Assembly: GCA_963823915.1 (NCBI GenBank) | Contig: CAWGNJ010000006.1 | Span: 82,225 to 146,224 of the forward strand | Origin: an uncultured Actinomycetota bacterium | GTDB taxonomy: Bacteria > Actinomycetota > Acidimicrobiia > Spongiisociales > UBA4744 | DNA: 64,000 nucleotides | Reading direction: 5' to 3' | In this document: positions 1-64,000 of the stretch, in pieces | Layout: every line of letters begins with the position of its first letter | How positions within the stretch are numbered: the first letter of the stretch is position 1 | Notes under the pieces: model-generated | The model's input: the letters and a program-made list of their open reading frames with translations, nothing else | The model's database searches: none | What the model was told of the DNA's origin: nothing | Translations under genes and position numbers: made by a program

Positions 1-777
1 GGAGCGGATCCGTTCGGGGTTGTCGCCGGCGGCGACCAGGAGTTTGGCGGCGGTGTCGAACCCCACTCCGAACACTTCCAACAACCCGGGGGCGGTGTCA
101 CGGATCAAAGGTCGTAGCAGCCGGTTGAGCCGTTTGACCTCTTCCCGAAGGTATTTGACTCGTTGCCCGAGGGTGCGGATGGTGACCTGGGTGGTGTATC
201 TGACCGGGTCGTCACCTTCACGAGGTCGCAACACCGCAGCTTTGTTCGCCAACGAGATAGCCGTCAATCCGGTGAATTTGCGGCGGATCTCGGGGGTAGC
301 GGTGAACACCACGTGACGGAGCTGGTTGAGGGTTTCGATGCGGGTATCGACCGCCGAGCGGCGGGCGATCATCAACACCCGGATCGCTTCGACATTGCCA
401 TCTCGAGACTTCGGTAGCCCGGTGGCTTGACCAGATATCGCAGCCCGGGCGGCCGCCACCGCGTCGACCGGATCCGATTTGCCCTGCCGGTGCCGGGTTT
501 GACGGTTGGGGCGGTCGACCTCGACCACCGCCACACCGGCCCGGGTCAGATACCGAGACAGACCAACACCATATGAACCGGTGCCCTCCACCCCGACCAG
601 CACCAGCTCACCATGTGACCGCAGCCACGACAGCAACTGGCGATACCCGGTGTGGGTCGTGGCGAACGATTCAACACCCAACAGCCCCCCAACATGGTTG
701 ACCGCCGCAGCCACATGCACATCGACGTGAGTGTCGACACCACCGACCACCGCGTCAGGGTTTTCTACGATGGACAT
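1..777 (-). mobile_element. IS110-family transposase (DEDD type), C-terminus truncated by window edge
   Basis: Manual minus-strand translation from the ATG at 777: MSIVENPDAVVGGVDTHVDVHVAAAV... through ...GVGFDTAAKLLVAAGDNPERIRS. The N-terminal DTH(K/V)D motif and the C-terminal IS116/IS110/IS902 motif are both present. GGAGG RBS 5 nt upstream. The track missed it because the ORF runs off the window. Confidence 0.8.
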
Positions 778-1256
778 ATGCCATCCCTCCTCGCTAGACG
801 GACAGGGTTGGCACGCACTTGCCGGGAGGGTGGACCCAGAGATTCATCCGGACCTGGTTTCAGCAGGACCGGCACGGGTCTCCCACCCGACCGGTGAGTG
901 CCGTTCCCAGGGTCCGCCGGCGTGTCATTCGAAAGACAACCCCATCATCGGAGGTGTCAGCCGGTTCGCGAGCCAAGCCGAACCCCGAGAACTAACCAAC
1001 CGTAGTTTCCGGCCGAGGGTGACAGCCATCCACAACGATCAGCGCACCAACACATCCTCCCTGCCGGATATCGGGTTGTCAGCGGTGCCCGATAACGCGG
1101 CGTACCTCCGGGATTATGCGCTCCCTGGCGTCGGCTGCACTTGCCACAAAGGTCACCCCTCAGGGACGAGGTCAGGAGTCCAGACGAGGCTGGCCGCTCG
1201 AAATCGGCCTTGCACTGGAGTCAGAAATAGTTTACTCTATGTATGGTTAATCTTAC

Positions 1257-1820
1257 ATGGAGAGAGGGATGCGAATGCTCTGGATCACACTCGCAAGCAT
1301 CGGCGGTCTCCTCGTCGCCGCAGCGATTGGACGGTTCCTCTACGGCCTGCGGCCATCAGCGGAGCTGCGGGGACTGCCGGCAACGCCAATCGAGAAGCTG
1401 GCCTGGCTCGGACTGGGCGCCAGCCTCGCAGCAGGCGCCGGACTCGGTCTCGTGGTCCTCATTGGAGGCACCACGGGTCTCGAGAACTCCGCCTCCCGAT
1501 GGATCTTCTGGCTGCTGCTGTGGGTTGCGATCGGCACCTGGATGATCGCCTGGCACCGCACCAACCGGCGCCACGGAGGCGCAGTCATCGACGAACGCGA
1601 CCGCGCCATCCTGGCCCGATCGCTGAGCGTCGAGTCGATGGTCGTCCTGTTGTCGCTCGCCACCTGGACGATCACCCTGACCGAGGTCTACAGCCAAGAC
1701 GGCGCAGTACCGGTCGCCTACCTGCAACTGCTCTTCTGGAGCACGTTCCTCATCGCCATCTTCGGCCGGTCACTCGGGATCATCCTCGGCTACCGCCAGG
1801 AGGCAACCCCAGATGCCTAA
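1257..1820 (+). CDS. hypothetical integral membrane protein (about 4 TM helices)
   Basis: ORF with multiple hydrophobic helices and coding-like composition. Its 3' end overlaps the downstream XRE regulator by 8 nt, suggesting an operon. Confidence 0.5.
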   Translation: MERGMRMLWITLASIGGLLVAAAIGRFLYGLRPSAELRGLPATPIEKLAWLGLGASLAAGAGLGLVVLIGGTTGLENSASRWIFWLLLWVAIGTWMIAWHRTNRRHGGAVIDERDRAILARSLSVESMVVLLSLATWTITLTEVYSQDGAVPVAYLQLLFWSTFLIAIFGRSLGIILGYRQEATPDA

Positions 1821-2031
1821 GGCCCAGATCACCAACCGAATCCGCCAACTGCGCTTCGAGAACGGTGAGATGACCCAGCAGGAGCTGGCGAGCCGGGTCG
1901 GCTGCACCCGTCAGACCATCATCGTCCTCGAGAAGGAACGCTACGTCCCATCACTCAGCCTGGCCTTCGCCATCGCTCGAGTGTTCGACCTCCCTATCGA
2001 AGGGGTCTTCGAGTACGGCGAAGACCAATGA
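1813..2031 (+). CDS. XRE-family helix-turn-helix transcriptional regulator (72 aa)
   Basis: QQELASRVGCTRQTIIVLEKERYVPSLSLAFAIARVF is a classic Cro/C1-type HTH. Overlaps the upstream membrane-protein gene. Confidence 0.8.
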   Translation: MPKAQITNRIRQLRFENGEMTQQELASRVGCTRQTIIVLEKERYVPSLSLAFAIARVFDLPIEGVFEYGEDQ

Positions 2032-2492
2032 CCAGGCCTGACGTGCCAGTATCCCGGATTCGATGTGGCCGAGTCCTACTACTCAGCATTCTTCTCGTGG
2101 TCGCGGCCTGTGCCGGTCCGGACGCCGCGAAATCAACCGTCCCACCTGAGCCACAGGCGTTGGCTGGCATCTGGCTCGCCGAGTTTCGTGGCGTCGTGCT
2201 TCAGTTCCGGGTCGATCAGGGGCCGGCTCAGGATCTGACTGGCGTCCTCGACAGCCCGATGGAAGGGGTTACGGATCTGCCGACCACGATCACCGCGGAT
2301 GGGGCGAACGTGATCATCGAGATCCCGGTTGCTGCTGTCGTAATCGAGGCCACGGTGGAAGCCGACTCGCTTGCGGGCATCTGGAAACACCGCGGCGCCG
2401 AGGTGCCCATTTCCTTCACCCGACAAGCAGAGCCCTTCACCACTCGTCCGAACTCAGGAGCCGCAGCCTCCCTTCCCGTACGAATCCGTTGA
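2028..2492 (+). CDS. putative lipoprotein, possibly the N-terminal domain of the downstream hydrolase
   Basis: Signal peptide with lipobox LVVAACAG. The 3' end overlaps the hydrolase ORF in another frame. Confidence 0.45.
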   Translation: MTRPDVPVSRIRCGRVLLLSILLVVAACAGPDAAKSTVPPEPQALAGIWLAEFRGVVLQFRVDQGPAQDLTGVLDSPMEGVTDLPTTITADGANVIIEIPVAAVVIEATVEADSLAGIWKHRGAEVPISFTRQAEPFTTRPNSGAAASLPVRIR

Positions 2493-3483
2493 AGTGCGGT
2501 TCAACAGCGGCCCCATCCGGTTGGGCGGCACTCTCGTGATTCCCGAGGGGGTTGGGCCGTTCCCGGTGGCGGTGTTGATCAGCGGTTCCGGGCAACAGGA
2601 TCGAGACGAGTCGATCCTGGGTCACAAACCGTTCCTGGTGCTGGCGGACTGGCTCGCCCGCCAGGGCATCGCAACCCTGCGCTACGACGATCGCGGTGTG
2701 GGCGAGTCGGGGGGCAATCCGGCAGGAGCCACCTCGGCCGACTTCGCTGACGACGCGTTGGCAGCCGTCGCCTTTCTCGCCGATGATGAGCGCTTCTCGG
2801 CCATCGGCTTGATCGGGCACAGCGAAGGGGGACTCATCGCACCCATGGTGGCGGCCCAGGCCGACGTGGCCTTCACAGTGTTGCTCGCCGGACCCGGTGT
2901 GCCCGGAGCCGAAGTGCTGGCACAGCAAATCGAGGACCTGATGCGCGCCGAGGGTGCTTCTCCCAGTGCAGTCGACTGGCGGGTCGGGTGGGGAACGGAG
3001 GTCATTGCCCTCGCCGCATCGGACATGGACTCAGCTGACGTCGCTTCTCAGATCCGTGAAGTCCTGGAGGCAGCCGCAGATGACGTCCCGCCGGGACTCG
3101 AGCAATGGGTGAGCAGCGCCGCAATCGAGGAGACGGTGGCCGCATTCACCGATCCGTGGTTGCGCTACTTCCTCGCCTACAAGCCACAGCCCGCACTCGA
3201 GGCGCTGGCTATTCCGGTGCTGGCGCTGATCGGCAATCTCGACCAGCAGGTGTCGGCGGAGCTCAACATCCCGGCGCTCGAGGCGGCTCTTGCCGGCAAC
3301 TCGGACGCCACCGTCACCGAACTCGACGGACTGAACCACTTGTTCCAAACCGCGACCACTGGTGCCGTATCCGAATACGGGCGGATCGAGGAGACGTTTG
3401 ACCCGGACCGCGATGGAGTTGGTGTCAGACTGGATCCTGGAGCGCTTCTGAGAACGGGCGAGGAGATGGCCGTCGGACTTTGA
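2371..3483 (+). CDS. alpha/beta-hydrolase fold serine hydrolase
   Basis: GHSEGG nucleophile elbow (GxSxG). PFPYESVEVRF...GTLVIPEG is an abhydrolase N-terminal pattern. The first ~30 residues of the annotated ORF look out-of-frame, so the true start is uncertain. Confidence 0.75.
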   Translation: MRASGNTAAPRCPFPSPDKQSPSPLVRTQEPQPPFPYESVEVRFNSGPIRLGGTLVIPEGVGPFPVAVLISGSGQQDRDESILGHKPFLVLADWLARQGIATLRYDDRGVGESGGNPAGATSADFADDALAAVAFLADDERFSAIGLIGHSEGGLIAPMVAAQADVAFTVLLAGPGVPGAEVLAQQIEDLMRAEGASPSAVDWRVGWGTEVIALAASDMDSADVASQIREVLEAAADDVPPGLEQWVSSAAIEETVAAFTDPWLRYFLAYKPQPALEALAIPVLALIGNLDQQVSAELNIPALEAALAGNSDATVTELDGLNHLFQTATTGAVSEYGRIEETFDPDRDGVGVRLDPGALLRTGEEMAVGL

Positions 3484-5230
3484 CGATTGGCTTGCCGACG
3501 GCGCCCTGGGTCGACCACAGGGAGGCAGGGGTGGGCATCGATACCGAACGATTGCGGAGTCTGGTGGCTGGCAGGGTCGCCAGCGGCGCGATGGTGGCCG
3601 TCCTCGTCGTGGTGGGGTTCCTCTCGACCCTGCCGCCGAAGGCGCAGGGTGCCGACGCTCCCGCGACCGAGTTCTCGGCAGCGCGGGCGATGGAGCACGT
3701 CGACGAGATCGCTCGCGAGCCGCATCCGCTGGGCTCTCCGGAGAGCGAGAGGGTCCGTGCCTACCTCGTCGCCGAACTCGAGGCGCTGGGTCTCGAGGTC
3801 GACCTGCAGACCTTCATGGCACCCGACTACTACGGAGGCGGCGCCCGGATCGAACTGGCCAATGTGATCGGCTGGATCCCGGGAACGGCCAACACCGGAG
3901 CGGTGGTGCTGGTGGCCCACTACGACACCGTCCCGACCACGCCCGGCGCCAACGACAACTCCGCCGCGGTGGCGGCGCTCCTCGAGACCGCCCGGGCGTT
4001 GCGTGCCGGGCCTCCCCTCGCCAACGACGTCGTGTTCCTCTTCACCGATGCCGAGGAACCGTCGGGACCGTCGGGCCACTTCGGAGCCAGGGCCTTCGTG
4101 AGCCTGCCGGACGTGGTCGACGGCCTGGGGTTGGTGGTCAACTTCGAGGCGAACGGCGGCTCCGGGGCGTCCACGCTGGTGGAGACCAACGGATCGTCAT
4201 CGTGGCTGATCGGTGAGTTCGCGGCGGCGGCCCCGCATCCCGTTGCCTTCTCGTTCCTGACGGAGGTCGCCGAGTGGATCGGCGAGATCGGCACGGACTT
4301 CGATGTGTTCAGCGACGCCGGTGTGCCGGGGATCCACTTCGCCTACCTGCGCGGATCGCCGATCTATCACACACCCGGCCGACGACATCGACAGCGTCGG
4401 GCAGGGCTCGCTGCAGCACCACGGCTCGAACGCGCTGGCGATCGCCCGGCACTTCGGGGACCTGGATCTGACGACGGCTCCCGATCTCGGGGCGTCGGTG
4501 TTCTTCACGATCCGCCCGCTTCTTCGTTCGGTACCCGGTCTGCGCTGACCCCGTGGCTCGCTCTGATGGCGCTCGCTGGCTTCGCCTGGGCGATGTGGGC
4601 GGGCGCCGACGGGGCGCGGCTGCGGGGTGCCGCTCGCTCGCTGGGGCGGCCGCACTGGCCGGTCTGGGCGGTGCGATCGCGGGAACCGTGCTGTGGATGC
4701 TGGTGACCGCCTCCGCTCGACGCCCGGGATCCTCGAGATCTACTTCTACCTGGCGGTGCTCGTCGGGGTCGCCATCCTGGTCGCCAGGTGGGTGGAGGAT
4801 CGGTCGGGGGCGACAGCGCCCCGGCACGGCGAAACGGGCGGATCGGGCTGTGGATGCTGCTCACGCTGGTGACGGCGTGGTGGCGCCCGGGTTCAGCTAC
4901 CTGTTCGTGTGGCCGACCCTTGCTGCGGTCGCCGGTCTCCTGTGGCATCCGGTCCACCGTCGGTGGGCCTCAGCTGCGCTTCTTCGTCATCGCCGCCCCG
5001 ACGCTGCTGCTGCTGACCCCGGCCATCGACTACCTGTTCCTCTTCGCCATCCCCGGCCCGGCAATCCCGATTCGGAGATCACGCCGGCGATGGTGGTGCC
5101 GCTGCTGCTGGGCCTGCTGGTGGTGGCGCTGTTGGCCGAACCAGATGGCCGAGCAACCAGAGTCTGCCGATCGACCTGGTGCGTATCGCTCCAGCTTGAG
5201 TATGCAACGAAACTCCGTCACGGTGCCTAG
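3480..5230 (+). pseudogene. M28-family zinc aminopeptidase with C-terminal membrane region, disrupted by multiple frameshifts
   Basis: HYDTV...GANDNSAAVAALLE...FLFTDAEE are M28 metal ligands. The frame breaks near 4380, and the conserved YHTPADDIDSV continues in ORF 4303-4548. Downstream TM-like segments are scattered over three frames up to ~5230. Confidence 0.65.
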
Positions 5231-6227
5231 GCTAGCTTCTCGCTTCTCCGGAGAAGACCTAGACTTTCTCCATCCTGGAACCATCGCGTTCTAAGATCGG
5301 TCCATGGGATCACGTACATCGAGATCCTGAGTCCCATCGCCTCGGCTGCGTTCTCCCAGGGCAGCGACTTTACGGACAGAGTCCTGGAGTCGCTCCCAAT
5401 CCTTCTTCGCCGGAGGACGATCAGGGTGGACCCGAGGGCTTGGTCCTTGCGGTTGAATTGACCCGGCCATGGGCTCATTGCGAGTAGACGTCGACGGAGG
5501 CGTCGTATTGAAGGTATACAGTTCGCCGTCATGCGCAGGTCGAACACAGCAACCCGAGCATACACGCCTGCCCTTGTCCTCGTCGACACTCTGCACACAG
5601 AGCAGGATCCGACGTTGCCGTCGCGGAACGTCACCTCTAGGACGTCGCCGACTTGGTCAGGGACAGATCAGACTTCTGCCTCTTCCAGATTCTCTTCGGA
5701 TCGCTTGTACGGCCCAGTCAACTGCTCCCGGACCTGATCCAGCGCCTACACGGCGTGACCTCGATCTTTGCCGGACGAATCGGCTCACATCGGTGCCGTC
5801 ATCGATGTGAGCCAGCTCACGAATCGCGAATGCTGTCCTCTAGACGCCCTACCTCGAATTGTGCAACAGCCAAAGCGATCCAGAAATACGAAGGATTCGT
5901 CTGGGTCTTCGACCCACACCGGCGTAGCTAGCGAGCAAGCGATCTGTCGCAAGCGCTCCGTCGAGACCTTCAGCCACGAGATCGCGGTCTTCCGAGCGAA
6001 ACATCAGCAGCAATGTCGTTCTCTGAAGACTTTGACACCCCCAAGTTCCCCATAGCCGGTGAGGCTTACCGACCCATGTGGCCACCTTCCTCGAAACCCG
6101 CTGACCGCGAGACGCCCCTGAGCATCGATTGGAGAACCTCACCCGGAGCGCTCTGGCACTCCTTCGACCCTCCCGCCCCCGATCAAATCAATATCGGGCG
6201 ATATCGCTCCGTTTCCTGACCACCCGA

Positions 6228-6400
6228 TAAACGGCACTTCGAGGTGCGGTTCAGAGTTGCCGGAACTCGCCGGACTCAATCACCTGTTCCAGAACGCTAA
6301 CGACGGGCGCCGTTTCAGAATATGGGCTCATCGAGGAGACGATGAAGCCGGTGGTTCCCAAGACGATCGACCGACTGGATACTGGAGCGCTTCTGATTCC
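6228..6400 (+). pseudogene. relic of a paralogous alpha/beta hydrolase: N-terminal FEVRF motif fused directly to the C-terminal ~50 codons (internal deletion plus frameshift)
   Basis: About 70% DNA identity with 3320-3470. ELAGLNHLFQNA...TTGAVSEYGLIEET...LDTGALL matches ELDGLNHLFQTATTGAVSEYGRIEET...LDPGALL. The upstream gaggtgcggttca matches the gaagtgcggttca of the intact gene. Confidence 0.6.
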
Positions 6401-6455
6401 GAGATGTCTCTGTTGGGTAATCCCGCGTCGGTAGGACCATTCAAGAAGTGTCTTA

Positions 6456-6980
6456 ATGCCGGCCTTCGGTCTAACTACTTACCACCGTATGTTTGTTACG
6501 GTGTCTCACCTACTCACAGTGTCAATCTGTCCTCAGGAGGAGCCGACCGTGGAGGACACCATCAGCAACCGCATCAACGCAGACCGTTGGGGAGTGCTGT
6601 CCTCACTCTGGATCTTCGTCTTGTTCAACATGCTCTTCCGTGACATCCACGAGTTCGCTCGTCCGGGCTGGATCGAAGAACTCATGTCGATGGAAGTTGC
6701 CGAAGGACTGCTGCTTGCATCCGGGATCGTGCTGAGCCTGTTCATCTCGATGATCGTGTTGAACCGAGTGTTGCCTTCCACCGCAGCCCGCTGGGCCAAC
6801 GCCGCTCTTGCCGTCGTGGCGATCGCGTCTATGGTGGCCAATCCACCGGGCGACCTCGACGACATCTGGTTCTTCGTCGTCGAGATCCTCGCCCTGCTGG
6901 CGATCATCGGTCTTGCCTGGACCTGGCGGACGGACCCAGCTGAGCGCAGCCCTGATCCGGTGGTAGCGAGCGAGACCTAG
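6456..6980 (+). CDS. hypothetical membrane protein
   Basis: Four or more hydrophobic helices. Likely GTG start near 6549, after an AGGAGG. Confidence 0.45.
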   Translation: MPAFGLTTYHRMFVTVSHLLTVSICPQEEPTVEDTISNRINADRWGVLSSLWIFVLFNMLFRDIHEFARPGWIEELMSMEVAEGLLLASGIVLSLFISMIVLNRVLPSTAARWANAALAVVAIASMVANPPGDLDDIWFFVVEILALLAIIGLAWTWRTDPAERSPDPVVASET

Positions 6981-7196
6981 CGCTCCCAGACCGGGGAGGT
7001 GGGTCCCGCTGGGCGGGCCTACGTACGAGTTGTGCCAGCTCCCGGCCTGTTCGCCTGCGCCAACGCATCGTTGCCGCATCTGTGGTGGGCGAATGCTGGA
7101 AGCCGTGGATGCTCGACGAGAACGTTGCTGCTCACCGAACACCATGCAGGAGATGAATGCGATCATTGGTCCCAAGTGGAGCCGAGGAGGGCTTGA

Positions 7197-7898
7197 GTGA
7201 ATAACGCGAGATCCGCCAAGGATCCGACGCCCTTTTCGGAGTTGAACGGCTTGTTGGCGGAGTTGATCGACTGCGTGCAGTCGATTCTCGCCGACGATCT
7301 CGTCGGCGGTTACGTCGTGGGGTCGTTCGCTCTCGGAGCCGGCGATCTCTCCAGCGACTGCGACTTCATCGTTGTGACGAAGGAGCCGGTCACCGGTGAG
7401 CAGGAACGAGCCCTCCGTCGGCTGCACGACGAGATCCCGACGCGTCCGGGGCATTGGGCGACGAATCTGGAAGGCAGCTACGCACCGCAGGCAGATCTCG
7501 GGACGCTGGAGCGGCTCGACGGGGAGTGGCTGTATGTGGATCGGGGCTGGCGGGAGATGCAATGGTCAACCCACTGCAACGTCGCAGACACCCGATGGAT
7601 ACTCCGTGAGCGCGGCGTTCCGCTGATCGGGCCCGAGCCGCGGACCTTTGCGTGTGAGGTTCCCGCAGACCTGCTGCGCGACAGGATGCGCACCCTGATC
7701 GGGAACTTCCTTGAGGATCTGCTGAGCTGGACCAGTTTCGACATGATCTGGGCGCAGCGGTACGCAGTGGAATCCATGTGCCGCATGCTGTACACCCTCG
7801 AGACCGGAGAGGTGACCTCGAAGCTGGCTGCCCTCGAATGGGGAAGGGGGGAGCTCGCGCCGGCATGGCGGAATCTCATCCGCGCAGGCGCGGGCTGA
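7197..7898 (+). CDS. nucleotidyltransferase, aminoglycoside adenylyltransferase (ANT(3'')/ANT(9), AadA-like) fold with DUF4111-like C-terminal domain
   Basis: GSFALGAGDLSSDCDFIVV is the polymerase-beta-type NTase motif. The C-terminal WAQRYAVESM...TGEVTSKLAALEWG resembles the AadA C-domain. GTG start preceded by GGAGGA. Confidence 0.6.
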   Translation: MNNARSAKDPTPFSELNGLLAELIDCVQSILADDLVGGYVVGSFALGAGDLSSDCDFIVVTKEPVTGEQERALRRLHDEIPTRPGHWATNLEGSYAPQADLGTLERLDGEWLYVDRGWREMQWSTHCNVADTRWILRERGVPLIGPEPRTFACEVPADLLRDRMRTLIGNFLEDLLSWTSFDMIWAQRYAVESMCRMLYTLETGEVTSKLAALEWGRGELAPAWRNLIRAGAG

Positions 7899-8249
7899 CC
7901 GGCCAGTCCCTTGGGATGACCCTCCACGCCCAGGAAGCGTGGAGGCCACTATCGCCTTCGTCGAATACGGCAAGGAACACGCACGCAGACTCACCGGCGC
8001 CTGACCCGGCAACACCGACCCGCAGGCAGCGTTCGGTGTGTCCGGCGAGCTCGTCGGATGGAGCACGCCGATCACCAAATACTTCGCCATAACGAGCATT
8101 GTGCCGAGTGCTCGATATCGGCACTTCGGCTCTCGGTTGGAAGGGCTTCCGCGAGACCGTTAATCACACGATAGGTACAGTTATTGGCTGCTACATGGCG
8201 GAGCCAGCCTGGCTTGACGACATCGAGATCGAGGTTGTCGAGGCGGCGC

Positions 8250-9158
8250 TCAGCTTGCCGGGTCTGGATCAAACGCCGCCCCGAGTGCGTCAATCTGGCT
8301 GCGGTGGAAGTCCTGTACAACCGGGGCGCTGACCGCCGCCTCGAAGCCGTGGTAGCCGCCCTCGACCACCTTCAGTTCACAGGGCACGCCGGCCTCCTGC
8401 AGGCGTCGGGCGTACTCGACGTCCTCGTCGTGAAACAGGTCCAGCGTGCCGACTCCGATCCACGCCGGCGGTAGGCCGGACAGGTCTTCGGCGCGGGATG
8501 GTGCAGCGTGTGGGTGCACGTCGTCACCCGTGGCACCAGCCAGGTATGAGGACCAGCCGAAGCGGTTGCAGGTCTGGTTCCACAGCTTGACCGGCATGTC
8601 GTCCAGGTCTGTTCGCTGGGCGGTGCGGTCGTCGATCATCGGGTAGATCAGCATTTGGAAGACTGGTTTGACGTCCATCTCATCTCGAGCTCGAAGAGCT
8701 AGTCCTGCTGCCAGGCCGCCACCTGCGCTCCCGCCACCGATGGCGATGCGGCTGGGGTCGACATCGGGTTGATCGGCCAACCACGCCAGTGCTGCGGCAC
8801 AGTCGTCCATCGCTGCCGGGAACGGGTGTTCGGGGGCAAGGCGGTATTCGACGAAGGCCATCGCCATATCAACGTGGGGTGTGTACCGCCTGTGGGTCAG
8901 GGAGAACTCCGAGACGGCGGTCCCGAGCACCATGCCGCCGGCGTGTATCCACAGCAGCGCCGGGGCGGGCTTGCGTCCTGACGGCGCACCGACGAAGTAG
9001 ACGTCGGCGGTTTCGCTGACCGACACCTTGCGTGCCTTTGGACGGATGAAGCGCTTCTGGAGCGCCTCCAGGGCGCGGAAGAAGGGCAACGTTCGGGGAA
9101 GCCCAAGGGATCGTGGATAGAACCGTGCCTTGGTCAGCTCGGGGTGGTAGGTCGCCAT
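8250..9158 (-). CDS. alpha/beta-hydrolase esterase/lipase (HSL/Aes-like)
   Basis: HAGG(M) oxyanion motif in LLWIHAGGMVLG, GGSAGG nucleophile elbow, and a C-terminal GGYHGF His motif. Confidence 0.8.
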   Translation of the reverse strand: MATYHPELTKARFYPRSLGLPRTLPFFRALEALQKRFIRPKARKVSVSETADVYFVGAPSGRKPAPALLWIHAGGMVLGTAVSEFSLTHRRYTPHVDMAMAFVEYRLAPEHPFPAAMDDCAAALAWLADQPDVDPSRIAIGGGSAGGGLAAGLALRARDEMDVKPVFQMLIYPMIDDRTAQRTDLDDMPVKLWNQTCNRFGWSSYLAGATGDDVHPHAAPSRAEDLSGLPPAWIGVGTLDLFHDEDVEYARRLQEAGVPCELKVVEGGYHGFEAAVSAPVVQDFHRSQIDALGAAFDPDPAS

Positions 9159-9449
9159 GGTGGGATGCTACCGGTCAGTTTTCGGCCCATGTCCGACACG
9201 AAGCCGAGTAGTCGGGGCGACCCCCGGCAAACCGACAAGCCGTCCCTTCCGGATCGAACGGATTGGCAACCATCGACCCCAACGTACACGCCATGCCTTC
9301 CACCCTCCCTTTGTCCACGCCGATCACCAGATACCGAGCGAGATCGCTCACGTCCTCGAACCGCCCAGATCGGCACATCGAGGTGCGGTTCTCGCCCGAA
9401 GCGCTCCGCCACGCAGAGTAAGGACGGTGGTCGTGCCAACCACCCGTTC

Positions 9450-10013
9450 ATGGCAAGGGACGCGAGTGTCACACTCCAGCTGGACTCGGCAGGAGCACCG
9501 CTCTGTTCAGGAGGCGTAGATTCGGGCCATGGCCGGAAGAGTCCAACCGAAGATGACCGCCTGGAAGCGCTCCGACGGTTGCTGACTGGTCTGGCGGGCG
9601 GCGCCGATGTGTTCGAACTGGCAGAGTCAGTATCTGACCTCCACCCGAAGAACAACACGTTTCCAGGTGAGGTGTTCATGCGCCTGGCCGTGGACGTGCT
9701 CGAGGTCGCCGACACCACACGAGACAACCCGATTCCCTATGAGGGCTTGCGCGAGACCTACTTGCCCGAGTGCGAGTTCCGAGGCCGCGAGAACCGCAAG
9801 ATCCAGTACACGATCCTGACCAGTGCATCGGTGCGAGGTGGGCTAGAACCAGACCTATTGGACGAGGTGATCTGGTGGCAGACCGATGACTACTGGCGGT
9901 ACGCGCTGTACGGTGCTGTGGCGCTGATCCGGGCTTGCGCAGACCGCCAAGGAATTACCGTCGCTCGGCTGGTCGAGCAACTCACCGAACTCCATGGCGT
10001 GGCACTGACCTGA
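9450..10013 (+). CDS. hypothetical protein (~187 aa); annotated ORF 9144-10013 trimmed to the first plausible ATG
   Basis: Only the C-terminal ~185 residues have protein-like composition (W/Y/F-rich: DEVIWWQTDDYWRYALYG). The upstream part of the ORF is low-complexity R/P/S. Confidence 0.4.
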   Translation: MARDASVTLQLDSAGAPLCSGGVDSGHGRKSPTEDDRLEALRRLLTGLAGGADVFELAESVSDLHPKNNTFPGEVFMRLAVDVLEVADTTRDNPIPYEGLRETYLPECEFRGRENRKIQYTILTSASVRGGLEPDLLDEVIWWQTDDYWRYALYGAVALIRACADRQGITVARLVEQLTELHGVALT

Positions 10014-10265
10014 CCGGTTCCGCTTGCGCGGATCACCTTGTCACTTGAAAGGCACGCATGCTCGAAGACGCCAGCCCCCAGCTTTGAAGCCAGACACAAG
10101 AGACATGCGGACATCCATTTCCGACCCCAGCCGGGACCACCACCGACAGTCCCATGCCAGTCACCCGACGTGCACCAAACCGGGACACGATTACCCCCAT
10201 ATCCTCACGAATGCGGGCAGCCACCGACGCACGTCCTGCGGGTGGCTCGGAGATGGGATGTGATG

Positions 10266-10605
10266 TCACACCTGCTCGACAACGGCGCCGTACCGTTGTT
10301 GGGCGGCCTGGGCTGACGTTCCAAGCAGCTCACCTATCTTGCTCCAGGAGATCCCTGCAGTCCGCGCGTGCGGTGACTGCGTCGACGATCTGCCGTTCGC
10401 TTCGGGCGCGTGTGCGACAGCGGCCCGCTGCAAGGAGGTATTCCTCGACGGGTCGTTCGTCGCCTTCGGCTGGTTCGTAGTCCTCGAATCGCTGGGCGAG
10501 TTCGTCAGCGTGATCGAGTATCTCTTGGATTGATACGGGGCATTCACGGTCACCTGAGGAATCTCGGGTCGGGCGGCGCATGGCGTGCACGATGAACCTC
10601 AACAC
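10266..10605 (-). pseudogene. small HTH antitoxin-like gene split over two frames, preceded (10600-10717) by a 5'-truncated BrnT-like toxin fragment
   Basis: Frame 1: PVSIQEILDHADELAQRFEDYEP... Frame 2: AGISWSKIGELLGTSAQAAQQRYG (HTH). The upstream minus-strand fragment reads MLHAYRNPIRVFGLDDLIMLIGADQAGNLLEVGV. Confidence 0.4.
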
Positions 10606-10995
10606 CTTCGCCGGTCTGCCACACCGACCTCAAGCAGGTTCCCTGCCTGGTCGGCGCCGATCAACATGATCAGGTCGTCGAGGCCGAACACTCGGATTGG
10701 GTTGCGATAGGCGTGCAGCATGTCGTCGTCGTTGACCCCGTGCTTGCCCGGGCGGTCGCCACGATCACAGGATCCATACCATCAACTTAGCTTGATGGTC
10801 CAGCCGTGTCTACCCCTTGCCGATGAGGCGCCGGTGGCTCCTGGAGGTGTCCGTCAGGTGTCCGTCAGACACCGCAAAACTGACCGAAGATTACGCAAAA
10901 CTATTTGCGAGCCAATCGCCCAGAAACCCCAACGAAATAGGGGCCCTTTTTACGTCAACGCGGAAAATCTGAAAGACAATGACGAAAGGCCTGAA

Positions 10996-11062
10996 TGGGT
11001 CTTCAAAACCGGTGGGGGGTCGAAAGGTCCCCGGCGGGTTCGATTCCCGTCCGCCTCCGCCA
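10996..11062 (+). tRNA. 3' partial tRNA-Sec (selC-like) lacking the 5' acceptor/D-arm: anticodon arm, long variable arm, T-arm, 8-nt acceptor strand, G73, CCA
   Basis: Anticodon loop CTTCAAA (UCA anticodon). Variable-arm hairpin GGGGGTC-GAAA-GGTCCCC. T-arm GCGGG-TTCGATT-CCCGT. Then CCGCCTCC-G-CCA, laid out in parallel with E. coli selC ...GCAGGTTCGACTCCTGTGATCTTCCGCCA. No complementary GGAGGCGG 5' strand upstream. Confidence 0.5.
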
Positions 11063-11137
11063 AAGTCTTCTGATTGCAGCTACCCCTCGCCTGGGCTGTG
11101 GTGACAAATAGGGGGCGGGAGCTACGCTCGCCTTCTG

Positions 11138-12197
11138 ATGTCGCCTCCGACCCTCGCATCCAATCAGCTCCGGGTAGCGATGCTTGCCCCGATCTCGTGG
11201 CGGGTTCCGCCGCGGCACTACGGGCCGTGGGAGCAATTTGTCTCACTGCTCACCGAGGGGCTGGTCAGCCGGGGAGTTGACGTGACCCTGTTCGCCGCGG
11301 CCGACTCGGTGACGCGGCGCGGCTCGGTCGGGAACCGCCCCGACGGGATACTCCGAAGACGCAGGGTTGGACCCGAAGGTCTGGGAGAGCTTGCACATCT
11401 CGGCCGTTTTCGAACGGGCCGAAGAATTCGATGTGATTCACAACAGCTTCGATTTCCTACCGCTCACCTACAGCGGTCTGGTCGAAACCCCGGTGGTCAC
11501 AACCATCCACGGATTCTCGTCCGAGCGGATCGTGCCTGTCTTCGAGAAATACAACGATCGTGGCTACTACGTGGCGATCAGCGACGCCGACCGGCACGAG
11601 AAGCTCGACTACGTGGCCACGATCCACCATGGCATCGACATGCAGGCGTTTGCGGTGCGTCCGGAGGTCGGCGACTACTTGTTGTTCTTCGGGAGGATCC
11701 ATCCCGACAAGGGAACTGTCGAAGCCATCGAGGTGGCCGAAAGAGCCGGCATACCGCTGACTATCGCAGGGATCATCCAGGATGATGATTACTTCGAGCG
11801 GTTGGTGAAACCCCGGGTAGATGGAGAGCAAGTCACCTACATCGGCCCGGTGGGTCCCGGCGCCCGCGGGGGACTGCTAGGCGGTGCCCGGGCACTCCTG
11901 CACCTCATCAACTTCGACGAGCCGTTCGGGTTCAGTGTGGTTGAGGCGATGGCCTGTGGGACTCCGGTGATCGCCCATCCCCGAGGATCGATGTCCGAAC
12001 TGATACGCGCCGGCGAGAACGGGTTCTTGGTGGGTTCCGTCGGGGAGGCCGTTGCAGCCGTCCACGCCTCGGCCGAAATTGATCGGCTGGCGGTGCGGAG
12101 GTCGGTCGAGCATCGTTTCGACGTCAGCCGGATGATCGATGAGTACCTCGCCGTCTATCACCGCGTTGTGGAGCACCGCCGGACGGGTCGGGTGTGA
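11138..12197 (+). CDS. GT4-family glycosyltransferase, with a frameshift near 11330
   Basis: N-terminus LRVAMLAPISWRVPPRHYGPWEQFVSLLTEGL reads in one frame. The rest reads from SEDAGLDPKVWESLH onward in another, with EPFGFSVVEAMACGTPVIA (EX7E). The break is at a CGCCCC run. Confidence 0.75.
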
Positions 12198-12200
12198 AGG

Positions 12201-13448
12201 GTGGCAGTGTCCGCTGATCCGGGCCGGCCGGTCCCAACGGAGCGTTTTCGGCTGGGCGTCAACTACTGGCCCGCTCGCACTGCCATGGGCTGGTGGACAG
12301 ACTTCGATGCCGCCGAGGTTGGCATTGACTTCCGCGTGCTTGCGGCCGCCGGCTTCGATTCGGTCAGAGTGTTCCTCACCTGGGAGGATTTTCAGCCCAC
12401 CCCGAAGAGCGTGCACACCGGAATGCTCGAACGGCTGATCACGGCGGCGGATCTGGCCGGGCGGGCGGGCTTGGCCTTGATGCCCACTCTCTTCACCGGC
12501 CACATGAGCGGAGTGAACTGGATCCCGGCCTGGGCCCTCGGTGGCTCGGATGGCGACGACCGCTTCCGGGTGATGTCAGGGGGCAAGATCACCCGAGCGG
12601 GCTTGCGGAACTGGTACGCGGATCCAGAGGTCGGGCGGGCCCAAGCGCTGCTGGCGGGAGTAGCGGCGACCGCGCTGGCCGGCCACGAGGCGGTGTGGGC
12701 GTGGGACCTTGGCAACGAAAACTCGAACTGCGTGATACCGCCGAACCGATCGTCGGCTCAGGACTGGTTGAAGCAAATGACCGCGGCGATTCGCACCGCC
12801 GACCCGGCAGTTCTCGTAACCATCGGCCTGCACATGGAGGACCTGGAAGAGGACCGGATGCTCGGTCCGGGGGAGGCCGCCGAGGAGTGCGATTTCCTAA
12901 CCATGCACGGCTACCCGATCTACGCTCGCTGGGCGGAGGGTCCCACAGATGAGCACTTGCTGCCCTTCCTAGCCCACCTGACCCGCTGGCTGGGAGGGGG
13001 TCCTGATGTTCTCTTCTCAGAGTTCGGCTTGCCGACCTGTCCGCGGGCTGGTCCGGAGGGGGAGGAAGTCTGCCGGGACAGGCCTGCGGTGCTCGTCGAA
13101 GAGCGAGCCGCAGCCGCCTACACGGAACGAGCCCTATTCGCTCTCCGCGGGGCCGGTTGCACCGGGGCCATGCTGTGGTGTTACACGGACTACGTCCCGG
13201 CCATCTGGGTCGAACCTCCTTTCGACATTGCGACCCACGAGCGTTCGTTCGGACTTTGGCGAGCCGATGGTTCACCCAAACCGTCTGTGGAGGTTGTGGA
13301 GGCGTTCACCGGAGTAGACCAAGTCGCCGGCCCTGACGGCTACTCCTGGATCGATATTGCACCGGACGACTTCTATTCCACGCCTGGTGAGCACCTCGCG
13401 TGTCTCTACCGTCGCTATCGGACGAGTGAAGTGACTAACGCTCCGTAA
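12201..13448 (+). CDS. TIM-barrel glycoside hydrolase, GH5-like (possible beta-mannanase/cellulase family)
   Basis: LGVNYWP...DSVRVFLTWEDFQP; WDLGNENS is an NEP-type catalytic acid motif. GTG start 4 nt after the GT4 stop. Confidence 0.65.
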   Translation: MAVSADPGRPVPTERFRLGVNYWPARTAMGWWTDFDAAEVGIDFRVLAAAGFDSVRVFLTWEDFQPTPKSVHTGMLERLITAADLAGRAGLALMPTLFTGHMSGVNWIPAWALGGSDGDDRFRVMSGGKITRAGLRNWYADPEVGRAQALLAGVAATALAGHEAVWAWDLGNENSNCVIPPNRSSAQDWLKQMTAAIRTADPAVLVTIGLHMEDLEEDRMLGPGEAAEECDFLTMHGYPIYARWAEGPTDEHLLPFLAHLTRWLGGGPDVLFSEFGLPTCPRAGPEGEEVCRDRPAVLVEERAAAAYTERALFALRGAGCTGAMLWCYTDYVPAIWVEPPFDIATHERSFGLWRADGSPKPSVEVVEAFTGVDQVAGPDGYSWIDIAPDDFYSTPGEHLACLYRRYRTSEVTNAP

Positions 13449-14615
13449 GCCGGGTGAGGAGATCGTCGAGTGGCACGGTGGCAATGCCGGCTCCGACGTC
13501 CGAGAACCCGTAGGGAAGAACGAGATGGTTCCCGTGAATCATGCTCCCGCACGAGTACACGACGTTGGGCACATATCCGTCGCGTTCGTCTTCGGCTGGT
13601 TCGAGCAGTGGCTCGTTCAGGTGGCCGATGAGGCGGCACGGATCCTGGATGTCGAGAAGGATGGCTCCCAACGTGTAGCGGCGCAGCGGTCCCACTGCAT
13701 GGGTGATCACCAACCACCCGGCCTCGGTCTCCAGCGGCGAACCGCAGTTGCCGAGTTGCACGAGTTCCCAAGGGCGTTCGGGTTCCTGGATCTTCTCGGT
13801 TTCGTGCCAGAAACGTACGTTGTCTGAGAGCATGAGGTAGTTGTTCTCGTTGTCCTGGCGGGCCAGGGCCGCAAAACGGCCGTCGATCTTGCGCGGGAAC
13901 AGGGCAATGCCCTTGTTGTGCGCCGCGTTTCCATTGAGGGTGGCGACACGAAAAGTCACGAAGTCCGGGGTTTCTATGAGTTGCGGGAAGGATTTGGATC
14001 CCGTCGAACGCCGTATAGGTGGCGAAATAGACCACCACCCCGTCGTCATCAGTGAAACGAACGAAGCGGGCGTCTTCCATCCCGTGGCTCTCCGTCGGGC
14101 CCGCCGGGAACATCACTCGTTCCGAGATCTCGGAATCTGTCGGGAAGGTGCTCGCGTAGTTCGAAGACGCCAGCCAGTGGATGACCTTGATGGTCTGAAA
14201 GGCGACGGCACGATCCACGCCCTGGCGATCGAGATCCCCGATAGCCGCCTCGAGCTGCTCGAAAGTGAAATGAGAAGGAAGCGGATCGAGACACATGCGA
14301 GATGATGTCATTGAACGCCCCCAACTCCTCGAGCTTGGTCGACAAGACGTGTTTGTCGTAGATAGGGGACCTGCGACGGGCGGTCATGGCGTATCGACTG
14401 GGCTCGTCCATCTTGATCTTTCCGTGGGCGTCGATCACGCCCGAGCGGAACTCGACGGACGAGACGTGTCCCTCGCCGATTGCCCGCAGACTCATGACGA
14501 ACCGTTGTTCCCCCGGATCCAGACCAACCTGATCGGGGGCCGGGACAATCGACGGATTGCTGAGGGAAGCCGCCTCAATCGAGTACTCGTGAGTGAAGTA
14601 TGCCCCGATCAGCAA
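13435..14615 (-). CDS. GH130-family glycoside phosphorylase (beta-mannoside phosphorylase-like), split over three frames
   Basis: EDARFVRFTDDDGVVVYFATYTAFDG, GIALFPRKIDGRF and VPNVVYSCGSMIHGNHLVLPYGFSD are GH130 hallmarks. One break lies in a CCCC run near 13975. Confidence 0.65.
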
Positions 14616-14987
14616 ACGTCGTTCCGGGAGAGATCGTTGGGGTCAATGTGCCCGGCCACCAACGCGAAGTTGCCCTCGAGAATGCTGCTGAGGTCTTCGT
14701 GCCGGCCTGCAAACCGGTCCTGGGCGGCTTCAGAGTGGAGGTCACCTCCTGCTCCGACATGGCCAGGATCCGCTTGATGATGAGCTGCACGCGTGACCGC
14801 CCGTCTGGAAAGACCTGCTTCCCCGGCAAGAACGGTTTGGTGATCACGCGCTGGCGGATCGGGAGTGAGCCGCACCGGGGTGCGCGTGACGGGATTGGGT
14901 TCATGTTGTGGATCGCTTGTCTCTGACTGTCGGCGCCGTTGGCTGTGCGCGGAAACGCCAGAGCAGAGCGTAGGCGACCCGCAGGGC

Positions 14988-16124
14988 TCAGGCCACGGAC
15001 CTTGCCCTCCGGCGCGCCTCGGTCCGATCAACTCCTTCTGCCTGCTGTAGCGCCGCCAGAGCGGCGAGGGTTGACTCGGCCCCCTGGTTCAGGTTGGTGT
15101 AGTCGGGACCCAGGCCATCCCCGCAACCCCCGGTATGCGGGTCGTAGAGGGTCGCTCCGGTGTCGTTGGCACCCAGGAACCACTGAGCCGCTTGGTGGAC
15201 CCGATCCCTCCACCGACGGTCGTCGGTCAGTGACCAGGCCCGGCGGCAGGCATCAGCCATGGCGGTGGCCTCGACCGGTTGCTGGTCGAAGCCCGGCCGG
15301 GGTTCGCCAGGCGCCCACCCACCGGCAGGGGTGAAGCTGAATTGACCGTCGCGCGTTTCCGTGGACACCAACCACTCGAGCAAGCGAAGGCCTGCGGCGA
15401 CGAGGCCGTCGTCGGAGAGGAACGCACCTGCCGCCAGAAGGGCTTCGGGGATGCGAGCGTTGTCGTAGGCGAGCCGATCCTCCGGCCACGGCCAGAGGGC
15501 ATCATCTCGCACATGGAGGTTGCCGACGCACCGCTCCAGAATCTGCCGGGCGGGGCGATGATCAGGCGAGAAACTCAGCACTTCGCTGGCCCCCAACACT
15601 GCGAAAGCATTCGCTCGGGGAGACGGTGAACGGAAGTCTTTTTGCTTGTCGAACATTTCCAGCCCAATTTCACGCATCCAGGAAGCCAAACCGAGGCGCG
15701 CTACCGACCCCAGTGCCCACAGCGCCCGGCCTTGGGAGTCGTCCGATCCCACCTCATCGGCCCAAGACCCGTCCGAGCTGCGCCGGTTGTGGAAGCCACC
15801 ATCCGGCAGTTGGGCGTCTTGCAGGAACGTCAGATACACCCCGGCCAGCTCGACGAGACCAGAAGACGGATCGGGCTGACGGCTCACGACGATGAGTGCC
15901 CGAGCATTGTCGTCCGTGCAATAGCCGTGCTCGAGGCGCGGGGTGGTGAAACGAGCGTGTTCCCAAAGGCCCCGACGATCGGTCATCCGTCCCAGGTGAT
16001 CGAACCGAGCCCTCGGCAAAGTACCCGTATGGATTACGCCGGTTGAAAGGTTCGACCGCACAGATTCCTCCCCTGGTACGAGACGACTAAGCCGGCCGTC
16101 AACTGACCTGGGCGAAGGCATCAA
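14988..16124 (-). CDS. (alpha/alpha)6-barrel glycoside hydrolase/epimerase-like protein
   Basis: 378-aa ORF with DDNARALIV, YDNARIPEALL and NLNQGAESTLAALAAL motifs, typical of six-hairpin glycosidase/AGE-like folds. A 4-nt overlap with the upstream GT4 indicates an operon. Confidence 0.55.
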   Translation of the reverse strand: MMPSPRSVDGRLSRLVPGEESVRSNLSTGVIHTGTLPRARFDHLGRMTDRRGLWEHARFTTPRLEHGYCTDDNARALIVVSRQPDPSSGLVELAGVYLTFLQDAQLPDGGFHNRRSSDGSWADEVGSDDSQGRALWALGSVARLGLASWMREIGLEMFDKQKDFRSPSPRANAFAVLGASEVLSFSPDHRPARQILERCVGNLHVRDDALWPWPEDRLAYDNARIPEALLAAGAFLSDDGLVAAGLRLLEWLVSTETRDGQFSFTPAGGWAPGEPRPGFDQQPVEATAMADACRRAWSLTDDRRWRDRVHQAAQWFLGANDTGATLYDPHTGGCGDGLGPDYTNLNQGAESTLAALAALQQAEGVDRTEARRRARSVA

Positions 16125-17305
16125 GGACTTCCTGGGGTCGCTTGGCGGTGGTGAGAGTTCGGGTCGTGATGTGGCGGGTTGCCAGCTTGGTCGCCAGGTG
16201 ATCGTATCGGCGGGCGATGGCAGGCCAGTACAGGGTTGATCCGATCAGATTTGCTTCCACGGCCATCCTGGCCGTCGGGCGCGGGATGGGTGAACACCCT
16301 CCGGAGGGCGGCCGTCATTGCTAGTGCATCACCATGCGGGACGACAATCCCGGCCCCGGTACCGAGGAGCTCAACGGCGTGGGGGAAGGCGGTGGCGATG
16401 ACCGGCTTGCCTGCTGCGAGAGCTTCGACCAGCACTCCTGACGTGACCTGTTCGGTGGACTCGTAGGGAAGCAATACCAGATCGGCCTGGCGGACCGCCA
16501 CGGCAAGAGCGTCGGTGTCGAGATACCGGCCGTCAAACTCGACGACATCATCCAGCCCGAGATCATGGACCCGGGCGACGAGTCCCTGGAGATAGGCATC
16601 GCCTTGGGACGCCTGGACCTTGGGATGCGTCTTGCCCAAAATGATGTAGCGGGGAAGGGGACGGAGCTCTCGAAGACCCGCGACGGCGTCGATGGCCATT
16701 TCCAAACCCTTGCCCGGCCCGATGAGGCCCCACGTGAGCACGACTGGGCGAGTTCCGCTCGCCAAGGACGGGCCACTCAGACTGACCCGCGCCCCGTGCG
16801 GGACCATGCGAACTTTGGCCGGGTCGATCCGGTAGCCGTCGACGAGTCGCCGGCGGGCTGTATCGCTCATCACGATCGTCCGCTCCGTCAGGGCGACCAC
16901 CTTCTCCAGGATCGACCGTTGGCTTGGGCTGGGTTGGCTGAGCACAGTGTGTAGCGTGACGACCGCCGGGATTGCCAAGCCTGCCAGCAGGTCGAGAACC
17001 TCGCTGCCGTCGGGTCCGCCGTAGATCCCATACTCGTGCTGGACGAACACCGCGTCGAAGGAATTGAGAGCTTCGATCGCCCCCACCAGGGAAGCGCGGT
17101 CGCCGTTGAGATGTTCGTGTACGACTTCCTGTTTGAGCTCGCCGCGCTGGCCGTCCGCCAAGCTCACCACGCCCAGGCCCTCGTCGGAGCCCCGCCCTTC
17201 GGCGACGGCCCCGCGCAAAGCGGCCGCGAACGTCGCCAACCCACACGAAGTCGGCGGGTAGGTACTCAAGAATGCGATCGATGGTCGCTCGCTGTTATGC
17301 CTCAT
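16121..17305 (-). CDS. GT4-family glycosyltransferase
   Basis: N-terminus STYPPTSCGLATFAAAL. C-terminal E-x7-E region TSGVLVEALAAGKPVIATAFPHAVEL. Confidence 0.8.
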   Translation of the reverse strand: MRHNSERPSIAFLSTYPPTSCGLATFAAALRGAVAEGRGSDEGLGVVSLADGQRGELKQEVVHEHLNGDRASLVGAIEALNSFDAVFVQHEYGIYGGPDGSEVLDLLAGLAIPAVVTLHTVLSQPSPSQRSILEKVVALTERTIVMSDTARRRLVDGYRIDPAKVRMVPHGARVSLSGPSLASGTRPVVLTWGLIGPGKGLEMAIDAVAGLRELRPLPRYIILGKTHPKVQASQGDAYLQGLVARVHDLGLDDVVEFDGRYLDTDALAVAVRQADLVLLPYESTEQVTSGVLVEALAAGKPVIATAFPHAVELLGTGAGIVVPHGDALAMTAALRRVFTHPAPDGQDGRGSKSDRINPVLACHRPPIRSPGDQAGNPPHHDPNSHHRQATPGSP

Positions 17306-17604
17306 GAAATGCTCATCCTCTCAAACGGTCGCCAGTGGCGCCGGTTGATTGATGCGACAGCGATTGTCGATGCGGGCGGAGAGGATCAACTCTGGGAGGT
17401 CCGCGGGGCGATGACAAGCTGAGGCTGGGGCCGCCTTGAATACCCAAGTATACTCGGAGCCCGGGTCTATCGATACTCAAGATGGACATCTTCAGCGCTT
17501 TGGGCGATCGCCGCTCGCGCTCTCCGCCCGACCTTTGCAGTACTCCTCCTTCTCAAACGGACCAGGGTGTGTTGTGATGCAAGAAGAGGTCGGCGGAGAC
17601 AGTC

Positions 17605-18072
17605 GTGAGGTTCTTCATCCCATATCTGCGAGACGCCCCTAAAGCCGCGGAGGCCGAATGGCAGGAGTACCTGCGAGAGGTGTCCGCACCAGCCGACAGC
17701 AAGCGGGCGTACTCCGTCGTGTACCACCACGAAAGCTCCAAGGTCATCGCCACCGTTGGCGAACGACGACTCGTCTACGCCTCCGAGCCCGGACCTCGAG
17801 GCGAGTACACACAAACCGCCGACCCCGAACCGGTCGAAAGACGAACGGGGCCGGAGATCTCCGCGATCATCGACACCGGACACGACCTCATTTACCTCAT
17901 CTACGTTTGGTTCTACGGGGCACCTTTCGGCGAGTGGGCCAATCCAAGCCTCATCGGGAGATCCGAGGTCGAGGACATCGAGTACTTCGAGAACGCCCAA
18001 TTGGCGGCCCCGCATTTCCGTCTGGATCTGCACGCGTGTCCGACCACGACCCAAATGGCCTCGAGGCTATGA
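17605..18072 (+). CDS. hypothetical protein
   Basis: ORF with balanced aromatic-rich composition and a GTG start. No recognisable motif. Confidence 0.4.
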   Translation: MRFFIPYLRDAPKAAEAEWQEYLREVSAPADSKRAYSVVYHHESSKVIATVGERRLVYASEPGPRGEYTQTADPEPVERRTGPEISAIIDTGHDLIYLIYVWFYGAPFGEWANPSLIGRSEVEDIEYFENAQLAAPHFRLDLHACPTTTQMASRL

Positions 18073-18256
18073 GAGACGGTTAGCGGTCTTTTGAATGCAT
18101 CCCTGCGGTTTGCGCATCAAGAAGAAGCCCAGACGTGCCGTTTGCCTACTGGACTATCCGGTCTGGCTCAATTCGAGATACGTCTGATGGGTGGTCTGGG
18201 GAAGGCAGTCCGGTCGCCCAGTCGGGTCGATCAGATTGCGGCAGCCCCGTCCCACC

Positions 18257-18844
18257 TCAGGCTGGTTTGTCGAGGATGGTCATGAACTGCAGGCCTAGGG
18301 CCGGGGCGAGCTTGCTTCCGCGGTGCGTCAGTAGCGACTCCGCCACTAGCTCCTTGACGCGCCGTGGCGTCAGCCGGTGGACGTGTACCCGACCGGCCAT
18401 GAAGGGATTCTTGTGCAGCCTGATGGCCGCTCCCATGGCTTGCATCCCGCGGAAGAGTTCCCAGGGGTAGACGATGATCGCCAAGCCTCCCGGCTTGAGC
18501 ACCCGGGAGATCTCGGCGACAAAGGCCCGGACGTCGGCCACATGTTCGATGGTGTGGAGCGAAAAGACTTTGTCGAAGGTGGCATCGGCGAAGCGAAGGT
18601 TGGTGACGTCGCCCAATTCGACGTTCTCGGTGACGGCCGTCGCCACGGAGTCCGCGCTGATATCGACACCGACGACATGGCTCGTGTGTGCCTCCAAAGC
18701 CTTGAGGTAGAAGCCCCGTGAGCATCCGACATCCAGGATCCGGTCCTCGGGTGACGGCTCCAGATGTTGGACGAGCACCCTGAAAAGGGAGGCATTGAAG
18801 TTGAACGACATCCGATACCCTTCTTCGGTCGTTCGTCTAGACAT
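18257..18844 (-). CDS. class I SAM-dependent methyltransferase
   Basis: Motif I ILDVGCSRG; post-I acidic D in VGVD; LKPGG motif. Confidence 0.8.
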   Translation of the reverse strand: MSRRTTEEGYRMSFNFNASLFRVLVQHLEPSPEDRILDVGCSRGFYLKALEAHTSHVVGVDISADSVATAVTENVELGDVTNLRFADATFDKVFSLHTIEHVADVRAFVAEISRVLKPGGLAIIVYPWELFRGMQAMGAAIRLHKNPFMAGRVHVHRLTPRRVKELVAESLLTHRGSKLAPALGLQFMTILDKPA

Positions 18845-18963
18845 GGGATCTCATCTGTGGCGGCTCGAGCTGAAGGCAGCGTACCTTCGGTCCACCGCAG
18901 GTTGAGAGCCCGTGCCGCGGTAACCTGAGCGTCGCACGGCAACGCGCAACCAGGGAACCCGGG

Positions 18964-19782
18964 ATGAATTCAGATACATCATTCGCCGAATTGGTCAAAG
19001 GTCGCCGCACCGAGCTCGGCCTGAGCCAGGCCTCGTTGGCGGAGCTGGTCGGCCGCTCCTCCTCGGCGATCCGCAGCTGGGAGAGGGGCGCGTCGACACC
19101 CACGGACGAGAACGTTGTGCGTTCGCTGGCTGCGGTGCTGGGTATTGACGAAGTCACCCTCCGCAGCGCCGTAGGTCTACCTCCTGAAGCTCCGATCGAA
19201 GCGCCTGAGGAGGTCGGAGGCAGTGCCCTGGAGGCATTCGAAGAAGAAACTGTCGGCGGGGACAAAGAGGAAGAAGAAGCTGTAGAACCGGAAACTGCTG
19301 GTGGGGACGAAGTCTCGTCGGAAGAGGACGAGGAAGCTTCGGTGTTCGAAGAAACCACGCCGGGACCCGCCGAAGATGAAGAGGCCGTGACGCTCGACGA
19401 AGCGGTACCTCAGGCCGGAGATGACGCAGAAGTGGACGCGGGAGCACAGGCCACCGAAGTCGACGAGGTGGAGGAGGCGCCGGAAACGGACGCGATCCTC
19501 ATCTCTCCTCCTCTCGAAGTACCGACTCCGACCATGGAGCCGATGATGCCGGCCGCGGCCTCGCAGGCTTCACCGACTGCGACGATTCCCGTTGCTGCCC
19601 CGCCGACTCAACCCATTCGGCCCTCATATCTCGATGATCCCGATCAGATGATGACCTACTGGATCCGGGCGGCTATGACGGTGGCCTTCGCGGTGTTCCT
19701 CCTCATCGTCTTTTTCTGGGCGCTCGGCAGATTGGGCGACGCGATCGGTGAGGTTTGGGAGATCTTCAAAGCCGGCGCCTAG
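18964..19782 (+). CDS. XRE-type HTH protein with long acidic low-complexity linker and C-terminal transmembrane anchor (RodZ-like architecture)
   Basis: N-terminal LSQASLAELVGRSSSAIRSWERG is an HTH. About 100 residues of E/D/A/P-rich linker follow. C-terminal TM AAMTVAFAVFLLIVFFWALG. Confidence 0.7.
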   Translation: MNSDTSFAELVKGRRTELGLSQASLAELVGRSSSAIRSWERGASTPTDENVVRSLAAVLGIDEVTLRSAVGLPPEAPIEAPEEVGGSALEAFEEETVGGDKEEEEAVEPETAGGDEVSSEEDEEASVFEETTPGPAEDEEAVTLDEAVPQAGDDAEVDAGAQATEVDEVEEAPETDAILISPPLEVPTPTMEPMMPAAASQASPTATIPVAAPPTQPIRPSYLDDPDQMMTYWIRAAMTVAFAVFLLIVFFWALGRLGDAIGEVWEIFKAGA

Positions 19783-20057
19783 CCGGGTCTGCCGCGCTCG
19801 CGAGACAAATCTCTTGATATCAGAACGCGGAAAGTGATATAACACCACTATCAGTGGCGGCGGGGGGCAGTCCGAAGAAAGGACTGGCCGTGGAAGATCG
19901 GGAACTGTGGGATCCGGTCATGCTCGAGGAATACCTCGCCGGCATCGAATTGGGTGTCGACGGAGACCAGGTGCTCGAGCTTCGTCGCCGAGTGCTCGGT
20001 CGTACGCTGCCGATGTTGATCCCCGGAGATGACCACCATCTGGACTAGAGGTGAGTC

Positions 20058-20879
20058 CTAGGCTCCGATGATGGTCCGGACGGCGAGGGCGAGGCCTGCC
20101 ACGGCCGACACGATCAAGATTCCGCGCCGGATGGCCGCATCTGCGATGCGGCCCGTGATCCAACGGCTGGAGTAGAGGCCGATGGCCAGCGCCGGGAGCA
20201 ACATCGCCGCGGTGGTGATGTCTTCGCGATGGATCTGACCAGCCACCGCCAGCGCCGTTACATTGATGGTGATGCCCACCGAGAAGATGGCGGCCAAGCT
20301 GGAACGGAGCGTTTCCCCCGGACTGTGTTGGTAGAGAAAGGCCAAAGGCGGGCCGCCGATGGCTGAGGTCGTGCCTGAGATACCAGAGGCCACGCCGGCG
20401 ATGATCTGATTGCGGCGCGTTTGCCTAACCGACCATCCGGCTGCCATGGCAACTGCCGCGGCCAGGACGATTCCTGCGATAACGCCGTCCAGGGTGCGTT
20501 GAGCGAGAAAACCAAGGAGCAACACGCCGGCAATTGCTCCGGGGAGCCGTCCGGTCAGAACCCAAGCCGCTCCCTTGAGGTCGATGTGTTGGCGTTCGCG
20601 GACCAACATGAAGATGGTCATGGGGAAGGTCATGAGGACTTGAGGTATTGGGGTGAATCCGCTGTTGAGGAGGGTGAGGATCGGCACCGACACCATGGCA
20701 AACCCCACGCCGACGGTGCCTTGCAAGGCGGCCGCGGCGGCCGTGACCAGGAGCGCAATGATGATTTCGAATGTATTGAACACGGCGTCTTCCGGCGGCG
20801 GACAGCGGAGTATTGCAGGAGGCGGTCCACCCACTGAATCAAATGCCGACAGGTAGGCTCGGCCCGATGGCTCCCCCAA
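20058..20879 (-). CDS. TSUP-family (TauE/SafE, DUF81) anion exporter membrane protein
   Basis: Eight TM helices. Internal repeat with GxxxG-rich helices typical of the TauE/SafE family. The N-terminus probably starts later than the annotated M. Confidence 0.7.
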   Translation of the reverse strand: MGEPSGRAYLSAFDSVGGPPPAILRCPPPEDAVFNTFEIIIALLVTAAAAALQGTVGVGFAMVSVPILTLLNSGFTPIPQVLMTFPMTIFMLVRERQHIDLKGAAWVLTGRLPGAIAGVLLLGFLAQRTLDGVIAGIVLAAAVAMAAGWSVRQTRRNQIIAGVASGISGTTSAIGGPPLAFLYQHSPGETLRSSLAAIFSVGITINVTALAVAGQIHREDITTAAMLLPALAIGLYSSRWITGRIADAAIRRGILIVSAVAGLALAVRTIIGA

Positions 20880-21636
20880 TTGCCTTTGTTCGTTCGGTAC
20901 CGAGGTCGTTCTCCGATGCCCTCAGCGGTGGGTCACCTGGTGCGGGCATCGACGTTGCCGCGGCCGCGAGCAACACGCTCGATACGTCGCCGTTCTAGCC
21001 GAAGGCGGGTTTCAGCTCGAGGCGCTCGATACGCCGTCTGGTCTCGCCGATGGCCCGTTCATTGAGGACACGGGAGTTTTGTTGGCCGGGACGCTCGTCC
21101 TCACCCGACCCGGGGCACCCTCTCGCCGGGCTGAGGTGGTCGGGGTGGGCGAAGCTCTCGAGGATCGATTCGACATCCGCACAATCGAAGCGCCGGGAAC
21201 CCTGGAGGGCGGGGATGTCTTGCGGATCGGTAACCGCCTCTTTGTAGGTCGCTCAGCCCGCACCAACGACGACGGGATACAACAGCTGGCGGCCATCGCG
21301 GCCGAGCAAGGTATAGAGACGATTCCGGTCTCGGTGCGAAACACCCTCCACCTCAAGTCGGTGGTCACCGCCCTGGACGATAGAACGCTGGTCGCCGCGC
21401 CCGGGCACTTCGATCCCATGGTGTTCGACAGCTATGAGGTGTGCTGGGTGAGGGGAGAGAGCGAGGTCAATGTCCTGGTCCTTCCCAACAGCAGCATTTT
21501 GATCCCGGCCTCGAAAGAGGCGTTGCAGGGTGTGGTCGCGGCGGCTGGCTACGAGGTGACGACCGTGGACGTGTCCGAGTTCGAAAAGGCCGACGGCGGC
21601 CTGACCTGTCTCTCCCTGAGGACCAACGGGAGTTAG
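20867..21636 (+). CDS. dimethylarginine dimethylaminohydrolase (DDAH)/amidinotransferase-family protein, with a frameshift near 20965
   Basis: N-terminus MAPPIAFVRSVPRSFSDAL is in frame 2. Then EQHARYVAVLAEGG...GLADGPFIEDTGVL...TRPGAPSRRAEV...GTLEGGDVL...GRSARTN...ADGGLTCLSL is in frame 1. The C-terminal Cys nucleophile motif is present. Confidence 0.7.
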
Positions 21637-21697
21637 CCAGCTGCGAGCTGCGAGCTGCCTGCTAGGAGCCAAGAACCAGTGACCGATGACTGCCCTT

Positions 21698-22150
21698 CCA
21701 CCCTCCCCCTGACCCCCTCCCGCCAGCGGGAGGGGGGGATGGTTTTCGCCTCGCCCGCTGGCGGGAGAGGCGCGGAGTTGCCGAAGGCGACGAAGCGGAG
21801 AGGGTGGGAGCGGAAAGCGGATGGCGAATAGCGGATGGCTCTTTTCCACCCTCCCCCTGACCCCTCCCGCCAGCGGGAGGAGGGGGGATTGTTTTGCCTC
21901 GCCCGCTGGCGGGAGAGGCGCGGAGTTGCCGAAGGCGACGAAGCGGAGAGGGTGGAAACGAGCTGCGAGCGAAGACCCTCCCGCGGGTCGGAGGCGGGGG
22001 ATTGGTTTGTCTCGCCCGCTGGCGGGAGAGGCGCGGAGTTGCCGAAGGCGACGAAGCGGAGAGGGTGGGAGCGGAAAGCGGATGGCGAATAGCGGATGGC
22101 TCTTTTCCACCCTCCCCCTGACCCCCTCCCGCCAGCGGGAGGGGGGATTG
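21698..22150. repeat. tandem array of ~110-bp GC-rich palindromic units (3 full-length copies plus one left-half copy; identical ~38-bp spacers between copies), MITE/REP-like
   Basis: Unit: ccaccctccccctgaccccctcccgccagcgggaggggg...cgcccgctggcgggagaggcgcggagttgccgaaggcgacgaagcggagagggtgg. It has terminal inverted repeats ccaccctc/gagggtgg and an internal motif cccgccagcggg with its reverse complement cccgctggcggg. Confidence 0.8.
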
Positions 22151-22206
22151 AAAACAAGCCAACGCCGTGGGTTCTCCGTCGGCCCCAAACCGCGAGAGAC
22201 CACTCT

Positions 22207-22262
22207 TCAGGAACGCGACAAACGAGAAACGAGAAACTAGAAACTAGAAACTGGAAACTAAG
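22207..22262. repeat. heptanucleotide microsatellite (agaaact-like, 6 copies)
   Basis: agaaacgagaaactagaaactagaaactggaaactaagaact. Confidence 0.8.
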
Positions 22263-23418
22263 AACTCCCCAGCGCCTGGTCCAGGTCTTCGAGGAGGTCG
22301 TCGATGTGCTCGAGACCGACGGAGAGGCGGACGAGATCGTCAGGTACTTCGAGGGGAGTGCCCTGGACGGAGGCATGCGTCATCAGCGCCGGCACTTCGA
22401 TCAGGGATTCGACTCCTCCCAAGCTCTCGGCGAGGAGGAACAACCGGGTGGAGGAAGCGATGCGCTTGGCGGCAGAAGTCCCGTCGACGGGTCGAAACGA
22501 AACCATGCCACCGAATCCCGCCATCTGGCGGGCCGCCAAGTCGTGCTGGGGGTGATCGACCAGACCCGGGTAGATGGTCTGGCTTACCGCCGGGTTATCG
22601 CGGAGGAAGCGCGCAACTCGGGCGGCGTTTGTGCAATGCCGCTCGATGCGGACCGCCAGGGTTTTGAGCCCTCGCAACACCAACCAGGCGTCGAAAGGCC
22701 CGGACACCGGTCCGGCCGCGTTGAGCAAGAAGCGAAACCGCTCATTCAGGTCAGGGTCGGCGGTTACCAAAGCGCCGCCGACGGTATCTGAGTGGCCGCC
22801 CAGGTACTTGGTGGTCGAGTGGAGGACGATGTCGGCGCCCGCGGATAGAGGGTGTTGCAGATAGGGGGTGGCGAAGGTGTTGTCCACCACCAGACGGGCG
22901 CCGGCAGATGGGCCACCGTGGCGGCATGACCGATATCGACCAGCCGGCAGCAGCGGGTTGGTGGGGGTCTCAACCCACACCAACTTGGTTTCCGGTCGCA
23001 CTGCTGTCTCCAGGAGTCGGCGGTCGGTCATGTCGACGGCCGACCAGGCAACCCCTTGTTCTGCCAGGACCTGGGCGAAGAAGCGGAAGGTGCCGCCGTA
23101 CGCGTCGTTAGGGAGCAGCACGTGGTCGCCTGGCTGCAGCAGGTATCCGACGAGGGCAGTGGCCGCCATCCCGGAGGCGGTGGCCACGGCGCCTCCGCCC
23201 GAGTCGGAAGGAACCCCTTCCAGGGCGGCCAGGGCCACTTCCAGAGCGTGGCGGGTGGGGTTATCGGTGCGGGAGTATTCGTAGCCGCGATGCTGTCCGG
23301 GGCCATCCTGGACGAAAGTGCTGGTGGCGTAGATAGGTACGGTCACCGCTCCGGTGGTGGGATCGGGTTCTTGGCCGGCATGGATGGCATCCGTTTCAAA
23401 CCGCATTACTTCTCCAGA
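22258..23418 (-). CDS. PLP-dependent cystathionine gamma-synthase/gamma-lyase family (MetB/MetC/CGL)
   Basis: MRFETDAIHAG start; TKYLGGHSDTVGG Schiff-base Lys motif. A 17-aa internal segment (LPAGRYRSCRHGGPSAGA) is out of frame between compensating indels near 22915-22965. The annotated 462-aa ORF reads through in-frame from the upstream CBS-like gene. Confidence 0.85.
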   Translation of the reverse strand, partial: SGEVMRFETDAIHAGQEPDPTTGAVTVPIYATSTFVQDGPGQHRGYEYSRTDNPTRHALEVALAALEGVPSDSGGGAVATASGMAATALVGYLLQPGDHVLLPNDAYGGTFRFFAQVLAEQGVAWSAVDMTDRRLLETAVRPETKLVWVETPTNPLLPAGRYRSCRHGGPSAGARLVVDNTFATPYLQHPLSAGADIVLHSTTKYLGGHSDTVGGALVTADPDLNERFRFLLNAAGPVSGPFDAWLVLRGLKTLAVRIERHCTNAARVARFLRDNPAVSQTIYPGLVDHPQHDLAARQMAGFGGMVSFRPVDGTSAAKRIASSTRLFLLAESLGGVESLIEVPALMTHASVQGTPLEVPDDLVRLSVGLEHIDDLLEDLDQALGSS

Positions 23419-24357
23419 AGTCTGTGGTCGTCGCAGCCACTCGTCGTTGAAAGCTTTCGACAGGTAGCCCCGACCTGAATCGGGGAGGATGACCACGACC
23501 AGGCGGTCGGGGTGCTGGGCCGCGACCTGAAGAGCGGCGTGAACCGCTAGGCCACACGAGCCGCCTACCAGAAGGCCCTCCTCGCGGGCCAGGCGTCGAG
23601 TCATCGCGAAAGACTGGCGATCGTTGACCTTGATGAACTCATCCACGACGGATCCGTCGTATGTCTCCGGCCAGAAGTCCTCGCCTACACCCTCGACCAG
23701 GTACTGGTGGACGTCTTCGGATCGAAGGAGCAGTGAAAATGGAACCCTCCGGGTCGGCCCCCACCATCAGAATATCCGGATTCTGCTCTTTCAGGTATCT
23801 GTCCGATGCCGGTGATCGTGCCGCCCGTACCTACCCCGATGACCACGTGCTCCGACTTGCCCGTCTGTTTGCTGCCCAGATCTCTGGTCCTGTAGTCATG
23901 TAGTGGGTTTCGGGGTTGGCCGGGTTCGAGTACTGATCGGGGTGGTAGGCGCCAGGGATTTCGGATGCGATCCGTCGGGCAACGCCGTAGTAGGAGTCGG
24001 GATGGTCGGGCAGCAGTTCGGTACGGGTGACGATCACCTCGACTCCGTACGCTTTGAGCAGGTCCTGCTTTTCTTTGGACACCTTGTCGGGGACCGTGCA
24101 GATGACCCGATAGCCCCGCACCGCCCCGACAATCGCCAGGCCGACTCCGGTATTTCCGCTGGTCGGTTCAACAATGGTGCCGCCCGGTCGAGCAATCCGA
24201 GCTCTTCGGCTCGATCGATCATGGTCACGGCGATGCGCTCTTTGATCGACCCGCCGACACTCACGTGCTCGGCTTTGGCGACCAGATTGCCGGGCGGGTG
24301 GAGCCGGGCGAGGCGGATCAGGGGGGTGTGTCCGATCGCCTCGACGGCACTTTCATA
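23419..24357 (-). pseudogene. cystathionine beta-synthase/cysteine synthase (PLP fold-type II) homologue, disrupted by 3 or more frameshifts, with no stop before the downstream CGL
   Basis: The pieces are in different frames: VAIYESAVEAIGHTPLIRL...KAEHVSVGGSIKERIA, then PDQYSNPANPETHYMTTGPEIW, then GKSEHVVIGVGTGGTITG, then YLKEQNPDILMVGADPEGSIF, then DEFIKVNDRQSFAMTRRLAREEGLLVGGSCG...FNDEWL. Confidence 0.6.
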
Positions 24358-24370
24358 GATAGCCACGAGG

Positions 24371-24545
24371 CAGCAATTTAGTAACCAGTCTCCAGTTACC
24401 AGTTCCCAGGTGCGTCTCCCCCCTGACCTGCGCAGCTCGTCGGGAAGGGGGGAGTACCGGCGAAGCCGGGGAGGGGGGCTCGTTCCCACCAAGGTCACTG
24501 GACCTGGTTGCTGATAACTGACCACTGACAACTGATTACTGTCTT
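24371..24545. repeat. composite intergenic repeat: ccagtt-type repeats, a palindromic ccccctgacc element related to the 21.7-kb array, and heptamer NNNactg repeats
   Basis: taaccagtctccagttaccagttcccagg; cccccctgacctgcgcagctcgtcgggaaggggggag...ggggaggggggctcg; ctgataactgaccactgacaactgattactg. Confidence 0.6.
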
Positions 24546-24548
24546 CCC

Positions 24549-25467
24549 ATGCGCTCGCTTGCCAAGTTCGTCTGGGCAACCTTGATCGTGAATGTCGGCG
24601 TGATCGTTTTTGGCGCGTACGTGCGGGCCACAGGTTCGGGGGCCGGTTGCGGGGCCAATTGGCCCAGCTGCAACGGGGAGTTCATTCCGTCCGACCTCGA
24701 GGACGCGAGGGCAATCGAGTTCACACACCGGGTGACCAGCGGCCTGGCGCTGATCCTGGTGGCGGTTCTGGTCTGGCGCATCTGGCGGAGCTTATCCGTC
24801 CGGTCACCGCGGCTCCGGCGCGGTGCCGCCTTTTCAGGCGTGTTCATCATCGGCGAAGCGTTGATCGGAGCGGTGATCGTGCTGTACGAGTGGGTCGCCG
24901 ACGATGCTTCGGTGGCTCGGACGGCTGGCGGTTCCACTGCATCTGGTCAACACCCTTCTGTTGCTGGGTGCCTTGACTCTGACCGCCTGGTGGGTGTCTG
25001 GGGGCGGCTCGCTGCGATTTGACCGAGACCGCCGGTTTGCCCGCCGGTGGGTTGTCGGCGGGGTCGGAGTGGTGCTGATTGCCGCCACCGGGGCCATCAC
25101 CGCGCTGGCCGACACTCTGTTTCCACCGGAGTCTTTGATTGGAGGCCTGAGGGAGGATTTCACCGGAGCCGAGCACTTTCTCACCAATCTGCGGGTGGCC
25201 CACCCGATCGTGGCCATTGCGGTTGGTGTGTACCTCGTCTGGCTGGCCCGACGGTTTGGGATGACCGGCCGAGGCAGGCCAGCTTCGCTGGCGATCCTCG
25301 TCCTGGTGGGGGCGCAGCTGGTGGCCGGGGCGCTCAACATTGCGTTGCTCACCCCGGTCTGGCTGCAGTTGGTGCATTTACTGCTGGCGGACCTCGTCTG
25401 GGTTGCCCTCGTGGTCTTCGGGGCCGAGCTTCTCAGTGAGCACGAGAAACGCGAGCTGGTTGCCTAG
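24549..25467 (+). CDS. ctaA: heme A synthase CtaA/COX15, with a frameshift near 24910
   Basis: N-terminal half has SGAGCGANWPSCNG (Cys pair). C-terminal half has TM helices with conserved His (EHFLTNLRVAHPIVAIAVG, LQLVHLLLADL) in a second frame. Confidence 0.75.
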
Positions 25468-25973
25468 GTTTCGGCACCGGGCGGTCGGGCATCTGCCTTG
25501 TTGGCGTACTTGGCCAGTTCCTTGGCCAGCTTGGCCATATTGGCGCAGGACTCATCGTTGATCGACCGGCGACCGCAAGCCGGACAGGTCAAAACAGCCT
25601 CGGGGTACGGGCAGACCCAATCAGCCTGCATCGCTCTGATTTGGTGGTGACAGTGGTCATGCACCTTCTGGCCGCACGATCGGCATTGCAGCCATTCCTT
25701 GGCCATCTCATGGTCGGCGGGTTCTTGGCGGTGGATAGTCCCGCACCAGAAACACTGGTTGCGTCTCTCTGCAGAGCTGAAGCGCCGGGCAGCCAGACGT
25801 CGAGCAACCCTGTGAATGAGAAGGCCAAGAGCGACAGCCGCGGCGAACGCACTCACAATCGCGACGATCAAGAGGATGACATCACGATCCACCACATCGC
25901 CCTTTGTCAGGCTGTCTCTACCGTGCCCCCCATTCCGCGCCGCTGCCAGGGCCAAAAGGCCCGTTTGGGACAA
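25464..25973 (-). CDS. hypothetical membrane-anchored Cys-rich (zinc-ribbon-like) protein
   Basis: One TM helix plus CFWC...CRSCGQKVHDHCHH...CPACGRR cysteine clusters. Confidence 0.45.
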   Translation of the reverse strand: MSQTGLLALAAARNGGHGRDSLTKGDVVDRDVILLIVAIVSAFAAAVALGLLIHRVARRLAARRFSSAERRNQCFWCGTIHRQEPADHEMAKEWLQCRSCGQKVHDHCHHQIRAMQADWVCPYPEAVLTCPACGRRSINDESCANMAKLAKELAKYANKADARPPGAET

Positions 25974-25998
25974 CGAGCTGCGAGCTACGAGCTGCGAG

Positions 25999-28025
25999 TT
26001 AGGCGTCTAGTTGTTGGCGAAGGGTTTCCGGGTCGGTGACCGGAAGCTCGCAGGCAAAGTTGCGGCACACGAAAGCACGAGTCCCGGCACCGCCATCCCG
26101 ACCGGCCAGCAGAGGGATCGCAGATGCTCCGTCACCGGAGCGGTCCAGGGCGATAACCACATCCGGGCGGAATTGTTCCCACACGGCCCGGGCGAATCGG
26201 TCGGCCTCCGGTCCCACGATTGCCACCTCGCGGGGTGGAAGCAGCAGCGATGAGAGCACGGCCAACAAGTGTCCTACCCCGGTGGGAGCTCCTTCGATGA
26301 GGCGACCTCCCGCCCGGATCGCGCTCTCGGCGAGGGTCCGCAGGTCGGCGTCACCCGTGTACAGCGAGGCAATCAGCAAAGCCTCCGCGGCCATCGAGTT
26401 GGCGGAAGGGTGGGGGCTGTCGTACTGGTCCTTGGGTCTGGTGACCAAAGCTTCGGCGTCGTTTCCGGTTGTGAAGAATCCTCCGTCCTGAGCTGCAAAA
26501 AGGTCGACCATCTGCTCGACCAGCGCCATTGCCTCGCGGTACCAATCCGCCTCGCCGGTCGCCTGGTACAGAGTGAACAGCCCGACGAGCCAGAGCCGCG
26601 TAGTCCTCGCTGAATCCGGGCCGGCCGGAGCGGCCCTTTCCCCAGCTGCGTAGCAACCGCCCGTCTTCGGCGCGGTTGTGTATCAAGCAGGAATTGAGCG
26701 GCCTGGACGGCGAGATCGAGCGTACCGTCCGTCGTCCAGCACGGCGCCGGCTTCGGCGAGGGCCCGGATGGCCATCCCATTCCACGAAGTGACCACCTTG
26801 TCGTCGAGCCCTGGGCGGATTCGTCGATTCCGGGCCTCGAGCAGCCTGGTCGGGCTGCGCCCACGGCGGCGACGACTTCCTCCGGAGCTATCCCGAGTTC
26901 GGCGGCCACCTGCTCAGGTGGGCGGGCCTCGTAGAGGTGATTGGCGCCTTCGAAGTTGCCGTCCAGGGTCACCCCAAAATAGGACCCAGCCGGCGCGGCT
27001 GGGTCGTCGCCGACGATGGAGCGAAACTCGGCTGTCGGACCACACATAGAACTTCCCTTCGACACCTTCCGAATCTGCATCCTCGGCGGCCGCGAACCCA
27101 CCTCCCGGCAACCGCAGGTCTCGGATCATGTATTCAAGCGTGTCGATGGCAACTGCCCGGAACCGCGGCTTCATCGGTCATCTGCCCGGCCCGTAGATAG
27201 AGGCGGGCGAGCTGGGCGTTGGTGTAGAGCATCTTCTCGAAGTGGGGAATCAGCCAATTCCGGTCAACCGCGTACCGGGCGAAACCTCCGCCTACGTGGT
27301 CGAAGATGCCCCCTTGCGCCATCTTCATCAAGGTGGAGTGGGCCATGTCGAGGGCGCCATCGGCCCACGGCTGGTCACCGACCCGCAGGAGGAACTCGAG
27401 GACCGGTTCCTGGGGGAACTTGGGCGCCCCACCGAAGCCCCCACGCTCGACGTCGAAGAGACCTCGGAAGACTTCCAGGGCGTCCACGAGCGCCGATTGA
27501 CCCGGCAGCTCGCGCGGTCGGGGGGAGCGTTTGGTCGATGGTCGCGACCAGCCGGTCGGCTTGGGTCTGCACCTCGTCGCGGCGATTCCGCCAGGCGTCA
27601 CTGACGGCCTGCATGATCCGCCCGAAGGACGGCATCCCCGGCCGATCGTCCTTGGGGAAGTACGTGCCGGCATAGAAAGGCTCACCCTCGGGGGTCAAGA
27701 ACACGGTCATGGGCCATCCGCCGCGGCCGGTCAACCGCTGGACCGCCTCCATGTAGATGGCGTCCACGTCGGGTCGTTCCTCACGATCGACTTTGACGTT
27801 TACGAAGAGTTGGTTCATCAACTGAGCCGTCTCGGGGTCTTCGAACGATTCGTGCGCCATCACGTGGCACCAGTGACAGGCCGAATATCCGACGGAGAGC
27901 AAGATGGGTTTGTCTTCGAGGCGGGCCTTTTGGTGGGCGTCCTCTCCCCACGGGTACCAATCAACGGGGTTGTTCTGGTGCTGGAGCAGGTATGGAGATG
28001 TTTCTTCGGCAAGGCGATTGGGCAT
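25999..28025 (-). CDS. thioredoxin-domain protein of the YyaL/DUF255 family (N-terminal Trx-like plus C-terminal (alpha/alpha)6 barrel), spread over 4 frames
   Basis: [21 protein letters not shown] (Trx CxxC), [17 protein letters not shown], and a C-terminal [12 protein letters not shown], each in a different frame (27375-28025, 27134-27685, 26373-27174, 25999-26529). Confidence 0.65.
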
Positions 28026-28292
28026 GGCAAGACCGTAGTGAGCTCCTGCGATTAGAACCGGTCAGCGCGGTGGTCAAGCTATTTCGTCTCCTGCCGATGG
28101 TTGGTCACGTGCGAATCAAGCCATATGCAGGTTGAGCTTTCTTGATGGTGGAAACCATTGGTGATCGTTCGGGAACCCCTGAACAAAAAAAAGGGGGTTC
28201 ACAAACCGGCATATATATGTCATATTGCATCCGATGCCTCGAATGGAAACGTTTCCAATCGAGCCCACCCCTTGACCGGAGGACACCCCAAC

Positions 28293-29333
28293 ATGCCAGC
28301 AGCTGAGAAGACGCGCCGCGTCCGTTCCAACGGCAACGGAAACGGCGCCGACCCCAAGTCTGAAGCACGGGTTCGGCGCGAACGTGAGCGCGATCGTCAG
28401 CGGAACAAGCTGACCGATGAGCGAGGCCGTCTTACTACGGACCTCGTCAGCCAGTACCTGACCGCCATCGGCGAGTACGACTTGCTGACCGCCGAGCAGG
28501 AAGTCGAGCTCGCCCAAAAGATCGAAACCGGCGAAGACGCGGCTATTCGGTTGGAGGCCGGGGAATACAAGGACAAGAAGCAGGAGATCGAACTGCGACG
28601 CAAAGCCCGGCACGGCAAAGAAGCCAAGGATGCCTTCTTGACCGCCAACCTGCGTCTGGTCGTCGCCAATGCCCGCCGTTATGCGAACACCTCAGGCATC
28701 GATTTCCTCGATCTGATTCAGGAGGGAAACCTCGGTCTGATCCGCGCAGTCGAGAAGTTCGACTGGCGCAAAGGCTTCAAGTTCTCCACCTACGCCACCT
28801 GGTGGATCCGCCAGGCCATCACCAGGGCCATCGCCGACAAGTCCCGTACCGTGCGGATTCCGGTCCATCTGCACGACACGCTGGCTGCGGTGCGTGCCGC
28901 CCAGGCGAGCCTCAAAGCGGAATTGGGTCGTGACCCGAAGCCCGAAGAAATTGCCGAGGAGGCAGGTGTCACCGTCGACAAGGTCGAGTTGGCGCTGGGA
29001 GTTGCCGACACGGTATCCCTGGAGCAGCCCGTTGGTGAAGACGGGGCGCAGTTGGGCGACTTCATCGAAGATGAGGACGCCACCGACCCGGTGCAGATCA
29101 CCGAGGAACTCGACGTGGCCCAAAGCCTGCGAGTGTCGATTGAGCGGCTTCCTGATCGTGAGGGCCGCATCCTGGCCTTGCGGTACGGATTTTACGACGG
29201 CGTCCCCCGGACGCTCGAGGAGATCGGCGACGAGTTCAGCCTGACTCGTGAACGGATTCGCCAACTCGAGAAGCTGGCGCTGTGCAGACTTCGTCACCCC
29301 TCGTTCGGGATCCGCGAACAAGATCTGGTTTAG
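28293..29333 (+). CDS. sigma-70 family RNA polymerase sigma factor, group 2 (SigB/HrdB-like; 347 aa, no acidic region 1.1)
   Basis: Region 2 [43 protein letters not shown]; region 3 [13 protein letters not shown]; region 4 [26 protein letters not shown]-rich putative promoter upstream and GGAGGA RBS. Intact frame. Confidence 0.9.
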
Positions 29334-29494
29334 GAGAGGTACTTCGTACCTCGTACTTTGTACTTGGCAAGTCGTACTTCGTAGGTCGCGCCCGGTTCAT
29401 TGGTGCTGAGACCAGAAACCTGGAACCTGAAACCTGGAACCTGTCACCTGAGACCCAATTCGCGTTTCGCTTGCGGGCGGCCCACCCGAATACC

Positions 29495-30710
29495 ATGGCC
29501 GCTATGAGTGACGAATACGACGTAGCGATAATCGGCGGGGGCATCGTCGGGCTGGCCACTGGTCTTGGTTTGCTCGAGGCAAAGCCGGAACTTCAGCTGG
29601 TGGTGCTCGAAAAAGAAGCCCGACTTGGTCAACACCAGACCGGACACAACAGTGGCGTGGTCCACTCCGGCGTGTACTACAAACCCGGATCGCTGAAGGC
29701 GAAACTCTGCGTCGATGGGGTCCACAAGCTGCGCACCTTCTGCGAGAGCGAAGGCCTCGCCTACGAGGCCTTCGGCAAGATCCTGGTTGCAGTCGAACCA
29801 CAAGAGGTGGCGGCCCTGGAGGAGATCCATCGGCGGGGAATGGCCAATGGGGTCGAAGGGCTTCGTCAGTTGGATCCGAGCGGGATCCGCGAGATCGAGC
29901 CCAACGCCGCCGGCGTGGCCGGTCTGCACGTGCCCGGCACGGCTTCGGTCGATTTCCAGCAAATCGCAGAGGCGATGGCACTTCGCCTGGAGCGAATGGG
30001 CGGGACCGTGAGACTCAAATCTGAGGTCCTGTCAATCGCCAACGGCCCCACAGGAATCGGTATCAGTACCTCCACCGGCGACCTATCAGCCGGATACCTG
30101 GTCAATTGCGCCGGATTGCAGTGTGATCGGGTGGCTCGGATGGCCGGAGCCGATCCGCAGGTTCAGATCGTTCCTTTCCGTGGCGAGTACTACGAGATCA
30201 AGGATGATCGGGCTGGTCTGGTCAACGGCATGATCTACCCCGTGCCCGACCCCCGGTTTCCCTTTCTCGGAGTGCACTTCACGAAGACCGTCTCTGGCGA
30301 TATCGAAGCAGGACCCGAACGCGGTGTTGGCCCTCTCCCGGGAGGGATACCGGTGGGGATCGATTGATGGGTCCGACCTCTGGGAAACCCTTCGGAACCC
30401 GGGACTGTGGGTGGTAGCTCGCCGGTATTGGAAGACCGGGATCGGGGAGATGGTTCGTTCGGCGAGCAAACGGGCATTCGTGTCCGCCCTGCAACGGCTG
30501 GTGCCCGCCATTCAAACCGATGACGTCGTTCGGGCCGGCGCCGGGGTGCGGGCTCAGGCGATGGACCGCCAGGGCAACCTGCTCGACGACTTTTCGATCG
30601 AGGAGTCGCCCCGGGCTCTGCATGTCCTCAACGCCCCGTCGCCGGCCGCCACCGCCTCGTTGGCAATTGGTGAGCATCTGGCCGGTCTGGTCCTGGAGCG
30701 ATCCGCCTAG
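29495..30710 (+). CDS. lhgO: FAD-dependent L-2-hydroxyglutarate oxidase/dehydrogenase (LhgO-like), with a frameshift near 30325
   Basis: YDVAIIGGGIVGLATG dinucleotide fold; GVVHSGVYYKPGSLKA. The C-terminal LHVLNAPSPAATASLAIG continues in ORF 30324-30710. Confidence 0.7.
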
Positions 30711-30818
30711 CCCGGGAATGTGACTCGAGACGGACCACAGCCTCTTCACGGAAGTGGCGGGGCCAGAGTGCGCTTCCGCCAATCTGAGCCGGCCGGCCCT
30801 TCGAGGGCGTAGGCTTCG

Positions 30819-31709
30819 ATGCAGAATGATCGTCGGAGCACGCTGGGGTACTGGCTTGTGAAGAAGTGGATACGCTCCACTCTCCTTGCCTTGGGACGTC
30901 ACCCGCAGCTGGCCAGGCTGCAGAGACTGTGGATGACGGATGAGAAAGCGCGCGCAGCCGTTTTTCACGCTCTGGAGGATCAACTGGCCGTCTCGGAGGC
31001 AACCTTGGCCAGAGCGCTGGAATCTGCCCCCGAGGCGATTGGTGAGTTCGACGACCTCCTGTGGCTCTTTTCGTCCAATCCGGCCAACCATGGGCTCATC
31101 CGGCTCCAAATCGACGAGGCGGGGTTCCTCTACCGTCTCGTCCGATCGTTGGATCATCCGCGAGTCGCCGAGTTGGGCCGCTACAAGGGTGGAGCGACGA
31201 TTTTGTTGGCGGCCGCCGGTGCTCACGTCGTATCGATCGACAACGACAGCCTGGAAGAGTGCCAGGCTTCGGTGGAGTCCCGGATGCCCGGTGCCGCAGA
31301 TCGACCAACCCGAGGTGTCTTCACTTCCGACTCGTCTGGTTTCGTGGCCGCGCTCGATTCTGCTTTGAGTCGTTTCGGTTTGCGGGACTCCGTTGACCTA
31401 CTGACGGGGGATACCCGAACCTGGAATGCGGACGAGACCTTTGATCTGTTGTTTTTTGACGCGTGCGCCAGCTACGACGGCATCCGCCGGGAATTCGAGA
31501 ATTGGTGGCCGCAATTGGTGGACAACGGCTGGGTTGTGTTCCGCGATGGCCGGCAACCACTTCTCCCTGACGTGGTTCGGTTCGTGTCTGATCTCAAGTC
31601 GGGTCGTTACTCCCCGCCCTCGACATCGGCACGGGCGAGGTTCGTTGAGCCCAGTTCACCTGGGGCGATGGTGGCTTTCCGGAAGCGAACGGATTCTCAA
31701 TCGCCCTGA
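30819..31709 (+). CDS. class I SAM-dependent methyltransferase (TylF/macrocin-O-MTase-like, Methyltransf_24 type)
   Basis: VAELGRYKGGATILLAAAG...VVSIDND...LLFFDA motifs. Confidence 0.65.
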   Translation: MQNDRRSTLGYWLVKKWIRSTLLALGRHPQLARLQRLWMTDEKARAAVFHALEDQLAVSEATLARALESAPEAIGEFDDLLWLFSSNPANHGLIRLQIDEAGFLYRLVRSLDHPRVAELGRYKGGATILLAAAGAHVVSIDNDSLEECQASVESRMPGAADRPTRGVFTSDSSGFVAALDSALSRFGLRDSVDLLTGDTRTWNADETFDLLFFDACASYDGIRREFENWWPQLVDNGWVVFRDGRQPLLPDVVRFVSDLKSGRYSPPSTSARARFVEPSSPGAMVAFRKRTDSQSP

Positions 31710-31773
31710 TTGCCCTCAAATCGGCGAAACTGAAATGTGAAGACGCCCAAACGTCGGGTAGCGTTGTATTCAT

Positions 31774-32250
31774 ATGACCACGATGGGTGAACCGATCAAT
31801 CCGGCCGTGGAACGGACCCGGCGCCTCCGTATCCGACGTTGGATGAAACTCCTGCGCGCCTTGGTCATGGTGATTTTGGTTGCCTTGATCCCCCTGGGGG
31901 TCGCCGCGCTGCTTTCCGACGATGAATCGTCGAGTTCGACGGTGACCACCGAATCCAGCGAGGTGCTGATTCGCACCTTCGATGGGACCGGCGACCATTC
32001 CACCGGGGTATTCGTTGTCGCCACGGATTGGGTTTTGGCCTGGGAGCTGGACGGTTTGGCCTCAGCTTCGATTGAGATAATTGTTCGGTCTTCTGACGGC
32101 AATGATATTGAGACACTGACCCAGGAGGGTCTTGGTCCGGGCAGGCAGGAATTCGCGGGGGCCGGCGCCTACCGGTTGTCGGTGTCTTCATCGGGCGATT
32201 GGCGGATTCGCGTGCTCGGCGTGACCGGGATCGAGGAGAGCGGAAGTTGA
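31774..32250 (+). CDS. hypothetical secreted/membrane-anchored protein
   Basis: N-terminal TM/signal anchor followed by a Ser/Thr-rich stretch and a ~100-aa domain. Confidence 0.4.
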   Translation: MTTMGEPINPAVERTRRLRIRRWMKLLRALVMVILVALIPLGVAALLSDDESSSSTVTTESSEVLIRTFDGTGDHSTGVFVVATDWVLAWELDGLASASIEIIVRSSDGNDIETLTQEGLGPGRQEFAGAGAYRLSVSSSGDWRIRVLGVTGIEESGS

Positions 32251-32306
32251 TGTGGCTGTTGCCGTCCGGGGCGACTACTCTCCGTCGGCGTTCTTGAAGT
32301 GAGGTC

Positions 32307-34118
32307 TTGTTGAGCGACAACGTTCGGGTGGAACCGACCCTCTTAGGCGCGGCATGGCGCTTCCGCTGGTTGGTCTTGATTGTGACGGCGCTGGCTGTGG
32401 CGCTTGGTTTTGTATACCTGGCAGTCAACCCGCCTCAGGTTTTCTACGTTGCCCAGTCCTCGATGGTGGTCCAAGCGACCGGCGGCGGCCTGGACCTGGG
32501 GGCATCTGGAAGCGATCAACGATTCGTTGCCAACCAGGTCGAGATCCTGCAGTCCGGACTTGTCGCCCAACTGGCCAGCGATATGGCGACCGAAAGTGGG
32601 GCCAATCTCTCTGCCCAAGACCTCCTCGATTTTTCGGTTGTCTCCGGTTCCACCAATAGCGACCTCGTCGAAGTGATCTTTGCGGATACCGATCAAAACG
32701 TCGCGATCACCGGAGCCAACGCCCTGGCGGCTGCCTATCAGCAGTTGGTTTCCGACGAGACGACTCAGGCAACCGAAGATGCGATCGAGCGCATTGACTC
32801 GCAGCTCAGAACACTCGACGAGAGAGCCGCCGTGCTCGATGCGGCAATATCCTCGGCTAATGCCGAAGACACGGTGCGGACTGATCTCGCCGCGCAGTAT
32901 GAGGATGCTCTTGCCGAAGTTGCGAAGCTGCAAGCCGAATTGCCGACTGCCACAACCACCCGCCAGGACGTCGTTCGTCAGCAGCTCATCGATCTACGAG
33001 ATGTCATAAGCACCTATCAGATCGTGGCTGCGTTCGGTCAAGAAGACAGCGCCCTGGACGATCTGAGGGTTGAACAGGATCAGCTGATAGCCCGGCGGGC
33101 CGCTCTACTCGAGCGCAAGGATCAAATCTCGGTCGATCTCGAACTAGCTCCCAACGTGGTTGCCTATTTCTCACCGGCTCAAGTTGCCGAGCCATCCGGC
33201 GATGCCGGGTCCGGCCGCACTCTGGCTGTTGCCTTGTTGGGAGGTCTCATCGCCGGTATGGGTCTGGCCTACCTGCTGGCCACCCGTCGCCGGGTCTTCC
33301 ACGATCGCGCTGAACCGCAAGCCGTCCTGGGCGCCCCGCTGTTGGCCGATGTTTCCGATTTCTCCGAAGAGGGGCTCAAGACTCGCCTTCCGGTACGGGA
33401 CGCTCCGCGTTCTGCCGCGGCGGAATCCTTCCGATTTGCGGCCGCCTCGCTGGAGCTACGGCTCACCCGCGAAGGGGCCAAGTCTCTAGTTGTGATCTCT
33501 CCGACGCTTGGAACGGGGAAGAGCACGGTGCTGGCCAACCTGGCGCTGGCCGCCGCCCGGGAGGGAACGAGAGTGCTGCTCATCGACGCAGACTTCGGGA
33601 ACCAGGACCTCACATCCCTGCTGGCCGATGACGGTCCCGGCCTGGCACCCGGCCTGACCGATATTGTCAGCGCCGGATTGCCTTTCTCCGAAGCCATCCG
33701 CCCGGTGAGTGTCGGACCCGACCTGAGGGTGTCGCTGATGAGCCGGGGACGCCAACCGGTGGTCGCCGCCGATCTTCTCCGGTCACCAAAGGTCAAGCAG
33801 CTCTTCGAAACGATCAAGGATGAATACGACGTCGTCCTGGTCGACGCTCCGCCTTTGTTGCAGGTTGCCTACACCAGCACGCTGGCGGCCTATGTCGACG
33901 GTGCTCTGGTGATCGTCGGGCACAAATCCTCGACCGGCCAACTCGAAGAAGCCCATACCCGACTGGGTCTTATCGGCGTCACCGTCTTTGGCTATCTGTA
34001 CAACCGCTCGCCGTTGCGTAGAGAGATGACGGTGTCGGAAGGGTCGATGGTCGATATTCTTGGCGACCTCGGGGCAACCGTGGCCCAGGAGCGGGAGAGC
34101 AAGAAAAAACGCCGCTGA
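32307..34118 (+). CDS. polysaccharide co-polymerase with C-terminal BY-kinase (Wzc-like chain-length determinant/tyrosine autokinase)
   Basis: N-terminal TM plus coiled-coil Wzz-like region. C-terminal Walker A SPTLGTGKSTVLANLALAAA, DADFGNQD and LVDAPP Walker-B-like motifs. Confidence 0.85.
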   Translation: MLSDNVRVEPTLLGAAWRFRWLVLIVTALAVALGFVYLAVNPPQVFYVAQSSMVVQATGGGLDLGASGSDQRFVANQVEILQSGLVAQLASDMATESGANLSAQDLLDFSVVSGSTNSDLVEVIFADTDQNVAITGANALAAAYQQLVSDETTQATEDAIERIDSQLRTLDERAAVLDAAISSANAEDTVRTDLAAQYEDALAEVAKLQAELPTATTTRQDVVRQQLIDLRDVISTYQIVAAFGQEDSALDDLRVEQDQLIARRAALLERKDQISVDLELAPNVVAYFSPAQVAEPSGDAGSGRTLAVALLGGLIAGMGLAYLLATRRRVFHDRAEPQAVLGAPLLADVSDFSEEGLKTRLPVRDAPRSAAAESFRFAAASLELRLTREGAKSLVVISPTLGTGKSTVLANLALAAAREGTRVLLIDADFGNQDLTSLLADDGPGLAPGLTDIVSAGLPFSEAIRPVSVGPDLRVSLMSRGRQPVVAADLLRSPKVKQLFETIKDEYDVVLVDAPPLLQVAYTSTLAAYVDGALVIVGHKSSTGQLEEAHTRLGLIGVTVFGYLYNRSPLRREMTVSEGSMVDILGDLGATVAQERESKKKRR

Positions 34119-34164
34119 AGCCGCTTGGCTTCGGATGACGTACCGTCACGACAGGCGAGGGTTG

Positions 34165-35331
34165 ATGCGTTCGCTCAGGGTGTTTCAAGTCCACAACCGC
34201 TATCGGCAGGCTGGGGGCGAGGACACGGTCGTCGCCCGGGAAGCAGCATTGCTGAGATCCGCCGGCCATGACGTTGTCGAGTTCCACACTTCCAACCCCG
34301 ACGAAACACTGAGTGCGGGTCTCACGTTGCTGGCTGCACCGTGGAACCTGAGGGCGGCCGGCCGGCTTCGAAGCGCCGCCGAAGAACACCGTCCCGACGT
34401 TGTCCATATTCACAACACCTGGTGGGCGCTGTCACCGGCCAGCATCCGAGTGTTGGCGAAGCTCGATGTGCCGATAGTGATGACGCTCCACAACTACCGG
34501 CTGTTATGTGTCAACGCCATGCTCTTTCGGGACGGAAAGCCATGCGAAGATTGCGTCGGGTCTCATCCCTGGCATGGCGTGCAGCACGCCTGCTATCGCG
34601 ATTCCAGAGCGGCTTCCACTATTGCAGCGTCCACCATTGACCTGCATCGCAGGTTGAGGACGTGGGATTCGGTTGATTCTCTGCTGGCTCTGACGGAGTT
34701 CGCTCGCGATCGTTTTCTGGCGGGAGGATTGTCCCCGGAGAAGCTCCGAGTGAAGCAGAACTTCGTCGACGATCCCGGTCGACGCTACGGGGAACCGTCG
34801 GCGAGCAAGATGGTGGTGGTAGTGGGTCGGATCAGTGCTGAGAAGGGGATTCGAACCCTCCTGGAAGCGTGGCGTCGGGCGGCTCCCGTCGGGCTCGAAC
34901 TGGTCGTTATCGGCGATGGACCGTTGAGACAAGAACTCGAAAAGCAGTCGCAATCGTCGGTGCGATTCGTCGGGTCGGCGTCGAGCGCCGAGGTAGCGGA
35001 CTACATGCTGAGGGCTCGCGCGCTGGCCTTCCCCTCGGTCGTCTACGAAGGCCAGCCGATGGTACTGCTGGAAGCGTTGGCGGCAGGCTTGCCCCTGGTC
35101 ATTTCGTCACTCGGCGGCATTCCCGAGACGGCCCACGACGATCGAGCGGTCCTTCGAGCTGAAGCTGGAGATGCTGATTCGTGGGCCGCCGCCCTCGCCG
35201 GGTTGGAAGATGCCGACTGGGTTGACCAAGCGGGGCGAGCTGCCCGGCGGGTCTTCGAGACAAGGTACACGCCGGAGTTGGCGTTGGCGGGATTGATTGA
35301 CGTGTACGAGCAGGCGATCAGGTCCAAGTGA
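34165..35331 (+). CDS. GT4-family glycosyltransferase
   Basis: EGQPMVLLEALAAGLPLVISSLGGIPE E-x7-E motif; GRISAEKG. Confidence 0.85.
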   Translation: MRSLRVFQVHNRYRQAGGEDTVVAREAALLRSAGHDVVEFHTSNPDETLSAGLTLLAAPWNLRAAGRLRSAAEEHRPDVVHIHNTWWALSPASIRVLAKLDVPIVMTLHNYRLLCVNAMLFRDGKPCEDCVGSHPWHGVQHACYRDSRAASTIAASTIDLHRRLRTWDSVDSLLALTEFARDRFLAGGLSPEKLRVKQNFVDDPGRRYGEPSASKMVVVVGRISAEKGIRTLLEAWRRAAPVGLELVVIGDGPLRQELEKQSQSSVRFVGSASSAEVADYMLRARALAFPSVVYEGQPMVLLEALAAGLPLVISSLGGIPETAHDDRAVLRAEAGDADSWAAALAGLEDADWVDQAGRAARRVFETRYTPELALAGLIDVYEQAIRSK

Positions 35332-35340
35332 CCGCGGTGG

Positions 35341-36135
35341 CTAATTGCTGCGGGATGTCTTCCGTCGGATGACCTGGGCAGCGAGCAGGGCCATGAAGGC
35401 CGGATTGTTGACGAGGTAGCGGCGCCACAGTCGTCCCGGCTGCTGTCCGAAACGGTGGAGCCATTCCAGTCCGGCCGACTGCATCCAGGCGGGCGCCCGC
35501 GGAGTGGTGCCGGCGATGAAGTCAAAGGCCGCCCCTACTCCCAGCAGGACAGCCCCGGGGAGGTAATCGGCTGCCCGACGCATCCATAATTCTTGTTTGG
35601 GCATGCCAAGTCCCACCCAGACGAAGTCGGCGCCGGACTCTCGAATCCGGGTGGTATCCGACTGCAGATCGTCGTCCGTCGTTGGTTTGAAGGGTGGTGA
35701 GTAGCTACCGGCAATGCGAATGTCTGGAGCCAATTCTCGGGCCGCGGCGACCAATCTGCTCAGGGTTTCCTCAGAACTCCCGTAGAAGAAGTGGCTTCGA
35801 TCTCCGCCTTGTTGTAGAGCCGTTTCCATGAAGGTAGGTCCGGGAACCCGGGGTTGATTGGGGTAACCACTGGCCCGGAGACCCCAGGCGACCGGCATAC
35901 CATCCGGCGCGGCAACGTCGGCTTCGCTCAGGGCAGCCGCCACCTCAGGTTGGCGGCGAGCCGTCATGACTGAGTGGACGTTGCAGAACGCAACCACGGT
36001 CGCCCGCTCGGCCGGTCGAGAGTCGAGGAGATTGAGGAGGTCGTCGTTCGAGGTTACGGAGATGGGCGTTCCAACGACAGAAACCCGATCCGGCCAATGG
36101 CCTGCAAAGCTCACTGGGTCTCCTGTTGCTCCCAC
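35341..36135 (-). CDS. WecB/TagA/CpsF-family glycosyltransferase (GT26)
   Basis: [17 protein letters not shown] and [10 protein letters not shown]...GSYSPPF...[12 protein letters not shown] are GT26 signatures. Confidence 0.8.
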
Positions 36136-37070
36136 CAGGCAATGGTACGGCGAAGGCCCTCTTCCAAGTCGATCTCGGCCTCGAACCCGAAATACTCTTT
36201 GGCGCGGGTGGTATCCAACATGCGGCGCGGCTGGCCGTCAGGTTTTGACTTATCCCATCGCACTTCGCCCGCAAAGCCCGTCAGTTCGGCGATGAGCATG
36301 ACGAGATCCCGGATGGTTATCTCACGGTGGGTGCCGATATTGACGGGGTCCGGTCCGTCATAGCGCTTGGTGGCGAGGATGATTGCCCGGGCGGCGTCTT
36401 CCACATACAAGAACTCGCGGCTGGCCGACCCGGTACCCCACACCCCCACGTGCGGGTCCTCATTGTCGCGGGCCCTGACGAACTTCCGGATCAGGGCCGG
36501 GATAACGTGACTCGACTCGAGATCGAAATTGTCTCGCGGGCCGTAAAGATTGACCGGCAAGACGAAGATGCCGTTGTAGTCGTACTGCTCACGGTAGGCC
36601 TGCAACATCACCAGCAGAGACTTCTTGGCGATCCCGTAAGGTGCGTTGGTCTCTTCGGGGTAGCCGTTCCACAGGTCCTCTTCCTTGAACGGCACCGGAG
36701 TGAATTTCGGGTAGGCGCATACCGTGCCGACCTGTATGAACTTCTCGACGCCTACCCGGCGCGTCTCTTCGATCAGGTTGATGCCCATTGCCGCGTTGGC
36801 GTAGAAGTAGCGGCCGGGATTCGCCCGGTTGGCGCCGATACCGCCGACCTCGGCCGCGAGATGGAGCACGACATCCGGTCGTTCCTTGTCGATGAGGCGT
36901 CGCACATCCAGCTGCTCCGTCAGATCTATGTCTTCCCGAAGGGGAACGATGGTTTGAGCGCCTTCTTCCTCGAGCAGTTTGCAGATGTGCGACCCGAGGA
37001 ACCCGGCTCCCCCTGTCACCATTACCCGTTTGCCGTTGAGATCCATCACTCCGGCCTTCCATTGCGCCAC
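36111..37070 (-). CDS. fcl: GDP-L-fucose synthase (GDP-4-keto-6-deoxy-D-mannose 3,5-epimerase/4-reductase)
   Basis: [13 protein letters not shown]; [33 protein letters not shown]. Overlaps gmd by 25 nt, giving a gmd-fcl operon. Confidence 0.9.
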
Positions 37071-38089
37071 TCGATTGTCTTGAGACCGGCATCGACCAGA
37101 GCTCTTTCCTGCTTGGCAAGCTCGAGATCTGAGGCGACCATCATCTCCACCAATTTGGAGAAATCAACCTCCGGTTCCCACCCGAGCGCCTTGCGAGCCT
37201 TGGAGGAGTCGCCTTCCAACAACTCGACCTCCGCCGGGCGGAAGTAACGGCTGTCGATCTCCACATGATCCCGATAGTCGAGATCCAACATCCCGAAACT
37301 GCGCTCACACATTTCCCGTACCGAATGGCGCTCCCCGGTGGCGATCACGTAGTCGTCGGGGGCGTCCTGCTGGAGCATTAGCCACATGGCCCGGACGAAG
37401 TCTCCCGCGAACCCCCAGTCCCTCTCAGCTTCCAGGTTTCCGAGGAAGAGCTTTTCCTGCAGGCCCAGCTTGATGCGGGTCGCGGCCCGGGTGATCTTGC
37501 GGGTGACAAAGGTCTCGCCCCGGCGAGGAGATTCATGATTAAAGAGGATTCCGTTGCAGGCGTACATCGAGTAGGCCTCGCGATAGTTGACCGTCTGCCA
37601 GTAGGCGTAGACCTTGGCAACCCCGTATGGGCTGCGAGGGTGGAAAGGAGTGGTTTCGGATTGGGGAGTCTCGACGACCTGTCCGTACATCTCCGACGAG
37701 GATGCCTGATAGAACCGCACCGGGTAGTTGAGCTGGCGGATTGCCTCGAGAAGACGCAAAGTGCCCAGGGCGACCACATCGGCCGTATAGATGGGGTTGT
37801 TGAACGAAACGCCAACGTGGGATTGAGCACCGAGATTGTAGATCTCGGTCGGTTCGATCGTCTGGAGGAGCCGACTCAGAGTGTTGCCATCGGCCAAGTC
37901 GGCATAGTGAAGCAACAGGTTTGCGTTGTTGTTATGAGGGTCGACGTACAGATGGTCAATCCGTTCGGTACCAAACGTACTCGAACGACGTACGAGCCCA
38001 TGTACCGTGTAGCCCTTTTCGAGAAGGAACTCGGCTAGATACGATCCGTCTTGTCCGGTTATCCCGGTGATTAGCGCGTGCCCTGGCAT
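37046..38089 (-). CDS. gmd: GDP-mannose 4,6-dehydratase
   Basis: [27 protein letters not shown]; NLGAQSHV; [19 protein letters not shown]; [16 protein letters not shown]. True start is MPGHALITG with a GGGAGG RBS; the annotated ORF is over-extended. Confidence 0.9.
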
Positions 38090-38090
38090 T

Positions 38091-38121
38091 GGCACCTCCC
38101 ACCACTCAGAGTAGTTGTTTG
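38091..38121 (-). promoter_or_regulatory. conserved 20-nt motif CTAYTCTGAGTGGTGGGAGGT immediately upstream of gmd (includes its RBS); second copy upstream of the GT2 at 53718-53745
   Basis: Minus-strand aacaactactctgagtggtgggaggtgccaATG versus plus-strand cagctattctgagtggtgggaggttg at 53.72 kb, matching at 19/20 positions. Confidence 0.3.
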
Positions 38122-38203
38122 CCCACATGTTTCGCAAGACCAAATGGCGACCACCAAGAGTAGTGATCACCTTGATGCGGGTAGGCTGCCAGGCTAACCG
38201 AGA

Positions 38204-38836
38204 TTGAATGACATGAGTGATCAGCACAGACCAGGAGAGCAAACCGGCCACCATCAGGGTCAGTTTGTCGTGATCGTGGGCCCGGATGGAGTGGGGAAGA
38301 CCACAGTGGCTCGGGCGCTTATCGCCGCGGCCGGGCCGCCCACCGGATACTTCCACTTCCGTCCGGTGGTCTTCAGCCCGATGCTCGATGCGCCACCTGA
38401 GTCCATGGACCCGGCGATCGACAAGGGGTCTTCAGAAGGGTCGCGACTCTTGGGTTGGGTCCGGATCGGACGCAACCTGGTCAGATTCTGGGCCGGCTAT
38501 CTCATGCGGGTTCGGCCGGCGGTTGCCAGGGGGAGCCTTGTGATCGGTGACCGTTGGGCCTATGGCTATTTGGTACAACCGGCGGCCCTCAAGTTCTACG
38601 GTCCGGCATGGTTGGCCCGGTTGGCGGTGCGGCTGCTCCCGGAGCCCGATCTCGTTGCCAACCTCATCGCACCGGTCGACGTGGTTCGCAACCGCAAACA
38701 GGAATTGACTGTGGCAGAGATCTCGGCCGAACTGACGGCCTGGAGACGGCTCCCCGCCCGCCATCTTCGTGATTTCGATACTCAGGGCAGACCGGATCAA
38801 ATCGCTGCGCGGATTCTTGAGGAGTTGGGACGATGA
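38204..38836 (+). CDS. small P-loop NTPase/kinase-like protein
   Basis: Walker [19 protein letters not shown]. 210 aa. A 4-nt overlap with the downstream APH-like kinase gene indicates an operon. Confidence 0.5.
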
Positions 38837-39732
38837 AATCCCATCGAGCCTTTCCGCCGGGCGTGGGAAACCTCAAGATCCCTGTCTCTTCGCGGCGAGC
38901 TGCCCGGGCCGGTTTGGCTCTCTACGGCCCGTGCCGCCCGAAAGGGCGTTTCGCCCGCTGGGTAGCGTGGAGGTTGGTGGATCTGTTGGGAGCTGGGGCC
39001 CTTCCCGGCCGGCCCACCGAGTGGCATCCGCCCATGACCAACGAGACCTGGAAAGCGCTCACTTCCGTCTGGCAGGATCGGGTAGGCCCTTTTGAGGATG
39101 TGGCGATCTTCGATCGGGCACAGGCTTCGCGAACCGGTTTCGCAGCCCTGCTGCTGCGCAACGGCGGAGCCGTCGGATTCGCCAAGGTTCGGGAGGGAGA
39201 CGGCTCCGCCTTGGCCAATGAGGCTCGGGCTCTGGAAGCCGTTGGCGGATCTGGACCGACCTTGTTCGAGGTTCCGATGGCCATCGCGCTCGGCACGGTT
39301 GAGGGGTGGCACTTCTTCTTGGTGTCCCCCCTCCACCCGAGCCTCCATACCATGCCGGTCCGACCGCCCTTGGGCGAGATCGTGGTCGAGATACAGTCCG
39401 GATTGGGTGGTCTCCCGCGTCCTTCGGGGGTCGCGCCACATTGGAGGCCAATGCACGGCGACTTCACACCGTGGAATCTTCGCCAACGCGCCGACGGTTC
39501 GCTTTTCTTGATCGACTGGGAGGATGCCGCGTGGGCGCCCCCGGGCGCCGACGAGGTCTACTACCGGGCGGTGGAGAGCGCGGTGGCCGGCCGACGCTTT
39601 GACGGCCAAGGCTTCGACGAAGCAATCCGATTCTGGCTGGAAGTCCTTGAGAAGCGGCGCATTGATGCTCTAGCTGCGGGTGACCGCGACGCCGGCTTAC
39701 TGGACGATTTGCTACAAACTATTGGCGGGTAG
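38833..39732 (+). CDS. aminoglycoside-phosphotransferase/choline-kinase-fold (protein-kinase-like) small-molecule kinase
   Basis: HGDFTPWNL catalytic loop (HGDxxxxN) and LIDWEDA (DxE/D metal-binding). Confidence 0.6.
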   Translation: MKSHRAFPPGVGNLKIPVSSRRAARAGLALYGPCRPKGRFARWVAWRLVDLLGAGALPGRPTEWHPPMTNETWKALTSVWQDRVGPFEDVAIFDRAQASRTGFAALLLRNGGAVGFAKVREGDGSALANEARALEAVGGSGPTLFEVPMAIALGTVEGWHFFLVSPLHPSLHTMPVRPPLGEIVVEIQSGLGGLPRPSGVAPHWRPMHGDFTPWNLRQRADGSLFLIDWEDAAWAPPGADEVYYRAVESAVAGRRFDGQGFDEAIRFWLEVLEKRRIDALAAGDRDAGLLDDLLQTIGG

Positions 39733-41061
39733 CGGCGCCAATGCCTTTTCTGCCGGTGGGACAAACCTGCGCGCCACATCGCTGAGGCCGGCCAGACAGG
39801 CAAACAGAATCAGATCGGAATTGATCCATCCACCAAAACCGAGGCTCACGAATGTGTGGAGGAGCAGCGGGACGATGATGATCCCAACTGCCGTGTCGAC
39901 CCCGGCCAGCAGCTTTCGCCCGCTCCACCAAGCGACCCGGAGCGAAGCCCAAATCAGAAGGATGCTGCCGAGCAAGCCAACGCCAAGGAGCGCCTCCATA
40001 TACCCGCTGTGAAGACTCGAGGCAGTATCCGCGCCGATTGCTTTTAGGGCGGCCCAACGGCCCCCGGCCCCGAACCCGAATCCTGTCAAGAGGTGTTCGT
40101 CCGCTACTTCGAGCGCGGCCCCCCACCAGATCCAACGTCCGCTCCAGGAGGTCACATTCACGGCGGCTTGATCACGCGTGACGGCACCCCAAAGAGTGTC
40201 GGAGTTCACGACCACGGCGATCGCCGTGGCCGGCCCGATGAAGAAGAGGAGAAGCTTGCGGCGATGGATCAACAACACGACCGCCGCCGAGACCAACCAG
40301 ATGACCAGTCCCTGCCGTCCTGAGGCGAACAGTATCCCGAGGGTTCCGAAGATCGCGAATGTTATCCAGCCGAGTCTGGCTCTCCGCCCCGATGATTCGA
40401 AGTATTCCGACGCTCCGTATGCGAACATCAATGCGCCGATAGCAGAAAGACTGTTCGGGTGGGTGTAAGGGCTACCCATTGAGTTGGCCGTGATGAATCC
40501 TGGTCGGTTGTCTCCGGATAGAAATTCTCCGGGAACCAGGATGAATCCGATGACGGCCACGGCCACCAGGGCTCCCTCGAGCAAGATGACCATGCGGATC
40601 GTGTCGCGGAACTCCCGCTCCGGGTCCGAACCCACTCTGATCGCCCATATGGCGGCCAAACCGGCAGAAAGTTCGATCACTTTTCCGAAGGTGACGATCG
40701 GCGCCACCGAATACAGCGAAGTAGCGGCCGCGAAGACCCCATAGAACGTGAGGATTCCCAAGGTGGTGGATTTGGATGTCAACTTCCTGCCGGGCCGAAT
40801 GAGGGCGGGGATAACAATGAGGATGGCCAGCAGCGAAAGCCCACCCCTGATCACCCGCTCGATCACCACGGGGTCGGCAAGCACTTCCTCGGCTGTGGTC
40901 GGAGCCGCAAAGCTATGTGACCCCAGGAGGACGAGCAGCAAGGCGAATTGGGCGCGGGTCATGCGTATCCGGCCGGTCTTGCGAAATCCGCTCAATCCCT
41001 GCGGCGCGGCGAACGTCAGGGCCAGTATCCAGATGACTGCTGTCCAGCTGAGGCCTCTCAC
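39712..41061 (-). CDS. O-antigen ligase/polymerase family membrane protein (Wzy/WaaL-like)
   Basis: Ten or more TM helices with a large loop: GFGFGAGGRWAALKAIGADTASSLHSGYMEALLGVGLLG (Wzy_C-like). Confidence 0.7.
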   Translation of the reverse strand: MRGLSWTAVIWILALTFAAPQGLSGFRKTGRIRMTRAQFALLLVLLGSHSFAAPTTAEEVLADPVVIERVIRGGLSLLAILIVIPALIRPGRKLTSKSTTLGILTFYGVFAAATSLYSVAPIVTFGKVIELSAGLAAIWAIRVGSDPEREFRDTIRMVILLEGALVAVAVIGFILVPGEFLSGDNRPGFITANSMGSPYTHPNSLSAIGALMFAYGASEYFESSGRRARLGWITFAIFGTLGILFASGRQGLVIWLVSAAVVLLIHRRKLLLFFIGPATAIAVVVNSDTLWGAVTRDQAAVNVTSWSGRWIWWGAALEVADEHLLTGFGFGAGGRWAALKAIGADTASSLHSGYMEALLGVGLLGSILLIWASLRVAWWSGRKLLAGVDTAVGIIIVPLLLHTFVSLGFGGWINSDLILFACLAGLSDVARRFVPPAEKALAPLPANSL

Positions 41062-41192
41062 TCCTCTAACCTCCGACCGGAGAGCCTACCTGCAGTATTC
41101 GGGTAGGTCTTCCGGCAATGGGCTTGACGGTCCTGCGCAGCGATGAATTCCCCGGGGGGATGGTTCATGCTTAGGCTGACCGCTGACATCGA

Positions 41193-42392
41193 ATGGGGCG
41201 GTTGATGAAGGTTCTTCTTTCCGCGTATGCATGCGAGCCGGGAAAGGGCTCGGAGCCCGAAGTTGGTTTGCGCGCCTTGGAAGTGGTGGCCGGCGCCCAC
41301 GAGGTGTGGGTGTTGACTCGTACGAACAACCTGGATTCTCTTAAGCCCTTCCTTGCTTCACAATCGGCCGGCGACCGCGTTCGTGTGGTTGGGGTCGAGG
41401 CACCTGCTTGGGCCCTGCGTCTCAAGGCGAGGGGCGTACTCCCCGTCCAGTTGTATTACGACCTTTGGCAGCGGGCGGCCGCGGTGAAGGCTGTCGAGCT
41501 AGATCGCGAGATTTCATTCGATCTGGTTCACCACGTCACGTTCGCTTCCTATTGGGGGCGTGCCGGAGTTGCCGTGCTGGACAAACCAATGGTGTGGGGT
41601 CCGGTCGGGGGAGGGGTGTCACCACCGCGAACCCTGAGGAGTCTGCTCGGTTGGCGCGGTATGGGCTCCCACGCGGCGAGAGCGGCGATCAGGCCCGTAT
41701 TGGCCCGATTGCTCAACCCGCTCCGCAGTCGCGCCGGGGGGACCTTGGTGCTCGCCCAGAACCATCAGACAATCGAGCGCTTGGGCTCACCGGCAGGTGC
41801 CAGGGTGGTCTCCAACGCAACGTCCGTCACGGTCCCGTCCCCCGAATCGAGTCGATCTCGGAGCAAGGAAATTGCTTTCGTTGGTCGCCTCATCCCTTGG
41901 AAAGCAGGCGTGCTGGCCGTCCGTGTGATGCAGCATGTGCAAGACCCGGAGGCTGTTCTTGTCATCTACGGTCGCGGCCCGGAGGAATCGCGGATGAAAT
42001 CGCTGGCTGCCCAGCTCGGCGTTGACGCGAGAGTGCGGTTCGAGGGACCAGTTGCCAGACAGGACCTGCTGGATCGTTTGGCCGGGTCGGCGGCACTGCT
42101 TCACGTAGCCCTGCACGAGGAAGCCGGTCTCGCCGTCGCCGAAGCCCTGGCTTTCGGTACTCCGGTCGTTTGTCTAGATCATGGAGGCCCCGCGGAACTG
42201 GTCCAGAGGTGGGCCAGCAGCCCATCGATGGCCGTGGTGCCGGCCGACCGTCTGAGCACCGAGATTCGCCTAGCCGGGGCGCTGGATGGATTCCTCTCGG
42301 CCCCCCCGCCGATTCCCGCCGAGTCGCATCTGCCGGTTCCAACATTCGGAGAGGAACTGCTGGCGGCCTACGACAACGTCATTTCGGGTTGA
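41193..42392 (+). CDS. GT4-family glycosyltransferase (WcaL/AmsK-like N-terminus)
   Basis: MKVLLSAYACEPGKGSEPEVG N-terminal motif; C-terminal LHEEAGLAVAEALAFGTPVVCLDHGGPAE. Confidence 0.85.
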   Translation: MGRLMKVLLSAYACEPGKGSEPEVGLRALEVVAGAHEVWVLTRTNNLDSLKPFLASQSAGDRVRVVGVEAPAWALRLKARGVLPVQLYYDLWQRAAAVKAVELDREISFDLVHHVTFASYWGRAGVAVLDKPMVWGPVGGGVSPPRTLRSLLGWRGMGSHAARAAIRPVLARLLNPLRSRAGGTLVLAQNHQTIERLGSPAGARVVSNATSVTVPSPESSRSRSKEIAFVGRLIPWKAGVLAVRVMQHVQDPEAVLVIYGRGPEESRMKSLAAQLGVDARVRFEGPVARQDLLDRLAGSAALLHVALHEEAGLAVAEALAFGTPVVCLDHGGPAELVQRWASSPSMAVVPADRLSTEIRLAGALDGFLSAPPPIPAESHLPVPTFGEELLAAYDNVISG

Positions 42393-42416
42393 GAGCACCG
42401 GATTGTTGGCCGTGCA

Positions 42417-43355
42417 TCAGACGCCTCGGTAGCGTCCTGCCATCTGGGCGACAACCGTGCGACATGCCTCTTCAAGGCTGCCCGGGTTATCGAGGGTTAA
42501 ATCCGGCGTGGGCCGGCGCGGTCGTCCCGGCTCTCCCCAACTGACTGCCAAACCCGGCCTCAACCGTATCCGTTGGATGTCCCGGGCGAACCACGTCCAG
42601 GCTTCGGCCATACCCGACGGGTATCGACTGACCGAGTTGCGGACCAGGACCCTCCCGAAGCGTTGAGCCATCGAGTGAGCCATGTCCTGGTGGTTGCCCG
42701 GCAGATGGACCCAGTATCCAATCGGGGTGATCAGGCGGCCGGCGATCCGGGCCAGTTGTCCTCGACCCACTTGATATTTGGCTTTGGTGGTGATCTGGGA
42801 TGGCGCATCTCCGAGAATCGACGTGGCGAGCGTCTGAGAGGTCACAAGGCGCTCTACCACCTCACTGAGTCGACCCTTCGGGAGGGCGCTTAGTTCTCCC
42901 CGGACGGCTTCGAGAGCCTGTGGTTGCTGCTTTCGGGTCCGCTTGGAGAACAGATACACGCTGAGTTCAGGTTCGGAAACGGCCGGGAAGAGGGAGTCGC
43001 CGTCGGTTGTCGCCAGCAATTCGCTCGACCGAACGGAATAGTGCCCCAGTCCTTGGGGATCGTGCAGCATGTCAACCTGGGCGCCTTCCTCACCATCTTC
43101 GGTGAGGAAGAAGGCAGTGGCGGTTCCTCCAACATCGTATGGCCAGAGCGACACCAGGGAGATGCGCTGGGAATTGAGGGCCGATTGAGCACGCCGCAGC
43201 CCGGTGGCTGGAGGAGTATCAACGACGACGTCAATGTCGCCGGTCGGATCAGATGATCTGAGGGCCGCAGACGACTGAAGAAGAGCGAACTGGACGCCTG
43301 CGTCGTGCAGACTCTCGAGCACAGTGACAGCGATGCGGGGGTGGGTGGTTGGCAC
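42417..43355 (-). CDS. nucleotidyltransferase-fold protein (possibly PF14907-like) of unknown substrate
   Basis: PTGDIDVVVDTP is a G-x-D-x-D NTase motif near the N-terminus. 312 aa. Sits within the EPS locus. Confidence 0.45.
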   Translation of the reverse strand: MPTTHPRIAVTVLESLHDAGVQFALLQSSAALRSSDPTGDIDVVVDTPPATGLRRAQSALNSQRISLVSLWPYDVGGTATAFFLTEDGEEGAQVDMLHDPQGLGHYSVRSSELLATTDGDSLFPAVSEPELSVYLFSKRTRKQQPQALEAVRGELSALPKGRLSEVVERLVTSQTLATSILGDAPSQITTKAKYQVGRGQLARIAGRLITPIGYWVHLPGNHQDMAHSMAQRFGRVLVRNSVSRYPSGMAEAWTWFARDIQRIRLRPGLAVSWGEPGRPRRPTPDLTLDNPGSLEEACRTVVAQMAGRYRGV

Positions 43356-43370
43356 GGCTGTATCTCAATC

Positions 43371-44492
43371 TCAGCGGGAACTGATGTCGGTCCAGAATGT
43401 CACGTATTTCTTGGCGAGAGCCACAGGTCCGAACTGCGACTCGGCCCACATTCGACCCTGCCGGCCTTGTCGGGCTCGTTCTTCGGCGCTCTTGGCCAGC
43501 GTGGAAATGGCGTGCGCCAGAGCCGGGATGCTTCCCTCTTCAATCACTAGGCCTCCTCCTCCTACAACTTCGGGCAGCGACCCCGAATCGCTCGATATCA
43601 ATGGTGTGCCGGCGAACATCGCCTCCACCACTACACGTCCGAACTGTTCAGTCCAATCCGGTCGGGACAAGGAAGGCACGACGAGAAGATCAACCGCGGC
43701 CATGGCGGCCGGGATATCATTGGGGAACACGGGGCCCAAGAAACGGGTCGTGACGCCCAATTCTCGAGCCAGGTGTTGAAGGTGGGGTTGGCCGTCACCC
43801 GACCCAAAAAGGGCGACCACGGCTTGGGGTAAATTGGCCGCCGCCACGGACCGCAGCAACCAATCGACGCCTTTCTCGCTTTCGAGTCGGCCCACGTAGC
43901 CAACCACCAACTCCTTCCCGAAGCCGTACTCTTCTCGATGGTCTGCCCGAGAGCGTATGGCCTGATCGAAAGGCTCGAGATCCGGCAGCCGGGAAGGGGC
44001 GACCATCGTGGGCAAGTCCGGCCCCAGCCCGAATTCTCTCGCCAGTCTGATGCCGGCGTTGTTCCACGAAGCGAACCCGCTCAGATGAGAAAGGACCCGG
44101 CGAGCCCTCCACAGCCTCAAGCGGTTTTCGAGCCAGTTGCCGTGCCGCCACATATTGTCGGCGCCGTGTCCGGCGACCCGATAACGGGCTGGATCGATCT
44201 GTGAGTAGAAGAGCGCCCAGGGCTCAGCGGCGACGTGTACCACGTCAGGTTTGAGCCGGTCAACTGTGTCACCCAGCCCCGGGTAGGTCCACCAGAGAGA
44301 GCTCAGCCGTGACCACTCGCGAGGGGAGAAGACCTCGGTATCGATCCCTTCCGGAACCGCTGGTTTCCACCAGTCCTGATTTGGCTGCTTGAGGGTACCG
44401 GCGAGGTGAATATCGACGCCCAACTTCTGAGCTTGGTACCAATGAGCCATTTGGGAAGGCAGCAACGATGCTTCCACAACCAGTACCCGCAA
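43371..44492 (-). CDS. GT4-family glycosyltransferase
   Basis: GYVGRLESEKGVDWLL; EQFGRVVVEAMFAGTPLISSDSGSLPEVV (E-x7-E). Confidence 0.85.
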   Translation of the reverse strand: MRVLVVEASLLPSQMAHWYQAQKLGVDIHLAGTLKQPNQDWWKPAVPEGIDTEVFSPREWSRLSSLWWTYPGLGDTVDRLKPDVVHVAAEPWALFYSQIDPARYRVAGHGADNMWRHGNWLENRLRLWRARRVLSHLSGFASWNNAGIRLAREFGLGPDLPTMVAPSRLPDLEPFDQAIRSRADHREEYGFGKELVVGYVGRLESEKGVDWLLRSVAAANLPQAVVALFGSGDGQPHLQHLARELGVTTRFLGPVFPNDIPAAMAAVDLLVVPSLSRPDWTEQFGRVVVEAMFAGTPLISSDSGSLPEVVGGGGLVIEEGSIPALAHAISTLAKSAEERARQGRQGRMWAESQFGPVALAKKYVTFWTDISSR

Positions 44493-44607
44493 TCCCCGCC
44501 GTCCTTTCGTGACCTAGTCGCACCGGATGCTAGCTCTCGCCTCGCAATGTCCTGGGAAGAGTTAGACGAAGGCTCGGGTAGCATGTGAGCCGTGCTGGGC
44601 TTGGGGG

Positions 44608-46029
44608 TTGGACGTGAGAATGCCGTTCCGAACGCGTCAATCAGACGCGAAGTCGGAGAGTGAACCGGAGGATCCGCCGAAGAGGGTTCTGTTGGTGGGC
44701 TTTCTCCTGTCCCTGGCCGCGATTTTCTTCATGGTCGGGGTGGTCCTGGTGGCCGGAGCAGTCAGCCAACCCAGCTTGAGCACCGTCGTCTGGCAGGGCC
44801 CACCGTATTCGGCTGCTTGGCTCGACCAGGGGATCGGTGACGGAGCAACCACTACGGATCCGTCGAGCACTTCTACGACCTCGACTGCCTCAACTACCTC
44901 AACTACCTCTTCGCCGGTGACGACTACGACGACGAGGCCGCCGGTGTCGACTGTTGGTGGGGTGGCGGTGTTTCCTGGTGATTCGATTCAGGGGTTGGTG
45001 AATTCGCATCCGGGGGGGACGACGTTTGTGATTAAGGCGGGCGTGCATCGGCGTCAGCAGGTGGTCCCGAAGGATGGTGATTCGTTTATTGGTGAGCCGG
45101 GGGCGGTGTTGTCGGGTGAGGGGGTTACCGAGTTCGCGTTTGGTGAGGGTGGTTCTGGGGTGACGGTGCGGGGTTTGGTGATTGAGAAGTATGCGTCGGC
45201 GGCGCAGAAGGCGACGGTGCGGCCGGGTGGTGGTGCTGAGGGTTGGGTGGTTGAGGGTAATGAGATCCGGTACAACGGGGGGATTGGGTTGAAGGCCGGG
45301 TCGTTGTGGACGGTGGTGGGGAACCATATTCACCACAATGAGCAGTTGGGGTTGGCTGGGGCTGGTGGGCAGATTGTGGTGGATGGCAATGAGATTGCGT
45401 TCAATAACACTGCTCATTACGACCCGTATTGGGAGGGTGGTGGCACCAAGTTCATTCATACCAACAATTTGGTGGTGCGGAACAATGTTGTGCATGACAA
45501 CTATGGGCCGGGGTTGTGGTCGGATGGGAACAACCGTTACACCCTGTATGAGGGGAATCGGGTGTATGACAATTTCGGGCCGGGGATCTTTTATGAGATC
45601 AGTCATGATGGGGTGATCCGGAACAACGTTGTGGAACGGAACGGGTTTGGGTATGAGGGGTGGGTGGACGGCGCCGGGATTCTGGTGGCGACCTCACCGA
45701 ACGTTGAGGTGTATGGCAATACGGTTCGTTACAACAACGATGGGATTGCTGGGGTGCACACGGATCGGAGTACGTCCAATAGTGTCTATGGGCCGTATGC
45801 GTTGAAGAACCTGTGGGTGCACGACAACGTGATCGCCATGAATGTCGGTCAGAGTGGGGTAGTGACCAACTTCGATAGTGCGGTGTTCTCGGCGGCCTAC
45901 AACAACCGATTCGACAACAACACCTACACCCTCGGGTCGGCCTCCAAGTACTACCGCTGGCAAGGGGCCGAGATCACCACCAGCCAATGGAAAGCCACCG
46001 GCCAAGACGCCCACAGCACCTGGGAATAG
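44608..46029 (+). CDS. membrane-anchored right-handed parallel beta-helix (PbH1) repeat protein, paralogue 1 (TM anchor, S/T-rich and TTTTRPP linker, beta-helix)
   Basis: N-terminal TM LLVGFLLSLAAIFFMVGVVLVAGA, linker SPVTTTTTRPPVS, then ~360 aa of N-x-V/I-x-x-N beta-helix rungs (GNHIHHNEQLG, VVRNNVVHDNYGPG, VIRNNVVERNGFG, VYGNTVRYNNDG, WVHDNVIAMN). Confidence 0.8.
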   Translation: MDVRMPFRTRQSDAKSESEPEDPPKRVLLVGFLLSLAAIFFMVGVVLVAGAVSQPSLSTVVWQGPPYSAAWLDQGIGDGATTTDPSSTSTTSTASTTSTTSSPVTTTTTRPPVSTVGGVAVFPGDSIQGLVNSHPGGTTFVIKAGVHRRQQVVPKDGDSFIGEPGAVLSGEGVTEFAFGEGGSGVTVRGLVIEKYASAAQKATVRPGGGAEGWVVEGNEIRYNGGIGLKAGSLWTVVGNHIHHNEQLGLAGAGGQIVVDGNEIAFNNTAHYDPYWEGGGTKFIHTNNLVVRNNVVHDNYGPGLWSDGNNRYTLYEGNRVYDNFGPGIFYEISHDGVIRNNVVERNGFGYEGWVDGAGILVATSPNVEVYGNTVRYNNDGIAGVHTDRSTSNSVYGPYALKNLWVHDNVIAMNVGQSGVVTNFDSAVFSAAYNNRFDNNTYTLGSASKYYRWQGAEITTSQWKATGQDAHSTWE

Positions 46030-46259
46030 CCTCAGGGCAATCGGGGTCTGGTGCGTTGGGATTCGTGAATCGCAATCCGGGTTGGGGTAGCCCCGAAACT
46101 CCTCTACGATGCCGGCAAGCGTTCGCGCCTTGGGCGCACGGCGGTACGGGCCGCCTGGATGCTGAGATGAGAGCTGGCCCCTTCGTGGTTGTCGAATGGT
46201 CCACGCTTCGGCCGTCAGGTCTGGGAATACCTGAATGGCTTTGCTGAGGGAGGCATTTC

Positions 46260-48240
46260 GTGTCACGGCAATTGCATGGCACACATAGGGACGGTTTTGT
46301 TGCGGCTATTCGACGCGGGAAACACCGTGCGCACTTCTGGACAGCGGTGGAGCGGCGACTATTGGCCTTGACCGTGGTTCTGGCTTTGGCGATGACTGCC
46401 CCCGCTATCGTCGCAGCCTCCACCGACACTCCATCCCCGGTTGCGGGGGTTGCGGTCGATCGTGACACCTCGAGCCCCCGGGTCGCCAGGCCTCTGGCAG
46501 CGGATCCCGCTGATCCAACCGCGGACGTCGTTGCCGCTCCCGATACTCCCGCAGATCCTTCCGTTGATGACGCGGTCGGCGATGGGCGGCTCCACCTCCA
46601 CCGAGGCGGTTGCGGAGTCATCGACCACCACGATTGGCCCGGTTCGGGGTGCTTTGGTGGCGGGGGTTCCGACGACGGTTCCGACGACGGTTCCGTCTGG
46701 GTATCGGTTGACGTGGTCGCCGAATATGGGCGACTTTTTGTCGGGGCAGCCGTTTACGAATGGGGTTCATGTTCCGTATGACGAGTTCTTTGTGTTTTTG
46801 GCGCCGCAGAAGGCTTCCTCGGTTACGTGGACTTCGGATAACGGGTCGTGGGTGTATCGCGATGATGGGTATCCGTGGCGGGTTTGGCCCGGCGGCGCCC
46901 AGATATGGAAGATGGAGCCGGGTCAGCATGTGTTGACGGCCACGGTTGACGGGTCGGTGACGATCAGCGTCCGCTACACAATGGGAGCGTCCCTGCAGGG
47001 CGTGCTGGCTGCCAATCGCCTTCCGACCTACCCGGGTTCGTCGGCGATCGCAACGCAGTCTGCATCGGCCGGCACGTCAACGGCTTCTCAGAGTTCGCCG
47101 CCGGTGACGACTACGACGACGAGGCCGCCGGTGACGACTACGACGACGAGGCCGCCGGTGTCGACTGTTGGTGGGGTGGCGGTGTTTCCTGGTGATTCGA
47201 TTCAGGGGTTGGTGAATTCGCATCCGGGGGGGACGACGTTTGTGATTAAGGCGGGCGTGCATCGGCGTCAGCAGGTGGTCCCGAAGGATGGTGATTCGTT
47301 TATTGGTGAGCCGGGGGCGGTGTTGTCGGGTGAGGGGGTTACCGAGTTCGCGTTTGGTGAGGGTGGTTCTGGGGTGACGGTGCGGGGTTTGGTGATTGAG
47401 AAGTATGCGTCGGCGGCGCAGAAGGCGACGGTGCGGCCGGGTGGTGGTGCTGAGGGTTGGGTGGTTGAGGGTAATGAGATCCGGTACAACGGGGGGATTG
47501 GGTTGAAGGCCGGGTCGTTGTGGACGGTGGTGGGGAACCATATTCACCACAATGAGCAGTTGGGGTTGGCTGGGGCTGGTGGGCAGATTGTGGTGGATGG
47601 CAATGAGATTGCGTTCAATAACACTGCTCATTACGACCCGTATTGGGAGGGTGGTGGCACCAAGTTCATTCATACCAACAATTTGGTGGTGCGGAACAAT
47701 GTTGTGCATGACAACTATGGGCCGGGGTTGTGGTCGGATGGGAACAACCGTTACACCCTGTATGAGGGGAATCGGGTGTATGACAATTTCGGGCCGGGGA
47801 TCTTTTATGAGATCAGTCATGATGGGGTGATCCGGAACAACGTTGTGGAACGGAACGGGTTTGGGTATGAGGGGTGGGTGGACGGCGCCGGGATTCTGGT
47901 GGCGACCTCACCGAACGTTGAGGTGTATGGCAATACGGTTCGTTACAACAACGATGGGATTGCTGGGGTGCACACGGATCGGAGTACGTCCAATAGTGTC
48001 TATGGGCCGTATGCGTTGAAGAACCTGTGGGTGCACGACAACGTGATCGCCATGAATGTCGGTCAGAGTGGGGTAGTGACCAACTTCGATAATGCGGTGT
48101 TCTCGGCGGCCTACAACAACCGATTCGACAACAACACCTACACCCTCGGGTCGGCCTCCAAGTACTACCGCTGGCAAGCCGGTGAGATCACCACCAGCCA
48201 ATGGAAAGCCACCGGAAACGACGCCCACAGCACCTGGTAG
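46260..48240 (+). CDS. secreted parallel beta-helix repeat protein, paralogue 2 (signal peptide, D/P-rich region, beta-sandwich domain, TTTTRPP linkers, beta-helix), with a frameshift near 46593
   Basis: Signal peptide RRLLALTVVLALAMTAPAIVAAS is in frame 46260. GGSTSTEAVAESS...GYRLTWSPNMGDFLSGQPFTN...beta-helix is in frame 46441. The C-terminal ~1.1 kb is nucleotide-identical to paralogues 1 and 3 (the antisense track ORFs are identical). Confidence 0.75.
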
Positions 48241-48469
48241 CCGGATTCGTTTCCTTTTCCTCGTTTCTCCTTGTCCTTCTCTCTCACACGGCTCGAGATC
48301 GCCGGCTGAGATCCCCATTGGACTGAACCTCGTTCTTCGCTCTTTTGGGGCGATGATCCACTCAACCCAGGTATTGCCAGGCGTATAGGTCTAAAGGCCT
48401 ATGCCGGAGTGCCGATACCTCTCGAACGGTCTGGGACGCATCTGAGCTAGCCAATATCGGGAGGATGAA

Positions 48470-50401
48470 GTGGAAACCCTCAGGAGAACCGGGATGGCGC
48501 TTGTCGTCATTGCCGCGCTGGCAATCCCAGCCGTCTCAGTAATCGGTGGTTTCGAGGAAGCTGCCCCCCAAGAGTTTTCAGCAGAACAGCCAATCGCGTC
48601 GGGGCAAGTGGGCCAGGCGGCCTCACGAGCCGGTCAGCCTGCTGATGACCTGCCCGTCGCACTTGATGAGCTTCCTAATGTGGAAGACCCGGCTTGGGTT
48701 CCATCGGTGACAGTCGATGGGACTACCTCTTCGACTACCTCTTCCTCCACCTCCACCGAGGCGGTTGCGGAGTCATCGACCACCACGATTGGCCCGGTTC
48801 GGGGTGCTTTGGTGGCGGGGGTTCCGACGACGGTTCCGTCTGGGTATCGGTTGACGTGGTCGCCGAATATGGGCGACTTTTTGTCGGGGCAGCCGTTTAC
48901 GAATGAGGTTCATATTCCCTATGACGAGTTCTTTGTGTTTTTGGCGCCGCAGAAGGCTTCCTCGGTTACGTGGACTTCGGATAACGGGTCGTGGGTGTAT
49001 CGCGATGATGGGTATCCGTGGCGGGCTTGGCCCGGCGGCGCCCAGATATGGAAGATGGAGCCGGGTCAGCATGTGTTGACGGCCACGGTTGACGGGTCGG
49101 TGAAGGTCACAGTCCGCTACACAATGGGGGCGGGAACCAAGCCGCCGGTCGCGACAGCTGCGACACGATCGTCTTACAGCTCTCCGGCGACGACTACGAC
49201 GACGAGTCAGCGGTCGAATCCGCCGGCAACGACTACGACGAAGCCGCGGTCGAATCCGCCGGTGACGACTACGACGACGAGGCCGCCGGTGACGACTACG
49301 ACGACGAGGCCGCCGGTGTCGACTGTTGGTGGGGTGGCGGTGTTTCCTGGTGATTCGATTCAGGGGTTGGTGAATTCGCATCCGGGGGGGACGACGTTTG
49401 TGATTAAGGCGGGCGTGCATCGGCGTCAGCAGGTGGTCCCGAAGGATGGTGATTCGTTTATTGGTGAGCCGGGGGCGGTGTTGTCGGGTGAGGGGGTTAC
49501 CGAGTTCGCGTTTGGTGAGGGTGGTTCTGGGGTGACGGTGCGGGGTTTGGTGATTGAGAAGTATGCGTCGGCGGCGCAGAAGGCGACGGTGCGGCCGGGT
49601 GGTGGTGCTGAGGGTTGGGTGGTTGAGGGTAATGAGATCCGGTACAACGGGGGGATTGGGTTGAAGGCCGGGTCGTTGTGGACGGTGGTGGGGAACCATA
49701 TTCACCACAATGAGCAGTTGGGGTTGGCTGGGGCTGGTGGGCAGATTGTGGTGGATGGCAATGAGATTGCGTTCAATAACACTGCTCATTACGACCCGTA
49801 TTGGGAGGGTGGTGGCACCAAGTTCATTCATACCAACAATTTGGTGGTGCGGAACAATGTTGTGCATGACAACTATGGGCCGGGGTTGTGGTCGGATGGG
49901 AACAACCGTTACACCCTGTATGAGGGGAATCGGGTGTATGACAATTTCGGGCCGGGGATCTTTTATGAGATCAGTCATGATGGGGTGATCCGGAACAACG
50001 TTGTGGAACGGAACGGGTTTGGGTATGAGGGGTGGGTGGACGGCGCCGGGATTCTGGTGGCGACCTCACCGAACGTTGAGGTGTATGGCAATACGGTTCG
50101 TTACAACAACGATGGGATTGCTGGGGTGCACACGGATCGGAGTACGTCCAATAGTGTCTATGGGCCGTATGCGTTGAAGAACCTGTGGGTGCACGACAAC
50201 GTGATCGCCATGAATGTCGGTCAGAGTGGGGTAGTGACCAACTTCGATAATGCGGTGTTCTCGGCGGCCTACAACAACCGATTCGACAACAACACCTACA
50301 CCCTCGGGTCGGCCTCCAAGTACTACCGCTGGCAAGCCGGTGAGATCACCACCAGCCAATGGAAAGCCACCGGAAACGACGCCCACAGCACCTGGAAATA
50401 A
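48470..50401 (+). CDS. secreted parallel beta-helix repeat protein, paralogue 3 (intact: signal peptide, beta-sandwich domain, T/P linker, beta-helix)
   Basis: 643-aa intact ORF with a signal peptide, a ~130-aa domain shared with paralogue 2, three TTTT(R/K)P repeats, and a beta-helix identical to paralogues 1 and 2. Confidence 0.85.
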   Translation: METLRRTGMALVVIAALAIPAVSVIGGFEEAAPQEFSAEQPIASGQVGQAASRAGQPADDLPVALDELPNVEDPAWVPSVTVDGTTSSTTSSSTSTEAVAESSTTTIGPVRGALVAGVPTTVPSGYRLTWSPNMGDFLSGQPFTNEVHIPYDEFFVFLAPQKASSVTWTSDNGSWVYRDDGYPWRAWPGGAQIWKMEPGQHVLTATVDGSVKVTVRYTMGAGTKPPVATAATRSSYSSPATTTTTSQRSNPPATTTTKPRSNPPVTTTTTRPPVTTTTTRPPVSTVGGVAVFPGDSIQGLVNSHPGGTTFVIKAGVHRRQQVVPKDGDSFIGEPGAVLSGEGVTEFAFGEGGSGVTVRGLVIEKYASAAQKATVRPGGGAEGWVVEGNEIRYNGGIGLKAGSLWTVVGNHIHHNEQLGLAGAGGQIVVDGNEIAFNNTAHYDPYWEGGGTKFIHTNNLVVRNNVVHDNYGPGLWSDGNNRYTLYEGNRVYDNFGPGIFYEISHDGVIRNNVVERNGFGYEGWVDGAGILVATSPNVEVYGNTVRYNNDGIAGVHTDRSTSNSVYGPYALKNLWVHDNVIAMNVGQSGVVTNFDNAVFSAAYNNRFDNNTYTLGSASKYYRWQAGEITTSQWKATGNDAHSTWK

Positions 50402-50450
50402 CCAACTGCGGTGTGATCTGACCCGGCTGCCGTCGGGTCAGATCCTCCGG

Positions 50451-52421
50451 TCAGTTTGGGACGAGTACCGCGACTGTGATCGATTCCGTCCGGGTTGACC
50501 ACCCGTCTCCGTAGGTCTGTCCCATCCAATCGACTGTCGTCCTGCCGGCGGGTCCGGCATATAGGACGGCACACGGAGCCTCGGCCGCGGCAGGATCGTA
50601 TGCCGCACTGGATTCGTTTGCCACGGCAATCGACGACAGGCGAACATCGGGGTCGCGGTCCTGCAGCAGGACCCAGAAGGGGTATTCCCACGGGGACTCG
50701 GTGGGTGATTCGTCGAACAGGAGGCCGACATTCGAACAGCCAAGCTCGGCTGTTCGATCAACCGCTTCCAGATACCCGCTCATCACATCCGGGCGACTCA
50801 TGAAGTAGAGATCGGTCCGGTTGAGTGTGAAGACGTTCTCGATGACTCCTTCGTCGATAGCACGACTGTTGGCCACGATCGGTCTGGTTTCGTTGAACAG
50901 GAGAAAGGGCAAAGCGCCTACCAGCAGGAGGGCGGCAATCAGCCCGGACACTCTTGCCGATCTCCAGCGACCCATCCGGGTGCCCAACCAGGGTGCCATC
51001 AGCAGGAAATAGGGAAGGTGCAGGCGTGCTCCCCAGATTTGCCACCGGAAGGCGAGCGAGAAGAGAAGCAGCGCCGCGCTTGCCGCCGCGAGGTACGCCC
51101 ACTGCACCGACTTCCCCGGCTCGGAGCGTCGAAAGTCCAATAGGAAAGCGCCCACCGCCGCCCCGATGAGAATCACCGCCACCGCGTTTCCGGCGAATTC
51201 CTCATGGTTGATGAGGGTGGGGAGGTCGAAGTCGGTTAGAGAAGTCCGCCGATCGTTGATTTCGACCCCGAGGGCTCCGTTGACTGCCGTGGCTGCCTCA
51301 ATCAGCTTGGTGTTGATGGATCGGATCGGGGTACTGAATTGGAGAGCTGTGTTCTTGACCAGATTGGCCAGGTAAAGGGGAGCGCTGAATGCCTGATTGC
51401 TGAACACATTGCTTCCGGCGGTTATCCCCAGGGGCGTCGAGAACATCGACAGGTTGCGAAGGTAGTGCCCGGCGTTGACTACCAGGGCAATTGATCCCAT
51501 GGCCGCCCAAGGTTTCCATGCCTTCCACTTGAGCCGTTTCAGGTCCGACGCCACAAACCAAACGAGAAAAGGGAAGGCGTATACGTAAGCCGTTCCCTTG
51601 GTGAGAATCGCCAGACCGACGCTTGCCCCCAGAAAGACGAGGTCAGCCCGATTCGTGGATTCGACTATCCGGCGGTGTAAGCCGAAATAGACAAGGCAGA
51701 GCAGCCAGAACCCCACCGTCAGGTCGTTCTGCGTGCTGGAAGCCTGAAGAATGCCCATTGGCAAGGTTGCCGCGACGACCGCGGAAAGGAGCTGACCGCG
51801 CCGGTTCGCTCCCAGCAGACCGGCCAGGGCGGAGACTGCGAAGACACTGCCAACCAAGGCGGACCATTGCACGAGATTGACGAGCCGGTCGCCGCCACCA
51901 AGGGAAATCAGGTGGCTGATGGTGAATTCCGCCCAAGGATTCTGGAACAGGTTCTGCAGGTAGTGGGTCGGGTAGTGCTCGACGCTGCCTTGTTGCAACC
52001 AGTTGACGACCCGAGCCAGGTGATAGGCCATTGAGTCCCAGTTGTTGGGCGGGGCGAAGATCGCTATGAACCCGGTGGTGCCCGCGATTACCAGCAGCCC
52101 GAAGTAGGACAACCGTTCGCCCCTGGAGAGGCCCTTCCTGGGAAGAAACGAAAAGCGGGGTAGCTTCTTCAGGTGCCGACGCTGTGCGGCAACTGCCAGC
52201 AGAACTACGGTGATCAGAAACCAGCACATGGCGATCCACAGCGTTTTAAGGGCGTGGGCCGTGCTGAGGAACTCAGTTATGGCGACTACCGACAATCCCC
52301 AAAGCACGGCCGCCCGCAGCAAAGCATCCCGAGCCCCGGTTTCGGGGCGGTATAACACCTGGACCAGCAAGATGCCCGGAATAAGAGCGATGAGGGCAAA
52401 CACGGGGGCATCGTCGCCCAC
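50451..52421 (-). CDS. GT-C fold membrane glycosyltransferase (ArnT/PMT-like, GT39/GT83 family)
   Basis: 656 aa with 12 or more TM helices, a large periplasmic C-terminal domain, and an N-terminal loop FAPPNNWDSMAYHLARVVNW of the DxD-like type seen in PMT/ArnT-family enzymes. Confidence 0.6.
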   Translation of the reverse strand: MGDDAPVFALIALIPGILLVQVLYRPETGARDALLRAAVLWGLSVVAITEFLSTAHALKTLWIAMCWFLITVVLLAVAAQRRHLKKLPRFSFLPRKGLSRGERLSYFGLLVIAGTTGFIAIFAPPNNWDSMAYHLARVVNWLQQGSVEHYPTHYLQNLFQNPWAEFTISHLISLGGGDRLVNLVQWSALVGSVFAVSALAGLLGANRRGQLLSAVVAATLPMGILQASSTQNDLTVGFWLLCLVYFGLHRRIVESTNRADLVFLGASVGLAILTKGTAYVYAFPFLVWFVASDLKRLKWKAWKPWAAMGSIALVVNAGHYLRNLSMFSTPLGITAGSNVFSNQAFSAPLYLANLVKNTALQFSTPIRSINTKLIEAATAVNGALGVEINDRRTSLTDFDLPTLINHEEFAGNAVAVILIGAAVGAFLLDFRRSEPGKSVQWAYLAAASAALLLFSLAFRWQIWGARLHLPYFLLMAPWLGTRMGRWRSARVSGLIAALLLVGALPFLLFNETRPIVANSRAIDEGVIENVFTLNRTDLYFMSRPDVMSGYLEAVDRTAELGCSNVGLLFDESPTESPWEYPFWVLLQDRDPDVRLSSIAVANESSAAYDPAAAEAPCAVLYAGPAGRTTVDWMGQTYGDGWSTRTESITVAVLVPN

Positions 52422-52441
52422 CGACCGCCGTCACGCAAGGA

Positions 52442-53578
52442 CTAAATGAGTTCGAGAAGAGTGGCCACATACGCCTCGTATGTGTGGTGTGACCGGATGT
52501 AAGCGGGACCGGCTTCGAGAGCTCCTTTCTGAAGGGAGGCGAGGCGACCGCGGCTGGACTCAAGGCTGGTTGCCAGGGCACCGGGCTCATGCGAAGCTGC
52601 CACGACAGCGCCCGGATAGTCGGGCGGCAATTGGTCTTGAAGGGTTGGTGTCGTCAACAGCGGAATCCCCGCGCCAAGACCCTCGAGGAGTACGCCCGAC
52701 GCGCCTCCGTCGTCGCCAAAACTGGCTCGGTACGGCAGCACCAACAAGGAGGCTTCCGCATAGTGCCGGCGGAGCTCTTCGTCGTTCACGAATCGATCGA
52801 TCCATTGGACCCGGTCCATCGGGAATCGAGCTTCCAGGTCCCGGCGCACATCTGGTTTCTGCTTCCCGACAATGTCGAGTGACCACAGCGACTGCGTGTT
52901 CTGTATTGCCTCGAGAAGAACTGGCAAGCCTTTTTCGGAACGGGCTTGTCCGACAAAAAGCAGGCGGGGAGTTCCCGCGGGAGCATTGCGGGGCGGCTCC
53001 GGCGTCGACTGAGACGCTGAGGTCACCGGATACGGCTGGGCAGTGATCCGCTCTTCCGAAACAAACCCTGAAAGCACATCCTTCGCACGATTCGTGTGGA
53101 CCACGACTCGGGCGCTCCGTCCGGTGAGGCGGGCCAGGCGCCGCCGCAGAACGGCTGTACGGACCTTGCCGAGATTCGAGCGGTGGGCGTAGGTGTATTG
53201 ATGAGCATGGTGCAGCACATGGATTCGGGTTCTGGTTCGTTCGAGGGAGGAAGGCAAGGCCCAGACGTTCTTGTCAAGATTGAGTTCCCAGATGGAATCA
53301 ACGTCTTGGGTCTGACAGAGGGCGGCGACCCGATGGAGTTGCCGGCGGCCTTGCTTGACCTGGCGGAGACCGATGGTTGAGACCTCGAACCACGAGTCGG
53401 CCGGTTGGGTAGACAGGGAGGGCGGCTTGACAGGTGAGCAAGCCAGGACTTCCACGCCTGCCGCCAAGAGGGCTCGGGCGATCCCTTCCATGTAGCCGGT
53501 GTGGTGACCATCATCGACGTCGTCGTACAGGCACACTCTCACAATGGGAAACCTCGGTCGGAATTTCTCCGGGTCCAA
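52442..53578 (-). CDS. GT4-family glycosyltransferase
   Basis: GQARSEKGLPVLL; GGASGVLLEGLGAGIPLLTTP. Confidence 0.8.
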   Translation of the reverse strand: MDPEKFRPRFPIVRVCLYDDVDDGHHTGYMEGIARALLAAGVEVLACSPVKPPSLSTQPADSWFEVSTIGLRQVKQGRRQLHRVAALCQTQDVDSIWELNLDKNVWALPSSLERTRTRIHVLHHAHQYTYAHRSNLGKVRTAVLRRRLARLTGRSARVVVHTNRAKDVLSGFVSEERITAQPYPVTSASQSTPEPPRNAPAGTPRLLFVGQARSEKGLPVLLEAIQNTQSLWSLDIVGKQKPDVRRDLEARFPMDRVQWIDRFVNDEELRRHYAEASLLVLPYRASFGDDGGASGVLLEGLGAGIPLLTTPTLQDQLPPDYPGAVVAASHEPGALATSLESSRGRLASLQKGALEAGPAYIRSHHTYEAYVATLLELI

Positions 53579-53717
53579 AACTCGCTCAGCACGGGGCTAA
53601 TCGTCCTCTGTGGGCGTACGTTAGGCCTTTCGAATTTACACGCGAATAAATCTGAAGTACGGCGGCCAGTTTTCATGAGTCCAGACTTTCCCTTGCCCTT
53701 GTACGCAACGCGGTCGA

Positions 53718-53745
53718 ACAGCTATTCTGAGTGGTGGGAGGTTGT
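53718..53745 (+). promoter_or_regulatory. second copy of the CTATTCTGAGTGGTGGGAGGT motif, ~60 nt upstream of the GT2 start
   Basis: See 38091-38121. Confidence 0.3.
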
Positions 53746-53805
53746 TGACATACCGGGGCAATCGTCCTTCACTGAATACACCGCCAACCCAGGAGTTTCC
53801 ATCGT

Positions 53806-54781
53806 ATGACCCGCGACCCCACGTGCCAGCGTCGGCCTACCCGTCTACAACGGTGAGGCATTCATCGCCGACGCACTTGATTCGGTGCTCGCTCAGACAT
53901 TTGACGAGTGGGAAGTGATCATCTGTGACAACGCCTCGACTGATGGGACGGCAGAGATCTGCATGGCGTATGTCGAGAAGGATGAGCGGATTCGTTACTA
54001 CCGAAACGAAACGAATCTGGGCGCATCGAAGAACTACGAGCGTACCTATGAGTTGTCGAGTGGCGAGTACTTCTGTTGGTTGCCATCTGACGATGCAATG
54101 GAACCCGATTTCCTAGCTCGTTGCGTCGACATGCTGGACAACGACCCTGAGGTTGTCAACGCGTTTTCGCAATACCTCATCAGGAGCGGCACGGATGCCC
54201 CGGTGTCCCATGAGATCAGTCTTGACTCGGACATGCGGTTTGTGTCGACGTACCAAAGGGTGAGGAAACTGTTTCGCGAGCGCATCATCGGTCCCAACTG
54301 GCCCATGTTCGGGGTATACCGCTCGAGCATTCTGAAGGACACAGGTCGCCTCCGGCCGATGATCGGAGCGGACGATTATTTGACACTCGAAGTGGCGTTG
54401 ATGGGACAAGTCGGGCAGGTACCGGAACAGCTGTACGTGATCCGAACCCATCCCGATGCATGGCACGTAGCCCGGGAGTCCAAGGGCAAGGGGCTGCTGG
54501 CAAGGTTGCTGGGGACGGAGACTGTCTGGGCAGCCGCCTGGTTCGATCCGGCCAATGAGAAAATGCGGGTGGTTTTCCCGCATTGGCGGCGTCTGCAAGT
54601 GTTTGCCAGCCTGATTATGCGTTCCAAGACGGGTTTTGGCGAAAAGCTGAAGATGCTCGGATTGTTGCCCGTGTACGCCGTTCAGCACTGGCGCCGACTC
54701 GCCAAAGAACTTGTCGGTGGTGTAGCCCAGTTGATCGTCGTTCCGCTTCGAGCCCTGAAGAAGTCGCCGACCCCGTCCTAG
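53806..54781 (+). CDS. GT2-family glycosyltransferase, with an N-terminal frameshift near 53822
   Basis: ATG at 53806 gives MTRDPT, then the reading shifts to SVGLPVYNGEAFIADALDSVLAQTFDEWEVIICDNASTDGT...WLPSDD (DxD). Confidence 0.8.
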
Positions 54782-56302
54782 CTTGGTAGATCGGCGTCAA
54801 CGACGGCTTTCGGCCGTTCAGTCCGACGTCGACGTGCGCAATCCCGAACTTGGGGAAGAGGCCGCCAGGGGCGTACCCGAGGTATCTGTGGGCGCCGAGA
54901 ATGGCGACGAAATACACGCCCGCGCCGAGAACAGGTGCCCATCCCAGCATCCACCCGCTGTCGAGGTCAGGAACCCAGTTCTTGACCAAGGTGAGAACAC
55001 CCAGCATGAGCATTGCACTTGCGGCGGGGACCGCCAACGGGCGCAGGAGCGTCGCTGGTCGGGCTTGCAGAATTCTCGTCGCCACATAGAGGCCGACGAC
55101 AAAAGGAATCGCGGCGACGACGGTCGCCCAGGCCGCTCCGCGGATGCCCCACATGGTTGTAAACGGATAGATGAAGATGGCAAGCAGGACCACTGTTGCG
55201 GTCCACAGAATCGTATTGATGTAGGGCTTGCCGACGCCGTTGAACAACGGGTCCGTGGTGCCGGCTACCGCCCTGACCAGACCCCAAATCAGCAATACCT
55301 CGTAGGCGCCGAGGAGTGGCAGCCACTCGTCGGGTAGAAAGACTCCGACCGCGGTCGGGCCCAGAAACCACAGGCCGGCGGTGATCGGCATGGCCACAAG
55401 CGCGACCAATTGGAGAGCCTGTAGATAGGCGCCCCGGAGTTTGGGCAGGTCTCCCTGCAACTTGGACAGAGCCGGGAAAGCCACATCGTTGACGACGCCG
55501 GCGATCTGCTCGGTGATCAAGGCAGAGATCGTGAAGGCCATCTGGTAGAGCGCGAGGTCCTCGGTACTCAGTACCCGACCTACGACGATGTCGTCGAGAT
55601 TGAGCATCAGGAAGACCAGGATCATGGAGCCAAGAATCCAACTTCCGAACCGCACGAGATCCATCGTCTTCTCGCGATCGAAGCGGAGCCTCGGTCGGTA
55701 CCTGTGAGCGACGTATGAGCCGATCGTCATGGTCAACTGGTTGGCTACCCGCCCGAGTACCAGGGCCCACACGCTTTGCAGCAGGATGGCGGCGGTCACC
55801 GCCACAACCAGATCGACGACGTGCGGCAACGATCGATACACAAAACGTTGTCGGAACTGGAGTTCTTTGTCGAAGAACACGACTCCGATGTTGTTGAGAC
55901 CGTTGAGAAAGACCACCAGAGCTAGAGCGCGGATCACGTTCGCCGCCGCGTCCGTTGTGAAAGAAGGTCGCGATCAGCGGTGCGCCTGCCAGCAGGATGA
56001 CTGCCAGGATGACACCGCGGATCACCGTAATGGTCCAAGCGACATCGAGGTGATCCTTGATGTCGCCCTCGCGCTGAACCAAGGCCTGGCTAAAACCCGT
56101 CGTAGTGAAGGTCTCGAGGAGGGCGAGCGTTAGAAGAGCGATTCCCATGAGTCTCGACCTCGCCCGTCCCCAGGAAATTGGCCACGACGACGAGTCGCAC
56201 GATTCGCAACGATTTGGTGAGGCCGCTCAGGGCAAACGCCCAGAACCCGGCGTTGGCCGTGCGGCTCCTGAGCGAGTCACCTGGATGGAGGACCCACTGC
56301 AC
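54615..56302 (-). CDS. Wzx-type polysaccharide flippase (MOP/MATE superfamily), with 2 frameshifts; true 3' end probably near 54.88 kb
   Basis: Three frames carry consecutive Wzx segments: ANAGFWAFALSGLTKSLRIVRLVVVANFLG, then MGIALLTLALLETFTTTGFSQALVQR, then ALALVVFLNGLNNIGVVFFDKELQFRQRFVY, followed by more TM helices. The C-terminal ~80 residues look out-of-frame. Confidence 0.7.
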
Positions 56303-56357
56303 GACCCGGCGGACTTTTCCGGTGGGTCGCGTCGTCGCCGGTTCAGGGTGCGGGGAC

Positions 56358-57023
56358 TCAGGCACTGTGGTGACCTGATCCCAGCACCACCTTTTCACCG
56401 TAGAAAGCTTCGGCGAAGCCACTTTCCGCCCGGCACTCAACGCCGCGCACCCGCATCAAGGCTCCGAAGGTCTCGGAGGTGAACCAGTACTTCTCATGTT
56501 GGGAAGCGAAAGCGTCGAGCAGATTGGTCGCCTTGCGGTCGGCGTTTTCGGCATCGATCGGCATGTAGATGTTCGGGGAGCCCAATCCGCCGTCATATTT
56601 GAGGATCTCGTACTGGAGGATCAGGTTCTTGCGGAACGTCTGGGCCGTCACCTCGGAGATCAGGCGGTGATCTTGATGCAGGTCATCTCGCCAGTGCGTG
56701 AATATCACATCCGGGTCAATCTCCGGTGACAGTTCACGGAACCGTTCCTTGATCTCTCGGAAGGAATTGGGGAAGAACCCGTCCTCGAAGTCGAAAACTT
56801 CAATGGATGCCAGTCGGTCGCCGGCGAATAGGGAGGCACTGCGCCGGGCCTCGGCGTGACGTTGGCCTGCGGCGCTGAAGACCCTCCAGTGCACGGAAGC
56901 TCCCGGGAGGTCGTTGAGGAGTTGCAGCAAGGTGGCGCCGCAACCGATCTCGATGTCATCGCTGTGGGCACCAAGGCAGAGAATGGAAGGGCTTTGAGTG
57001 TCCAACTGAAGATGTCCCACCAC
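56358..57023 (-). CDS. PIG-L/LmbE-family N-acetylglucosaminyl deacetylase
   Basis: ILCLGAHSDDIEIGCG (HxDD zinc site). Confidence 0.75.
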   Translation of the reverse strand: MVGHLQLDTQSPSILCLGAHSDDIEIGCGATLLQLLNDLPGASVHWRVFSAAGQRHAEARRSASLFAGDRLASIEVFDFEDGFFPNSFREIKERFRELSPEIDPDVIFTHWRDDLHQDHRLISEVTAQTFRKNLILQYEILKYDGGLGSPNIYMPIDAENADRKATNLLDAFASQHEKYWFTSETFGALMRVRGVECRAESGFAEAFYGEKVVLGSGHHSA

Positions 57024-57030
57024 TGGTCCC

Positions 57031-57821
57031 TCAATCCCCGTTGCGCGGGTTCCACACCTGCCACGGTGCCGTTCCCGATGCGTGTAGTTGGTCGAGCCGC
57101 TGCTTGTCTTTGAATGTATCCATTGGAGCCCAGAAACCCGTGTGCCGGTGGGCATACAACTGGTCGGCAGTGATCAAACGTTCGAATGGCTGTTCAACCA
57201 GTTCTTCGCCTTTCTCCATGTAGTCGAATGTCTCTTGCTTGAGTACGAAGTAGCCGCCGTTGATCCAGAAACCCGCCTTGCTGATCTGGTGGGTATCCGT
57301 CACCCGGCCGAGGTCGTCGATCTCCACCGTGTGGTAACTCCCCGGTGGAGGTACGGCCACGAAACCGGCTACTTTGCCTGAGCTCTTGAAGGCGTCGAGG
57401 TAGTCGGGAAGGTTGAGGTCGGTGACGCCGTCGGCATAGTTGGCCATGAACATCTCTTCACCCTCAAGATGAGAACGCAAGCGAACCAGACGTTCCCCGA
57501 TGTTCGATCTGGCACCGGTATCGACGAACGTTATCTTCCAGTCGTGAATGTCGCTGTTCGCCAGGTCGATCTTCTTTCCGCCCTCTGAGAATACAAAGTC
57601 GTTGGACGCTGTCTCGTCGTAGTTGAGAAAGAAGCTCTTGATAGCGTCGGCTCGGTAGCCAAGGGCCAGAATGAACTCCTTGTGCCCGAAGTGGGCGTAG
57701 TACTTCATCAGGTGCCAGAGGATTGGGCGGTATCCGACGGGCACCATCGGTTTGGGGATTGTCTCGGAGTACTCGCCGAAGGCGGGTGCCTTCCCCTCCG
57801 CAAAAGATCACCACCTTCATG
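57031..57821 (-). CDS. rfbF: glucose-1-phosphate cytidylyltransferase, with a frameshift near 57783
   Basis: MKVVIFCGGEGTRL N-terminus in one frame; EYSETIPKPMVPVGYRPILWHLMKYYAHFGHKEFILALGYRADAIKSFFLNY... is RfbF/DdhA-specific. Confidence 0.8.
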
Positions 57822-59115
57822 AGGTCTTCTCCCAGTTCGGGTAGGTGCACTGCTCCTGCCAGAGGCGCCATCCGACGGAGTCGGCCGGGGTGTCAATGTC
57901 GGCCATGGTCAGGGGTTGGTCTTTGGCGATGGGCCTCACCACTTTGCATCGATCGGTTAGTCCCTCGGGCACGAGATCCTCGGCGCGGGCTTGCAGGCTG
58001 TTCTCCATGATTCCATAGACCGTGAAGCCGCCGATCCCGTCCAAGACGTCACCGGGTTGAAGGTCCTTTTTGGCGTACGCGATCACGTCTGTCACCGGGG
58101 CACCGAGCGGGGTCATGGCCGCATCGCCGAATATGGCCGCCCGGGCGATTGTGACCGGAGTCTCGAGCGGTCCGAGGTGGGACGGCACGTAGAACGTGTA
58201 GAGCGGGCCCTCGCCCATCTTGTACACCTTCATGTACCGCTGCATCCACTTCTCGTCGTTGTAGCCCAGCACGAATACTCCAAAGCTCGGTTCGGCTCCG
58301 AGGATGTAGTCGACATAGCCGGGGCCGTTGATGAGTTGTTCTGATCGAACACATCGGGAGCCTCCTCAACTCGACTACAGCGAGGCCCGTGCATGCCCGC
58401 GGGTCATGACCCCGAATCCGGTGCCGTTGGCCAAGGTGGCCATCTCGAAGGCGATCTTTGACCCGTCGGCGAAGCTGGTGATCATCTTGGGGCGTTGCCA
58501 CACGTTCTTGGCAAACTCCGCCTGGGTCTCGGGGGTCCGGTAGTAGTCGAGCAACGACTTGATGTTGCCGAGCAAAACCGGTCGGAAACCCAACGTCTTG
58601 ACCTGGCGCATCAGATTCATCAGGACTGCCGGTTGGTCGCCATCCATATCGGTCAGCACCACCCCGGCTGCGTCCGCTTTGGTCTTGAGGATTGGGCCGA
58701 GGGTGGCGTCCAATTCGGCGTTGACCAGCACGATGTGCTTGCGGGCCTCGATGCCGGCCAGCACGACCCGGGCGGCATGTTCCACCTCACCGGTGGCGTC
58801 GACCAGCACATCGGTTCCGGGAGCGGAAGCCGCCATGACCGGATCGGTCGTTACGGCCAGTTGGCCGGCGGTTATCGCAGCTTGCAGCGCAGTTTCGTCT
58901 TCAACGACGACGTAGTCCGCGATCTCCAAATTGGAGAGGGCCTGCTCGATTGTGGCCATGGTGCGGTTGGCGATGACCGACAAGCGGATCCCGGGGGTTG
59001 GTCGCTTCAGCTGGAGAATCAAACCTTGGGCCGCAAAACCGGCGCCACTCAATACGACCCGGATCGGGTTGCCCGCCGCTTCCCGTTGTTGGAGTGCTTC
59101 GTCGATGATGATCAT
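57817..59115 (-). CDS. NAD(P)-binding oxidoreductase with C-terminal SAF domain (COG4091-like), split in two frames
   Basis: N-terminal Rossmann VVLSGAGFAAQG in ORF 58375-59115. The C-terminal SAF-like region is in ORF 57817-58272. The overlap implies a frameshift near 58300-58375. Confidence 0.55.
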
Positions 59116-59667
59116 GGCTTCCTTCCTTCGAGCCGGGACATGAAATCCGGCCAGCTCAAGTCTTTCTCAGAGACGATCACACCGTCGGTGATCGGCCACT
59201 CGATACCAAACGACGGGTCGTCCCAGCGAGCTCCGATTTCTACTCCCGGCTCGAACGGAGCGGAGGCGGTATAGATCACTTCGCTGTTGTCCTCGAGAGC
59301 CTGATAGGCGTGGGCGCACCCGGCCGGAACGGCCATCGCCAAGCGATTGTCGGGCGAAAGCTCTACACCCGTCCATCGAAGGTAGGTTGGTGAGCCCGGG
59401 CGTACGTCGACACAAACGTCAAAGACCCGTCCGGCGATACAGCGCACGAACTTGGCCTCCGGGTACGGATCCGGGCGCCAGTGCAGGCCTCGGATCATTC
59501 CTGACTGGTTCGATTGAGACATGTTGATCTGGGCGATGTGGCCGTCCACTCCTGCCTGCGCCATCTCGTCGGCGCACCAGGCGCGGGCGAAATAGCCACG
59601 CTCGTCCGTGAACGGCTCCAGTTCAACGATCCGGCAGCCTTCAACCTCGGTCGGAACGAACTTCACG
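59112..59667 (-). CDS. NDP-4-keto-6-deoxyhexose 3,5-epimerase (RmlC/RfbC-like cupin)
   Basis: GTG start giving MKFVPTEVEGCRIVELEPFTDERGYFARAW...GLHWRPDPYPEAKFVRC...VSEKD. Confidence 0.75.
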
Positions 59668-60705
59668 TCATACCCGCCAGAAGAATTGATCGTCGATCTG
59701 ACCGGTCTCGAGCAGATACTGGATCTGCTTGAGACGCCGATGCCGCCGCGAAGTGAGGAATCGAAGAGTCGAACTCGACACGATCGAAGATCTCGCGGAG
59801 CTCGGCGACCCCTTGCGGACATCCCAGTCAGCCGAGAACCCGGGTAGATTGGGTGTTGATCTTGTCGAAGTCGACGCGATAGTTGCGGGTGTCGCCGCCC
59901 ATGTTCGCCGATCATGACCTCACAACCGGGTATCTCCTCGCCGATGATCGTGCAGATGTCGCGCACCTGATAGTTGGCCCGGGAGTCCCCAACATTGAAG
60001 GCTTCGGCTCGAACGGCGTCGGCGGGTGCTTCCATGGCGCAGATCATCGCCCGGGAAATGTCTCTGATGTGAACAAACGGCCGCCAGGGGGTTCCGTCGC
60101 TCTCCAAGACCAGCTTGCGGTCCAGGTAGGCCATGGCCGTCAACTCATTGACGACGAGGTCGAAGCGCATCCGCGGGCTGGCGCCAAAGGCCGTGGCGTT
60201 CCGCAGAAACACGGGGGTGAAAGAGTCGTCGGCCATTGGGCGGAGATCGTTCTCGACTTTCACTTTGCATTTGGCGTATGCCGTGATCGGGGCGGTGGCG
60301 GACTGCTCGTTGCTCAATTCGTCGCTTTCCCCGCCGCTGGCGCCGTACACGCTGCACGAGGACGCATAGACGAACCGTTCGACTCCGGCCTGCTTTGGCC
60401 ATTTCGGCGAGCCGGACGGTGCCTCGATGGTTGATTTTGTAGGTGAGTTCGGGGTCGAGTTCGCCGACCGGATCGTTGGAGAGGTCCGCGAGATGAATGA
60501 TGGCATCGAACCCTTCGAGTTGGCGGGGTTCGGTCAGCCGGGTGTCGAGACTGCGCCATTGCGGAGCAGCCTCGACGCCGTCGTAGAGCCATCCGACCCG
60601 GTGGTAGCCGGCGTCGTAGACGTGGACATCATGCCCTTGCTGCAGCAACTTCGGCCCCAGTACCGTGCCGATGTAACCCTCACCCCCGGTCAGCAATACC
60701 TTCAT
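59664..60705 (-). CDS. NAD-dependent sugar epimerase/dehydratase (extended SDR), C-terminal third scrambled by frameshifts
   Basis: MKVLLTGGEGYIGTVL (GxxGxxG), then ERFVYASSCSVYG...YAKCK (YxxxK) in a second frame. The C-terminus RRLKQIQYLLETGQIDDQFFWRV-stop overlaps the RmlC start. Confidence 0.65.
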
Positions 60706-60788
60706 TCGTAGTCCTCCCTGGTCTGCACAGATTCATGTGCTTGTTCTTTTGACAAAACAATCCGGCGTCCCCAACGCCACCCAAGCTG

Positions 60789-60986
60789 ATGGACCGGCCA
60801 GGACGAGGCCAACCCACTGAAAGCATAGGCGCAGTGATGCCTCCCAATGATTCGATCCCAACGACCACTCGGAGTGGTCAATCCGGTTCCAGCCTAGACG
60901 ATTCTGGCCGCTCTGGAAAGAGCCAACCGGTGCCAAGGCAACCGCGTAGCAGCGCGCACAGGGTAAGGTGTGGCCACGCGCTATGA
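60789..60986 (+). CDS. small ORF (65 aa) translationally coupled (ATGA) to the B2 gene: candidate RiPP precursor, low confidence
   Basis: Stop TGA overlaps ATG 60983 of the downstream gene. Contains ...IPTTTR|SGQSGSSLDD..., which is Thr at -2 and Asp at core position 9 if cleaved after R. However, the composition (R/P/S/G-rich) is also compatible with a spurious high-GC ORF, and there is no clear RBS. Confidence 0.25.
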   Translation: MDRPGRGQPTESIGAVMPPNDSIPTTTRSGQSGSSLDDSGRSGKSQPVPRQPRSSAHRVRCGHAL

Positions 60987-61387
60987 CAGAAAGATCCAGG
61001 CTTCCGCTTCCCGACAAATTCCGGCTCCTAGTTCGGATCTGGACGTCGTATGCCATGGTTTTGGCTCGATCCCGTCGACCTCTTCCGAGACAGATGCAAG
61101 CCCTGGGAAACAAACCCGGTCGACGCCCTCTCCCGGTGGGTTCCGACAGATTGGGCAGGGCCATTCACCGCGGCCTCAGATTCGGTCCTATTGCCCCGCG
61201 CTGTCTGCCGAAGGCGATGGTCATGTTCGAGATCCTCAAGGAACAGGGTGAGGCCCCGGAACTGGTGATTGGCTTGCCCGACCAGGCCAGCAGTCACGAG
61301 GCGCACGCCTGGGTAGAACTGGATTCGATCGATGTGGGTCCGCCCCCCGGACGGGCCGGTCATGACGAAATGGTCAGATACTCATAG
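60968..61387 (+). CDS. lasso-peptide B2-type transglutaminase-like cysteine protease (PF13471 family)
   Basis: APRCLPKAMVMFEILKEQGEAPELVIGLPDQASSHEAHAWVELD carries the Cys...His-x-AWVE catalytic signature of B2 proteases. About 135 aa. Confidence 0.65.
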   Translation: MWPRAMTERSRLPLPDKFRLLVRIWTSYAMVLARSRRPLPRQMQALGNKPGRRPLPVGSDRLGRAIHRGLRFGPIAPRCLPKAMVMFEILKEQGEAPELVIGLPDQASSHEAHAWVELDSIDVGPPPGRAGHDEMVRYS

Positions 61388-61480
61388 TGGTTCAGGGAAC
61401 TCGAAATGAAAAAATGACCCGAGATCGAGTACATTTGGCGCTCAACAATCGGGAGGGTTGATCTGATCGCCGATACCGCT

Positions 61481-61756
61481 GTGGTGGTGCACAATCCGAG
61501 AGCGGAATACCGCGGACTCGATGAGGGCGGTTTATTGACCCAATTGGACACCGGCCAGCACCACGGCCTCAATCCGGTCGGAGCATTGATCTGGTCGCTG
61601 ATCGACGGCCAGACATTCACAGAACTGGTTGAGGCCGTCAGGGGTCATCTGTCCGAACCGCCCCCTGAACTAGTCGAGGACATGGCTGAATTCATCGAAG
61701 CGATGAGAGGGCGCAAGTTGGTCGACGTGACCGAGCCAGAGTCGCCGCTGAATTAG
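61481..61756 (+). CDS. PqqD-like RiPP recognition element protein (lasso B1-like)
   Basis: YRGLDEGGLLTQLDTGQHHGLNPVGALIWSLIDGQTFTELVEAV fits the PqqD/RRE pattern (...LN.vGa.IW.l.dG..t..el...). Confidence 0.6.
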   Translation: MVVHNPRAEYRGLDEGGLLTQLDTGQHHGLNPVGALIWSLIDGQTFTELVEAVRGHLSEPPPELVEDMAEFIEAMRGRKLVDVTEPESPLN

Positions 61757-62886
61757 TGGCACGCCCACACCCCGCCCTGATCGAACTCGCTGCCAACCGG
61801 GCCTTGCCTCCGATCGGTGATCTTGCGGGGTTTCTGGGCTCCGCTCTCGAACACAGGATGATCGGCCTCGTGTGGAATCGGGTAAAAGCAGGCGAATTGG
61901 TGCTGGAGCCCGACGATCACCGAAATCTGGCTGCCGAGAGCCTCAAGACTGAGTTTCGCCACCACCAACTGTCAGCGGCGCTCAGCCGTGCCAGTGAACG
62001 CCTCTTGGAGAAAGGTATTGAAGTTGCGACGTTCAAGGGGGTGGCGGCCGAACAACGATGGTATGACCAGGTGGGCGATCGTCCCTGTTGGGACGTCGAT
62101 CTGTTGTTGGCCCCGCACAACCTCGACCGGGCGGGCGAACTGATTGAGATCCTCCAACCCAAAATGCGAAACGACGGACGGCTCCAGCGACTCGTTGACT
62201 CCGGAGCTCTGCAGACCATTGACATCGAGTTTGACGGTGTCGTGCTCGATCTCCATTTCGATCTCTTCAAACTTGGGTTTCGAAGCCGCCAGCAGAAACT
62301 GCTCTGGGAGCGAAGCTTGATGGTGTCTCTACCGGGGGGAGAATCCGTCCGCGCTCTAGATGGGGAAATCTCGCTGATCTTCTCGCTACTCCATCTCAAT
62401 CGAGACCGATTTGCCAAGCTCCTGGGCTTTGCCGAAGTGGTGCGGATAGTCGAACGCCAGGAAATTGACTGGGATTTCGTTGAGGCATTCGTGGAGGTAG
62501 AGGGTCTGGAGACTTCACATCGGTTGGCTCTCGGCGTTGTCTGCGAAACGTTGGGGATCGAACCTCCTGTACCCGTCGCCACGGCCGGTTGGCGAAGCAA
62601 GGCGTGGAGCGCATTGTGGCCACCTGAGCAACGGTTGTTGGGAGAAGAAGGCCGGCTCAGCTTCGGACGCCGGAGCGTCCTGGCGTTTTCCTTCCTTGTT
62701 CGAGGTCGGAAAGGCGACGCAGCTCGGTACGTACTGAGGCGTATGTTGCCGAATCGCGACATGGTCGATGTGGTTCACCCGGGCACCCAGGGCCCCTACC
62801 TGTGGCGACTGGTCAACGCTCGAGTCGGCCAGCGGATGAAAAGAAGGCGTGAGCGAAGGGCTCTCGAGCAGGCCAGGGGGTCCTGA
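61756..62886 (+). CDS. PF14907-type nucleotidyltransferase-family protein (the class often co-located with lasso/RiPP clusters)
   Basis: 376 aa. ATFKGVAAEQRWYDQVGDRPCWDVDLLLAP is an NTase G..D.D motif. The start overlaps the B1 stop. Confidence 0.6.
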   Translation: MARPHPALIELAANRALPPIGDLAGFLGSALEHRMIGLVWNRVKAGELVLEPDDHRNLAAESLKTEFRHHQLSAALSRASERLLEKGIEVATFKGVAAEQRWYDQVGDRPCWDVDLLLAPHNLDRAGELIEILQPKMRNDGRLQRLVDSGALQTIDIEFDGVVLDLHFDLFKLGFRSRQQKLLWERSLMVSLPGGESVRALDGEISLIFSLLHLNRDRFAKLLGFAEVVRIVERQEIDWDFVEAFVEVEGLETSHRLALGVVCETLGIEPPVPVATAGWRSKAWSALWPPEQRLLGEEGRLSFGRRSVLAFSFLVRGRKGDAARYVLRRMLPNRDMVDVVHPGTQGPYLWRLVNARVGQRMKRRRERRALEQARGS

Positions 62887-62901
62887 GGGGCGGGCCCGGG
62901 T

Positions 62902-63821
62902 TTAGTGAGCGCCCCGGCCCGACCACACAGCCGGCATGGTCTGGGCGAGAAGCTTCAATTCCAGACCCAAACCCCAGTTCTGGATGTATTCAAGATCCAT
63001 CTCTACCCAGGTGTTGAAGTCAACGTCGGATCGACCACTCACCTGCCAGATACATGTCAGACCAGGCTTGGCGAGGAGACGTTGGAACTCCCAATCGCCG
63101 TACTCCTCGACCTCGGACGGAATAGGCGGCCGGGGACCCACCAGGCTCATTCTTCCGGCCAGCACGTGGAAGAGCTGAGGGAGCTCATCGAGGCTCAGCT
63201 TACGAATCAGTTTCCCCACTGGCGTGATCGGGTGTTCGCACGAATCTTGAAGATCGGCCCATCCGCCTCGTTGACATCCTGAAGGTCGGTCAGCCAACTA
63301 TCGGCGTCCATCTTCATGGAGCGGAACTTGAAGAACCGGAATGGAACACCGTGGCGCCCGATGCGCTCGCTCACGTACAACAGAGGTCCGGGCGAGGTGA
63401 CTGCAATAGCCAGCGCCGTGATGACAAACAAAGGAGAGAAAAGCAAGATTGCGACCAGGGCCCCGACGATATCGATCAAGCGCTTCGCTCGCGGTTTCCA
63501 CACCGGAGCCGAGAGAGGCCGGGCGGTTTCGTCGAGAAACAGTCGTGTATCGACCTCGACCGGCTCGGTTCCCTGACGCAGGTCGATGACGACGTGAAGG
63601 TCGTCGACTCTTGGATCTGTTTCAGGATCGATCGCCTCTTCGGCGACCTCTTGATGCAGCCTTAGCCCCCCGAGAACCTGATTTGGCTCGGAGAATGCCG
63701 CCCCTTCGGATGTCATTTCATGCCCCTTTGGGCCCTGGCGGGCCGCCTCCCTTATGTTGTCCAACCGCACGATCGGTAGCGGCCTGTCGGTGTCTGGCAC
63801 CGACTCCCCATGGCCAACCAC
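62902..63821 (-). CDS. polyprenyl-phosphate glycosyl-1-phosphate transferase (bacterial sugar transferase, WbaP/PglC-like), with a frameshift near 63250
   Basis: RLIDIVGALVAILLFSPLFVITALAIAVTSPGPLLYVSERIGRHGVPFRFFKFRSM in one frame; LDELPQLFHVLAGRMSLVGPRP (signature) in the other. Confidence 0.8.
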
Positions 63822-64000
63822 GGTCCGCCGTGACTATCCAGCTTTTAGCCACGCACAGCGGTTATGTGTCCACCCTATCCAATGTCGTGTTGTTACGACA
63901 ATGGGGCGCTCGCCCTATTTTCTGGTTGCCCATGGTAACTAGTGATGAAACGCGGTTCGGTGAGGCTAGGCCGTTAGCATCGTCGTGCAAAGCATTTACA

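Follow-up and report, generated by a model that had tools for sequence, protein, structure and literature searches.

Bacterial genomes in decay, such as those of Mycobacterium leprae and recent endosymbionts, carry nonsense mutations, large deletions, expanded insertion sequences (IS), relaxed dN/dS and a deletion bias, and the indels of bacterial pseudogenes in general are deletion-biased. The stretch of DNA studied here, 64,000 nt of a public 186.5-kb contig from an uncultured Acidimicrobiia bacterium (hereafter called the window), resembles these genomes in that a large fraction of its genes is frame-disrupted, housekeeping genes included, but differs from them in that their marks of decay were not seen in the genes that we compared. 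Broken frames also arise during assembly: residual-indel frameshifts have been documented in long-read assemblies and metagenome-assembled genomes (MAGs) (PMC9262707; bioRxiv 10.1101/2021.08.23.457338; PMC8103633), and IDEEL-type checks, proovframe and short-read polishing are directed at such residual indels (PMC9262707; bioRxiv 10.1101/2021.08.23.457338; PMC8103633; PMC8812927). As with the errors of long-read or hybrid (meta)genome assemblies, the window has conserved genes split by 1-nt indels, clean substitutions and unbroken neighbours, and a shortened protein (P0145, see below) has reached the databases. It departs from the classic description of such errors, in which mistakes of homopolymer length are evenly spread, in that its insertions are patchy and lie mostly outside homopolymers; and whereas the classic nanopore profile is one of homopolymer deletions (PMC9262707; PMC8812927), that of the window is insertion-biased and G/C-rich. 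We conclude that the frame disruptions are very probably residual small-indel errors in the contig consensus, and not real pseudogenes.

Disrupted genes and their unbroken relatives

The window was compared with six independent assemblies (JGI, ENA and GenBank) that are 80–100% identical to it. Two metagenome contigs, L163 (18.6 kb) and L166 (7.1 kb), both from JGI sample 3300045962, served as near-identical references; they match window positions 10632–36329 at 98–100% identity (98.2–99.2% over the aligned contigs), and every gene is unbroken in both. The ENA contigs L164 and L165 are 94% and 80% identical to the window, respectively, and the GTDB MAGs L082 and L083 are ~90% identical. Between 36.3 and 64 kb, where there is no near-identical reference, the interpretation as artefact is extrapolated from 1–36 kb and from the shared indel-only pattern. 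A scan of JGI metagenome contigs gave no relative of the O-antigen-ligase-like gene (39712–41061), the best relatives in a metagenome scan for the M28 peptidase were only 36–49% homologues, exact-protein look-ups with the hydrolase at 8250–9158 and with fcl returned no match, and nor did Rfam and tRNA scans.

In total, the window contains at least 100 indels of 1–2 nt, which break ~22 genes (Table 1); insertions make up about three-quarters of the total and consist chiefly of G or C. The first-pass annotation, made from the DNA letters, had named 17 disrupted genes, and we verified 16 of these; the other, a small HTH gene (1812–2031), is unbroken and collinear with L083. Its estimate of 1–4 frame switches per gene proved too low, with up to 16–19 indels in a single gene, and its gene list omitted at least four cases (the alpha/beta-hydrolase, the gene at 5.2–6.0 kb, the GT4 at 16.3 kb and hyp158). 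The compensating pair that it described in CGL is present, although at a spacing of 38 nt rather than 45, and leaves an out-of-frame stretch of ~12–15 aa. The neighbours that it considered intact, namely the genes for the sigma-70 factor, wzc, fcl, gmd and most GT4s, are indeed unbroken.

Table 1. Frame-disrupted genes and intact controls in the window, with the disruptions located in each and the relatives in which the frame is unbroken.
Feature	Coordinates	Strand	Disruption or supporting evidence	Unbroken in
alpha/beta-hydrolase (Hydrolase_4 / Peptidase_S15-like; Pfam)	2097..3483	+	private 1-nt insertions at 2440, 3408	L082 and L083, ORF 462–473 aa (three-way alignment)
M28 peptidase, C-terminal membrane domain	3531..5230	+	16 private 1–2 nt indels (three-way alignment)	
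unnamed gene remnant	5215..6045	-	~17–19 insertions of 1–2 nt; all frames closed	L082 (11759–12487), 242 aa
GT4 (11.3 kb)	11180..12197	+	deletion 11314, insertions 11321 and 11329	L163, 338 aa
GH130	13435..14910	-	six 1-nt indels: 13988, 14304, 14626, 14727, 14853, 14894	L001/L163, 489 aa
GT4 glycosyltransferase	16099..17239	-	1-nt insertion at 16277; C-terminus scrambled	L163, 379 aa
hypothetical 158-aa gene (hyp158)	17605..18072	+	2-nt insertion at 18030	
DDAH/ADI-like	20866..21636	+	1-nt deletion at 20965; 0 substitutions vs L163	
CGL, cystathionine gamma-synthase/lyase	22258..23406	-	compensating deletion 22910 and insertion 22948	
PALP (CBS-like)	23406..24366	-	six 1-nt indels: 23429, 23719, 23801, 23846, 23872, 24188	L163 and L165, 318 aa
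ctaA (heme A synthase)	24549..25467	+	indels 24689, 24697, 24789, 24812 (2 nt), 24927	L163 and L165, 304 aa
YyaL (Thioredox_DsbH)	25999..28025	-	seven 1-nt indels, 26586 to 27511	L001, 673 aa
sigma-70 factor, intact control	28293..29333	+	100% identical to L163	
lhgO	29495..30710	+	one inserted G at 30317; profile DAO 1–352/353 over junction	
methyltransferase, hyp158b, wzc, GT4, WecG, intact control block	30819..36135	.	4 substitutions, 0 indels vs L166	
beta-helix paralogue 2	46260..48240	+	one frame switch ~46560–46590, between signal/TM N-terminus and body (basis: paralogue comparison only)	
GT2 glycosyltransferase	53809..54781	+	Glycos_transf_2 1–166/168 on stitched protein	
wzx flippase	54818..56302	-	switches ~55953, ~56152; Polysacc_synt_3 2–290/293 over both	
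rfbF (glucose-1-phosphate cytidylyltransferase)	57031..57820	-	switch ~57778; TIGR02623 1–255/255, stitched	
COG4091 / DRL-type oxidoreductase	57817..59125	-	compensating pair ~58395 and ~58342; DRL_cat 1–164/164 across	
SDR epimerase	59666..60705	-	switches ~60396, ~59903 and about three at 59700–59860	
Bac_transf priming sugar transferase	62902..63800	-	switch ~63229; Bac_transf 1–177/179 across	

The indels of the M28 gene are confined to 4377–5215, the first 850 bp of the gene being free of them. Twenty M28 homologues change frame at 4373/4381, the switches in the membrane domain not being shown by these homologues, and in the frame-stitched protein the Peptidase_M28 profile match (1–192/193) crosses the junction. 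Together, the alpha/beta-hydrolase and M28 genes hold 18 private window indels, all missing from L082 and L083, and between those two MAGs there are 189 substitutions and no coding indel in the same genes. The ~830 bp at 5.2–6.0 kb carry ~19 insertions and one 3-nt deletion; the 242-aa product encoded there has no Pfam family match. For the GT4 at 11.3 kb, the frame-stitched protein gives one continuous profile match over the junctions. The GT2 domain already starts ahead of every in-frame start codon, and the sole ATG (~53809) is in another frame, which places the switch inside the first ~10 codons. The stitched SDR epimerase covers its profile completely (1–240/240), with the C-terminal stitching supported only to about residue 300.

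Net frame changes were also recovered, independently of the alignments, by an ab initio Viterbi pass with a codon model. Two of its calls, at 31596 and 36064, were false positives, the window and L166 being the same there; those in the Thr/Pro-rich linkers of the beta-helix paralogues were judged to be composition artefacts, and those at the gene boundaries 1809, 13419, 29331, 37059 and 61742 artefacts of gene overlap or composition. A candidate frameshift at ~7885, in an AadA-like nucleotidyltransferase gene, brought a weak gain in score from 38.3 to 44.5 bits and was left uncounted. A fragment of an IS110-family transposase lies at the left end of the window (1–777), and no compared gene is interrupted by an IS.

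Spectrum and clustering of the indels

Against L163 and L166, the window has 49 private indels (48 + 1) between 10.6 and 36.3 kb, comprising 37 insertions and 12 deletions; 45 are of 1 nt, three of 2 nt and one of 3 nt. All 49 are absent from both references, and none of those in CGL, PALP and ctaA occurs in L164 or L165. The homopolymer runs (CCCC and the like) in which breakpoints had been placed by the first-pass annotation lie only near the true sites, and just two of 48 indels fall inside runs of at least 4 bases, while in 25 of 32 single-base insertions the added base differs from the bases on both sides. A nanopore-type pattern of homopolymer runs and deletion excess was thus not found, insertions outnumbering deletions by 36:12 among the 48.

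Nor are the errors evenly spread. The indels are clustered (index of dispersion 2.5, p=2.5e-8) into patches 0.3–1.7 kb long, with a density of 1–2.5% against a background of ~0.2 per kb, and it is in these segments that the window also holds genuine strain SNPs, mostly synonymous, relative to the near-identical contigs; the six indels of GH130, for example, fall inside a SNP-rich patch. Counted per 500 bp, SNPs and indels are correlated in number (Spearman rho 0.67), and 31 of 48 indels have a SNP no more than 50 nt away, where 14.7 would be expected. The idea that insertions represent a 'second allele' of a neighbouring SNP was dropped, because 8 lay within 3 nt of one, compared with 5.4 under a local-jitter null (P=0.15).

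Selection on the affected genes and the origin of the disruptions

In 21.3 kb of coding sequence compared with the near-identical contigs, 105 of 157 substitutions are synonymous (67%, compared with 26% for random changes; binomial p=3e-27), so that 33% change an amino acid where ~74% would do so under neutrality, and 102 of 153 are at third codon positions. Nonsense changes are absent from the 157 substitutions (4.9 expected if neutral), no internal stop appears when the window alleles are projected onto the reference frames, and the compared genes contain no large deletions or mobile-element insertions. The lhgO and ADI genes have no substitutions, and one indel apiece, relative to the near-identical contigs. 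Purifying selection is ongoing in the underlying genes, and the damage cannot be old.

These results, with the indels private to the window among six assemblies, bear out the earlier preference for indel errors over decay; long-read-only assembly, also suggested there, is a plausible source. The sequencing platform and the mechanism of the patches are what we infer from the pattern. The contig may have been assembled from noisy reads in which several strains were mixed, in which case segments identical between strains would have had a well-supported consensus, or later polishing, and come out clean, while those in which the haplotype diverged from the dominant strain would have had a consensus from few reads or been left unpolished. 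In such divergent segments, strain-specific SNPs and indel noise like that of raw reads would persist together, and the affected genes would be functional in the organism. For SNPs and errors to cluster together, one must further assume a path through a minor strain that had low coverage or was left unpolished.

Were the frameshifts instead real mutations in a decaying, pseudogene-rich lineage, the large number of genes affected, among them ctaA, the only wzx and the only priming transferase, would be accounted for, and for 36–64 kb real mutations are compatible with the sequence alone. We consider this very unlikely, because the compared genes lack nonsense changes, large deletions and IS insertions and have mainly synonymous substitutions; because insertions exceed deletions by ~3:1, the opposite of the bias of bacterial pseudogenes; because indel density reaches 2% within genes while adjoining genes are 100% identical to a relative; because lhgO and ADI have indels in spite of zero substitutions; and because every indel is private when set against six assemblies. 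Of the two features of a decaying genome, relaxed selection and a deletion bias with a load proportional to divergence, neither was found. The co-localization of indels with SNP-rich patches might suggest that the patches are real, recombination imports or error-prone repair having brought in true SNPs and small indels together. However, the SNPs in them have been filtered by selection, as their third-position and synonymous bias shows, so that any imported alleles encoded working proteins, and a load of roughly one frameshift for every four SNPs cannot be reconciled with this; the corresponding patches of L164 and L165 are free of indels, and single indels turn up in genes without any SNP, all of which makes this explanation less likely still. 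On this view a natural strain with short, truly divergent tracts and dense non-homopolymer insertions would have lost about 20 genes, ctaA and the O-antigen machinery among them, to inactivation, while the rest of its population kept them unbroken, an interpretation to which we likewise allow only a slim chance.

Any pairwise difference is two-sided, and the formal possibility that the reference contigs are wrong and the window correct must be weighed, although we found no support for it. It can be given next to no credence, as the references have long unbroken ORFs and full-length Pfam matches where the window versions are broken, and as the six assemblies agree against the window and would all need to share the same compensating errors. 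Restoration of the frames by programmed frameshifting, transcriptional slippage or non-standard decoding has nothing in its favour except that some essential-looking genes are frameshifted. The indel sites have no common motif or context and are outside slippery runs, there are up to 19 of them per gene, and close relatives encode the same proteins free of shifts, and we regard such recoding as hardly conceivable.

Use of the record

If the disruptions are residual consensus errors, as we conclude, they reveal nothing new about the biology of the organism, whose genes here are ordinary and almost certainly functional. The record is, however, unsuited to pseudogene counts or to protein databases without frameshift correction, and metabolic reconstructions from the uncorrected sequence would be at risk for heme A synthesis, cysteine/methionine metabolism and O-antigen export. 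The technical interest lies in the fact that the consensus errors gather in patches where strains diverge, and not in homopolymers, since assumptions of uniform error and polishing confined to homopolymers would miss them. One product of such an error is already public: P0145 (290 aa; NCBI, ENA), from a contig of 186,500 bp, is exactly the shortened lhgO product of the window, and it represents a public protein cluster to which the unbroken 401-aa protein P0241 also belongs.

Frame breaks and their detection

The frames are broken at the sites named by the first-pass annotation, by three independent lines of evidence. Using a codon-usage Viterbi model, trained on 14 intact genes of a near-identical contig and allowing penalised frame jumps, we called 46 frame changes in the window; wherever the truth was known, the model recovered the real net shifts, being blind to compensating pairs less than ~45 nt apart and producing false positives where genes overlap and in the Thr/Pro-rich linkers. 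Proteins stitched across the predicted junctions each gave one single, essentially full-length profile match spanning the junctions (see table), and the stitched LhgO (404 aa) aligned over 99-100% of its length to homologues of 401-404 aa. The third line was base-level alignment of the window to intact relatives. Between them, these approaches bore out 16 of the 17 genes listed as frame-disrupted; for beta-helix paralogue 2, it was paralogue comparison only that pointed to a break. The small HTH gene is not disrupted: it encodes an intact 72-aa HTH_3 protein, collinear and free of indels relative to L083, a related GTDB MAG sequence, and its apparent frame switch is an ordinary gene overlap.

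Features of the window. Profile matches are for stitched proteins, except for the transposase.
Feature	Position (strand)	Indels vs L163/L166	Profile match
IS110-family transposase, N-terminal part, cut by the window's left end	1-777 (-)		DEDD_Tnp_IS110 2-150/155
Small HTH gene	1812-2031
M28 peptidase	3531-5230 (+)		Peptidase_M28 1-192/193
Apparently non-coding region	5215-6045
AadA-like nucleotidyltransferase	7197-8004
Unannotated insertion patch	10747-10984
113-bp tandem repeat	21862-22068
AAACTAG repeat	22220-22260
sigma-70/lhgO intergenic region	29340-29460
lhgO (truncated ORF)	29495-30367	1	DAO 1-352/353
26-nt motif, upstream of gmd	38094-38119 (-)
26-nt motif, upstream of GT2	53717-53742 (+)
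Beta-helix paralogues	44608-50401
Beta-helix C-terminal blocks	44912-46031, 47126-48237, 49284-50403
YyaL		7
GH130		6
PALP (CBS-like)		6
ctaA		5
GT4 (11.3 kb)		3
CGL		2
hyp387		2
GT4 (16.3 kb)		1
hyp158		1
ADI (DDAH/ADI-like)		1
wzx			Polysacc_synt_3 2-290/293
SDR epimerase			Epimerase 1-240/240
Priming sugar transferase			Bac_transf 1-177/179
GT2			Glycos_transf_2 1-166/168
rfbF			TIGR02623 1-255/255
COG4091 gene			DRL_cat 1-164/164

Comparison with intact relatives

The window has a GC content of 62%, and tRNA and Rfam scans of it returned no matches. The top homologues of its cystathionine gamma-synthase (CGL) come from Acidimicrobiia MAGs, and the nearest GTDB genomes are uncultured Acidimicrobiaceae/Acidimicrobiia MAGs (M28 peptidase amino-acid identity ~91%). 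The difference between the window and one CGL homologue, P0001, is almost confined to a short out-of-frame stretch of ~12-15 residues; P0001 lies on JGI contig Ga0484979_0002196 (L163), which was fetched in full, and a second contig of the same sample, L166, was reached via the LhgO cluster. Together, these contigs cover window positions 10632-36329 at 98.2-99.2% identity with all genes intact. The window departs from them by 49 indels (37 insertions and 12 deletions; 45 of 1 nt, three of 2 nt and one of 3 nt), a count that leaves out one hypervariable intergenic repeat, and ~36 of these are coding. The last indel of the gene-by-gene count, at 14987, falls just beyond the stop codon of hyp332, which is intact. 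Six single-base insertions within 240 bp lie upstream of a GT4 gene, in sequence unannotated by the L163 gene caller, and thus error patches extend beyond genes.

The more distant ENA contigs L164 (94%) and L165 (80%) carry none of the window indels in CGL, PALP or ctaA. In a three-way alignment of window 2070-5290 with the GTDB MAG sequences L082 and L083, all 1-2 nt indels within the hydrolase (two) and M28 (16, all in the final 850 bp) genes were private to the window; between L082 and L083 themselves, this region shows 189 substitutions and, inside the two genes, no indels. The region at 5215-6045, apparently non-coding in all six frames, can be aligned to an intact 242-aa ORF of L082 with ~19 insertions and one 3-nt deletion. 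Homology searches with window sequences found no near-identical reference for 36.3-64 kb, where the evidence consists of the profile-spanning stitched proteins and the same restriction of the damage to small frame shifts.

Sequence error or gene decay

When the window alleles were projected onto the reference frames (21.3 kb of coding sequence), 105 of the 157 substitutions were synonymous (67%, where random changes would give 26%; p = 3e-27), none created a stop codon (~4.9 expected) and 102 of 153 fell at codon third positions. They are thus genuine differences between strains that selection has filtered, in the most damaged genes too. The indels cannot share that history, because they are more numerous than amino-acid changes in several genes, occur in lhgO and the ADI-like gene, which have no substitutions, are biased towards insertions, and reach a density of ~2% in the tail of the M28 gene and in the 5.2-6.0 kb gene, adjoining indel-free sequence. 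The compared genes show neither nonsense mutations nor large deletions nor IS insertions alongside the indels. The whole pattern agrees with consensus error and is at odds with gradual decay; the sequence error favoured by the first-pass annotation is very probably the correct interpretation, and the frame disruptions are not a biological feature. Long-read assemblies and MAGs are documented to suffer from such frameshifts (PMC9262707; bioRxiv 10.1101/2021.08.23.457338; PMC8103633; PMC8812927).

The errors are not, as had been proposed, homopolymer errors. Runs of four or more hold only two of the 48 indels relative to L163, 25 of 32 single-base insertions are unlike both neighbouring bases, eight of 12 deletions remove a base standing alone, and the three homopolymers quoted lie 10-20 nt from the true indel sites. 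Nor are they evenly spread: the indels are patchy (index of dispersion 2.5, p = 2.5e-8), with 31 of 51 500-bp bins empty. The patches coincide with segments of real SNPs between the window and L163 (Spearman 0.67), and 31 of the 48 indels have a SNP within 50 nt (14.7 expected), with no excess at the ≤ 3 nt scale. In these segments the contig may follow a minor haplotype, and the consensus or polishing would be weakly supported, so that strain SNPs and read-level indel noise would survive together; segments common to the dominant strain would be clean.

The record that holds the window is itself public, and one such error has travelled with it. P0145 (290 aa; NCBI and ENA; on a 186,500-bp contig) matches the product of the truncated lhgO ORF letter for letter and is the representative sequence for a public 90% protein cluster in which an intact 401-aa LhgO is also found, an example of assembly error spreading into protein databases.

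Repeats, paralogues and minor elements

A secreted right-handed beta-helix protein (Pfam Beta_helix) is present as three paralogues in tandem, which have in common a 1.1-kb C-terminal block with 99% identity and no gaps, so that this stretch is clean of errors; ahead of it lie Thr/Pro-rich linkers of 27- and 36-nt repeats. Their sequences suggest a recent duplication or gene conversion, and this arrangement would break short-read assemblies here. The sigma-70/lhgO intergenic region is hypervariable, with ~2.4 copies of a 21-nt repeat in the window, apparently also at the end of L163, and GCTGTCC heptamer repeats instead in L166 from the same sample; both short-read contigs end or start in it. 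Between the ADI-like gene and CGL lies a G+C-rich 113-bp unit, present in 1.8 tandem copies and containing inverted repeats, followed by 5.9 copies of the 7-nt AAACTAG. The two alignment blocks with L163 overlap at the 113-bp repeat, which suggests that L163 may have one copy fewer.

Measured against the AadA_C profile, the ORF of the AadA-like nucleotidyltransferase ends ~30 residues early; a plausible C-terminus would be regained by a frame switch near 7885, but with a small gain in score (38.3 to 44.5 bits). A 26-nt motif, AACARCTAYTCTGAGTGGTGGGAGGT, occurs twice (24/26 identical): one copy directly precedes gmd, and the other lies ~65 nt ahead of the GT2 gene. Its 3' end holds a Shine-Dalgarno-like GGGAGG, and the polysaccharide operons may share it as a leader or regulatory element.

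Follow-up and report, generated by a model that had tools for sequence, protein, structure and literature searches.

A probable integration scar at selC in an uncultured Acidimicrobiia bacterium

Introduction

How did the 3′ part of a tRNA-Sec gene (selC) come to stand, without its 5′ half, in a 64-kb stretch of DNA (hereafter the window) from an uncultured Acidimicrobiia bacterium? In tDNA islands, the island restores the tRNA gene and a displaced fragment marks the far end, which is the standard signature of such islands (PMC4383910; PMC9897764). An earlier note, made from the letters of the window, had taken this fragment for an attR remnant at the right-hand edge of an island-like region. 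We asked whether an integrating element, decay of a resident gene or a fault of assembly best accounts for the fragment, and how much of the neighbouring DNA belongs with it.

Results

The fragment is the 3′ part of selC

The earlier note had placed the 3′ hallmarks of tRNA-Sec at 10996–11062 and reported the 5′ acceptor strand as missing. Reading the letters of this stretch (TG GGTCTTCAAAACCGG TGGGGGGTCGAAAGGTCCCCGG CGGGTTCGATTCCCG T CCGCCTCC G CCA) directly recovers these hallmarks: an anticodon loop CTTCAAA with a UCA anticodon, a long variable arm of 21 nt, a T arm with a CGGG/CCCG stem and a TTCGATT loop, and a 3′ end composed of the 8-nt acceptor 3′ strand CCGCCTCC, the discriminator G (G73) and CCA. 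Intact tRNA-Sec genes of 95 nt are present in assemblies of related Acidimicrobiia (L004–L020) and in metagenome loci, and their final 65 nt, which run from the anticodon stem to CCA, are identical to positions 10998–11062 at all 65 nucleotides. Because this identity begins at 10998 (GGTC...), the tRNA-derived stretch starts there, two bases inside the start given in the note; the end at 11062 stands. The missing 5′ half (GGAGGCGACCGAGCGCCTGGTGGGCTCCCC) is absent from the whole 64-kb window even when up to three mismatches are allowed, which agrees with the note and extends its claim beyond the acceptor strand.

In covariance-model scoring, which the note had suggested as a check, the Rfam tRNA-Sec model (RF01852) matched the site with 38.9 bits, under its gathering score of 47, with an E value of 5.3e-6 in a 1-kb search and 3.4e-4 in a whole-window search. 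The match covers the 3′ two-thirds of the model: the anticodon, variable and T arms give a good alignment, with no counterpart for the D arm or the acceptor 5′ strand. With permissive Rfam thresholds it was the sole tRNA-like match in the window; no Rfam family reached its gathering score there, and ARAGORN called no tRNA genes over the 64 kb. Chance is excluded as the source of the fragment, as a 26-mer taken from it matched none of 100 shuffles with up to three mismatches allowed. Measured against a functional tRNA-Sec, the fragment has no complete cloverleaf, no paired 8-bp acceptor stem and no D arm, and it scores below the gathering threshold. Neither of the two ORFs overlapping it belongs to a Pfam family, and it reaches the 3′ end of the gene, as the end fragments of Islander islands do. 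Searches of the window for a second copy of the selC 3′ end and for a tRNA-Ala fragment found neither, and matches to GGAGGCGG were at chance level in number.

The fragment and its arm recur in front of different DNA

Searching one genome per species for an exact 48-nt match returned 17 loci, all in Acidimicrobiia or Actinomycetota MAGs, and a metagenome scan added 39 further loci. Most of the 17 carry an intact 95-nt tRNA-SeC(tca) called by ARAGORN, and the intact genes score 75.8–79.9 bits with the Rfam tRNA-Sec model (15 copies; most 76.9). Over all loci, with L054 and the contig-edge copy of L005 reclassified, we counted 46 full-length selC copies, 27 partial copies and 1 copy cut by a contig end.

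Fifteen of the partial copies, including those in the window and in L001 (a contig of the same species), begin at the same base, with the junction ...GAAAGGCC(T/C)GAAT(G/C)|GGTCTTCAAAACC, and among these 15 the sequence after the CCA varies. The fragment together with approximately 150 nt of upstream arm is found in 14 other contigs, and the downstream flanks differ. The remaining partial copies begin at core positions 7 (n = 5), 16–20 (n = 2) or 34 (n = 2), and three more begin at core position 1 with a different arm. These differing starts and arms indicate that several element families use this selC, with at least four distinct fragment boundaries, at core positions 1, 7, 16–20 and 34.

Tandem arrays with several selC fragments occur in L016, L017, L035 and L047. 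Two to three partial copies were observed downstream of the intact gene at L014 5154–5460, L016 5785–7315, L017 1124–4334 and L047 4988–11098, with differing 5′ boundaries and spacings from approximately 110 nt to 4.8 kb. Such arrays indicate repeated integration and decay at the locus; the repeats of approximately 110 nt at the L014 contig end could be an assembly effect.

Relatives hold complete units with an integrase

Five contigs have an intact selC in the same orientation as the fragment and upstream of it, at a distance of 4.3 kb (CAVPPF010000003.1), 4.5 kb (L005 and L045), 4.8 kb (L047) or 6.7 kb (L038), and the order is always intact selC, tyrosine integrase gene or remnant, cargo, fragment. 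Together with the recurring arm and fragment and the differing downstream flanks, these complete units uphold the attR-type reading proposed in the earlier note. The integrase gene, encoded on the opposite strand, begins 48 nt past the intact selC. L007 has an intact copy (Phage_integrase, PF00589, E = 4.9e-22, plus an N-terminal SAM-like domain) and L006 a frameshifted one, and remnants of the gene are left in L005, L009, L011, L012, L038, L045 and L047. Most of the related elements have decayed integrases, and they are small (4–7 kb); no replication or conjugation genes were seen in them, and they resemble small, decaying islets more than elements able to transmit themselves. Viral contigs searched with the core gave no match and no free attP form.

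Both arms of these elements carry the same repeat. Across the 11 class-A arms that we aligned, conservation begins at a GTGTCCGTCAG GTGTCCGTCAG repeat and runs to the core; two of the 11 are unrelated upstream of the repeat, yet keep the repeat itself. In the 558 kb of selC loci, approximately one occurrence of the 10-nt repeat core TGTCCGTCAG would be expected and 62 were counted; within the window it is confined to the repeat listed in Table 1. Tandem arrays of two to three copies of GTGTCCGTCAG are placed on both sides: 85–120 nt past intact selC, where they fall within the 3′ end of the integrase gene, and 130–150 nt upstream of the fragment core. Judged by their sequence and placement, the repeats are probably arm-type sites that the integrase would bind. 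Repeats in both arms, set away from an anticodon stem-loop core, would provide the layout that a lambda-type integrase with arm-type and core-type sites needs, and the crossover would lie in the anticodon stem-loop.

Table 1 Features of the window around the selC fragment
Feature	Position	Strand	Evidence or remarks
Partial IS110-family element, running off the window edge	1–1056	−	Transposase N-terminus from ~759; non-coding 5′ end to ~1056
Four-gene cargo block	1057–5286	+	90.6% identical over 4.2 kb to L021 9785–14002
Membrane protein, cargo block	1257–1820	+	
Small HTH regulator, cargo block	~1811–2029	+	
S33-type alpha/beta hydrolase, cargo block	~2028–3483	+	Frameshifted in this assembly
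M28 peptidase, cargo block	~3480–5230	+	Frameshifted in this assembly
Variable cargo and relics, lower-GC stretch	5287–8186		Pfam matches, GC profile
Hydrolase C-terminal relic	~6263–6340		78-nt match to L021 hydrolase 3′ end
DUF6326 gene	6456–6980	+	Pfam
ANT-like nucleotidyltransferase	7197–7898	+	Pfam
Esterase/lipase gene (ORF 8250–9158), apparent single-gene cargo module	8187–9205	−	Pfam Abhydrolase_3, E = 4e-56
Conserved right-arm module	9364–10846		94–95% identical to L015, L035 and L038; shared left breakpoint ~9355–9364
Gene of unknown function, right-arm module	~9534–10013	+	Without Pfam or NCBIfam family
Toxin-antitoxin-like pair, right-arm module	~10266–10777	−	Frameshifted in this assembly
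Candidate arm-type integrase sites, 2 tandem copies of GTGTCCGTCAG	10847–10868	+	Invariant in 11/11 aligned class-A arms
Putative attP-derived arm adjoining the core, ~150 nt	10847–10997	+	Common to all class-A elements; alignment of 11 arms
Probable displaced 3′ fragment of selC (attR core)	10998–11062	+	Anticodon-stem GGT, anticodon loop, variable arm, T arm, acceptor 3′ strand, G73, CCA
Short selC-trailer-like stretch, glycan gene cluster and 158-aa ORF	11063–18256		Same order in L001, genes intact
Glycan gene cluster (GT4, GH5, GH130, unknown, GT4)	11110–17453		79–82% identical to L002 and L003, in other contexts there
Genes flanking selC in relatives	18257–28027		Methyltransferase, XRE-type HTH_31 regulator, TauE exporter, ADI-like, Cys/Met PLP enzyme, PALP enzyme, DUF255 thioredoxin-like

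The DNA to the left is a mosaic

On its sequence, the region to the left of the scar is a mosaic of mobile DNA and cargo. The IS110 transposase that the earlier note had placed here matches Pfam DEDD_Tnp_IS110 (PF01548) through its DEDD N-terminal domain (E = 4.9e-19, six-frame translation), and the ANT-like nucleotidyltransferase and the hydrolase relic that it had listed were likewise recovered (Table 1). Homology to L021, which is free of the IS element, starts at 1057. As a separate observation, the non-coding 5′ end of the IS110 element (896–1073) is 86.5% identical to 240–415 of the metagenome contig L032, approximately 490 nt downstream of an intact selC, and the 17 nt at 1057–1073, CTCCCTGCCGGATATCG, are common to the window, L032 and the IS-free L021. 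This stretch allows three readings, as the end of the IS, its target or a solo relic.

L021 belongs to another MAG, and in its island the counterpart of the cargo block at 1057–5286 is flanked on one side by a tRNA-Ala gene with a tyrosine integrase of 477 aa and on the other by a toxin-antitoxin-like pair homologous to that of the window. L021 also has a perfect 295-nt tandem duplication (8876–9472) between the tRNA-Ala-associated integrase and the cargo block.

The right-arm genes have intact versions of 161, 93 and 73 aa in CAVPPF010000003.1, L005 and L038. Compared against Pfam and NCBIfam, neither the pair nor the 161-aa protein falls into a family, and 'toxin-antitoxin' is therefore a label taken from gene layout. 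The earlier note had described a decayed pair; a pair of this layout is there, frameshifted in this assembly. A search for closer copies of the left-hand genes found best matches of 94–95% identity.

L061 (9981–10906) and L062 (6878–7891) share the esterase gene alone, at 89% nucleotide identity, and because its neighbours there are unrelated, it does not help to place the left boundary. It has tight boundaries in three unrelated neighbourhoods, and a 95% identical protein occurs on 123 contigs, all short; the esterase gene behaves like a single-gene mobile module.

Base composition was considered as an island signal and rejected: the GC content of 1–11 kb is approximately 0.635 compared to approximately 0.615 for the rest of the window, which does not set the region apart. 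A lower-GC stretch, such as the earlier note had reported at 5.2–6.5 kb, lies within 5287–8186.

No intact cognate tDNA lies upstream of the fragment within the 64-kb window. A Pfam search of the minus-strand frames of 1–9900 and of the main plus-strand ORFs found no Phage_integrase domain, and tblastn with the L007 integrase gave no match in the window. The stretch 1–9363 may belong to the same, unusually large, mosaic element as the right arm. Homology to the 4.3–6.7-kb elements is limited to 9364–10997, and at least 11 kb to the left of the scar are without attL, so 1–9363 could instead be a different element, or DNA joined by rearrangement.

The DNA to the right is the selC locus of relatives

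Downstream, 18257–28027 is homologous at the nucleotide level to the selC flanks of L013, L014, L016, L018, L019, L045 and L047 and of many metagenome loci (Pfam assignments for these genes were taken from L019, L013 and L001). With the selC-flanking genes of relatives at 18.2–28 kb, the scar sits at the native selC locus. Comparison between genomes places element DNA upstream of the fragment and host DNA downstream, the arrangement expected of Islander islands.

The 6.3-kb glycan cluster has counterparts at L002 8918–15258 and L003 8907–15249; its GH5 protein is mannanase-like, assigns the window to uncultured Acidimicrobiia and has a 100% identical entry on a 186.5-kb contig, with a member of its protein cluster on L001. 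In L003 the cluster follows directly after tRNA-Gln and tRNA-Glu genes, and in the window it follows directly after the selC scar, parting the scar from the usual selC neighbours. It may be a module that was inserted at an earlier time; the window has no additional selC fragment to mark it.

Further to the right, 44608–50401 holds three tandem paralogous genes (473, 599 and 643 aa), which account for the GC-skew spikes at 45–50 kb. Their C-terminal ~400 aa are nearly identical and, judged by eye, look like a parallel beta-helix, and their Thr/Pro-rich linkers carry 27–36-nt repeats.

Alternative explanations

Two accounts dispense with a mobile element. A resident selC might have lost its 5′ half by deletion or mutation in place, for example after selenocysteine use was abandoned; the window does lack an intact selC, and in the Rfam alignment some bases upstream of the fragment are forced into a weak pairing with the acceptor stem. 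However, the arm does not resemble the tRNA 5′ half beyond chance: for the 45 nt upstream of the core, 2740 of 5000 shuffles score equal or better. The upstream flank was therefore rejected as a degenerate tRNA 5′ half, and the fragment is not a decayed full-length gene. Moreover, the arm is conserved in 14 other contigs, several of them with an intact selC a few kilobases upstream, and the breakpoint falls at the identical base in all of them, leaving decay in place a very improbable account. We give slightly less credence still to an assembly artefact, in which a chimeric join or collapsed repeat in an error-prone long-read assembly would have truncated the tRNA. Such an account could draw on the approximately 2 indels per kb that separate the window from the same-species contig L001, and on the break of that contig at window position 10632, but L001, a JGI contig assembled independently, carries the identical truncated copy with the same junction, 366 shared nt upstream and matching genes downstream, and the same junction recurs in contigs from many other samples. 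The truncation is thus real.

The comparison with L001 bears on the frameshifts as well. Over 11.2 kb, the two sequences differ by 62 substitutions and 24 indels, and few of the indels in the compared stretch (10632–23715) are in homopolymers. The window has frameshifts to the left and to the right of the scar, and the right-hand genes of L001 are intact; we therefore read the frameshifts as probable assembly errors and set aside the earlier view that the multiply frameshifted genes reflect island decay.

A further account accepts the integration scar and disputes what remains of the element. Here the integrase end and the rebuilt selC would have been lost or moved through deletion, inversion, IS110-mediated rearrangement or recombination between tandem elements, leaving the fragment as a fossil (an orphan attR) and 1–9363 as unrelated accreted DNA. 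The complete relatives span 4.3–6.7 kb and no attL is found within 11 kb here; homology to them ends at 9364; an IS110 element sits at the window edge; and integrases have already decayed in most related elements, all of which fit such a loss. Against it, the core is still identical at 65 of 65 positions and both arm repeats are intact. The block at 1057–5286 and the toxin-antitoxin-like pair also co-occur in one L021 island, which suggests a single larger element here too. We regard this account as a serious competitor, somewhat short of an even chance.

Discussion

The best explanation for the fragment, to which we assign a probability of about 0.9, is that it originally formed the 3′ end of the host's selC and was displaced by a tyrosine-integrase element and left as an attR-type scar in this uncultured Acidimicrobiia bacterium. 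The fragment is identical to selC, the arm on one side is conserved whereas the DNA downstream varies, relatives contain complete units, and the repeat is present in both arms. The proposed sequence of events is that an element with a tyrosine integrase would recombine with selC in or beside the anticodon loop. Its attP would carry its own copy of the selC 3′ part, and integration would for that reason rebuild a complete selC at the integrase end (attL), with the old 3′ part left joined to the other arm of the element (attR), corresponding to 10847–11062 of the window. The rebuilt selC and the integrase would then lie beyond the window start. Given the short distance between selC copies in relatives (4.3–6.7 kb) and the IS110 element at the window edge, we put the odds that attL is still upstream, rather than that the attR is orphaned, at roughly even.

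This arrangement closely resembles the tDNA islands catalogued by Islander, in particular the class with an anticodon-centred attP (the 'A' subsite; Hudson, Lau and Williams 2015, PMC4383910). Shared features are a tyrosine integrase beside the rebuilt tRNA gene (in the relatives), a displaced 3′ tDNA fragment in the same orientation at the far end, a block of identity from the anticodon stem-loop to the 3′ end, and tandem arrays with several fragments (L016, L017, L035 and L047). The window differs in containing the fragment end alone, with the integrase and intact tDNA found in relatives only, and most of the related elements differ in being 4–7 kb with decayed integrases.

In Enterobacteria, selC receives the LEE and other pathogenicity islands and the retronphage phiR73 (PMC7545054; PMC3408504). 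The target, the tyrosine integrase and the role of selC as a recurrent hot spot for different elements are common to both settings. Here, however, the host is an uncultured Acidimicrobiia bacterium, the cargo (hydrolases, a peptidase, a nucleotidyltransferase and a toxin-antitoxin-like pair) is without virulence function, and selC shows at least four fragment boundaries. The fragment also resembles the partial tRNA genes that are mis-annotated in databases (PMC9897764), being a partial copy that arises from mobile-element integration and delimits an island. Unlike those, it is called a tRNA by neither ARAGORN nor the Rfam gathering threshold, and so poses no annotation risk.

A more far-reaching proposal, which we regard as speculative and rather unlikely in full, is that selC in this Acidimicrobiia lineage is a hot spot for multiple families (at least four groups with different crossover positions), and that the window's element of at least 11 kb is a still-mobile mosaic whose cargo and toxin-antitoxin-like module have been exchanged between modules of different tRNA specificity, selC here and tRNA-Ala in L021. 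As part of this proposal, the element may also be a preferred landing site for an IS110 element.

For annotation, the frameshifts around the scar call for caution, as they probably reflect assembly quality rather than gene decay, and apparent pseudogenes across the window should not be read as decay without read-level checks. The scar leaves the known workings of tRNA-targeting islands unchanged and is an ordinary, well-understood kind of feature in a little-studied lineage. What it provides is a base-precise right boundary (11062/11063) of mobile DNA in an uncultured Acidimicrobiia genome, and a family of selC-targeting elements recognisable by the 65-nt core together with the GTGTCCGTCAG arm repeats, a signature that can be used to map islands in other MAGs.

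Follow-up and report, generated by a model that had tools for sequence, protein, structure and literature searches.

Tandem beta-helix genes with near-identical C-terminal modules in a Wzx/Wzy-type polysaccharide locus of an uncultured Actinomycetota bacterium

Introduction

Tandem or dispersed bacterial paralogues can undergo concerted evolution by gene conversion, as in the rRNA operons and the tuf genes. The algE genes of Azotobacter vinelandii, which encode the secreted mannuronan C-5 epimerases/lyases AlgE1-7, are partly clustered and have highly similar A-modules. The catalytic motif of AlgE (A-module, PDB 2PYG) is YG(F/I)DPH(D/E), with Y149, D152 and H154, and its AlgG version is DPHD (PMC8824271). 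Other glycan-active enzymes are encoded in the very cluster that makes their substrate. WceF of Pantoea stewartii is a stewartan hydrolase with a beta-helix, encoded in an EPS cluster (PMC7949094), RbmB of Vibrio cholerae, a VPS lyase (PDB 9OZD), is an EPS-locus-encoded beta-helix glycanase (PMC11637428, PMC12993940), and the gene for alginate lyase is invariably part of the alginate cluster (PMC4444821).

Here we describe three tandem beta-helix genes in a 64,000-nucleotide stretch of DNA (hereafter the window) from an uncultured bacterium of the Acidimicrobiia (Actinomycetota). As for WceF, RbmB, AlgL, PslG and other glycanases that act on a self-made glycan, they are encoded within a polysaccharide locus. 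The kind of system is known, and the version found here is undescribed: a literature search returned no earlier description of such arrays.

Results

Three genes end with the same beta-helix module

The genes g1, g2 and g3 lie on the plus strand, and the 361-aa right-handed beta-helix (BH) module that ends all three ORFs, as the original prediction had stated, is the same (Table 1). Alignment of the copies bore out their near-identity: g2 and g3 match at every one of 1140 nt (47098-48237 and 49256-50395), and g1 shows no difference from either over 966 nt (44912-45877), by both ungapped comparison and global alignment. The final 146 nt of g1 differ from g2 and g3 at 8 nt, which produce exactly the substitutions that had been read from the translations, namely FDS/FDN, QGAE/QAGE and GQD/GND. 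The contrast between these two segments of g1 against g2 (0/966 then 8/146 nt) is sharp (Fisher p 7e-8). Copy-to-copy homology ends at the stop codons, past which g2 and g3 are dissimilar by global alignment, and a BLAST of 46024-46589 against the window returned the self-match alone. The TTTTRPP linkers noted ahead of the beta-helix are also there in all three genes, as a 27-nt V-TTTTT-RPP unit, of which g1 has one copy and g2 and g3 have about 2.6 copies each. The junctions into the BH module are of three different kinds, and so are those out of it, which requires a minimum of three copies.

The identical ORFs on the antisense strand arise as a side effect of the GC-rich DNA being repeated. 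A promoter/terminator scan gave nothing beyond the shuffled expectation; both plus-strand hairpins of the terminator scan fall within repeated N-module coding sequence.

Table 1. Features of the array and its flanks (positions in the window)
Feature	Positions	Strand	Details
GT4 glycosyltransferase flanking the array	43371-44492	-	divergently transcribed; same layout in L001 and L040
g1, membrane-anchored paralogue (predicted)	44620-46029	+	469 aa from ATG 44620, a start also called in L001; ORF list start is TTG 44608
g1 transmembrane/signal-anchor helix (predicted)	44686-44763	+	residues 23-48, behind a 22-aa charged N-terminal tail; hydropathy
g1 Ser/Thr-rich linker	44848-44943	+	last element is one V-TTTTT-RPP unit; translation, tandem repeats
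BH module, copy 1	44944-46026	+	361 aa
g1-g2 spacer	46030-46259	+	unrelated to the g2-g3 spacer (48241-48469)
g2 5' part, frame 0	46260-46589	+	basic tail, hydrophobic signal-anchor, D/P-rich segment; GTG start, GGGAGG Shine-Dalgarno
One-base frameshift between g2 5' part and body	46579-46590	+	shift within GGGCGGC at about 46582-46590; coincides with the onset of g3 homology
g2 body, frame 1, including stop	46591-48240	+	N-module ~46603-46986, linker 46987-47157, BH copy 2 47158-48237
g3, secreted paralogue (predicted)	48470-50401	+	643 aa; signal peptide, acidic spacer, N-module ~48758-49132, Thr/Pro linker 49133-49315, BH copy 3 49316-50398
Shared N-module DNA	48745-49132	+	~100-aa core; paralogous to 46590-46989
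PMT_2 (GT-C type) membrane glycosyltransferase	50451-52421	-	convergent, directly downstream of the array; recurs near BH arrays in L005 and L037

The N-termini differ, and g2 is frameshifted as assembled

The N-terminal membrane anchor proposed for g1 corresponds to a predicted hydrophobic helix, whose best 19-aa Kyte-Doolittle window scores 2.79, and it is 83% identical to that of the orthologue in a related species (P0002). The start of g3 is preceded by a GGGAGGA Shine-Dalgarno. Hydropathy points to signal- or anchor-like stretches in g3 and in the frame-0 ORF of g2. The signal peptides that had been described for g2 and g3 would correspond to these stretches, but that of g2 and its D/P-rich region are in another frame than the g2 body: they belong to ORF 46260-46781 (frame 0) whereas the body is in frame 1. 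The two halves join only through a one-base shift, so that g2 is not one ORF as assembled and just two copies are certainly intact. Both frames are open over 46441-46781, and the g2 5' part resembles the N-termini of P0014, P0007 and the type-B gene of L042. Given the other frameshift-split genes and error-prone patches of the window, the frameshift may stem from an error in the consensus. Programmed frameshifting, for which neither a slippery motif nor any other support was found, was rejected as less likely than such an error or a real pseudogene.

The N-module shared by g2 and g3 starts with 75 identical positions (46590-46664 and 48745-48819, 0 differences), followed by a 12-nt indel and by a segment in which 9/313 nt differ; the linkers of the two genes cannot be aligned. 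The beta-sandwich-like domain announced for these paralogues was recovered as a shared module with a generic Ig/Fn3-like fold in a low-confidence model, but glycan binding was unsupported. When the N-module by itself was the query, a word-indexed homologue search gave 0 matches, though P0001 contains it, and an exhaustive phmmer search gave 7 matches only, with a weak link to PEGA/CarboxypepD_reg-type beta-sandwiches. The g2 frame-0 N-terminus had 0 matches in a metagenome scan, a result that carries no information because a later g3 scan of that collection did not recover L001 either.

Arrays recur in other genomes and BH copies are alike within most genomes

Tandem BH copies were found in 12 of the 36 fetched loci, and the comparison of copy number in relatives gave arrays of 2-4 BH genes on long contigs, with three tandem BH genes and a fragment in L038 (93 kb) and two BH genes in L005 (2.6 Mb). 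BH identity within genomes is 98-100% for the window, 86-98% for the four L038 copies, 96% in L005 and 87% in L023, and is 100% between P0022 and P0030, which we infer to belong to one genome. Between genomes it is 38-71%, and 88-89% with the related species P0002. The types of N-terminal module recur across those genomes at 37-51% identity. Tandem copies are only 64% (aa) identical in L008 and only 78% (nt) in L007, which indicates that homogenisation is not universal.

A strain contig, L001, is 99.97% identical to the window, with 3 SNPs over about 9.7 kb of flank. The two differ by one paralogue-to-paralogue tract of 0.64-0.81 kb, in which g3-type sequence (48179-48819) replaces 45965-46676. 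The array holds mosaic tracts with sharp boundaries and, provided that L001 is correctly assembled, a tract polymorphism between strains.

The original prediction had offered very recent duplication or ongoing gene conversion, and the mosaic identity, the within- versus between-genome pattern and the L001 tract favour the latter. Had the copies arisen by a very recent tandem duplication without gene conversion, with N-terminal differences acquired later via domain shuffling, their tandem arrangement on the same strand and the perfect identity over 1140 nt would be as expected of fresh duplicates. However, divergence within the g2/g3 pair is uneven (2.9% in the N-module, none in BH, and a linker beyond alignment), and the g1 N-terminus is unrelated, with an orthologue (83%) in the related species, the BH of which is no more than 88-89% identical. 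Moreover, N-module, helical and SLH paralogue types are also found in genomes that share 53-62% BH identity with the window, and the within-genome similarity pattern is repeated in several lineages. We consider recent duplication improbable because the differently addressed paralogue types predate the genome lineages compared. Judged from these sequence comparisons, the better fit of gene conversion is well supported.

Could repeat mis-assembly, strain variants placed in tandem or pooled-read polishing have produced the array, the number of its copies or their exact identity? The hazard announced for such repeats is real: L001 takes a different path through them, and many metagenome contigs stop inside BH copies. 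In addition, the window has many one-base indels against same-species contigs, at least 5 frameshift-split genes and poor-consensus patches, and exact-protein look-ups (g1; g3 with two starts) found the exact g1 and g3 proteins absent from the record. On the other side stand the three distinct entry and exit junctions, the arrays on the 93-kb and 2.6-Mb contigs, and L001 itself, which independently carries g1, a complete second gene and the beginning of a third, and against which the window has no indels over 36279-46023. An artefact thus seems to us a poor account of the array. It is the perfect copy identity and the g2 frameshift, rather than the array itself, that may be artefactual; polishing may account for part of the exact 100%, and the difference from L001 could reflect assembly path rather than biology.

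The BH module has a carbohydrate-active type of fold

Pfam Beta_helix (PF13229) matches all three genes at E 3e-18 to 3e-21 (3.6e-18 for g1), with 65-76 bits against a cut-off of 25.9. PF00353 is absent from the window genes and present only in some distant homologues. Structure prediction agreed with a carbohydrate-active fold: the AF2 model (pLDDT 95.3, pTM 0.93) is a beta-helix, which in structure comes closest to the AlgE4 epimerase, tailspike depolymerases, GH87, PL6 and RbmB. When the family profile was run against PDB sequences, AlgE4 was matched at E 8.8e-9, with an HDN motif common to both; GH28 (limited to the N-terminal cap, E 4e-5) and GH120 (E 0.004) gave weak partial matches. No PL6 or GH87 member came up in this search, nor did the BH sequence match characterised GH/PL families. 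A phmmer match to CapD in the PDB (E 0.0045) was judged a spurious low-complexity similarity. No BH match was obtained in PHROG, which leaves a phage tailspike origin without support at the sequence level. The family is abundant: of 8000 candidates that the protein search scored, 434 were matches.

Its invariant polar residues are E150, K169, H184, D194 and E218, and D194 is aligned with the catalytic D178 of AlgE4 (profile alignment; residue role from PMC8824271). At the position of the AlgE catalytic loop, ungapped extension of this alignment and the family consensus give GGGTKFI, with invariant G166 and K169. An AlgE/AlgG-type C5-epimerase acting at polymer level on a uronic-acid polymer would thus have its YG(F/I)DPH(D/E) loop (Y149, D152, H154; PMC8824271) replaced. 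The window also holds no alginate genes and no GDP-mannose dehydrogenase, having a GDP-mannose 4,6-dehydratase instead, and hydropathy predicts export via Sec-type signals or an anchor, not RTX/T1SS. We regard this activity as very unlikely. Still further down in probability, and rejected, is a NosD-like periplasmic maturation or chaperone protein: NosD models (TIGR04247 / PF05048) do match, but at 35-38 bits against a cut-off of 300, and there is no nosZ, nosF, nosY or nosL in the window or related loci. The 'NosD-like' label given by annotation pipelines is misleading for BH proteins.

The array lies in a polysaccharide locus

The placement of the genes inside an EPS locus was confirmed: the array sits in a Wzx/Wzy-type polysaccharide locus encoding a BY-kinase/Wzz protein, GT4s, WecG, Gmd, a GDP-fucose-synthase-like protein, Wzy, a flippase, an initiating transferase and PMT_2. 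L001, L005, L037 and L038 have a matching polysaccharide neighbourhood. Among the window ORFs scanned there was no uronic-acid pathway gene, which weakens the lyase and epimerase options. Fold and locus context are in line with the proposal that the BH proteins tailor or degrade the locus product as lyase, hydrolase or epimerase, but these three chemistries are indistinguishable.

The BH proteins might instead be non-enzymatic surface proteins, with a structural, adhesive or lectin-like beta-helix (S-layer-like or PfbA-like) and Thr-rich linkers perhaps O-glycosylated by the locus, with the Wzy_C protein as O-oligosaccharyltransferase or PMT_2 as protein mannosyltransferase. The Thr/Pro-rich linkers do exist, PMT_2 adjoins this array and recurs near others, relatives have SLH-anchored paralogues, and WceF itself shows lectin-like behaviour (PMC7949094). 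However, the five invariant polar residues are kept in proteins 45-73% identical to the query, beyond the Asn/Gly scaffold, the best fold and profile matches are enzymes, with D194 at the place of the catalytic Asp of AlgE4, and binding and catalysis can coexist. A purely structural or binding role is therefore an unlikely alternative, if the least unlikely of those weighed here.

Discussion

The reading that we favour, with a probability of about 60%, is that of a real tandem array providing one glycan-processing activity in membrane-anchored and secreted forms, whose BH copies are homogenised by gene conversion. The repeat structure, the fold, the locus context and the contrast in BH identity within and between genomes are shown directly, whereas export topology, enzymatic activity, substrate and the selective reason for homogenisation are proposed from them. 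Each gene combines a common catalytic-type BH module, a Thr/Pro-rich linker and a different N-terminal 'address', a predicted membrane anchor in g1 and a predicted export signal with an Ig-like beta-sandwich in g2 and g3. Repeated non-allelic gene conversion would keep the BH modules almost identical and leave the address modules and spacers free to diverge. BH would bind and process the locus-made glycan, by cleavage, trimming or another polymer-level modification, probably in a putative active-site groove around the invariant Lys and acidic residues. One activity would then work both at the membrane, near the export/polymerisation machinery, and in the wall or matrix, and homogenisation would hold every copy matched to the cell's own glycan.

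The array resembles known concerted evolution in that paralogues of one genome are closer to each other than orthologues of different genomes, and in its sharp tract boundaries. Unlike in rRNA operons and tuf genes, homogenisation is here limited to one protein module, and adjacent modules diverge or are swapped. With AlgE1-7, the BH family shares by alignment the equivalence of D194 and D178, but the Tyr, Asp and His of AlgE are absent, GGGTK with its invariant Lys standing there instead; the window genes are also without RTX R-modules or T1SS and the locus is not alginate-type. WceF, a beta-helix glycanase encoded within a Wzx/Wzy EPS cluster and acting on the product of that cluster, offers the best functional analogy. 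It differs in that it occurs in a single copy, as a trimeric, tailspike-like protein, in a Gram-negative bacterium, with no paralogue array, no address modules and no detected sequence similarity to BH. RbmB gives no sequence-level match either, and as a lyase it requires an acidic sugar, of which the BH locus gives no sign. PL6 alginate/chondroitin lyases, GH87 alpha-1,3-glucanases and phage tailspike depolymerases are 9-18% identical to BH, with no profile or PHROG match.

More tentatively, and as a proposal that we hold to be less likely than not, BH may define a not yet characterised family of carbohydrate-active enzymes that is sister to the AlgE A-modules and has an active site centred on Lys. 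Its cassette would be conserved across Acidimicrobiia; it was also seen in MAGs that carry the label Acidobacteriota, and both family members and tandem copies turned up in Gemmatimonadota MAGs. Module-restricted gene conversion would actively keep one catalytic module identical over 2-4 genes in tandem whose sole difference would be the address, be it a membrane anchor, an SLH wall anchor or an Ig-like or helical domain, a genetic device to deploy and co-evolve a single self-glycan-processing activity at several envelope layers.

BH arrays break or scramble short-read assemblies. Members of the BH family are found repeatedly in Wzy-type loci of soil and sediment phyla that have received little study, and this abundant uncharacterised beta-helix family is a candidate new family of glycan-active enzymes. 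If our reading is right, the array would be a natural case of module-level concerted evolution, in which the catalytic domain stays uniform and the targeting domains diversify, a pattern that would suggest selection matching differently located enzymes to one fast-evolving, self-made glycan.

Anatomy of the array

A listing of ORFs and a search for repeats reveal three plus-strand genes (g1, g2 and g3) at 44.6-50.4 kb, each ending in one common module, in agreement with the original prediction. In an ungapped comparison from anchor points 44912, 47126 and 49284, g2 equals g3 over 1140 nt (47098-48237 and 49256-50395). g1 agrees with both at every position of 44912-45877 (966 nt), after which its last 146 nt contain 8 differences that yield exactly the three predicted changes, FDS/FDN, QGAE/QAGE and GQD/GND. 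In the alignment, similarity among the copies stops at the stop codons. The shared module (BH), 361 aa long and corresponding to residues 283-643 of g3, begins directly after a 27-nt V-TTTTT-RPP unit, of which g1 has one copy and g2 and g3 about 2.6 each. BH matches Pfam Beta_helix in every gene of the array (E 3e-18 to 3e-21). Upstream, g2 and g3 have a beta-sandwich-like N-terminal module (N-module) in common, aligned as 75 identical nt, a 12-nt indel and then 9 differences in 313 nt; between it and BH lie some 108 nt of linker that cannot be aligned. Repetition of GC-rich DNA accounts for the long identical antisense ORFs.

GC skew reaches 0.17-0.22 across the array (44000-50000) versus about 0.03 elsewhere in the window, probably owing to G-rich codon usage in these Gly/Val/Thr-rich genes. 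Identical terminator-like hairpins with a T-run lie inside the N-module coding sequence of both copies; such hairpins do not exceed shuffled expectation in the window, and these two are probably there by chance.

Coordinates of the array, its neighbours and the genes split between frames (window positions)
Feature	Position	Strand	Remark
APH-like kinase	38833-39732	+	
ORF	38797-39609	-	no Pfam match
ORF	42417-43355	-	no Pfam match
g1	44620-46029	+	
g2	46260/46591-48240	+	
g3	48470-50401	+	
Hairpin + T-run	46715-46735		inside N-module
Hairpin + T-run	48858-48878		inside N-module
PMT_2 (GT-C)	50451-52421	-	
Flippase	54615-55937 + 54967-56148	-	one-base insertion, extra G near 55945
DRL-like oxidoreductase	58375-59115 + 57817-58272	-	split between frames
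Epimerase/RmlC fusion	60145-60705 + 59112-60506	-	split between frames
Initiating sugar transferase	63207-63821 + 62902-63297	-	split between frames

The array is real, and g2 is broken as assembled

BH has three distinct entry and three distinct exit junctions, and therefore at least three copies are required. The independent 12.4-kb contig of a near-identical strain (L001), which differs from the window by only 3 SNPs over about 9.7 kb of common flank, contains g1, a complete and intact second gene (629 aa) and the beginning of a third. Comparison of copy number in relatives showed arrays on long contigs as well: L038 (93 kb) carries three BH genes in tandem, including an SLH-anchored one, and an inverted BH fragment (10001-15433 and 6040-6834), and L005 (2.6 Mb) carries two. 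Same-strand tandem copies occur in 12 of the 36 loci fetched. The recombination and assembly hazard expected from such repeats is visible in public data, where many short contigs end within a BH copy. Taken together, the three-gene array is real.

L038 belongs to a relative whose sigma factor (P0137) is 97% identical, and the SLH gene of this relative has a frameshifted C-terminus. Another SLH-domain BH paralogue lies at 11145-12851 of L005, the 2.6-Mb contig of a MAG labelled Acidobacteriota; such an anchoring domain is unexpected for this phylum and could reflect mis-binning, a horizontal transfer or a genuine system of wall anchoring.

For g2, the predicted signal and D/P-rich segment is present, one base out of frame with the body of the gene. 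In the ORF list, g2 begins at TTG 46441 with an N-terminus unlike a signal peptide, and the signal-anchor and D/P-rich segment belong to another ORF (46260-46781) that begins with GTG, 6 nt downstream of a GGGAGG Shine-Dalgarno sequence. The frame-0 peptide ends in ...PSVDDAVGDG and the frame-1 peptide resumes at GSTSTEAV..., and since g3 reads ...PSVTVDG...STSTEAV, the shift can be placed within GGGCGGC at about 46582-46590. It coincides exactly with the start of nucleotide homology to g3. The frame-0 N-terminus, a basic tail followed by a hydrophobic helix, resembles those of the homologues P0014, P0007 and P0034 and of the N-module gene of L042, indicating that it is genuine coding sequence. 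g2 is thus broken as assembled, and the frameshift may be a consensus error.

The window consensus is of patchy quality, as judged by comparison with L046 and L001 and by genes split between frames. L046 belongs to the same species as the window and comes from the same JGI sample as L001. The alignment of 21976-29550 with it has 109 mismatches and opens 25 gaps. Most of these are single bases inserted in the window, outside homopolymers, and they break genes intact in L046 (a PALP enzyme and a DsbH-like thioredoxin protein); in the adjacent stretch 18012-21885, identity is 99.8%. Against L001, 36279-46023 shows 10 mismatches and no indels. Between 55900 and 63821, at least four minus-strand polysaccharide genes are split between frames. 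Polishing with pooled reads could account in part for the perfect identity of the three copies.

Gene conversion more likely than recent duplication

The original prediction left a choice between very recent duplication and ongoing gene conversion. Mosaicism, the grouping of modules and a tract in L001 together favour concerted evolution over recent duplication, judging from sequence comparison. First, divergence is unevenly distributed: g1 and g2 differ at 0 of 966 nt and then at 8 of 146 nt (Fisher p 7e-8), and g2 and g3 at 9 of 313 nt, then in the unalignable linker, then at 0 of 1140 nt.

Second, in an identity matrix each BH module is closest to others of its own genome, and N-terminal modules sort by type. 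Within genomes, BH identity is 98-100% (window), 86-98% (L038), 100% (P0022/P0030), 96% (L005) and 87% (L023), versus 38-71% between genomes and 88-89% for P0002, the g1 orthologue of a related species. The N-terminal parts find their matches in other genomes: the g1 anchor in P0002 (83%), the g2/g3 N-module in P0004, P0012, P0034 and P0047 (37-50%), the helical N-domain of L038_c in P0022 (51%) and the SLH type of L038_b in P0046 (40%). The P0022/P0030 lineage even has the layout of the window, with a GT4 gene, a membrane-anchored BH gene and an N-module gene in that order. Because the N-terminal types recur across genomes, the differently addressed paralogues are older than the lineages compared, and their BH modules are nevertheless near-identical inside each genome. 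Such homogenisation is not universal, as copies in L008 are 64% identical (aa) and those in L007 78% (nt).

Third, a three-way alignment shows L001 to be the same as the window except for one tract (9687-10326 of L001; 0.64-0.81 kb), where, in place of 45965-46676, it has g2-end/g3-start-type sequence (48179-48819) between flanks 99.97% identical to the window. The tract begins within the 3' end of BH, crosses the spacer and signal-peptide region and reaches into the N-module, leaving the second gene in frame with a g3-type signal peptide. One non-allelic conversion would explain both this signal peptide and the QAGE and GND of L001 g1. In a related species (L045), too, the g1 orthologue is followed by a spacer and signal peptide of the g3 type. 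The tract is supportive of conversion and non-decisive, an assembler's path through the repeats being also possible. The original interpretation was largely right, the corrections concerning the g2 frame and recent duplication.

Fold and candidate active site

The predicted beta-helix was borne out by AlphaFold2 on a 46-sequence alignment, which gave a right-handed beta-helix (pLDDT 95.3, pTM 0.93) with Foldseek in agreement. The BH family profile matches AlgE4 (E 8.8e-9), with an HDN motif in common and the invariant D194 on AlgE D178, one of the catalytic residues Y149, D152, H154 and D178 (PMC8824271). When the profile alignment is extended ungapped, the AlgE loop YGFDPHEQT lies opposite GGGTKFIHT, so that the AlgE acid/base pair is absent from BH and the invariant K169 occupies the facing loop. 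E150, H184 and E218 are further invariant polar residues in the family alignment. In RbmB, the Lys base K227 is helped by E253, a Glu 26 residues downstream (PMC12993940); the K169/D194 spacing is 25, a likeness by analogy and not a demonstrated equivalence. Possible reactions are acid/base hydrolysis and, on an acidic sugar, Lys-based beta-elimination or epimerisation. Membership of NosD was rejected (35-38 bits against a cut-off of 300, and no nos genes in the window or the related loci), and BH had no match in PHROG.

The N-module gave only 7 matches among 1.84 billion representatives, pointing to a rare, lineage-restricted domain. Its relationship to PEGA/CarboxypepD_reg-type sandwiches is weak, and its low-confidence model has seven strands and matches only generic Ig/Fn3 folds.

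Locus context and proposed role

A divergent GT4 gene and the convergent PMT_2 gene flank the array. The locus further encodes Wzz/BY-kinase, GT4s, WecG/TagA, GDP-mannose 4,6-dehydratase, a GDP-fucose-synthase-like epimerase, Wzy_C, an APH-like kinase, GT2, a flippase, a PIG-L deacetylase, a dTDP-sugar epimerase and an initiating transferase, and the BH genes of L001, L037, L038 and L005 have the same neighbourhood. No uronic-acid pathway genes were found among the window ORFs scanned. The window's primary sigma factor has Acidimicrobiia as named relatives, and the closest species-representative BH matches are Acidimicrobiia MAGs.

The PMT_2 and APH-like kinase genes both recur beside BH arrays in several lineages (L005, L037, L038); possible roles of PMT_2 are glycosylation of the Thr-rich linkers and polymerisation of a glycan. 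In L001, a 301-aa gene with no Pfam match lies between two GT4 genes, at the position of ORF 42417-43355. Sulfotransferase genes are found in the L038 and L037 loci.

One BH module stands on three addresses, homogenised in the genome, within a conserved polysaccharide locus. All three proteins would be exported: g1 would be fixed by a type II-like anchor, and the other two would be secreted or signal-anchored. The linkers rich in Thr and Pro would form extended spacers, possibly O-glycosylated, and the BH groove would bind and process the locus glycan. Glycanases of EPS clusters such as WceF (PMC7949094) and RbmB (PMC11637428) are precedents, and a cluster-encoded alginate lyase clears misplaced polymer (PMC4444821). 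By analogy with these enzymes, the anchored copy may act beside the polymerisation/export machinery and the secreted copies may remodel or release matrix. The array falls within known kinds, namely self-glycan beta-helix enzymes and concerted evolution of paralogues. Its main interest is homogenisation that is module-restricted and family-wide, with a conserved multi-address architecture, a combination that did not turn up in the literature searched. Through gene conversion, any change keeping the enzyme in step with the glycan of its own cell would pass from copy to copy.

Follow-up and report, generated by a model that had tools for sequence, protein, structure and literature searches.

Lasso-type genes for a leader peptidase, a leader-recognition domain and a nucleotidyltransferase stand together at the edge of a cell-surface polysaccharide locus, in the absence of any lasso cyclase. 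What, then, does such a trio do there? The locus lies near the end of a 64-kb stretch of DNA from an uncultured member of the Actinomycetota, which we refer to as the window. An initial annotation left three options: a degenerate lasso cluster, a split cluster whose cyclase is encoded elsewhere, or an undescribed peptide-processing system tied to the surface polysaccharide. The genes that bear on the question are as follows.

59112 to about 59667, minus strand: RmlC-like 3,5-epimerase (PF00908), frameshifted in the window
about 59669-60705, minus strand: NAD-dependent epimerase/dehydratase (PF01370, PF16363), frameshifted in the window
60983..61387, plus strand: cysteine protease of B2 type with a transglutaminase fold, homologous to lasso leader peptidases, 134 aa
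61481..61756, plus strand: PqqD-like RiPP recognition element (RRE; B1-type), about 89-91 aa
61756..62886, plus strand: PF14907 (NTP_transf_5) nucleotidyltransferase (NTase), 376 aa, GTG start
62902..63821, minus strand: Bac_transf initiating phosphoglycosyl transferase (PF02397), convergent with the NTase gene

Three intact genes in a polysaccharide locus

Profile searches bore out the family assignments first made for the trio, with matches of B2 to PF13471 (E=2e-13), of the RRE to PF05402 (E=1.6e-11) and of the NTase to PF14907 (E=4e-26). All three are read in one direction and, as had been described, follow each other in the order B2, B1, NTase. B2 also scores 44.5 bits against the NCBIfam model lasso_biosyn_B2 (NF033537), exceeding its cut-off of 33. 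It carries the HEAHAWVE motif, and the Cys (PRCL), His (HEAHAW) and Asp (DVGPPPG) of its catalytic triad are invariant among 9 orthologues. Its start is the conserved ATG at 60983; this aligns with the MNKPKRRP start of the homologous locus L002, which has an in-frame stop four codons upstream, and an in-frame GTG alternative lies at 60968. Among solved structures the RRE comes closest to the lasso RRE TbiB1 (E=9.6e-8); against the NCBIfam models specific for lasso PqqD proteins it scores below the cut-offs. Its start region holds three GTG codons in succession (61481-61489), with GTG at this position in 9/10 orthologous loci.

The GTG start of the NTase gene overlaps the stop codon of the RRE gene (TAGTG). 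Among 32 homologues of the NTase, G95, the D113xD115 motif and D165/H167/D169 are invariant. Its AlphaFold2 model (pLDDT 93) resembles MenT1, ANT(2'')-Ia and CCA-adding enzymes; the fold search yields only the generic Pol-beta NTase fold. Sequence searches of the PDB with B2 and with the NTase returned nothing informative. The exact NTase protein sequence of the window has no database record; a 342-aa version (P0001) leads to a contig, L001, that is 99.3% identical to the window.

Comparison with this contig revealed 17 indels in the window, breaking at least 6 known genes, all of which are intact in L001. Since the resulting frameshifts are absent from so similar a contig, they look like sequence errors. 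The trio itself is intact in the window, in frames identical to those of L001. Pfam matches also confirmed the annotated position of the module, which is flanked by nucleotide-sugar genes (NAD-epimerase, RmlC-like, DRL oxidoreductase and NTP_transferase) on one side and Bac_transf on the other. The epimerase/dehydratase and RmlC-like genes (59112..60705; 344 aa and 184 aa in L001) begin a nucleotide-sugar operon divergent from the B2 operon. Bac_transf is split in the window by an indel at 63228 and is an intact, 271-aa PF02397 gene in L001, L002, L057 and L063. The window extends just 1.1 kb past the module, and the context further downstream is that of homologous loci, not of this genome.

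The region upstream of B2

The stretch between the two divergent operons had been proposed to hold a lasso precursor gene. It contains the following features.

60789..60986, plus strand: 65-aa ORF, the proposed precursor, judged here a non-gene
60807..60982, no strand assigned: conserved non-coding element of ~170 nt, between the divergent sugar operon and B2 operon
60821-33: element block AAGCATAGGCGCA
60839-45: element block GCCTCCC
60863..60879: perfect palindrome GACCACTC-G-GAGTGGTC within the element
60894-902: element block CTAGACGAT
60939-58: element block CAACCGCGTAG(C)AGCGCGCA
60964-69: element block TAAGGT, 13 nt 5' of the B2 ATG

In the window as given, the 65-aa ORF is present and its stop overlaps the B2 ATG. 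Read as a precursor, with a leader ending in TTTR and a core starting SGQSGSSLD, it would place Thr at -2 and Asp as the ninth core residue. However, its 3' end is made by two indels, an extra A at 60935 and an extra C at 60950, which are missing from L001, where the ORF instead continues in frame into B2. The extra C splits the block CGCGTAGAGCGCG, and 0/9 aligned homologous loci (eight distinct) have such an extra base. These loci keep the DNA blocks of the region in differing reading frames, and the peptide TTTRSG is simply the translation of the palindrome. The GC contents at codon positions 1, 2 and 3 of the ORF are 0.61, 0.67 and 0.55; GC3 is thus the lowest, the opposite of the real genes here. 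Profile searches gave no family match and clustering found no homologous small ORF. An RRE-binding leader would read YxxP...T at -2, ahead of a core whose residue 7-9 is Asp/Glu; the three precursor families of related loci all have the YxxP motif, and the ORF does not. We therefore judge the 65-aa ORF to be, in all likelihood, a misreading of conserved control DNA, and its role as the true precursor to be hardly credible.

The element itself is confined to loci with the trio, at one copy each (nhmmer, E=1e-14 to 1e-51). Its blocks are invariant though the flanking proteins share 50-70% identity. The palindrome is found in every such locus, and in L002, L003, L051 and L063 its stem is lengthened by differing complementary sequences. 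A scan of metagenomes with a two-block DNA pattern recovered one contig only, identical to L056. We considered whether the element folds as a whole into a structured RNA. From 4 sequences RNAalifold predicted that CCUCCC might pair with the GGG..UAAGG stretch beside the B2 start; with 9 sequences this pairing was lost and two short hairpins were left. Minimum free energy z-scores were weak on either strand (+0.6 to -2.8), and a global RNA structure was rejected on these grounds. None of the 4227 covariance models of Rfam 15 reached its gathering score in the window, and matches at E<10 within 60650-61050 consisted of one spurious lncRNA. As -10 boxes of the form TANNNT, the outer blocks would suit a pair of divergent promoters, with TAAGGT (60964-69) facing B2 and TATGCT (reverse complement of 60822-27) facing the sugar operon; a sigma-70 consensus scan of the intergenic region returned nothing.

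Conservation of the trio and absence of its usual partners

The comparative genomics suggested by the initial annotation showed that the trio is conserved beside polysaccharide genes, in the same gene order, in at least 9 distinct Acidimicrobiia-type loci (L001, L002, L003, L051, L054, L056, L057, L059, L063 and L064 share the synteny). Over 9-10 lineages dN/dS is 0.14 for B2, 0.20 for the RRE and 0.18 for the NTase, with active-site residues invariant, indicating purifying selection. The NTases of these loci are monophyletic and nested among NTases of full clusters, where HprK-like kinases, RREs and ABC-2 exporters are encoded together with lasso cyclases (best NCBIfam match NF033535) and precursors with YxxP leaders. 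Given this selection, the synteny and the nested position of the NTase clade, the trio is, as judged from its sequences, a conserved, reduced derivative of lasso-type machinery rather than a product of decay.

It is thus very improbable that the trio is what decay has left of a lasso or linear polyphosphorylated peptide (LPP) cluster and now serves no function. Kinase, cyclase, exporter and precursor are indeed all absent, the window neighbourhood has many frameshifts and the NTase of L051 is fragmented. However, the earlier idea of a degenerate cluster is contradicted by the low dN/dS, by the intact frames shared with L001, by the conserved synteny and upstream control element, and by the likely origin of the frameshifts in sequence errors.

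The partners were sought with HMMs built from related loci and Pfam scans of large ORFs. By these searches the absence of a cyclase and an ABC exporter, first noted for the immediate flanks, holds for the entire 64 kb. No Asn-synthetase-like cyclase (PF00733/NF033535) was matched in the window by the HMM or among its Pfam-scanned large ORFs, nor in the flanks of the other trio loci, up to 10 kb per side where retrieved; its loss from the neighbourhood is common to the whole clade. Two HprK-like kinase HMMs gave 0 matches in the window, where the sole nearby P-loop protein (38204-38836) is dTMP-kinase-like, not HprK-like. There was no ABC-2 match in the window and no ABC_membrane domain among its scanned ORFs; the ABC-ATPase HMM gave a single marginal P-loop match at 38198-38833 (E=6e-4), again the dTMP-kinase-like protein. 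No S24/S26 peptidase was found in the module or the scanned ORFs of the 64 kb.

Nor did any other small ORF qualify as a precursor in the window or the trio loci. Three precursor-family HMMs run on six-frame translations reached a best E of 1.4, a scan for the motif [YW]xxPx[LVIFAM] yielded no precursor, and small-ORF clustering over 52 loci gave no candidate.

Kinship with known systems and a proposed role

Several known systems share parts with the trio, the closest described being LPP clusters and paeninodin/pseudomycoidin-type lasso clusters. The LPP clusters of Bacillota (Popov et al., Nat Commun 2026, PMC13381572) have, like the trio, no macrolactam cyclase, and combine a discrete PqqD-type RRE, a leader peptidase and an NTP_transf_5 (PF14907) transferase; both lie inside loci for capsular or surface polysaccharides. 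The LPP enzyme LppN is an NTP_transf_5 protein according to Supplementary Data 2 of that paper. LPP clusters always encode an HprK-like kinase, which makes the defining modification, an MsbA-like exporter and precursors with YxxP (YxxPxVL) leaders, none of which is in the window. Moreover, their leader peptidase is SpI-like (S26/S24 clan) whereas that of the window is a B2; S24-NTase fusions occur in relatives (P0044), not in the window. LPPs are described as confined to Bacillota (PMC13381572), whereas the window DNA is from Actinomycetota.

Lasso clusters of the paeninodin/pseudomycoidin type (A, C, B1, B2, K, N, D) share with the trio the split B1/B2, the PF13471 protease, the PF05402 RRE and an NTP transferase with a DxD motif and an ANT(2'')-like fold, sometimes fused to B2, and often lie in polysaccharide loci. 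The trio differs in its gene order (B2, B1, N) and in being without precursor, cyclase, HprK-like kinase and ABC exporter (D). The pseudomycoidin enzyme PsmN adds hexose to the phospho-Ser of a lasso peptide and requires its DxD motif (PMC6993621). Compared with the description of PsmN, the window NTase is a candidate counterpart, with the PF14907 domain, the D113xD115 motif and a fold match to ANT(2'')-Ia, the last also reported for PsmN. In canonical actinobacterial split-B lasso systems (e.g. TbiB1/TbiB2), which include the closest solved relative of the RRE, B2 likewise has a Cys-His-Asp triad. However, what defines these systems is that a cyclase and a precursor adjoin B1/B2, both absent from the window.

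Acidimicrobiia, Nitriliruptoria and Dehalococcoidia also have full lasso-type and LPP-like clusters (e.g. L012, L014, L017, L044, L045; L008, L027, L032, L065), whose NTases belong to the family found here, at 36-49% identity, as do their RRE and B2 proteins to the respective families. They often adjoin polysaccharide genes (Wzz/BY-kinase, flippase, Bac_transf, APH-like). HprK-like kinases, ABC-2 exporters and YxxP precursors, and in many cases lasso cyclases, are part of these clusters, whereas the trio clade is without all of them.

As to the idea of an undescribed RRE-guided system, cyclase-less capsule-locus clusters with an RRE, a peptidase, an HprK kinase and an NTP_transf_5 protein have since been published (PMC13381572), while we found no description in the literature of the kinase-less, precursor-less B2 version in Actinomycetota. 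A literature search for the HprK-related kinase found no papers, and PF14907 was found only in a phosphonate survey.

We propose, with a probability of roughly 0.5, that the trio is an RRE, leader peptidase and NTase sub-module in which the RRE guides the processing of a peptide encoded elsewhere and its modification by the NTase. A sub-module of this make-up occurs in lasso clusters of the paeninodin/pseudomycoidin type, whose products are phosphorylated or glycosylated, and in LPP clusters, whose products are linear. In one Acidimicrobiia-type clade of Actinomycetota, the kinase, cyclase, exporter and precursor have been lost or were never nearby, and the trio is fixed in a cell-surface polysaccharide locus, between a nucleotide-sugar operon and the priming glycosyl-phosphate transferase. 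The RRE would bind the leader of a peptide or small protein from elsewhere in the genome, B2 would remove the leader, and the RRE-docked NTase would add a nucleotide- or sugar-derived group, its donors probably being sugar nucleotides from the divergently transcribed operon, with which the B2 operon may share the control region of about 170 nt. The product would be linear, not a lasso. That an RRE and a leader peptidase work together with the NTase is suggested by homologues fused to PqqD (P0048) or Peptidase_S24 (P0044, P0033) and by B2-NTase fusions reported in the literature (PMC8498205). PsmN and the LPP clusters serve as precedents. As no substrate peptide was found, the central step is one that we infer, as are the chemistry and the tie to the glycan. 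Against this proposal, LppN was inactive in a heterologous host (PMC13381572), PsmN needs a phospho-Ser acceptor made by a kinase of which the window has no counterpart, and some related loci, described next, have the NTase and neither RRE nor B2 in the sequence retrieved.

The NTase might instead modify the polysaccharide or a lipid-linked intermediate independently of any peptide, for example by passing on a phospho-sugar or phospho-alcohol whose donor is CDP- or dTDP-activated, with the B2-like and PqqD-like proteins as accessory or regulatory subunits. In some related loci (L013, L021) the neighbours of the NTase are APH-like, flippase and Wzz/BY-kinase genes, and the ~10-20 kb retrieved contain neither an RRE nor a B2, which would allow a peptide-independent role. 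The fixed position of the module between nucleotide-sugar genes and the priming transferase in all trio loci, and the lack of a precursor in 64 kb, would also fit. The weak fold likeness of the NTase to FKRP, a CDP-ribitol phosphotransferase, points the same way, although these matches are non-significant (ranks 24-40, E>0.1). However, B2 keeps its full protease triad, the nearest relative of the RRE is a domain that binds lasso leaders, and the RRE-NTase and peptidase-NTase fusions favour a peptide substrate. We regard glycan tailoring of this kind as unlikely, if worth keeping in mind.

We are more doubtful still that this is a split canonical lasso cluster, in which other parts of the genome encode the cyclase and precursor (and kinase) while the trio supplies B1, B2 and tailoring in trans for a true lasso peptide. 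The B2 score above the NCBIfam lasso cut-off agrees with this, as do the complete lasso clusters, with an NTase of this family, at related loci of the same classes. Against it stand the absence of a cyclase from the 64 kb and from the flanks of the trio loci (up to 10 kb per side where retrieved), the sharing of this loss by the whole clade, and the existence of linear, cyclase-less relatives.

On a bolder view, which we rate no higher than the split cluster, RiPP machinery has been co-opted for glycoconjugate biogenesis. With CDP- or dTDP-sugars of the adjoining operon, the trio would attach a nucleotide- or sugar-phosphate directly to a peptide or protein from elsewhere, skipping the kinase step on which known systems depend and giving a peptide-linked primer, cap or anchor of the polysaccharide. 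The control element, possibly as a structured RNA leader, would co-regulate the trio with sugar-nucleotide supply.

The upstream region offers a caution for genome mining, as both indel errors and conserved regulatory sequence can give rise to precursor-like ORFs in high-GC intergenic DNA. LPP-like and paeninodin-like machinery occurs also in Actinomycetota and Chloroflexota, beyond Bacillota, and lasso-type RRE, peptidase and NTase genes recur within capsule and surface-polysaccharide loci. The trio is the most stripped-down natural version of this machinery, an RRE, a protease and an NTase only, kept under selection. Moreover, because the clade has these three genes alone, locked in a sugar locus, it may serve as a clean system for the role of the NTase and for the tie between peptide and glycan.

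Genes of the module and the polysaccharide locus around it

The module comprises three co-directional genes, encoding a B2-type transglutaminase-fold protease, a PqqD-like RRE and a nucleotidyltransferase (NTase). The initial annotation had called these genes from the sequence alone, and profile searches with the families that it named confirm all three.

Features of the module and its immediate flanks
Upstream of the module, - strand: nucleotide-sugar operon (NAD-epimerase, RmlC-like epimerase, DRL oxidoreductase, NTP_transferase, PIG-L deacetylase, Wzx flippase)
60968-61387 (longest ORF), + strand: B2 transglutaminase-fold protease (PF13471, E=2e-13; NCBIfam lasso_biosyn_B2, 44.5 bits, cut-off 33)
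61481-61756, + strand: PqqD/RRE (PF05402, E=1.6e-11)
61756-62886, + strand: NTase (PF14907, E=4e-26)
Downstream of the module, convergent with the NTase: Bac_transf initiating transferase

The B2 gene starts at a conserved ATG at 60983, and the start of the NTase gene overlaps the stop of the PqqD gene (TAGTG). The closest solved relative of the RRE is TbiB1, a lasso RRE (E=9.6e-8). The peptide GRVDLIADTAV (61418-61489), ahead of the GTG start of PqqD, is kept across homologous loci, and the window and L001 (the closest contig) have no canonical start codon there. GTG is found at the VHNP position in 9/10 loci; the true start could differ, or an overlapping signal may exist.

The nucleotide-sugar genes and the initiating transferase flank the module as initially described, and the whole of 28-64 kb is a single large surface-polysaccharide locus, with Wzz/BY-kinase, WecG, several GT4 and GT2 transferases, GDP-mannose dehydratase, Wzy, three beta-helix proteins and a PMT_2 transferase. 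The right-handed beta-helix proteins (473, 599 and 643 aa) are encoded in tandem at 44608-50401; their genes share a stretch of 177 bp or more without a single difference (the out-of-frame ORFs at 45629, 47843 and 50001 are identical), which suggests recent duplication or gene conversion. At 38204-39732 a dTMP-kinase-like P-loop protein is paired with an APH-like phosphotransferase. The same APH-like family directly adjoins a PF14907 NTase and a flippase in four other loci (L013, L021, L033, L045), a sign that they may be functionally connected in the glycan pathway.

L001, a JGI metagenome contig, is 99.3% identical to the window over 11.9 kb (window 51848-63801); the differences are 68 mismatches and 17 indels of one base each. 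The flippase, NTP_transferase, DRL oxidoreductase, RmlC-like, epimerase and Bac_transf genes are intact in L001 and split or fused in the window. Therefore, the window indels are probably sequence errors and, less likely, fresh pseudogenes.

A conserved non-coding element upstream of B2

Two of these indels (an extra A at 60935 and an extra C at 60950, relative to L001) fall inside the 65-aa ORF (60789-60986, + strand) that had been put forward as a precursor gene. Without both, the ORF continues in frame into B2, and L001 has a 198-aa ORF. The extra C breaks the block CGCGTAGAGCGCG, and no homologous locus has such an extra base. Homologous loci carry the same DNA blocks in different frames: AAGCATAGG reads ESIG in the window and KHR in another triad locus (L002), where a stop codon stands in frame four codons upstream of the B2 ATG. 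The ORF has no family match in profile searches, does not cluster with small ORFs from other loci and lacks the YxxP leader motif. Moreover, GC at its three codon positions is 0.61/0.67/0.55, whereas real genes of the region have low GC2 (0.38-0.51) and high GC3 (0.65-0.73). Therefore, this ORF is an artefact and is ruled out as a precursor gene.

Beneath it lies a conserved non-coding element (60807-60982), about 170 nt long and directly ahead of the B2 start. It is present once per triad locus and nowhere else among the 65 loci or in the window. Nearly all positions of its seven conserved blocks are invariant, with flanking proteins just 50-70% identical. One block is a perfect 8+8 palindrome, GACCACTC-G-GAGTGGTC, whose translation is the 'TTTRSG' of the supposed precursor. 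No match was found in Rfam 15.

Divergent promoters with operator sites are somewhat the more likely explanation. The outermost blocks resemble -10 hexamers: block 1, in reverse complement, reads TATGCT, TAAGCT or TAGGCT towards the sugar operon, and the last block reads TAAGGT, TATGGT or TAGTCT, 13 nt upstream of the B2 ATG (9-14 across loci). The T-A-N-N-N-T positions are retained in both, even in the most divergent sequences. Furthermore, a near copy of the palindrome at 38101-38115 lies between another pair of divergent genes in this locus. There, near copies of ACCACT-N3-AGTGGT (38101-38115 and 38150-38164) sit between GDP-mannose dehydratase (leftward) and the P-loop/APH genes (rightward); another, at 19845-19857, lies about 60 nt past an XRE/HTH_31 regulator gene (18964-19782). 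One regulator may use these copies as operators; the statistical support is only suggestive.

A structured RNA leader is somewhat less likely. For it, different complementary sequences lengthen the palindrome stem in L002, L003, L051 and L063 (covariation), these extensions contain T:G pairs workable on the + strand only, and a CCUCCC block could pair with GGG..UAAGG just upstream of the B2 start. Against it, the consensus fold with nine sequences shrinks to two short hairpins, and the MFE z-scores do not stand out on either strand.

Conservation and reduction of the triad

In the protein collection, 57 proteins are detectable as homologues of the NTase, and those with a named source come from Acidimicrobiia. 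A one-genome-per-species scan gave 50 loci from Acidimicrobiia, Nitriliruptoria, other Actinomycetota and Dehalococcoidia. As the initial annotation had proposed to check, the triad is conserved beside polysaccharide genes: the window order of epimerase (leftward), element, B2-PqqD-NTase (rightward) and Bac_transf (leftward) recurs in nine loci (L001, L002, L003, L051, L056, L057, L059, L063, L064), with a variant in L054.

Triad NTases form a single clade in a neighbour-joining tree, nested among NTases from loci with HprK-like kinases, RREs, ABC-2 exporters, Asn-synthase-type enzymes (best NCBIfam match, the lasso cyclase model NF033535) and short precursors. The latter form three families with a YxxP leader, for example MKKPYRAPEFKAWGTVADLTKTG... 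and MTYEQPKIVDRTSVVGQLN... The cyclase, kinase, exporter and precursor partners of these loci were found in neither the window nor the retrieved sequence of any triad locus. HMMs for the cyclase, both kinase groups and ABC-2 permease had no match in the 64 kb, and the ABC-ATPase HMM matched at one place only, marginally (E=6e-4), on the P-loop of the dTMP-kinase-like protein at 38.2 kb. Among the remaining large ORFs, Pfam scanning turned up neither Asn_synthase nor an ABC exporter nor an S24/S26 peptidase, so that the lack of cyclase and exporter first noticed near the module holds for the whole 64 kb. Across the window and triad loci, precursor-family HMMs reached a best E of 1.4 and a motif scan returned no candidate. 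Given one clade nested among fuller loci, and the absence of their partners, the module is a conserved, monophyletic, reduced form.

Proposed function and relation to known systems

In homologues of about 40% identity the NTase is joined in one protein to a PqqD domain (P0048) or a Peptidase_S24 domain (P0044, P0033), and B2-NTase fusions are reported in Firmicutes (PMC8498205). Because of these fusions and the RRE-NTase gene overlap, we link the NTase to a peptide presented by the RRE. By analogy with PsmN and the LPP clusters discussed below, the RRE would bind a leader peptide encoded elsewhere, B2 would cleave off the leader, and the NTase would decorate the peptide with a group taken from sugar nucleotides supplied by the divergent operon. 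The data establish what the three genes are, that they are intact, syntenic and under selection, and that local partners are lacking; the substrate, the chemistry and a tie to the glycan are inferred. The sole family member with a phenotype, PsmN of the pseudomycoidin lasso cluster, adds one or two hexoses to a phospho-Ser, requires its DxD motif and was modelled on ANT(2'')-Ia (PMC6993621). A fold search with the predicted NTase structure (pLDDT 93) finds the same ANT(2'')-Ia PDB entries. For a PsmN-like mechanism the missing kinase is a real difficulty.

It is also plausible that the NTase tailors the glycan independently of any peptide, since the neighbours of some relatives are APH-like and flippase genes and the sequence retrieved there contains no RRE; the fusions and gene overlap point instead to a peptide. 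A split lasso cluster, with its cyclase elsewhere in the genome, is a somewhat less likely alternative. Decay, including the 'degenerate lasso cluster' initially offered, is contradicted by median dN/dS across triad loci of 0.14 (B2), 0.20 (PqqD) and 0.18 (NTase) and by the invariant B2 Cys (PRCL), His (HEAHAW) and Asp (DVGPPPG); the NTase likewise retains G95, D113xD115 and D165/H167/D169. In L051, a long-read MAG, the NTase (9931-11153) is spread over at least 5 frames with B2 and PqqD intact, probably an assembly error, a pseudogene being the alternative.

Linear polyphosphorylated peptide (LPP) clusters, described in 2026, combine a signal-peptidase-like (SpI) leader peptidase, an RRE, an HprK kinase, an NTP_transf_5 enzyme and an exporter; they lack a cyclase and are located inside capsular polysaccharide loci (PMC13381572). 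The LPP NTase showed no activity when expressed in a heterologous host; the study's authors suspected an absent partner or a rare substrate from the surrounding locus (PMC13381572). With these the module shares the RRE, peptidase and NTP_transf_5 core and the polysaccharide setting, as it does with paeninodin-type clusters, whose NTase is probably of the same kind. However, it belongs to neither: its peptidase is B2 rather than SpI and the LPP kinase, exporter and precursor are absent, as are the paeninodin-type kinase and exporter. Nor is it a lasso cluster, lacking cyclase and precursor. The suggestion of an undescribed cyclase-less system in a polysaccharide locus thus stands as to the missing cyclase and the setting, but its novelty was partly anticipated by the LPP clusters.

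Twelve LPP-like loci were also seen in Dehalococcoidia and Actinomycetota (L008, L009, L015, L018, L019, L026, L027, L028, L032, L034, L050, L065), with an HprK-like kinase, a PqqD RRE, a PF14907 NTase (sometimes Peptidase_S24-fused), often an ABC-2 exporter, and short precursors beginning M(T/R)YExPxIV. Cyclase was undetected in most; L008 has one ~5 kb off. LPPs had been described as confined to Bacillota (PMC13381572). These findings extend the machinery to Actinomycetota and Chloroflexota, and the triad offers a minimal system for studying the unsolved function of the NTase.
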